From IMG/VR virus record IMGVR_UViG_3300027863_000015: a stretch of 15,696 bases of DNA. The stretch is one strand, 5' to 3'. Below are positions 1 through 15,696 of this stretch, piece by piece (positions within the stretch are counted from its first letter, which is position 1; every line of letters starts with the position of its first letter). The translations under genes were made by a program, and so were the position numbers. Under the pieces are notes generated by a model that was not told the DNA's origin, did no database searches, and was given only the letters and a program-made list of their open reading frames with translations. This stretch comes from a virus.

Positions 1-1
1 A

Positions 2-21
2 GGTGGGATATAAGTGGGATA
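2..21 (+). promoter_or_regulatory. Pair of GTGGGATA motifs inside the left repeat
   Basis: GGTGGGATA at 2-10 and AGTGGGATA at 13-21, with starts 11 bp apart. Confidence 0.5.
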
Positions 22-35
22 AAATCTCAACTTCC

Positions 36-66
36 AAATAAAAAAGGGCCAGCATCTCAGCTAACC
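36..66 (-). terminator. Rho-independent terminator downstream of the tRNA fragment, inside the repeat
   Basis: The minus-strand RNA reads GGGUUAGC-UGAGAU-GCUGGCCC, an 8-bp stem with two G:U pairs. UUUUUAUUU follows it. Confidence 0.6.
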
Positions 67-78
67 CCTTGAAATTCC

Positions 79-127
79 TGGTCGGGACGAGAGGATTTGA
101 ACCTCCGACCCCCTGAACCCCATTCAG
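79..127 (-). pseudogene. Duplicated 3' fragment of tRNA-Pro(GGG), not a complete gene
   Basis: It has the same 49 nt as 15648-15696. The sequence after 127 (tttattttatgatttc...) gives an A27:G43 mismatch, with no D-arm and no CGGGACG acceptor 5' strand. The tRNA therefore ends at the repeat boundary here. Confidence 0.8.
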
Positions 128-192
128 TTTATTTTATGATTTCAAAGGTTTTCCCCTCTTCTCCCAAATTTTCCTAAAAGCCTAAATATTGC

Positions 193-221
193 TTGACAAT
201 CAAATGGTTATTTGGAATAAT
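193..221 (+). promoter_or_regulatory. Sigma-70-like promoter for int
   Basis: TTGACA at 193-198, a 17-bp spacer, then AATAAT at 216-221. The -35 is part of the 9-mer TGCTTGACA, which recurs at two other operon starts. Confidence 0.55.
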
Positions 222-276
222 CTTACCTGAAAACAGGGTCTGATTGCAAAACTTCCCCTGAGAAATCCCGCGAAAA

Positions 277-356
277 GGTGGGACAAAAGTGGGACAGGAC
301 AGACCAACGGATTCCAAAAGGATCATTTCCCAGGTGGGACAAATGGAGGTGGGATA
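277..356 (+). promoter_or_regulatory. Array of four RGTGGGAYA motifs in the int leader, candidate arm-type Int or Xis binding sites
   Basis: GGTGGGACA 277-285, AGTGGGACA 288-296, GGTGGGACA 333-341, GGTGGGATA 348-356. All lie between the int promoter and the int start codon. Confidence 0.5.
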
Positions 357-358
357 AA

Positions 359-1576
359 ATGGCCAAATGGAAAAGCGCCGGTAAAGGGGTCAGGTTTCGG
401 GAGCATGAAACCCGGAAATACAAGGGTCAGCCTGACAAATATTTCACCATCCGCTATAAGGTTGACGGGAAGCTGGTGGAAGAGGGTCTGGGTTGGAGTT
501 CTGAGGGTTGGAACTTAACCAAGGCAGTGACAGAGCGGGAGAAACTCAGACAGGGCCACAGGACAGGTGAAGGCCCCGCTACCCTAAAAGAGAAAAGGGA
601 ACTGGCCCAAGAGAAACGCCAGGTGAAAGAAGCCGAAAAGGAGCGCCTTCGCCGGGAGTCCTTGACCATCGGGGAATTTTTTGAAGGGCGTTATCTCCCT
701 TGGGCCAAAGAGCATAAGAAAACCTGGGATGATGATTTCCTGCATTTCCACAAACACCTAAAGCCCCGTTTTGGCGAGAAGACTTTTGATGCTATCTCCC
801 CCTTTGATGTTGAGAAAATGAAATTGGAATTGAAAAAAGGCACAAGCAAGCAGGGTAAGCCTTACTCCCAGGCCACTATTAAGCATCAACTTGTCTTGCT
901 CAATCGGATTTATAATCTGGCCAAAAGGTGGGGAGTGTATGAAGGCGCAAACCCCATGGACCGGGTAGAGGTCCCCAAGCTGGATAACAAAATAACAGAG
1001 TATTTTGCCGAAGAGGAATTAGTCCGGCTCATGGAAACCCTGGATAAGTGGCACAACCGGGATAGCGTGGCGTTTGTCAAATTCGCGCTGTTCACCGGCC
1101 TAAGACGGGGTGAACTCTTCAAGCTAACCTGGGATGATGTAGATTTAGAGCGGGGTATGGTGACACTCAGGGAACCCAAAGGGAAGAAGACACAGACCCT
1201 TTTCATCAGCCCCCAGGCTATTGAAATTTTGCAAGAGCTTGATAGGTCCTCCCCCTTTGTTTTTCCGGGGAAGGGAGGCAAGCAAAGAACCGACTTCAAA
1301 GGCCCTTGGCTTAGAATCCGCAAGGCCGCAGGGTTGCCGGAGAATTTTCGCTTCCATGGCTTGCGGCATAATTTCGCTTCTCGCTTGGTAAGCAACGGGG
1401 TTGACCTGCTGGTAGTTAAGGAACTCCTTACCCACAAGGACTTCAAGACGACTCAGAGATACGCCCACCTATCGCCGGGGGCCTTGAAGGAAGCGGCCCT
1501 GAATAGCGGGGAACTTCTCAAGCCCAAGGTCAAAGAAGAAGCGATGGCGGAAAATGGGGGGATGGTTCGAAAATGA
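359..1576 (+). CDS. int: Tyrosine recombinase / phage integrase
   Basis: The C-terminal catalytic signature is HGLRHNFASRL...THKDFKTTQRYAHL (R, H-x-x-R, Y). The N-terminal GVRFRE...YFTIRYKVDGK resembles an arm-binding beta domain. I prefer ATG 359 because GGAGG at 345-349 lies 9 nt upstream. The track start at 278 merely translates the motif array. Confidence 0.9.
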   Translation: MAKWKSAGKGVRFREHETRKYKGQPDKYFTIRYKVDGKLVEEGLGWSSEGWNLTKAVTEREKLRQGHRTGEGPATLKEKRELAQEKRQVKEAEKERLRRESLTIGEFFEGRYLPWAKEHKKTWDDDFLHFHKHLKPRFGEKTFDAISPFDVEKMKLELKKGTSKQGKPYSQATIKHQLVLLNRIYNLAKRWGVYEGANPMDRVEVPKLDNKITEYFAEEELVRLMETLDKWHNRDSVAFVKFALFTGLRRGELFKLTWDDVDLERGMVTLREPKGKKTQTLFISPQAIEILQELDRSSPFVFPGKGGKQRTDFKGPWLRIRKAAGLPENFRFHGLRHNFASRLVSNGVDLLVVKELLTHKDFKTTQRYAHLSPGALKEAALNSGELLKPKVKEEAMAENGGMVRK

Positions 1577-1857
1577 AACCTAAGAACCTGACTGCTATAC
1601 TGCTACTCTGCGTTAACCTTTTCGGGTGTGCGACCGGCCCCACGGTTCACCGGGCCGGAAAGTACATGTGGGTGGAAGGCGTACCCGGCATGTATACCGA
1701 CGCGGGGGAACTGCAAGCCGCCGCCTCTGACTACTGGACAGAGGCCGAAGCTGGGAAATTTGGCGGTCCCCCGGTAGTGTGGGCGTGGTCCCCGCCAGGA
1801 ATGGCGGTGCAGGGGGCGATAACGAACGCGATCAACGCCTCAAAGTGCGGGCGATGA
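1573..1857 (+). CDS. Small putative lipoprotein (94 aa)
   Basis: The signal peptide MKPKNLTAILLLCVNLFGC has a lipobox-like LFGC. Its ATG overlaps the int stop (ATGA at 1573-1576), so the two genes are translationally coupled. Confidence 0.6.
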   Translation: MKPKNLTAILLLCVNLFGCATGPTVHRAGKYMWVEGVPGMYTDAGELQAAASDYWTEAEAGKFGGPPVVWAWSPPGMAVQGAITNAINASKCGR

Positions 1858-1889
1858 TCCCCTAACCCCCCGCCCCCTGGAATTTTATG

Positions 1890-1925
1890 GCCCGGCGTGA
1901 CCCCACGTCCGGGCTAAATTTTTTT
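1890..1925 (+). terminator. Rho-independent terminator ending the int-lipoprotein operon
   Basis: GCCCGGCGTG (1890-1899), ACCC loop, CACGTCCGGGC (1904-1914). That is a 10-bp stem with one bulged T, followed by TAAATTTTTTT. Confidence 0.7.
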
Positions 1926-2139
1926 GAGGGAACGTATTGCAGGGGAATATGTATCTTAGAGAATGAATTTGATAGCTTGACCGCTATCGGGCGATTTTTA
2001 TAGCCATCTATAAGTAATGAATCTGCCATTACTTTATGGACGCATCACAAGTAACATTTTTCGTCAAGTAGTGATCCAGGTAATACGTACCTTGATTGGT
2101 AGAAAAACAGAAGCAGCATCGAAAGTCCAAAATTAGTGC

Positions 2140-2180
2140 TTGACAAAGTAGTTGGGTGGTGTTTAAAGTTAATCTATAAA
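2140..2180 (+). promoter_or_regulatory. Early promoter region
   Basis: TTGACA at 2140-2145 (within TGCTTGACA), with TAAAGT 18 bp downstream. An overlapping alternative is TTGGGT at 2152-2157, a 17-bp spacer, then TATAAA at 2175-2180. Confidence 0.45.
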
Positions 2181-2205
2181 ATTAACTAAATAAGGGGGTC
2201 CAAAA

Positions 2206-2532
2206 ATGCCATGGAATAGCACTGATAGAGTAGTACGGATCAATGGGAGACCATTGAAGAAAAAGGAGAAGGAACGTGCACTAACCAAAGCTGAAAAAGC
2301 TTTTTCATATGGCTTTGTGTTCGGTTACAACGTTATGGCTGACTTGGCGTTTGCAACGGTACCCGTACCGGGTGTTGATATCAACCCCTACATCCACGAG
2401 TTCCACCCCAAGATCGAAGAACTCTTCGAACAATATGATTATTCCGGATCAATAACGGAGTTGGAGTTTATTGAGAGACTCGTCAACCTCTATAAGGAGT
2501 ATGAAAATGCCCAGGAAGCCCACAATCAATGA
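2206..2532 (+). CDS. Hypothetical protein (108 aa), no recognisable motif
   Basis: ATG preceded by AAGGGGG with a 7-nt spacing. It lies in an AT-rich segment and overlaps the next gene by 26 nt. Confidence 0.5.
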   Translation: MPWNSTDRVVRINGRPLKKKEKERALTKAEKAFSYGFVFGYNVMADLAFATVPVPGVDINPYIHEFHPKIEELFEQYDYSGSITELEFIERLVNLYKEYENAQEAHNQ

Positions 2533-2728
2533 AATTTTGGAGAAGCGCTTTCTCTCCGAAACCGATCTTGAACGGCTTGGCCTTCGGTCCCGGAAGACCA
2601 GTCAAAATTTAAGGAGCAGGGGAGTTGACCCCCTGCCCTATGTCAAAGTCGGAAGCTCGGTCAGGTATCCGGCGGACGCGGTCCGGGCCTACTGCGAGAA
2701 GCGTACAGTCGAACCCCAGGCCGAATAG
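2507..2728 (+). CDS. AlpA/Xis-family helix-turn-helix protein (excisionase and/or transcriptional activator)
   Basis: LSETDLERLGLRSRKTSQNLRSRGVDPLPYVKVGSSVRYPADAVRAY fits the MerR-like excisionase-type HTH pattern from memory. I prefer ATG 2507 because AAGGAG at 2494-2499 lies 7 nt upstream. Confidence 0.65.
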   Translation: MPRKPTINEILEKRFLSETDLERLGLRSRKTSQNLRSRGVDPLPYVKVGSSVRYPADAVRAYCEKRTVEPQAE

Positions 2729-2836
2729 ATAGAGTGGTAGTTCGGAAGTTTGGAACAGGTCCCCCCTGTAATTCCAGCCCGCGCACCCTCTCCACCATAG
2801 ACCAAAATGAAGGTTTTGCATGGAGGAAATAACCTC

Positions 2837-4084
2837 ATGAGTAGAGGTGCGCCAGAGGAACGCCCTCGTTATCTTAAAGAGTTCTTAAAGTGGGCGGCAA
2901 AGTTCGATGATCTTTGCTCAGGCGATAGGCTGGTGCTATGCGCGCTCTTCGGGTATCTGGGTAAGAATGATTCTTGCTGGCCGACACAGAAAATGCTTGC
3001 CGAACACACCGGCCTTTGCACAAAACAGGTTAAAAGGATTTTGGGAAAACTTGCCAGTAAGAAAATTATCAAGTGCACGAAGAGAAACCGCGGCAAAAAC
3101 ACCAATGAATATCAATTCGTTTTTGAACAATCTGGCCAAACCAAAGGGGACATAGATGTCCCTTTCAAAGGGGACGCGGATGTCCCCTCTAAAGGGACAC
3201 AGGTGTCCCCTGCAAAGGGGACATCCAGGGTCAGTAAAACCCCGGAGATGCAGGCCAGCCGTAGGCCAGCGGGTGCGGAATATATCAAGAATAGATCAAA
3301 GAATAAGTCAGTCAATCAGTCAGGGACGGACGGACTGACAGACGAAAAAACTTCAGATAAAAAACCAGCATCGGAAGAAGTTGTTTCCCTGTCCTGGGAT
3401 GATTCTAATTCATCTCTGGGAGAAGAAGTTAATGATGTTTTCGCCCCGCGGCCTGGCGCGCCGCCGCGCCTCGCCCCTGAACAGATTAACGCCCTTTTCG
3501 GCGGGCCGGGTCCCCGGCCTGTAAATCTTCTGAACTGTCCTGTAGGGGATTTTGCCCTTCGTGATCTTACTTCCCCTTTTAAGAAAGGGCCGGGAGTCAT
3601 AGAAATCCTTGGCTTCGATCCTGACACCCCACAGGCTCAATGGTTTGAAGACGCGCTAAAGGAATTTTACAGAGAAGTTATCAACCGGCATTGGAACCCA
3701 AACGCAGATCATCCGCCCGGCGCGCCGTTCCGCCGCCTTTTCTACCGGGCCGGGCGATCCGGCCTGCTTTATGAGTTCGGTTTCCGGCCCCTCAGCCCTG
3801 AGCAACAGGAAGCGCAACAGCGCGAAGCAGAGCGCCAGGAAGAAGAAGCGGCTGAAGCCGCCCGGCTTAGGGAAGAAGAACGCCGCCGACTGGCCGAAAA
3901 AGAAGCCGAGTACAAGGCGTTCATCAAACGGCGCGTTGTCCAAAATTATCTATCGTGCATGGGAATCCCGCCAAGGGACTATAAGAACCATCTCCGCGAG
4001 ATTGCGGCCCGGCTCAATGGACGGGCTACGCTTAACGCGGTTGAACAGTTCATGCGGGCGAAGCTGCAAAATGAGGGTCACTAA
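2837..4084 (+). CDS. Replication initiator-like protein with N-terminal winged-helix/HTH and C-terminal Glu/Arg-rich coiled coil
   Basis: The N-terminus DRLVLCALFGYLGKNDSCWPTQKMLAEHTGLCTKQVKRILGKLASKKII matches the CWPS-type HTH of plasmid and phage Rep proteins (HTH_36-like, from memory). The gene contains an iteron array. ATG 2837 has GGAGG 10 nt upstream, and ATG 2807 is the alternative start. Confidence 0.6.
   Translation: MSRGAPEERPRYLKEFLKWAAKFDDLCSGDRLVLCALFGYLGKNDSCWPTQKMLAEHTGLCTKQVKRILGKLASKKIIKCTKRNRGKNTNEYQFVFEQSGQTKGDIDVPFKGDADVPSKGTQVSPAKGTSRVSKTPEMQASRRPAGAEYIKNRSKNKSVNQSGTDGLTDEKTSDKKPASEEVVSLSWDDSNSSLGEEVNDVFAPRPGAPPRLAPEQINALFGGPGPRPVNLLNCPVGDFALRDLTSPFKKGPGVIEILGFDPDTPQAQWFEDALKEFYREVINRHWNPNADHPPGAPFRRLFYRAGRSGLLYEFGFRPLSPEQQEAQQREAERQEEEAAEAARLREEERRRLAEKEAEYKAFIKRRVVQNYLSCMGIPPRDYKNHLREIAARLNGRATLNAVEQFMRAKLQNEGH
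3143..3233. repeat. Iteron array, candidate origin of replication inside the rep gene
   Basis: Units of about 24 bp start at 3143, 3167, 3191 and 3214, each AAAGGGGAC-N6-GTCCCC. Three are full dyads and the fourth is a half site. An AT-rich stretch follows at about 3280-3370. Confidence 0.6.
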
Positions 4085-4159
4085 TGCAGGGACTCATGGG
4101 AGAAATAGGGTAATACTCTGTAATCGCTTGCAAAATAACGAAAATGGAGGGTGTTGACC

Positions 4160-4807
4160 ATGCCAGTTTTCACATTCTGGAGTGCGGCGGCGATCCGAGC
4201 CTATCTCCTGGCCCGCGTGGAACCGGGGCCGGGCGGTTGTTGGCTGTGGACCCTGAGCTTAGACCGCCGGGGATATGGGTTGTGTCGCGGGATTAGCCGC
4301 AGTGAGCGGCGGGCGGCAAGGCTGAGCTATAGGGCTTTTGTGGGGCCGATCCCACCAGGCCATGACATTCACCATCTTTGTCAGAATCGTAATTGCATCA
4401 ATCCCGCCCACCTTGAGCCTATGGCCCATGGCGTTCATCTGCGGTTGCACGCCGCCACGGGTGCATGGGCGGGAGAGAAGAACTCCCAGGCGAAGCTAAC
4501 GGAAGAGGAAGCCAGGTTCATCAAGGTGGCGGGGCCGCATGTTTCGGCCCAAGCCCTGGCGGATCGTTTTGGCGTCTCCCTGAGCACGGTTTACTATGCC
4601 CGGCGGCATGGCTGGAATCATGTGGATTTGCCGGACTTCCCGCCCCGGCCCTTGGCTGAGGTCTTGCAGGCCGGGCGGGAGGCGAGTCAAAAGGCCCTGG
4701 CCGCCCTTCAGGGAGTGCAACGGGACCGGCGGGAGCGGGGAGAACCACAGCCGCCGCACATTGAGGAATATATCACCTTGGCCAGGGCGTGCGCCGGTCT
4801 TTCGTGA
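4160..4807 (+). CDS. HNH endonuclease (HNH_3-like) with C-terminal HTH
   Basis: CWLWTLSLDRRGYG...GHDIHHLCQNRNCINPAHLEPMAHGVH is the classic HNH_3 signature. The downstream SAQALADRFGVSLSTVYYARRHG is HTH-like. I prefer ATG 4160 because GGAGG at 4146-4150 lies 9 nt upstream. Confidence 0.8.
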   Translation: MPVFTFWSAAAIRAYLLARVEPGPGGCWLWTLSLDRRGYGLCRGISRSERRAARLSYRAFVGPIPPGHDIHHLCQNRNCINPAHLEPMAHGVHLRLHAATGAWAGEKNSQAKLTEEEARFIKVAGPHVSAQALADRFGVSLSTVYYARRHGWNHVDLPDFPPRPLAEVLQAGREASQKALAALQGVQRDRRERGEPQPPHIEEYITLARACAGLS

Positions 4808-5158
4808 ACATGCGGCGGGGAGGGAGGATAAACTGGGTCATAGCTGCGCACGTGGCGGGAGGGAAGAAGCCCCTGAGAACTCTACCTGACTGGCATAACT
4901 CAAGGAGAGGCCATGGAACCCTTAATGACCTGGAAACCCACGCCGCAAGCCGATGAACGGGGCCGAAGGCCACTGGCCGTGAACATATCATTAAGGGATA
5001 ATCGGCCCGAATAGAGGTGCCGACTTTTGGCCAGGGAAAAGGTCTTCTTTTCAATAGGTTATCATGCTATGCAACTGACACCTAATCAGGTGGTCTTTAT
5101 ACATAACTTCTTGTAAAAGCAAGTGGTTAATATGAGCCATAAGAAGAACTGTCAGAAT

Positions 5159-5178
5159 ATTCCCACCATTGTCCCACT
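5159..5178 (-). promoter_or_regulatory. Inverted pair of GTGGGA motifs just upstream of the late promoter -35
   Basis: The reverse complement reads AGTGGGACA-AT-GGTGGGAAT. The 11-bp phasing matches the att-arm pairs, and the pair ends 7 bp before TTGACA at 5185. Confidence 0.45.
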
Positions 5179-5181
5179 TTT

Positions 5182-5214
5182 TGCTTGACAGGATGTACAA
5201 CCATAGTGTAACTT
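5182..5214 (+). promoter_or_regulatory. Candidate promoter of the packaging/head operon
   Basis: TGCTTGACA at 5182-5190 gives a perfect -35. The -10 is poor (TAACTT at 5209-5214), which fits an activator-dependent promoter. Confidence 0.35.
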
Positions 5215-5391
5215 CGGGAACCATAACATCGGGAGTGCGGCAAGCTCAACAGGGACCCCACGCCTTTTTTCAGGGGCCTCTGTCATGACTCCGATAAGGG
5301 CGGCTCACGCCACGCCCGAAATCCCCAAACGATAAACAGCGTTTTCGTTTAACGCGTTGCAGACCATTCGCAACGGGGGTTGAGGTGCATT

Positions 5392-5751
5392 GTGAGCCGT
5401 ACCAAGTGGGACAAGCGCGATCCCGATTACTGTGACCTTGAGGGCAAGCCGATCTATGACCGGCGGGCCAGGGTCCATATCTGGACGGCCAAACTCAAGG
5501 CCGAATTCTTCTCCGCCCGCAAGCCTACCCACGCACAACGCCTGCAAATCGCCGCGGCGGTATGTCTGATTCTTGACCTATCCGCCGCCCATGAGGGCTT
5601 CAACTCCGGCAAGCCCCTACCGAAGGACTATCTCCCCAAGCTCAACGCCCTGAGAGCTATCCTGGCCGGATTCCGCCCCAAGGCCCCGAAGGGCAAGGCC
5701 GTCCCTAAAGACTCCCCAAGCCTGGCCGCGATCCTTGGGGGTGAAGCATGA
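5392..5751 (+). CDS. terS: Putative small terminase subunit, called by position only
   Basis: It lies immediately upstream of TerL and overlaps it (ATGA at 5748-5751). The frame contains no ATG. GTG 5392 has GAGGT 5 nt upstream, and the track start is TTG 5380. Confidence 0.4.
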   Translation: MSRTKWDKRDPDYCDLEGKPIYDRRARVHIWTAKLKAEFFSARKPTHAQRLQIAAAVCLILDLSAAHEGFNSGKPLPKDYLPKLNALRAILAGFRPKAPKGKAVPKDSPSLAAILGGEA

Positions 5752-7520
5752 TCCGCCAGCTTCTTCACCCTCTGTTAGCGCCTGAACCTGAGTCCGGGGC
5801 TTCCCGCCCGTTTCAACCCGGCAACCCTGGCGGGCCTGGCCGCGGCAACCGGCGGGATCGGGACGGCGAGATTCTGGACAGGTGGAACGCTCCCGGCCCC
5901 TGTGGGTTTTGGGCCTGGGTTGCAGACGTGCGCCCCCACGTCTTGCAGCGCAATAACCAATACGGGCCATGGGAACCGACTGAAGAACAGCGCCGGGCCA
6001 TTGACAACGCTTTGGCCGTTGACGCCCATGGCCGCTTCCTGCATACCCTGAACCTGCTTATCGAACCGCGCCGCCATGGGAAGAGCACGGCCTTTGCCCT
6101 GGTGGTCTTGTGGCTTTCGACTTCCCGCCGCAATCACGTTTGCCAGCTTTTGGGAAACACGGCGGACCATTCCCGGCGCACTCAGTTCAGAACCTTGCGG
6201 CGGATCATCGCCAATACCCCGCGCCTGGCCCGGCTGATCCCAGACGAGTTTATTTTCACCAATGAAATCACCTTCCCGCCCCTGCAATCGGCCATTCAAC
6301 TTGGGGAGGGGTTGAGCCTGTCAAGCGCCTTCGGGGACCGGCTTAATTGTCTGTGGGTTTCCGATCTTCACGCCTCCCCCGATCTTGGCCCCTTCAACGC
6401 TTTGCAGGCCAGCTTGTTAGACAGTGAAGACTCTCTGATCCTGATTGACAGTAACGTTGACCCCACGGACGGCCACGTTCACGGCCTGCAAAAGGAAGCG
6501 GCAAGCGACCCAACAATCTACGCCCGCCATGTCTGTTATAGGGACCTGGCCGAATTTGAAACAAAGGCTCCGGCCTGGATTGACCGGCAAAAGGCCCGGC
6601 GGCTGCAACGGACGGCCCTACCCGCCGACTTCAAGCGGGATATTCTTGGCCAAAGGTCAGACGCCAAGAACGCCCTTTTCCCTACAGAGTTTATCAAGGC
6701 GGCCCGCGCTCCGTACAAGATTCCCGTGGCCGATCTGAAAGAGCTTGTCAAAGGCCGGGCTTACAAGGTGGGCGGCGGGCTGGACCGGGCCAAGTCTTTA
6801 TCACCCCTGGCGGGCGGGGATTCGACCGTCTGGACGGTTGTGGCCAAGGTTGCTTCCCCTGAGCATGGCGAGCCGGAATTTTATGTTCTTAACCAGGTGG
6901 TCTTCACCCTCAACACCTCACGGGCCATTAAGAAGGCGATCCTGCAAGATCATGAAAGGTACGGCCTGGACGCTGTGACCCTGGAAAATTACGAGATTAC
7001 GGACCTGGCCCCATGGCTGGCGGACGTGAAGATTCCCCATGAAATCGTGACCGCCTCAGAAAAAATGCAGAATTCGGCCTTCCCAGAAATGGCCCGGATT
7101 TTCAGAGAAGAGCGGTTTCACTTTTCCAAGGACCTGAAGACCTTCGAATCTGAACTCAAGGCTTTCGTGTACCAGGCGGGCCGGGCGGGGAAGTATTCCT
7201 TCGGAGCCGCCACGTCTAAACAGCATGACGATACGGTTTACTCAACCTGTCATGCAATTTGGGCCTTGCGGGAAGCGGTCCTGGCCGCCTATGTCCTGGG
7301 GTCCTTCACTTGCCGGAATAAGTCCCCGCGCCGTCAACTCTGTTACCTCATGGGCGGCGGGAAGCAGCTTCTTTGCGCCGATTTCTGCCAGGCCCACAAG
7401 CAGGTGGAAGCCATGTTTCAAGAGTTCAAGAAGATCAGGTTAGACGATGATCTGAACTTGCATGAGTTTTTCGAGAGCAAGGTACGCTTTGACGGGGCCA
7501 GGATTTACCAGGCCGCATAA
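5748..7520 (+). CDS. terL: Terminase large subunit
   Basis: It has a Walker A-like EPRRHGKSTAF, a Walker B-like LILIDSNVD and a C-terminal nuclease-type HDDTVYS. Size and position before the portal gene fit. Confidence 0.8.
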   Translation: MIRQLLHPLLAPEPESGASRPFQPGNPGGPGRGNRRDRDGEILDRWNAPGPCGFWAWVADVRPHVLQRNNQYGPWEPTEEQRRAIDNALAVDAHGRFLHTLNLLIEPRRHGKSTAFALVVLWLSTSRRNHVCQLLGNTADHSRRTQFRTLRRIIANTPRLARLIPDEFIFTNEITFPPLQSAIQLGEGLSLSSAFGDRLNCLWVSDLHASPDLGPFNALQASLLDSEDSLILIDSNVDPTDGHVHGLQKEAASDPTIYARHVCYRDLAEFETKAPAWIDRQKARRLQRTALPADFKRDILGQRSDAKNALFPTEFIKAARAPYKIPVADLKELVKGRAYKVGGGLDRAKSLSPLAGGDSTVWTVVAKVASPEHGEPEFYVLNQVVFTLNTSRAIKKAILQDHERYGLDAVTLENYEITDLAPWLADVKIPHEIVTASEKMQNSAFPEMARIFREERFHFSKDLKTFESELKAFVYQAGRAGKYSFGAATSKQHDDTVYSTCHAIWALREAVLAAYVLGSFTCRNKSPRRQLCYLMGGGKQLLCADFCQAHKQVEAMFQEFKKIRLDDDLNLHEFFESKVRFDGARIYQAA

Positions 7521-7531
7521 GGGAAAAGAAC

Positions 7532-8851
7532 ATGCTTTTTCAAAGCCAAGTCCCGATTATTTTCAACCGCCTGAACCTTCAGGCCGACAGCGCCGCTTCT
7601 TTGGCGCGCAAGACAGAGACGGCCAAGCGGCTTGACCTGTACCATGACGCTCAGCTTGACCACCTGGAAACCAGGCTGAATGAGCTTTTCTCCGATCCTT
7701 CCGCCATGGTCAAGGTCTGCCTGAACGTGGTTAAGAAGGTGGTCAACAACCTGGCCCAAGTTTACCGGGAAGCCCCGGTTCGGATTATAGAGGGAAACGA
7801 CAGCGATAAGGAGCTTTACTCCGGGATTGTCGAGGGCCTGGCCCTGGACGTGAAGCTGAAGCTGGCCAGCCGGTACGCCAAGCTCTTAAAGACCATTCTC
7901 CTTCGCCCGGTTTGGCGAAATGAACGCCTGGACCTGGACATATTGACCGGGAACATCCTGGACGTGGAAACCGGGGAAAGCCCGGAAATCTTGTCAAAGG
8001 TCCTGGTTACGGATTTCGGCACGTCTGACAAGATTGAAGAGGTGGAATACTCCTACTGGACGCCGGAAACCTGGCAACGCCTGGACTACCGGGGCCAGGT
8101 GAAAGAAGAAGCAGCGAATCCTTACGGCGTCCTACCCTTCCTTGCAGTTTTCGATTATCCGCCGCCCTCTTCAAGCTTTTGGCTTCCGGGCGGAGACGAT
8201 CTTGTCAGCCTTCAGGAAGCCGTAAACCTGAAGCTGACTGATCTTCTCTATCTCCTGTCAACCCAGTCCTTCGGCGTGGGGTATATCAAGGGCGGTCAAG
8301 GCGGCGGGAGCCTCAAGGTTGATCCCGGCGCCCTGGTGGAACTCCCGGAAAACGGAGAAATCGGCTTTGCCAATCAACAGGCCCGGATTGAAGAAGTGGT
8401 GGGAGCCATTGACAAGCTAATCAAGTGGGGCTGTGTGAGCCATGGCCTTTCCGCCGCTTCCATGTCAACCGATCCCCAGGAAGCAAGCGGGTTAAGCAAA
8501 ATTGTGGATACCCGCGAACTGGCGGAAATGCGAGCTGAAGACGTGGCCCTGTGGCGTTCCTATGAAAAGCGGCTTTTTCAGCTTGTGCGCGTGGTTTGGA
8601 ACGCCCACAACACAAAGAAGCTTTCCGAGTCGGCCACACTCAAGGTTGACTTCGCCGATCCCCGCCCCGAAGTTGACCCCAAATCACAGGCCGAAGCCTG
8701 GGAGAAGCTCTTGGGGTTTGGCGTTATCTCCCCTGTAGATATTGCCATGCAACAAAACCCGGACCTGAAGACGCGGGAAGAAGCCCTGGCGTATCTCATT
8801 CAAGTGCAGGAAGAAAGCCGGGAACTGAACTCCGGTAGAGAAGTTTTATAA
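7532..8851 (+). CDS. Portal protein
   Basis: A 439-aa ORF directly after TerL and before the scaffold and capsid genes. The call rests on position and size. I did not recognise a specific motif. Confidence 0.65.
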   Translation: MLFQSQVPIIFNRLNLQADSAASLARKTETAKRLDLYHDAQLDHLETRLNELFSDPSAMVKVCLNVVKKVVNNLAQVYREAPVRIIEGNDSDKELYSGIVEGLALDVKLKLASRYAKLLKTILLRPVWRNERLDLDILTGNILDVETGESPEILSKVLVTDFGTSDKIEEVEYSYWTPETWQRLDYRGQVKEEAANPYGVLPFLAVFDYPPPSSSFWLPGGDDLVSLQEAVNLKLTDLLYLLSTQSFGVGYIKGGQGGGSLKVDPGALVELPENGEIGFANQQARIEEVVGAIDKLIKWGCVSHGLSAASMSTDPQEASGLSKIVDTRELAEMRAEDVALWRSYEKRLFQLVRVVWNAHNTKKLSESATLKVDFADPRPEVDPKSQAEAWEKLLGFGVISPVDIAMQQNPDLKTREEALAYLIQVQEESRELNSGREVL

Positions 8852-8895
8852 CCCGAAAAATCCGCCCTCCCAGGCGTTAAATGGAGGTTTAAAAA

Positions 8896-9291
8896 ATGCC
8901 TGACAAAGCCAATGACCAAAATACGCAGGATCAGCCCGGCGGGAACGCACCCGATAAAGGCGACGGTAAAGACCGGGCGGATCAAAACCAGGAAAAGACT
9001 GTCCCCTATACCCGCTTTCAACAGGTAAATGAGGCCAAGAAGCAGGCGGAAACCGAGCTTCAGGCCGTGGCGGACGGTCTTAAGGAAGAAGTCCCTGAAG
9101 AATTCCGGGAGTTAATCCCGGACTTGCCGCCCGGCCAGCTTATCAAGTGGCTTCGGCAAGCCCAGGCCAAGGGAATTTTCAACCCGCCCAAGGCCGACGC
9201 CCTGGATTCCAAACGGCCCGGCGATAAGAAAGCGCCGGACTTTAACGCCATGACCCCTCTTCAAATGCGTGAGGCGGGGTACAAGACCTAA
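8896..9291 (+). CDS. Scaffolding protein
   Basis: 131 aa with a charged, low-complexity N-terminus. The VPYTRFQQVNEAKKQAE helix resembles scaffold proteins I recall. It lies between portal and capsid, with GGAGG as its RBS. Confidence 0.55.
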   Translation: MPDKANDQNTQDQPGGNAPDKGDGKDRADQNQEKTVPYTRFQQVNEAKKQAETELQAVADGLKEEVPEEFRELIPDLPPGQLIKWLRQAQAKGIFNPPKADALDSKRPGDKKAPDFNAMTPLQMREAGYKT

Positions 9292-9303
9292 ACGAGGTGA
9301 ACA

Positions 9304-10224
9304 ATGTCTCTGACTCTTTTGGAAGCTGCGAAACTTTCTCAGACCCCGTTGCAGCGCGGGGTGATTGAAGTCTTCCCGCGGACTTCCCCGATCTTGGAAC
9401 GGTTGCCCTTCCTGGACGTGGCGTCCGACTCCTATAAGTACAATCAGGAAGAGGCCCTTCCGGGAATCGCCTTCCGGGGAATAGGCGAAGGCTACACCGA
9501 ATCTACCGGGGTGATTAACCCCGTAACCGAAGCCCTGGCCATTATGGGCGGCGTCTCCGATGTTGACCGCGCCCTGGTGAAGACTCAGGGGAATATCAAC
9601 AACCTTCGGGCTATTCATGACGGCCTGAAGGCCAAGGCCGCGGCTCTGTTCTTCACCAAGAACTTTATAAAGGGCGACACGGATGAAGACCCCAAGGGCT
9701 TTGACGGCCTGGAAAAGCGGTTGACCGGCGGCCAGGTGATTGACGCCGGGGCCACTTCCGGGGGAGACGCCTTGACCCTGGCCAAGCTTGATGAACTCAT
9801 TGACGCGTTGGCGGGCGGCCCGGACGTTCTTTTCATGAACAAGACCATGCGCCGGAAAGTCAACACCCTGATTCGGGCGGCTAACCAGGCCATTGAAACC
9901 GTTTCGGACGCCTTTGGCCGCCTGCTTACCGCTTACGCTGGGGTTCCTATCGCGGTTATCGAAAGCGATGAACAGGATAACCCGATCCTGGCCTTCGATG
10001 AAGCGGCCCCTGGCGGCGGGTCTTCCGTCTGTACCAGCATTTACGCCGTCCGCTTCGGCGCGAAGGAGTATGTCTCCGGCCTGCAATGCGGCAAAATGGA
10101 CGTGATTGACATGGGCCTGTACTCCGGCGGGACGGCCTACCGGACGCTGATTGAGTGGATTTGCGGCCTGGCCGTCTTTCATCCCCGCGCCGCCGCCCGT
10201 CTCCGCGGGATCAAGAACGCTTAG
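9304..10224 (+). CDS. Major capsid protein
   Basis: 306 aa. The N-terminus LLEAAKLSQTPLQRGVIEVF...LPFLDV...YKYNQEEALPGIAFRGIGEGY resembles a capsid family seen in small phages (from memory). It follows the scaffold gene and has a GAGGTG RBS. Confidence 0.7.
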   Translation: MSLTLLEAAKLSQTPLQRGVIEVFPRTSPILERLPFLDVASDSYKYNQEEALPGIAFRGIGEGYTESTGVINPVTEALAIMGGVSDVDRALVKTQGNINNLRAIHDGLKAKAAALFFTKNFIKGDTDEDPKGFDGLEKRLTGGQVIDAGATSGGDALTLAKLDELIDALAGGPDVLFMNKTMRRKVNTLIRAANQAIETVSDAFGRLLTAYAGVPIAVIESDEQDNPILAFDEAAPGGGSSVCTSIYAVRFGAKEYVSGLQCGKMDVIDMGLYSGGTAYRTLIEWICGLAVFHPRAAARLRGIKNA

Positions 10225-10242
10225 GCGGAAGGAAGGTGAACC

Positions 10243-10737
10243 ATGTTTGATGTAGCCCATGAACTGAAAGACGCGGGCCTGGTGGCTTCCAGTCTGGCCG
10301 GAACGGTTGACGGTCAGGCCAAGGTGGTCAACCTGGGGCGTGAACTGGTGGAAGGGAAGCTGGTTATTGACGTGTCGGCCCTGGAAATTGACTCCGATAA
10401 CGAGCTTTACCGGATCAAGCTGCAAGGGTCCGCCGCCCATGACTTCAGCGCCTATGTGGAAGACCTGGCCATTTTGGAGCTTGGGGCCAAGGAAGTCCTT
10501 GGCGGGGATCAGGATTCCCAGGCGGGCCGGTATGTGGTGCCTTTCACCAATGGCAAGGGCCTTTACGTCTGGCCTTACGTCCGCCTCTACACTGAGGTTT
10601 CCGGGTCTGTGGCCACAGGGATTGATTTTTCCGCCCACCTTGTGCGGGAAGTCACCACGCGGCCTTTGACCGGCTTAACGACTACCACCACCACAAGCAC
10701 AACTACCACCACTTCAACCACAACCACCACTACCTAA
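10243..10737 (+). CDS. Capsid-adjacent protein (possible decoration or head accessory) with a poly-Thr/Ser C-terminal tail
   Basis: 164 aa with an AAGGAAGGTG RBS. It ends in TTTTTTSTTTTTSTTTTTT. The functional call is by position only. Confidence 0.45.
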   Translation: MFDVAHELKDAGLVASSLAGTVDGQAKVVNLGRELVEGKLVIDVSALEIDSDNELYRIKLQGSAAHDFSAYVEDLAILELGAKEVLGGDQDSQAGRYVVPFTNGKGLYVWPYVRLYTEVSGSVATGIDFSAHLVREVTTRPLTGLTTTTTTSTTTTTSTTTTTT

Positions 10738-10975
10738 CGTGGTGTAACGATATGGGCGGGACGCGTGTCGTGGCGCGCCCCTACCAGACAGGCCAGGGGA
10801 TGAAGCCTGACGCCTGGCGGCCAACAGGCGTGAATTGTGGGCAACTCCTACGTTGTCGTGGTCAATGCAGCAAGCGGAATCCCCGGAGGGCCTTGATAAT
10901 CCTCCCAAAGCTCTCCGGGGTGACTGCCCAGGTTGCAATCGCTTGCAAGAAATGAAGTTAACTTACTGAAATATC

Positions 10976-12118
10976 ATGGAAAACTACTTTAACGAGCGCT
11001 ATAAGTTCACCCATAGGCTTGAGGGCGTGGTCAACGCCTACGGGGTTGATATTGCTCAGACCTTGGCCGGGGCCTTAGAAACCGTTACCGGCAAGCTCAT
11101 GAGGTTGACCGCGGCGGCGGAATCAACCCCTTCCCTGGTAAGGAAGCGGGAGTTTCTCCTTAAGCGGAAGGCCGAAATTGAAACCGCCCTGGCCGAAATC
11201 TACCGGGATATAGGGGAAGACCTGAAGGCCAGGGCCGTTGAGACGGCCATGGTCACGCCCGAAATCATCAATGGGATCATGGAGGGGAGCCTTCCCGAAG
11301 GCGTGTCAGCCGGGTTGAAGTGGTCACACGTCACTAAGGATCGGGTCTTGGCCTGGTGGGATTCGGCCCAGGTTGAAGGAACTTTCTTTGCCGACTACCT
11401 GAAGAAATTGGAAACATCCGCCGCCCAAAGGATTCTTCAGGCGTCGCGGGAAAGCCTGATTCTCGGAGACAACTTCAAAGTTACCGCCAAGAAGCTTCAA
11501 GACGCCCTGGATATTGGCAGACATTCGGCTATGGGGTTAGCCAAAACTGCGATCCATAGCGCGGTGAATTGGGCCGAGCGGGAAGTTTATGAACAAAACT
11601 CGGATCGGTTCAAGAGTTACCGCTTCCAGGCCGAGCTTGACCGGGGGACCTGTGAATATTGCGCCTTCCTGGACAGCCGGGAATATGCCCTTGAAGACGC
11701 TCCCATGCCGCCCGTGCATTTCGCTTGCCGATGCTGGGTATTCCCGGTCTTGAAGGACGTGATAGTTGACGGGAAAACCGTTCCCTTTGAAGACGCCTTG
11801 GGGCCGGAATATGACAAGGTGGCCCGGCGGATTTCCCGCCTTGAGACTGATCCGCGGACGGTGCATCACCGGGACGGGACAACTTCCACGGCCTACCGGG
11901 GCTATGAGGTCAAGTTTGTGGACCGGAGAATGAACTACCGGCAATGGATGGAGTCCATGGTTAAGAGTTCAGACCCCGGAGACGTGGCCTTTGCCAGGGA
12001 AGCCCTTGGCCCTACCCGATTTAACCTGGTGGAATCCGGCAAGCTGAAAATTGAGTCCCTGTACTACGGCGGTAAGGTGCGAACCATCAATGAACTGAAG
12101 AGGTTAATGGAATCATGA
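10976..12118 (+). CDS. Head morphogenesis / minor capsid protein, Mu F / SPP1 gp7 family
   Basis: AELDRGTCEYCAFLDSREY...PPVHFACRCWVFPV matches the D-x-R-T-C-x-x-C...H-x-x-C-R-C signature of this family. No Shine-Dalgarno sequence is visible upstream. Confidence 0.75.
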   Translation: MENYFNERYKFTHRLEGVVNAYGVDIAQTLAGALETVTGKLMRLTAAAESTPSLVRKREFLLKRKAEIETALAEIYRDIGEDLKARAVETAMVTPEIINGIMEGSLPEGVSAGLKWSHVTKDRVLAWWDSAQVEGTFFADYLKKLETSAAQRILQASRESLILGDNFKVTAKKLQDALDIGRHSAMGLAKTAIHSAVNWAEREVYEQNSDRFKSYRFQAELDRGTCEYCAFLDSREYALEDAPMPPVHFACRCWVFPVLKDVIVDGKTVPFEDALGPEYDKVARRISRLETDPRTVHHRDGTTSTAYRGYEVKFVDRRMNYRQWMESMVKSSDPGDVAFAREALGPTRFNLVESGKLKIESLYYGGKVRTINELKRLMES

Positions 12119-12561
12119 CCGACCTGATTGCTTACCCGGACGCGGGATATAACACCTGGATAGATGAAGACGGGGCGGCGGAGCACTTTGCAAACCGTCT
12201 TCATACCGATGATTGGTTAGCGGCGGACGCGCCAACCCAGGCCGCAGCCCTGCTTATGGCCTTCCGGTCCCTGAATGAGCTTGAGTTCAATCTGTGGTGG
12301 AAGCTTGATAAGACCCTGGCGGATCGTTATACGGACGCCCAAAAAGCCGAAATCCTGGCCACCCTGAAGCAGGCTCAGTGTGAAGAGGCGCTTCATTTGC
12401 TCCGGTATGATACTGAGGGCGTCGGCGTTCAAGCCGTGAGCCTGGGAGGGATGCTTTCAGTCAGGCTTGACCCTGGCCAGAATCCGCCCCGCCACAGTCA
12501 AAGGGCTATTGATATTTTGCGGTCACTCCTCAAGGGCCGGTCTGTGGCCCGGTTCAGGTAA
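12115..12561 (+). CDS. Head-tail adaptor/connector-like protein (gp6 / DnaT-like pattern)
   Basis: YPDAGYNTWIDEDGAAEHFANRL...DWLAADAPTQAAALLMAFRSL resembles the N-terminal pattern of head-tail connector proteins. Its ATG overlaps the preceding stop (ATGA). Confidence 0.5.
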   Translation: MTDLIAYPDAGYNTWIDEDGAAEHFANRLHTDDWLAADAPTQAAALLMAFRSLNELEFNLWWKLDKTLADRYTDAQKAEILATLKQAQCEEALHLLRYDTEGVGVQAVSLGGMLSVRLDPGQNPPRHSQRAIDILRSLLKGRSVARFR

Positions 12562-12565
12562 GAAG

Positions 12566-13345
12566 ATGAAAGGCGTCTGTGAAAAATGCGCCCGCCGGGA
12601 AGGGTGCGATACCCCTTGCAGGCCGGTTGAACTCTACCTTGCCCAGGACAACTTGACCGTTTTCGAGAAGACGGGAATAGGCGAAAATGGGGAGGAAATC
12701 ACCATCATTTTCGCCCGCTCCCGCGAAATCCCGGAATCCATGCTACCCCAAATTTCGGATAAGACTGAAGAACCCATAGACGTTTTCACCACGGAAGCGG
12801 ACTCCCCTTTTGCCGGATTCAACCCTGACCTGAAGCAGACCGGCGTCTTCATAGACCGCTTCTTCAACAAGTGGTCTTATGAAGACCTGGCGGTCAAGTA
12901 CGAGACGACCGTTGAAGGAGCCAAAAAGCTCTATCATGCCGCCGTCAAGCGTCTCCTGAACGTGGTAGAGGCCCTGGACGGGAAGAACGGCCCACGCAAC
13001 TTCGAACCCTGGAAAAAGATGGTGGAAGAGCGCTCAGGGAGTATCCCGGCGGGAATGAGGTGGTTCCTGCTTAACAAGCTCTTCCAAATGCGGCCCGCCG
13101 AAATCGCCCGCATGGAAGGCGTCAAGCACCCTTCCGAAGTCCGGGGCCTGATTATCCGGGTAAGCGATCAATTAAGCTGTGGGGAGATTTCCATTTTCGA
13201 GAAGGACCCGGAACAGGCGGAAGCGGCCAAGGCACGCCTTGAGGTTAAGAGAAAACAGCGCCGGGAGAGACACGCCAAGAACAAAGATTCTATAAATGCT
13301 AAACGGCGTGAGTCATACGGCCGGAAGAAATCCAAAGAAGGCTGA
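12566..13345 (+). CDS. Cys-cluster plus sigma-70 region-4-like HTH DNA-binding protein with a highly basic C-terminus
   Basis: N-terminal CEKCARREGCDTPC (C-x2-C-x5-C-x3-C). FIDRFFNKWSYEDLAVKYETTVEGAKKLYHAAVKRLL resembles sigma region 4.2. A second HTH-like segment is RPAEIARMEGVKHPSEVRGLIIRV. I prefer ATG 12566 because the track start at 12467 overlaps the previous gene by 95 nt. Confidence 0.55.
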   Translation: MKGVCEKCARREGCDTPCRPVELYLAQDNLTVFEKTGIGENGEEITIIFARSREIPESMLPQISDKTEEPIDVFTTEADSPFAGFNPDLKQTGVFIDRFFNKWSYEDLAVKYETTVEGAKKLYHAAVKRLLNVVEALDGKNGPRNFEPWKKMVEERSGSIPAGMRWFLLNKLFQMRPAEIARMEGVKHPSEVRGLIIRVSDQLSCGEISIFEKDPEQAEAAKARLEVKRKQRRERHAKNKDSINAKRRESYGRKKSKEG

Positions 13346-13456
13346 TCCACACGCAATCTATGTTTTTCAAGAGTGACTTCCCATAACCCTTTATTTCTCC
13401 CTTAAAACTTGCTATGCTGGCTTTCCGAATAATCTCTGGGGCAAAGGGGAAATTCC

Positions 13457-14101
13457 ATGAAAAAATTACTGCCAATTTCTATTATTATGATGTTTTGGTT
13501 TGCCGGGATAGCGAATGCCCAATCAGCTAAAGAGGCTATAGAGGCTCTGAAAAAACTTGAGTCAAGGGTACAGGTGGGCATTTCTTATAAAGACTATGGA
13601 CCAGCTTTGGGAGAAACACATTATAAAGTAAAAAACTATTTAGATAGTCCTGAGTCAAAAAAGAATTCTAAGTTAAGAAATTCAATTGAGAAGGCGTTAA
13701 ACCATTATATTTATGCAAATGATATATGGAAATATAAATTCGCTGGCAAAGTTTCTGATATAATATATAGAGAAGAACCGCCTTTACCACACCAATATCA
13801 ATACAGCCCTAATAGTGCTACTAATGATTTAATAAGGAAAGGTGACGAACGAAGGAAGGAGGCTGCAAAGAGATTTGTTGATCAGATTATGAAAGACTAT
13901 CGTAAAGTTAAATTAACCTCTTATGGCGGAGGTGGAACATTTATATCAATTTCAGATGCCTTATCGGTTATTTGGAATGAAGCGTCTGATGAAATAAAAA
14001 TAGCATCTAAGTTACTAACTTCTGATGAAATTAAGACTGAAGATACAGAATCAGAAGATGAATCAACCCCACGCCCTTCAAAGTTAAAGACAAAAAGATA
14101 A
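13457..14101 (+). CDS. Secreted/periplasmic protein of unknown function (214 aa)
   Basis: Sec-type signal peptide MKKLLPISIIMMFWFAGIANA|QS. RBS AAAGGGGA lies 6 nt upstream. The gene is very AT-rich, unlike the element core. Confidence 0.65.
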   Translation: MKKLLPISIIMMFWFAGIANAQSAKEAIEALKKLESRVQVGISYKDYGPALGETHYKVKNYLDSPESKKNSKLRNSIEKALNHYIYANDIWKYKFAGKVSDIIYREEPPLPHQYQYSPNSATNDLIRKGDERRKEAAKRFVDQIMKDYRKVKLTSYGGGGTFISISDALSVIWNEASDEIKIASKLLTSDEIKTEDTESEDESTPRPSKLKTKR

Positions 14102-14200
14102 TATCAAGATTTATGAGCAAAGCTAACTAAGCCTAATAAATCTTAACAATAGCCGAAGAGATTGTATGTGTACCAATACCAAATGGGAGGAATTATTTTT

Positions 14201-14407
14201 ATGCCTTATTATGTATATCAAATTCATACTGATAGCACGAATAACCGCCTGTATAATTCTTTTGATAATTTACGAGACGCCGAAAAATTAGAAAAACAGA
14301 TGTTGGAAGGGCGGCGTATCGGAGATAATTATTTTGTCGCAATTGTTAAGGCAGAAAACGATCAAGAGGCGAAAATTAAGGCTGATAGCTTGCGTCCGCA
14401 TCCATAG
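14201..14407 (+). CDS. Small hypothetical protein (68 aa)
   Basis: I prefer ATG 14201 because GGGAGG at 14185-14190 lies 10 nt upstream. The track start is TTG 14162. No motif recognised. Confidence 0.45.
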   Translation: MPYYVYQIHTDSTNNRLYNSFDNLRDAEKLEKQMLEGRRIGDNYFVAIVKAENDQEAKIKADSLRPHP

Positions 14408-14411
14408 CTTT

Positions 14412-15329
14412 TTAAACATGAGAATAAATAGTTCTTGACGATATTACTTCTTTTATTGCCCGGTCAAGATTCATTTTATTAATGGCAAGACTATAAAATT
14501 CCGGGTCTCCTTTGTAATAATTCATAGAACGATAAAATACTGAGGCTCCGCCTTTGATCTTACCCGTAGTAAATTCATCTCTATTAATTTTTTCCCACCT
14601 CATAAAGGGTTGACGCTTGCCATAAATATCTATTACTTCTGCAAAATAACTTCCAAGGCGATCCAATTCATTGTTAGGGTCTTGCCATAGTAAAATACTT
14701 TCCATAGAATAACCCATCGATAGTTGTTTTAATGCTTCTTCCCTGAGTCTCTCAGATGCTTCTCTTAATGAAACAAAGGCATCATCGTCTGTGGGGCGGG
14801 TGTCTGTGAAAGCTAATAACTCATTAATTGCTACGGTCAAGTTGAAACTGGCGGATTGGTCAACGGGTTGCCTCGTATTCTCTGATTGCAAAAACTGAAG
14901 CAAGGCGGGTTTTAGAGCGCTCCGGCATTCTCGATACTTCTGTGTCGCGGCATCAAAATCACTGAGTCGATCCGGATCAATAAAAGGCCGAAGCTCAAAA
15001 ATTGCAGTGTCGTGCTGAACCTTATGGTGAGTTATCAGATAATGCGGGTCTATACTGCCACCGGTAATTTGAGTCATGGCTTCGGCAAAGGCTGAACGAA
15101 ACTTAGCGGCGGCTTCGCGTTTTGCCTTCTGAAGAAAATCAGGTTGCCCCTCTTGCGTTATGTTGACGTCACGGCCAGCCTGTATATTCTGGGAACTAAT
15201 GCCGCCACTTTGTTGCTGAACATGACTCGGTTTTTTTAGCATCCACCCCACTATGGCTACTATTATAGCGACACCAGCGCCGCTAAAGAGCCATGTCTTA
15301 TTATCTATGACCCAATTGAGCGTGTCCAT
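14412..15329 (-). CDS. Membrane-anchored protein of unknown function (305 aa)
   Basis: One N-terminal TM helix (WLFSGAGVAIIVAIVGWML), then a Gln/Ser-rich linker (QQQSGGISSQNIQAGRDVNITQ) and a domain of about 240 aa with no motif I recognise. It is the only minus-strand gene, and its stop lies 4 bp from the stop of the 68-aa ORF. Confidence 0.65.
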   Translation of the reverse strand: MDTLNWVIDNKTWLFSGAGVAIIVAIVGWMLKKPSHVQQQSGGISSQNIQAGRDVNITQEGQPDFLQKAKREAAAKFRSAFAEAMTQITGGSIDPHYLITHHKVQHDTAIFELRPFIDPDRLSDFDAATQKYRECRSALKPALLQFLQSENTRQPVDQSASFNLTVAINELLAFTDTRPTDDDAFVSLREASERLREEALKQLSMGYSMESILLWQDPNNELDRLGSYFAEVIDIYGKRQPFMRWEKINRDEFTTGKIKGGASVFYRSMNYYKGDPEFYSLAINKMNLDRAIKEVISSRTIYSHV

Positions 15330-15497
15330 TCCTCTTCATCCCTTAAGCGCGCTGCTTTTTGGCGCATCCCCTGTAAGGCGTTGGGCTTTCCGTTCTTCCT
15401 AATTGTGACAAAGTACCACGAATTGTCCAGTTTTACAAATCAACCTCGAAAACCAGTTAAGGGTGAAAAAATATTTCTCACAGATTTTTTCCTCAGC

Positions 15498-15590
15498 CCC
15501 ACTTATGGAAAATTCTTAGCGGATCAGAGGCCTATGGACCCTGGTGGGACAAAAGGTGGAATAGTTTGAAGGTGGGATATAAGTGGGATA
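15498..15590 (+). promoter_or_regulatory. Right-arm cluster of GTGGGAYA-type motifs
   Basis: GGTGGGACA 15543-15551, GGTGGAATA 15555-15563, GGTGGGATA 15571-15579, AGTGGGATA 15582-15590. There is also an inverted degenerate copy, CCCACTTAT, at 15498-15506. Confidence 0.5.
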
Positions 15591-15604
15591 AAATCTCAAC
15601 TTCC

Positions 15605-15635
15605 AAATAAAAAAGGGCCAGCATCTCAGCTAACC
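15605..15635 (-). terminator. Rho-independent terminator of tRNA-Pro (right repeat copy)
   Basis: Same sequence as 36-66, shifted by 15569. Confidence 0.6.
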
Positions 15636-15647
15636 CCTTGAAATTCC

Positions 15648-15696
15648 TGGTCGGGACGAGAGGATTTGAACCTCCGACCCCCTGAACCCCATTCAG
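15648..15696 (-). tRNA. tRNA-Pro(GGG), 3' portion (about nt 28-76). The 5' part would lie beyond the window end.
   Basis: The reverse complement reads CTGAATGGGGTTCAGGGGGTCGGAGGTTCAAATCCTCTCGTCCCGACCA. It has an anticodon loop A-U-GGG-G-U with G37, a 5-nt variable loop, a T-arm GGAGG/TTCAAAT/CCTCT, acceptor CGTCCCG, discriminator A and encoded CCA. It closely resembles E. coli tRNA-Pro as I recall it (GGGTCGGAGGTTCGAATCCTCT...ACCA). Confidence 0.8.

Follow-up and report, generated by a model that had tools for sequence, protein, structure and literature searches.

A 15,569-bp capsid-encoding integrative element, probably a helper-dependent phage satellite, from a Desulfobacca acetoxidans-like host

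We consider it probable, at roughly 0.7, that the DNA analysed here (the window, a stretch of 15,696 nucleotides) represents an integrative phage satellite of 15,569 bp, captured after excision as a circle (attP), and that this satellite resides in a Desulfobacca acetoxidans-like host of the Thermodesulfobacteriota and draws its tails and lysis functions from a helper phage.

Circular form, integration site and host

The two ends of the window, 1-127 and 15570-15696, form a perfect 127-nt direct repeat, and with this overlap counted once the unit measures 15,569 bp. An identical 15,569-bp sequence was found in the JGI contig Ga0123519_10008455, where it is circularly permuted, overlaps itself by 123 nt at another place and carries the 127-mer just once at the corresponding junction. 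This permuted second assembly, together with the absence of the repeat as such from an integrated copy, identifies the window as a circular contig with an assembler overlap. The preliminary description had taken the terminal repeats for attL and attR; this is rejected, since window positions 1-59 are confined to the right end of the integrated copy, the overlap lies elsewhere in the second assembly and the att homology of the integrated copy has a different extent, 68 nt. Circular-looking contigs could alternatively stem from tandem copies or replicating concatemers.

The attL/attR homology of the integrated copy shows 95.6% identity over its length and contains an exact core of 50 nt, which comparison of attL, attR and attB places at window positions 78-127 (also 15647-15696; minus strand) and which equals the 3' portion of tRNA-Pro(GGG), anticodon stem through CCA. 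The terminal repeat thereby holds the 3' part of a minus-strand tRNA; ARAGORN found no whole tRNA in the window, and the complete tRNA-Pro(GGG) was seen solely in the integrated copy, which lies on a 186-kb contig at that gene, with the tRNA intact and an EF-G/MOSC flank. A search for empty attB sites in related strains, proposed earlier, returned one, a precisely empty site on a 181-kb contig from the same organism, with flank identities of 100% and 99.7%, so that empty, occupied and circular states are all present in metagenomes. The integrated copy and the empty site bear out the earlier proposal of tRNA-Pro(GGG) as the integration site. A terminator-like hairpin (43-70, minus strand) lies 3' of the tRNA end, where homology to attB is imperfect; as the element brings both a replacement tRNA 3' end and a terminator, the tRNA gene remains complete once the element has integrated. 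The flanking proteins are exact UniRef entries of D. acetoxidans and, judged from sequence, the host is a relative of this sulfate-reducing bacterium of the Thermodesulfobacteriota.

The element is genuinely integrative, and its tyrosine integrase inserts it into the 3' end of tRNA-Pro(GGG) via the 50-nt core. The integrase gene (359-1576; this and all further genes and signals lie on the plus strand unless stated otherwise) encodes 405 aa (PF00589, 1e-32; phrog_1, 6e-65; gene call from JGI/ENA) and is preceded by a sigma-70-like promoter candidate at 193-221 (TTGACA-17-AATAAT, 11/12 consensus matches). Paired GTGGGAYA motifs, candidate arm-type sites for Int or an RDF, occur in the P arm with 11-nt spacing (15544-15589: 15544/15555 and 15572/15583, the latter equal to window 3/14) and in the P' arm, downstream of the int promoter and ahead of the start codon of int (278-356: 278/289 and 334/349). 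This layout is kept in a relative (L091) whose Int is 79% identical. The integrase gene is followed at 1573-1857 by a predicted 94-aa lipoprotein (o94; lipobox LFGC), which is conserved in a second relative (L008) and has no assigned function.

Replication, packaging, head and cargo genes

A promoter-like site at 2140-2169 stands upstream of three genes for regulation and replication. These encode a 108-aa protein (o108; 2206-2532) without significant family match; a 73-aa AlpA/excisionase-like HTH protein (2507-2728), which matches HTH_17 weakly (4e-4; 20.9 bits against a Pfam cutoff of 27) as well as phrog_66, annotated "excisionase and transcriptional regulator" (8e-5, also weak); and a replication initiator with a lambda-O/DnaD-like N-terminal wHTH (2807-4084; HTH_36, 1e-10; phrog_270, 3e-12; O-like PHROGs). 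Within the initiator gene, at 3146-3223, lie origin iterons, comprising three copies of GGGGACA-N4-TGTCCCC, against 0.12 expected, and a half site, with an A+T-richer stretch after them.

An own head and packaging module in a small integrative element, as first described, was supported by HMM searches, which matched int, the AlpA-like HTH, Rep with its origin, HNH, TerL, portal, major capsid protein (MCP), Mu-F and a probable Ad1 adaptor, whereas the proposed TerS and scaffold found no profile match. The module opens with an HNH endonuclease with a C-terminal HTH (4160-4807; HNH_3, 6e-9; phrog_826, 1e-26), whose gene is kept upstream of terS-terL in five relatives (L008, L091, L117, L118 and L152). 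The following non-coding stretch (4808-5391), partly conserved in L091 and L008, contains a candidate late promoter (TTGACA at 5186) and an inverted GTGGGA pair (5160-5177), and a packaging (cos or pac) site likely lies within it. The putative TerS (119 aa; 5392-5751) is so named by position and its gene overlaps the start of terL; it has no match in Pfam, PHROGs or NCBIfam, and it is kept in L008, L091, L010 and L011 with dN/dS of 0.3-0.4. TerL (5748-7520; phrog_2, 2e-11) is highly divergent, with zero tblastn matches among 50,697 phage records and zero PDB sequence matches. An SPP1 gp6-like portal (7532-8851; PF05133, SPP1_portal, 8e-7) is followed by the putative scaffold (131 aa; 8896-9291), which is conserved across relatives and whose gene, as in phage Tripp, has that of the portal before it and that of the MCP after it. 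The MCP (9304-10224) has the HK97 fold of the epsilon15 gp7/BPP-1 type (phrog_212, 3e-84; PF20911, 5e-21; PDB 3j40, 1.4e-5, and 3j4u). In many loci, large tailed phages included, the MCP gene is directly followed by that of a 164-aa protein with a poly-Thr C-terminus and no family match (o164; 10243-10737), a candidate decoration or cement protein that would travel with this MCP family. The Mu-F/SPP1 gp7-like minor head (head morphogenesis) protein (10976-12118; PF04233, 3e-11; phrog_241, 8e-39) precedes the probable head-tail adaptor Ad1 (12115-12561; phrog_477, 1e-4, weak), 11 of 25 homologues of which match PF20557 (DnaT_2; best 1e-6); hhalign weakly aligns Ad1 with Tripp gp9 and its structure model was unusable (pLDDT 52). 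No prohead protease family was matched by any ORF in Pfam, PHROGs or NCBIfam, scaffold and Mu-F standing in its stead.

No second head-tail connector gene was detected after Ad1. The ORF at 12566-13345, taken earlier for the last structural gene, instead encodes a 4-Cys Zn-ribbon, sigma-70-region-4-like (sigma4-like) DNA-binding protein, without a tblastn match among the 50,697 phage records. It is conserved and specific to this element family, and it closes the head operon in every informative locus that has it, followed by variable cargo and then by a tRNA or host genes. In the window, the low-G+C (35-44%) cargo region (13457-15329) comprises a secreted 214-aa protein (o214; 13457-14101), a small ORF (14201-14407) and a membrane-anchored 305-aa protein on the minus strand (o305; 14412-15329), o214 and o305 being without assignment. 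At the same position, relatives carry other content, including a D12 MTase with a DndB-like protein, a CoiA-like nuclease, AbiJ and NTP_transf_2, which suggests that this 3' region is exchangeable cargo, in relatives often defence-like.

Searches of all ORFs with four HMM libraries (Pfam, PHROGs, NCBIfam and PADLOC) gave no match to tail, holin or endolysin families, which upholds the earlier claim that tail and lysis genes are absent within the limits set by att and the circle; the mark of a complete temperate tailed phage, namely tail (tube, tape measure, baseplate or fibre) and lysis genes inside those limits, was not found. The possibility raised at the outset of tail genes immediately beyond the window was also examined and none were found, as the circular form, the integrated form and the empty attB fix the borders of the element exactly. 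An element with its own head and packaging genes but without tail or lysis genes most likely borrows its tails from a helper phage, and we infer from gene content that it would depend on one.

Such a satellite would be excised by Int and the AlpA-like protein, as RDF or activator, acting at the paired GTGGGAYA arm sites, and the O-like initiator would fire the iteron origin inside its own gene. The HNH-TerS-TerL set would load unit-length DNA into a small capsid, probably T=4, built from the element's portal, scaffold, epsilon15-type MCP, decoration-like protein and Mu-F, and an Ad1-type adaptor would close the portal vertex. The sigma4-like Zn-ribbon protein may be a DNA-binding regulator of late or helper transcription, and tails and lysis would come from a co-resident helper phage.

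Relatives and rival explanations

Six relatives bounded by att repeats, 12.5-16.4 kb in length, occupy six other tRNA sites: Pro-GGG (L008, 15,724 bp), Ala-GGC (L091, 15,708 bp), Lys-CTT (L010, 15,077 bp), Arg-ACG (L013, 16,351 bp), Ala-CGC (L012, 12,489 bp) and Arg-CCG (L015, 13,499 bp). Between the att sites of the close relatives examined, no tail or holin genes were found, and in IMG/VR the contigs whose MCP is at least 60% identical reach a maximum of about 12-16 kb, the sole 27-kb contig consisting of two units. The head operons of the att-bounded relatives end in the same way as in the window; the continuation of the head operon into tail genes, named beforehand as the sign of a deletion remnant, was never seen in the relatives that have Mu-F, Ad1 and the sigma4-like gene in common with the element, its closest ones, where variable cargo and then a tRNA or att follow. 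Capsid genes more distantly related to that of the element lie in tailed phages or beside a tape-measure gene (L032, L110, L103 and phage Tripp). In L110 the tape-measure gene lies directly 3' of Mu-F (PhageMin_Tail, 3e-19), as it does in L103, at an MCP identity of 70%, so the boundary between satellite and phage in this capsid family is not clean.

There is some ground for viewing the element as a formerly complete temperate phage whose tail and lysis modules were deleted and which is decaying. Its capsid family also occurs in Tripp, PK2 and L032 (the last with a 1,178-aa tape measure), all complete tailed phages, and decayed copies exist within the element family, one without int, rep and terS (L172) and two disrupted by IS (L173 and L016). 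The window copy, however, has intact ORFs throughout, a precise circle is excised and an empty site exists in the population, elements of like size and tail-less layout are found at seven tRNA sites across different hosts, the sigma4-like gene is always last in the operon and purifying selection is evident in every head and packaging gene between tail-less elements (dN/dS 0.12-0.36), and we regard decay as very unlikely. A further reading is a GTA-like, domesticated or otherwise host-serving capsid cluster that packages host DNA and not itself. With a size class of about 13-16 kb for the packaged DNA, the element is reminiscent of small-headed GTAs; the Desulfovibrio GTA Dd1, a poorly characterised agent, packages 13.6 kb. 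Relatives of the element, moreover, occur in Desulfovibrionaceae. Such a cluster would not be expected to possess its own integrase, att site, origin and initiator, to sit in different tRNA sites from genome to genome, to be absent from an otherwise identical chromosome, to appear as a unit-length circle or to be devoid of the tail genes that GTAs carry. These properties mark a selfish mobile element rather than a fixed GTA cluster, and a GTA is the most improbable of the readings weighed.

Whether the element could instead be an autonomous minimal virus, forming its own particles through unrecognised tail, attachment and lysis proteins or spreading as a tail-less capsid, turns on its unassigned ORFs. 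The lipoprotein o94, o108, the poly-Thr protein o164, the secreted o214 and the membrane-anchored o305 are candidates, the approximately 1,300 residues in ORFs without assigned function make an unconventional attachment or lysis device possible, and the solved MCP relatives are podoviruses with compact tails. The unassigned 3' ORFs, however, are not conserved among relatives and so cannot be core virion parts, and the conserved unknowns are the sigma4-like DNA-binding protein and the 164-aa MCP companion of large tailed phages. No holin-like or endolysin domain was found, and even phi29-class tails require about 2,000 residues. Autonomy thus seems to us quite unlikely, and the satellite reading is preferred.

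Comparison with known satellites and phages

Capsid-forming satellites were reported in 2022-23 from Enterobacteria, Pasteurellaceae and Firmicutes, all with HK97-type, protease-dependent heads and with a reported three origins (10.1101/2022.09.08.507074, PMC10085698). These cf-PICIs set the precedent for the lifestyle (10.1101/2022.09.08.507074, PMC10085698); their prototype, EcCIEDL933, measures 15.4 kb (Alqurainy et al., 10.1101/2022.09.08.507074) and the median of known cfPICIs, the group for which SatelliteFinder has a model, is 14 kb (PMC10085698). The element resembles them in being integrative and about 15 kb long, with int, a putative AlpA-like regulator and replication genes co-oriented and followed by HNH, putative TerS, TerL, portal, capsid and a probable adaptor, in lacking tail and holin genes and in carrying accessory genes at its end; its HNH-TerS-TerL-first operon order is that of the Lactococcus/Enterococcus group (10.1101/2022.09.08.507074). 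An integrase with site-specific integration, an own portal and MCP, the absence of tail and holin genes and a size of 15,569 bp are thus shared with cf-PICIs, whereas their primase-replicase module and prohead protease are lacking. In place of pri-rep there is an O/DnaD-like HTH_36 initiator with internal iterons, a functional analogue, although one relative (L171) carries Prim-Pol/PriCT_1, and in place of the protease there are scaffold and Mu-F. The cf-PICI capsid protein is of the HK97 Phage_capsid family, whereas the MCP of the element falls into a different Pfam family, PF20911 (epsilon15 gp7 type). The element further differs in the lack of a detected head-tail connector or attachment gene, in its extra conserved Zn-ribbon/sigma4-like gene and in its host phylum, Thermodesulfobacteriota; none of 5,426 E. 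coli genomes showed DNA similarity. The initial impression of a non-enterobacterial, possibly new lineage is supported.

The capsid-forming satellite lifestyle is thus already known, from enterobacteria and Firmicutes, and is found here with an unrelated head gene set, which suggests that it arose again from a lineage with an epsilon15-type capsid, scaffold and Mu-F. Sulfate-reducing and syntrophic Thermodesulfobacteriota, whose phage biology is almost unexplored, serve as hosts, and marker-based tools would probably miss such elements because protease and connector markers are absent. With its three att states, swappable defence-like cargo and family-specific sigma4-like gene, the element offers a test case for the way in which satellites acquire tails from a helper and for the resetting of head size with a shared MCP, from about 55 kb to about 15 kb. 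A bolder proposal, which we put forward tentatively and think rather unlikely, is that the family is an independent, protease-less origin of capsid-forming satellites in anaerobic Thermodesulfobacteriota, in which the sigma4-like protein would be a hijacking factor that binds RNA polymerase or helper late promoters and induces tail and lysis genes; P4 delta switches on P2 helper genes by a different fold.

Classical Gram-negative PICIs of the EcCICFT073 type share the int-alpA-rep order in one orientation, the absence of a CI/Cro-type repressor and site-specific integration, but have no TerL, portal or capsid and use helper capsids (PMC10085698). Tailed phages with the same capsid family (Paenibacillus phage Tripp, 54 kb; Bacillus phage PK2, 59 kb; phiCbK-like Caulobacter phages), with MCP identities of up to 56%, have TerL, portal, a Mu-F-type protein, scaffold and MCP in common with the element, and epsilon15 and BPP-1 are linked to its MCP by PDB sequence match. 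The genomes of the former are, however, 3-14 times larger, and in Tripp the MCP gene is followed by four small connector genes, tail tube, tape measure, Dit and others. P4 and the SaPIs, with genomes of 11.6-15 kb that fit a small T=4 head, as that of the element probably does, are likewise integrative and depend on helpers, as the element would; in contrast to these satellites, which remodel capsid proteins encoded by the helper, it encodes its own.

Circular, integrated, and empty forms of the element

The first and last 127 nt of the window are identical, and the preliminary description took these terminal repeats to be att flanks; they are instead the assembly overlap of a circular contig. 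A JGI contig, Ga0123519_10008455 (15,692 nt), has the window sequence in circularly permuted form, and when its own 123-nt end overlap is subtracted, it yields a 15,569-bp circle that differs from the unit of the window by one base and contains the 127-mer once, at the junction. A 186-kb ENA contig carries the integrated element, identical to the window outside attL, with a complete tRNA-Pro(GGG) gene to its right, followed by the EF-G, MOSC, and MoCF genes. The homology between attL and attR extends over 68 nt (95.6% identity) and includes 50 nt that match exactly, a core formed by the 3' part of the tRNA (window positions 78-127), and window bases 1-59 are found at only the right end of the integrated copy; thus, the 127-nt repeat is not an att duplication, and the permuted circle and the attL/attR comparison together rule out its assignment as attL and attR. 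We infer that the contig was broken where attP and attR diverge, both forms being present in the sample, and that the overlap length reflects the assembler k-mer, for which 127 is a common maximum. ARAGORN detected no tRNA in the window; only the integrated locus and the empty locus contain the complete gene.

A search for the empty site, with the bacterial arm of attL as the query, identified a 181-kb JGI contig that runs from the left flank (100% identity) through an intact tRNA gene to the right flank (99.7%), a precisely empty attB of the kind that the preliminary description had proposed looking for. The circular, integrated, and empty states of a site-specific element are all documented, and nothing beyond 15,569 bp belongs to it; these limits exclude tail genes lying just outside the window, an arrangement also considered in that description. 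For the EF-G and MOSC proteins of the flank, UniRef has exact entries, assigned to Desulfobacca acetoxidans (Thermodesulfobacteriota). In another sample, positions 1-640 of JGI contig Ga0272446_1041417 (locus L169) begin with this left chromosomal flank and the tRNA-Pro core and then pass into unrelated sequence, in which a MerR/excisionase-like helix-turn-helix (HTH) protein is encoded; there, this attB appears to be used by a different mobile element.

Pairs of the repeat GTGGGAYA, 11 nt apart, occur on both arms of the core, at 15544/15555, 3/14, 278/289, and 334/349, and the composite paired motif is present five times against an expectation of 0.21. Locus L091 (IMGVR_UViG_3300032069_000479), whose integrase and major capsid protein (MCP) are 79% and 93% identical to those of the window, is a 15,708-bp element in tRNA-Ala(GGC) with att repeats at 72-119 and 15780-15827; it has the pairs at the same relative positions, and the motif is absent from elements with more divergent integrases. 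In L091, core specificity has switched recently while the arms are conserved. An inverted GTGGGA pair also lies between HNH and terS, at 5160-5177, with a TTGACA 9 nt farther downstream, and a role for the motif as a late-promoter operator was considered and rejected, since this pair is not kept in L091, whereas the att-proximal pairs are; for this reason, we read the GTGGGAYA pairs as candidate arm-type sites for the integrase or its directionality factor. A hairpin and T-run that lie downstream of the tRNA after integration are carried by the element itself (43-70, minus strand), so that the tRNA gene remains complete.

Gene content of the window

All credible genes are on the plus strand, with the exception of one cargo gene. 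The tyrosine integrase gene (359-1576; PF00589, 1e-32, in the Pfam and PHROGs searches) is accompanied by genes for a 94-aa lipoprotein, a 108-aa protein without functional assignment, a small AlpA/excisionase-like HTH protein with weak matches (HTH_17, 4e-4; phrog_66, 8e-5), and a lambda-O/DnaD-like initiator (2807-4084; HTH_36, 1e-10). Within the initiator gene, at 3146-3223, are iterons consisting of three palindromes, GGGGACA-N4-TGTCCCC, and a half site; three copies of the motif occur in the window against 0.12 expected. The remaining genes encode an HNH endonuclease (HNH_3), a putative TerS assigned by position (a 119-aa open reading frame [ORF] overlapping the start of terL), a divergent TerL (phrog_2, 2e-11), an SPP1-type portal (8e-7), a putative scaffold likewise placed by position (131 aa), the MCP (phrog_212, 3e-84; PF20911), a 164-aa protein whose gene travels with the MCP gene at many loci, a Mu-F minor head protein (phrog_241, 8e-39), a probable Ad1 head-tail adaptor (phrog_477, 1e-4), and a 259-aa protein (12566-13345). 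The MCP matches in sequence two podovirus capsid proteins of solved structure, from epsilon15 and BPP-1. TerL has no match in cultured phages or among PDB sequences. Outside the putative TerS and scaffold, the Pfam and PHROGs matches uphold the head and packaging genes named in the preliminary description, and the set looks complete. Two absences reported there were confirmed: in searches of Pfam, PHROGs, NCBIfam, and PADLOC, the ORFs of the window gave no match to tail, holin, or endolysin families, and no CI/Cro-type repressor was found in the window.

The adaptor candidate has no match among PDB sequences, and its AlphaFold model (pLDDT, 52) gave meaningless Foldseek matches in the PDB. In hhalign comparisons of its family with gp9 and gp10 of phage Tripp, the best alignment covered only 37 columns at 7% probability, and no alignment was obtained between the 164-aa protein and Tripp gp9. 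The Pfam DnaT_2 family matches 11 of 25 close homologues of the candidate; no paper pairing "DnaT-like" with "head-tail" was found in the literature. The C terminus of the 164-aa protein (10684-10737) is a run of approximately 18 Thr/Ser residues (TTTTTSTTTTTSTTTTTT), and the tblastn matches of this protein to L091 and to locus L008 end before it.

The gene at 12566-13345 had been described as the last structural gene, an assignment that did not survive analysis of its product. Approximately 156 homologues were found among 5.8 billion proteins, with no match in cultured phages; the protein has four nearly invariant N-terminal Cys residues, two HTH-like regions, and a basic C-terminal helix, and some homologues match Sigma70_r4/r4_2 or are labeled sigma-24 by JGI. 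A PDB profile search gave no significant match. Modeled with AlphaFold at moderate quality (pLDDT, 67; pTM, 0.30), the protein superposes best, among PDB entries, on sigma region 4, but only locally and with nonsignificant E values, as with SigD4 (3vep; root mean square deviation of 0.9 Å over 47 columns; target TM score, 0.65); matches in BFVD are of the same flavor, and neither PDB nor BFVD provided a global match. Together, the sigma-region-4-like features of sequence and model point to a DNA-binding rather than a structural protein, and our guess is that it acts in late or helper transcription.

The cargo block (13400-15400) has a G+C content of 35 to 44%, against 55 to 60% elsewhere, which suggests recent acquisition. 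Its three ORFs received no family assignment from Pfam, PHROGs, PADLOC, or NCBIfam; the sole PADLOC/NCBIfam match is a weak one of the N terminus of the 305-aa product to the PADLOC candidate PDC-M43A (3e-5). The 214-aa product also occurs in L008 (88%), which has a second, 28%-identical paralogue.

Absence of tail genes: deletion or lifestyle

The capsid gene alone says nothing about lifestyle, since its family is common to genuine tailed phages. It comprises more than 3,181 proteins at an E value of <1e-5, and its cultured members, with up to 56% identity, are from 50- to 60-kb siphoviruses and phiCbK-like phages; in Tripp, four small connector genes come after the capsid gene, and then tail tube, tape measure, and Dit genes. 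An alphaproteobacterial relative, L032 (MCP identity, 53%), encodes a 1,178-aa tape measure, and its 16.6-kb "att-bounded" unit was not counted as a satellite because this genuine tape measure lies inside it. Even at 70 to 71% MCP identity, some relatives, among them partial contigs L110 and L103, pass straight from Mu-F to a tape-measure-like gene (L110, 6278-9451, PhageMin_Tail, 3e-19; L103, 4277-7102; L104, 7250-10075), an unusual arrangement with no adaptor, tube, or chaperone genes between the two. Annotations of the same capsid family, at 36 to 44% identity, occur in 953 plasmid records (matches H26 to H33 in the plasmid collection), mostly from Klebsiella, Escherichia, and Acinetobacter, which presumably are phage-plasmids.

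The subfamily of the element has TerL, portal, Mu-F, Ad1, and the 259-aa gene in common, and the last of these ends the operon in every informative locus; beyond it come cargo that varies between loci and, finally, a tRNA or host genes: a CoiA-like nuclease and tRNA-Pro in L008, a D12 methyltransferase with a DndB-like protein and tRNA-Lys in L010, ORFs without assignment and tRNA-Arg in L011, one small ORF and tRNA-Met in L017/L018, five ORFs without assignment and tRNA-Ala in L091, NTP_transf_2 and host genes in L171, and AbiJ and tRNA-Ala in L172, a copy without int, rep, and terS. Relatives delimited by att sites measure 15,724, 15,708, 15,077, 16,351, 12,489, and 13,499 bp and occupy six different tRNA genes, and IMG/VR contigs with at least 60% MCP identity cluster at 12 to 16 kb, the sole larger one (27 kb) consisting of two units. 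In every informative locus of the subfamily that carries the 259-aa gene, the head operon stops without tail genes after it. Terminal repeats were found in no IMG/VR relative contig; the contigs are apparently excerpted from proviruses, and L091 contains both attL and attR. Size-based tape-measure candidates in L106, L149, L098, L131, and L118 proved to be a primase-polymerase, serine recombinases, and a host CheB-CheR-PAS protein.

Decayed copies do exist in the family (L172, L173, and L016), but these show remnant features and the window is not like them. The dN/dS values of 0.12 to 0.36 between tail-less copies for TerS, TerL, portal, scaffold, MCP, the 164-aa protein, Mu-F, Ad1, and the 259-aa gene indicate purifying selection and hence that the head genes are being maintained; the window is very unlikely to be a deletion remnant.

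Among the individual relatives, L172 (GCA_040961035.1, JBFOMV010000568.1) is a truncated member that starts at terL, immediately preceded by host genes (glycosyltransferase and OMP), with its AbiJ/Abi_C cargo gene adjoining tRNA-Ala(GGC). The relative in a cultured isolate, Desulfosarcina widdelii PP31 (L016/L127; NZ_AP021875.1, ~1.338 to 1.359 Mb; MCP identity, 70%), has a TPR gene and a DDE transposase gene inserted between terL and portal and a weak Phage_attach match, absent from the window, after the adaptor-like gene. L106 and L115 lie on one contig (IMGVR_UViG_3300035547_000130; 27,380 nt) with two capsid genes 16,060 nt apart, and in these units, as in L149, the head genes are followed by genes for a serine recombinase, a ParA-like protein, and an 840-aa primase-polymerase; no tail genes were detected, and a possible reading is that of a plasmid-like or tandem element of ~16 kb that encodes a capsid. 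The same capsid family is present in Desulfovibrionaceae elements of 12.5 to 13.5 kb (L012, L014, L015, and L061). The Desulfovibrio desulfuricans gene transfer agent Dd1 packages 13.6-kb DNA and is, according to the literature, poorly characterized genetically; a link between it and these elements is pure speculation.

Proposed mechanism and relation to capsid-forming PICIs

The element integrates into and excises from tRNA-Pro(GGG), with a circular form, and belongs to a conserved family with exchangeable cargo. We suggest that it would be activated by the AlpA-type protein and replicated from the iterons, that its DNA would be cut by the terminase, assisted by HNH, at a site within 4.8 to 5.4 kb, and that it would be packaged into a small capsid of its own; a length of 15.6 kb fits a T=4 head of the kind known from P4 and SaPI. 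Tails of a helper phage would then join through the Ad1 adaptor, and lysis would be helper mediated. With TerS and scaffold putative and Ad1 weakly matched, we put the probability of this helper-dependent, capsid-forming-satellite mechanism as a whole at about 0.7.

The capsid-forming PICIs are the functional match of the element. In contrast to them, it has no prohead protease or primase-replicase, no second connector was found, and its capsid protein belongs to a different Pfam family; it also has no DNA similarity to E. coli genomes. These features do not support membership in the capsid-forming PICI family under its current definition. The literature on these satellites that we examined reports none from the Thermodesulfobacteriota. 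Three independent origins of capsid-forming PICIs have already been inferred by the authors who described them (10.1101/2022.09.08.507074; PMC10085698), and the family of elements described here looks like a further independent origin of capsid-forming satellites.

Follow-up and report, generated by a model that had tools for sequence, protein, structure and literature searches.

Prophages carry morons, or lysogenic-conversion genes, of which bor and lom of phage lambda are the type. Defence hotspots of integrative satellites and prophages are short att-proximal intervals with conserved flanks, and their content varies among collinear relatives (PMC9122126). Capsid-forming phage satellites of the cfPICI type have a median length of 14 kb and a median of 19 proteins (PMC10085698); those described belong to Proteobacteria (Enterobacteriaceae and others) and Firmicutes.

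In the present study, we analyzed the att-proximal end of a virus-derived element of this kind. The window, i.e., the whole stretch of DNA under analysis, comprises 15,696 nt. According to our analysis, this end holds two conserved accessory genes (A and B) and a swappable slot occupied by C, a candidate anti-phage gene, and these would not constitute one system. We hold this reading with slightly more belief than doubt.

The surrounding element and its attachment site

The two ends of the window overlap with 100% identity (1-127 and 15570-15696), and hence the window is a contig that closes to a circle of 15,569 bp and has a single attP rather than two att ends. ARAGORN revealed no complete tRNA in the window, and Rfam gave no match there. 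An identical copy of the element was found integrated at tRNA-Pro(GGG), where the complete tRNA is followed by C, B and A; near-identical copies with all three genes together occur in several samples. The motif GGTGGGAYA was found six times (five distinct occurrences, against 0.28 expected), always on the plus strand and within ~350 nt of the tRNA fragment. This set around the attP core represents candidate arm-type sites of the integrase.

The backbone includes genes for the integrase, a replication initiator (HTH_36/RepO-like), an HNH protein (HNH_3, E=6e-9), a terS-like product (assigned by position alone), TerL (phrog_2, E=2e-11), portal (SPP1_portal, E=8e-7), GP7 capsid, MuF and Ad1 adaptor (phrog_477, E=1e-4). 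The capsid protein matches phage major capsid proteins at 54-56%, the closest being those of Bacillus and Paenibacillus siphophages. No match to tail or lysis families was obtained among the scanned ORFs, a set that left out several small ORFs and in which holins are hard to detect. A length of 15.6 kb is too small for a tail module. For p94 and p108, PADLOC and NCBIfam gave nothing meaningful, and an AlpA/MerR regulator was not identified. The last backbone gene, p259, has a weak sigma-70 region-4-like HTH (Sigma70_r4_2, E=0.002, below the Pfam cut-off); it is 73-83% identical in relatives, with a G+C content of 54.5% and a GC3 of 0.67.

With the criteria for cfPICIs taken from PMC10085698, the gene content identifies the element as a putative capsid-forming (cfPICI-like) phage satellite of 15.57 kb that integrates at tRNA-Pro(GGG). 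Its host is probably deltaproteobacterial. The original prediction of an att-proximal, AT-rich accessory region in a satellite-like element is supported. The coordinates of all features are collected in Table 1.

Table 1. Features of the att-proximal end of the satellite and of its flanks (positions in the window)
Feature	Position	Strand	Basis
Tyrosine integrase, other side of attP	278..1576	+	Phage_integrase E=1.3e-32; phrog_1 E=5.5e-65
p259, 259 aa, last backbone gene, ends at the composition break and flanks the AT-rich block on the left	12566..13345	+	called in identical copies
Leader upstream of A, intergenic, 42% G+C, GGGGA Shine-Dalgarno	13346..13456	+	sequence; unbroken DNA alignment with L003, L007, L008
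Gene A, secreted 214-aa helical protein	13457..14101	+	ORF
Gene B, 68 aa, signal peptide absent, strong GGGAGG Shine-Dalgarno	14201..14407	+	ORF
Gene C, 305-aa membrane-anchored three-module protein in the variable slot	14412..15329	-	ORF
C module M1, residues 1-60, N-terminal transmembrane helix and QNIQAGRDVNIT motif, promiscuous membrane anchor	15150..15329	-	phmmer
C module M2, residues 66-176, helical-bundle domain	14802..15134	-	homology to P0002-P0006 stops at residue ~176
C module M3, residues 180-303, alpha/beta domain, conserved IYGK motif	14421..14792	-	separate TM-M3 family
Actual variable hotspot, between the conserved A-B end and the conserved tRNA/att segment	14413..15604	.	blastn vs L003
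Two GGTGGGAYA repeats, 15543-15551 and 15571-15579 (latter = 2-10)	15543..15579	+	repeat count
Terminator-like hairpin, directly 3' of the tRNA-Pro fragment	15612..15639	-	
tRNA-Pro(GGG) 3' 49 nt, attP core, equals 79-127	15648..15696	-	sequence; complete tRNA-Pro(GGG) of the integrated copy ends exactly here

The AT-rich block and genes A and B

An abrupt change in composition had been predicted after position 13345, and our calculation confirms it. The G+C content falls from 55.0% (1-13345) to 35.7% (13346-14801), the break coinciding with the end of the head module, at the stop codon of its last gene. All 22 of the 400-nt windows in the block interior (0.325-0.367) lie under the minimum of 0.383 found among the 259 windows outside it (mean 0.552, sd 0.049). 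The AT-rich island had been drawn as far as 15569; this holds up to ~14801, a position within gene C, but not beyond, where 14802-15569 has 46.5% G+C and includes attP arm sites, its final ~30 nt being attP arm sequence. A consensus promoter scan, in itself uninformative, placed no strong site in the leader upstream of A.

The three ORFs of the original prediction, encoding a secreted protein of 214 aa, a protein of 68 aa and a convergent membrane-anchored protein of 305 aa, are all present as described, and their characterization as envelope-associated and unannotated proteins is supported. The term orphan fits them in one respect: A, B and C gave no significant match in Pfam, PHROGs or NCBIfam, nor any match to validated defence families. 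It fails in the other, as all three have homologues. The absence of annotated domains would also agree with non-functional ORFs in decaying foreign DNA or non-coding att-arm sequence, as would the fact that AT-rich sequence yields few chance stop-free frames and the probably spurious nature of a 62-aa ORF at 15381-15569. This explanation has a negligible probability and is refuted for A, B and C by homologues of conserved length at 30-88% identity, by omega values well below 1, by the Shine-Dalgarno sequences and by the AF2 models of A and C (pLDDT 84 and 92).

The product of gene A is predicted to be Sec-exported. By inspection, its residues 1-21 (13457-13519) form a canonical n-h-c signal peptide (MKK, LLPISIIMMFWFAGI and ANA, followed by QS) with an AxA cleavage site and without a lipobox cysteine, and the signal is kept across the family. 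The N-terminal domain and the C-terminal helix are conserved, and the centre is hypervariable. The AF2 model (pTM 0.75) is a compact helical bundle. A role as spanin or lysis protein was rejected: lysis genes were not found among the scanned ORFs of the element, and the predicted fold is compact rather than an extended coiled coil. We infer a periplasmic or envelope function for A; superinfection exclusion or lysogenic conversion is the most likely.

A has 26 homologues, and in related satellites its position is the same. Members of the family without B or C were found in prophage and chromosomal contexts; one immediately precedes int and tRNA-Leu in a prophage-like region, and another adjoins tRNA-Glu in a chromosome. 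Most of the examined homologues are AT-shifted relative to their own contig. Scans for the A family yielded one locus in viral_contigs and mostly short contigs in metagenome_contigs, and therefore they provide no large co-occurrence statistic.

Gene B, with 10 homologues, follows A in the related satellites L003 and L007 and is absent in L008, i.e., it is present in three of the four satellite lineages. It also occurs without A in a chromosomal island (L015), beside an Mrr-like (Mrr_cat-like) gene. B is probably a small cytoplasmic protein that also travels alone.

In all four satellite lineages, A lies directly after the head, adaptor and p259 genes in the same orientation, and the A-B arrangement is collinear with relatives (synteny across L003-L008 and L014). 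The dS values of A and B (0.37-0.93) are comparable to those of the backbone (0.34-1.38), and omega values of 0.17-0.40 for A and 0.38-0.52 for B indicate purifying selection. In all relatives the G+C content of A and B is 34-36%, and their GC3 amounts to 0.26-0.34 (0.26 in A) vs. 0.59-0.73 in the backbone. A and B have diverged together with the backbone and hence do not represent recent cargo. Low G+C is thus an unreliable mark of recent cargo, because A and B are AT-rich despite their co-divergence with a backbone of 55% G+C. On these comparisons, A and B appear to be long-resident, moron-like accessory genes.

The constant position and orientation of A, its backbone-like dS and purifying selection also speak for a core function in the satellite life cycle. 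A, possibly with B, would then be expressed with the late head operon as a periplasmic factor for release, for interference with the helper or for blocking helper re-infection. We regard such a role as possible, albeit on the doubtful side. The codon usage of A is far from that of the preceding operon (GC3 0.26 vs. 0.67), members of the family also exist outside satellites (in chromosomal islets and at the end of a prophage), L008 does without B, and the omega values of A and B are 2-3 times those of the structural genes. In addition, A is bracketed in L008 by a repeat of 73 nt, a diverged version of the p259 3' end; as a recombination scar, it suggests a cassette-like gain of A. The assignment of A and B as long-resident accessory genes is therefore retained below.

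The exchange slot and gene C

Comparison of the window with L003 by blastn showed unbroken identity of 82.5% over 12000-14412 and none until 15605-15696 (90%). The DNA homology breaks exactly at the stop codons of B and C and resumes at the tRNA. The L003 slot contains a CoiA-like nuclease and an A-paralogue lipoprotein, and that of L008 an A paralogue together with genes of 311 and 102 aa; the A paralogues of both slots have LIGC lipoboxes in place of the AxA site. Against PADLOC, the cargo of L003 and L008 gave nothing but a weak 52-residue DruB match. No common promoter or leader for the hotspot genes was found between the window and L003 or L008; L003 shows an internal duplication only. 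These alignments point to a real exchange slot next to a constant A and to a B that is missing only in L008; with four satellite lineages compared, the hotspot rests on few comparisons. The accessory hotspot of the original prediction accordingly applies to this slot, whose content differs in L003 and L008, but not to A and B, which are fixed neighbours.

It had been proposed that the AT-rich cargo of A, B and C serves as an envelope-associated system for defence, exclusion or host conversion; in this reading, the three genes would be one recently acquired system. They are indeed neighbours, rich in AT and close to att, the near-identical copies from several samples keep them together, and L007 contains A and B along with the 3' part of a gene resembling C. 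Nevertheless, we consider a single system improbable. In L003, A and B are kept and the CoiA-like nuclease replaces C, whereas L008 has A without B or C; B was found without A or C, and the A family without B or C. The co-divergence of A and B with the backbone also argues against it, and the AT-rich composition is common only to the M3 part of C. A co-occurring cassette of three genes was consequently not recovered. Our preferred reading, two resident genes beside an exchangeable one, leaves C to be considered separately.

The integrated element and a circular contig of 15.6 kb both contain a copy of C with one residue different (99.7%). A phmmer search against 1.8 billion representatives resolved C into three independently distributed modules. 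The majority of the 343 matches (E<=0.001) cover M1 only, either as proteins of 55-75 aa or as the N-terminus of proteins of 100-400 aa. The hydrophobic helix of M1 spans approximately residues 13-30. Among PADLOC models, PDC-M43A, a candidate and unvalidated family, matched residues 5-72 of C only (profile positions 2-66 of 203, E=3.3e-5); there was no full-length match to PDC-M43 and no other component of it nearby. Judging from the charge distribution, M2 and M3 probably face the cytoplasm.

M2 occurs most commonly in TM-M2 proteins of ~140 aa. It is also fused to TIR (P0007, P0106) and Cap5-like HNH (P0038, P0075) effector domains, behind which it takes the C-terminal, sensor-side position. 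It is modelled by AF2 with pLDDT >90, and its composition is intermediate (GC3 0.46). The conserved residues are D94, D107, D126, R114, R136 and P141 only. A minimal HD phosphohydrolase was considered for M2 and rejected, as the histidines are not conserved and a match to the HD fold is absent. M3 is the AT-rich portion of C (GC3 0.28) and differs in this from M1-M2 of the same ORF (Fisher p=0.0013). TM-M3 proteins stand in tandem in three cases (P0047, P0055, P0128). As regards the neighbours of other homologues, P0002 adjoins AAA_21 and DUF4276, and P0003 follows lysis genes; an apparent extension of the P0002 match beyond its own stop codon was discarded as not being real homology. A Rosetta-stone test found no case of adjacent M2 and M3 genes in L020-L023, L032 and L053. 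No enzymatic motif was recognized in C, and Pfam and PADLOC matched no TIR or HNH domain in it.

Structure searches for homologues, which the original prediction had called for, were unproductive. Foldseek gave no significant match for the model of A in PDB and BFVD or for that of C (residues 61-305) in PDB; for both models together no match had E<0.07, and only generic helical bundles were retrieved (for M2, generic 4-helix bundles at E>0.8). The A-family profile matched PDB sequences at E>0.4 only. All functions are therefore deduced from genomic position, domain fusions and neighbouring genes.

For C, domain fusions and gene neighbourhoods make a part in defence or exclusion plausible; for A and B the case is weaker. 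In the mechanism that we propose, C would be a single-gene, membrane-anchored anti-phage protein operating by abortive infection or exclusion; M2 and M3 might sense or oligomerize, and the membrane anchor might localize or execute the response. Ordinary chromosomal regions likewise contain TM-M2 and A-family genes. Alternatively, C might be a membrane protein of the housekeeping type, or it might stabilize the integrated satellite as a toxin-like addiction module: TM-M2 and TM-M3 proteins occur singly in chromosomes without obvious defence neighbours, an M3 homologue (P0036) in the int-cI accessory region of a prophage adjoins the BrnT/BrnA toxin-antitoxin pair, and C shows no recognizable enzymatic motif. 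We find this distinctly unlikely, since C sits in a slot exchanged among otherwise collinear satellites, M2 is fused to typical immune effectors, and no cognate partner of antitoxin size is conserved with C.

A more far-reaching version of the anti-phage reading of C may be formulated, although we think it unlikely as a whole. C would be the first of a new class of anti-phage proteins, each encoded by a single gene and anchored in the membrane. Its M2 would constitute a new sensor/adaptor domain that TIR and Cap5-like HNH effectors also contain, and its M3 another new domain, of the alpha/beta type with the IYGK motif. A would represent a new secreted/lipoprotein family for superinfection exclusion, permanently AT-rich and possibly silencer-controlled, which satellites and prophages in Deltaproteobacteria, Planctomycetes and Nitrospirae carry at their att ends. 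Should C or the A family confer protection against phages, these would be new families of defence proteins without relatives of solved structure, and M2 could serve as a marker domain for further TIR and HNH effector variants.

Comparison with described systems

In its ~15.6-kb size and its content the element resembles cfPICIs, with integrase, replication initiator, HNH, terS-like, terL, portal, capsid, MuF-like and adaptor genes and without a tail or lysis match among the scanned ORFs. The differences concern the replication protein, which is HTH_36/RepO-like here and Pri-Rep in described cfPICIs, the AlpA/MerR regulator, for which no counterpart was identified, and the capsid, nearest to that of Bacillus/Paenibacillus siphophages. 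Helper-dependent induction, with transfer by helper tails, is a property of cfPICIs that the present element may share.

Like prophage morons, A and B are small, autonomous genes at the edge of a structural module, with a G+C content far from that of the surrounding late operon; A is envelope-targeted, and members of its family lie at other prophage ends. Unlike morons, whose distribution is sporadic, they persist throughout the satellite family, they show no homology to known moron products, and neither a promoter nor a terminator of their own was evident.

The relation of C to known effectors lies in its modules. M2 takes the place of the SAVED sensor behind Cap5-like HNH in P0038 and P0075, as compared with the CBASS Cap5-type HNH-SAVED proteins of the PADLOC models, and it follows TIR in P0007 and P0106, as compared with TIR-TM/ThsB-like proteins. 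An N-terminal membrane anchor, as in C, is also found in many such effectors. In contrast to them, C lacks TIR, HNH and SAVED domains and is without a cyclase or other partner gene, and none of the PADLOC profiles extends over M2 or M3.

Finally, the slot shares with the defence hotspots of satellites and prophages (PMC9122126) a short, att-proximal interval of an integrative satellite, flanks (A-B and tRNA/att) that are conserved at 82-90% DNA identity with L003, and a content that varies among collinear relatives. It differs in its other satellite family and in its host lineage (deltaproteobacterial MAGs); its cargo matches no known defence system, and only the slot itself behaves as a hotspot. 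If phage protection by C or the A family is real, the hotspot principle of P2/P4 and enterobacterial PICIs would extend to satellites that form their own capsids in environmental lineages so far little studied.

Composition and setting of the AT-rich end

The abrupt change in base composition noted after position 13345 was confirmed, and the AT-rich block is real. The G+C content is 55.0% for positions 1–13345, 35.7% for 13346–14801 and 46.5% for 14802–15569. Most of the profile along the window lies at 52–65%, with 33–36% at about 13400–14800 and 43–49% up to 15600, and all 22 of the 400-nt windows inside the block (0.325–0.367) fall below the minimum of the 259 outside it (0.383). The break falls at the stop codon of p259, with which the head module ends. 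The three predicted ORFs, here called A, B and C, were all found as originally described; B and C are convergent, with stop codons 4 nt apart. A second, milder low-G+C stretch (40–45%) separates int and p94 from the replication gene; it holds p108 and long intergenic stretches and probably corresponds to the satellite's regulatory (immunity/induction) region.

Over 127 nt the window's two ends match at 100% identity, which is the signature of an assembly-overlap circular contig; the element is therefore a circle with a single attP, and the window is a circularly closed contig with a true length of 15,569 bp rather than an integrated copy bounded by attL and attR. A 186-kb chromosomal contig carries an identical copy of the element just downstream of a complete tRNA-Pro(GGG), and the series of genes there begins tRNA-Pro, C, B, A, p259, adaptor, MuF. 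The motif GGTGGGAYA, found in five distinct copies against 0.28 expected by chance, lies on both sides of the tRNA-Pro 3′ fragment, which is followed by a terminator-like hairpin; these copies are probably integrase arm-type binding sites. Some of them lie in the 5′ part of the integrase ORF as listed (GTG at 278); the gene itself probably begins further downstream.

No tail or lysis genes were matched among the scanned ORFs of the element, and its architecture and size are as described for capsid-forming PICIs (PMC10085698). The AT-rich block lies at the att-proximal end of a cfPICI-like satellite. Among relatives whose source is named, the closest is a Deltaproteobacteria MAG. Every relative keeps p259, which has a lysine/arginine-rich tail, as the closing gene of the head module. 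In the ORF list it starts at a TTG and has 292 aa (12467–13345), overlapping the adaptor gene; the gene calls of identical copies start at an ATG and give 259 aa. Opposite the capsid and p164 genes, a 508-aa antisense ORF most likely reflects the scarcity of stop codons in this high-G+C coding DNA, not a gene.

Features of the satellite and of related loci
Feature	Position	Strand	Description
Terminal identity	1–127 = 15570–15696
tRNA 3′ part	79–127 (= 15648–15696)	–	49 nt
GGTGGGAYA	2–10 (= 15571–15579), 277–285, 333–341, 348–356, 15543–15551	same strand
Integrase			Tyrosine type
Initiator			RepO/HTH_36-like
Endonuclease			HNH
Terminase			terS-like ORF and terL
Portal			SPP1-type
Major capsid protein			GP7-type; 54–56% identical to Bacillus and Paenibacillus phage capsids
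Head protein			MuF-like
Head–tail adaptor			Ad1
p259	12566–13345		259 aa; weak sigma-70 region-4-like HTH
A	13457–14101	+	214 aa; N-terminal signal peptide MKK/hydrophobic/ANA|QS
B	14201–14407	+	68 aa
C	14412–15329	–	305 aa; single N-terminal hydrophobic helix
Slot, window	14413–15604		C
Slot, L003			CoiA-like PD-(D/E)xK nuclease and A paralogue
Slot, L008			A paralogue; 311-aa and 102-aa proteins of unknown function
Slot, L007			At least 3′ end of C-like gene
Low-G+C stretch	1801–2600
Antisense ORF	9112–10638	–	508 aa
L003 leaders	9815–9911, 10687–10772
A paralogue, L003	10013–10576	–
A paralogue, L008	8762–9328	–
L008 repeats	7780–7852, 8676–8748		73 nt
L015 islet	7203–10208

Conserved genes A and B and an exchangeable slot

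The three closest lineages of A (88, 60 and 51% identity; 26 homologues in all) are in related satellites at the same position, with the common order terL, portal, p131, capsid, p164, MuF, adaptor, p259, A. B follows A in two of the three (52–66% identity) and is missing in L008. Pairwise Nei-Gojobori estimates gave dS of 0.37–0.93 for A and B and 0.34–1.38 for terL, portal, capsid, MuF, adaptor and p259, with omega of 0.17–0.52 versus 0.09–0.25; A and B are thus genuine genes, kept by purifying selection, that diverged together with the backbone, at the protein level about two to three times faster. Their G+C content is 34–38% in every relative, and GC3 is 0.26 for A and 0.34 for B, against 0.59–0.73 for backbone genes. 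Hence A and B are conserved, selected and persistently AT-rich accessory genes and, being collinear and co-diverging with the backbone, do not fit the view of the island as recently gained cargo.

DNA similarity to the satellite L003 is unbroken (82.5%) from 12000 to precisely 14412, where it ends, and is regained only at 15605, within the tRNA/att segment; the interval between is an exchangeable slot, filled differently among relatives. The proposed att-proximal hotspot is accordingly upheld for the C slot and not for A and B, which are position-conserved residents. Nor do the three genes form one co-occurring cassette, since the C slot is swapped in L003 and L008 and a B homologue (65% identity) occurs without A in a chromosomal island (L015), adjoining a Mrr_cat-like gene; for this reason the idea of a single three-gene defence, exclusion or host-conversion system is not supported.

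The L015 islet comprises the stand-alone B homologue, the Mrr_cat-like protein, unknown 209- and 172-aa proteins, an HU-like protein and, further on, a 1047-aa HEAT-repeat protein and a 719-aa protein, and may be a defence-island-like neighbourhood. In L003 the same leader of about 100 nt (78–92% identity) precedes both hotspot genes, the CoiA-like nuclease and the A-paralogue lipoprotein, which suggests a duplicated promoter or regulatory cassette.

The secreted A family

Distant members of the A family (28–49% identity) occur in several settings, and those examined are mostly richer in A+T than the contig they lie on. In a prophage-like region, one is the final gene ahead of the integrase and tRNA-Leu; another adjoins tRNA-Glu among metabolic genes, and others lie elsewhere in chromosomes of MAGs labelled delta proteobacterium, Planctomycetes, Nitrospiraceae, Betaproteobacteria and Geobacter. 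L003 and L008 carry second, convergent paralogues (30–35% identity) with a lipobox (LIGC) in place of the Sec type-I cleavage site, so that some satellites encode soluble and lipid-anchored versions. In L008, 73 nt of the p259 3′ end recur at 74% identity immediately behind A, which is thereby flanked by diverged direct repeats; these look like a recombination scar of cassette-like gain or exchange.

Five members (P0019, P0021, P0026, P0027 and P0033) have an extra conserved N-terminal domain of about 60 residues (..VETTxGxIYxGTIxKMDENEVIxKTATG..RIPRS..) that separates the signal peptide from the A domain. The GenBank name "restriction endonuclease subunit S" of P0010 (MBM4300780.1), a 216-aa secreted homologue in L003/L024, found no support in Pfam, NCBIfam, PADLOC or the structure model and looks like an annotation error.

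The AF2 model of A from the family alignment (pLDDT 84, pTM 0.75) shows a bundle of helices plus a small beta element; Foldseek revealed no significant relative in PDB or BFVD, and a profile search of PDB sequences was negative. A presumably acts in the periplasm or envelope, and its hypervariable centre, lipoprotein paralogues and prophage-end locations suggest exclusion or lysogenic conversion.

The modular protein C

An exhaustive phmmer search of 1.8 billion representatives (E ≤ 0.001) yielded 343 matches to C in three non-overlapping classes. M1 (residues 1–60), a transmembrane helix plus QNIQAGRDVNIT, is very widespread, alone or as the N-terminus of diverse proteins, and is the only part of C covered by the PADLOC candidate PDC-M43A (E = 3.3e-5). 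M2 (residues 66–176) mostly occurs in TM-M2 proteins of some 140 aa, and M3 (residues 180–303) in TM-M3 proteins, sometimes in tandem. The closest homologues (63–80% identity) stop at residue ~176, where GC3 within the ORF drops from 0.46 to 0.28 (Fisher p = 0.0013); C is therefore a TM-M2 gene joined to an AT-rich M3 gene. In other proteins M2 follows, on the C-terminal side, a TIR domain (P0007, P0106) or a Cap5-like HNH endonuclease domain (P0038, P0075), with PADLOC and Pfam profiles covering only these partner domains and not M2. C is a chimeric three-module membrane-anchored protein, the middle module of which recombines with immune effector domains.

Among homologues of its modules, P0002 adjoins a pair of AAA_21 ATPase and DUF4276 genes, phage SLT and amidase genes precede P0003, P0036 (TM-M3) sits in a prophage between its integrase and S24 repressor, adjoining BrnT/BrnA, and P0039 has unremarkable chromosomal surroundings.

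The AF2 model of residues 61–305 from the family alignment (pLDDT 91.7) shows M2 as a helical bundle and M3 as an alpha/beta domain. Foldseek revealed no significant relative in PDB; the best E-values for the A and C models were 0.08–0.9, with matches to generic four-helix bundles. The conserved residues of M2 (D94, D107, R114, D126, R136, P141) and the IYGK motif of M3 fit no nameable motif. The positive residues that follow the helix, together with fusion partners (TIR, HNH) that are cytoplasmic by nature, suggest that M2–M3 face the cytoplasm, and we infer that C may be a single-gene abortive-infection or exclusion protein.

A more far-reaching reading, with defence or exclusion families new to science and a sensor-type domain that is likewise new, seems rather unlikely. 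Unannotated candidates of this kind are common. Overall, the region is a known kind of feature, a satellite/prophage accessory hotspot with moron-like neighbours; its host lineage is unusual, and the protein families that it encodes are uncharacterised.
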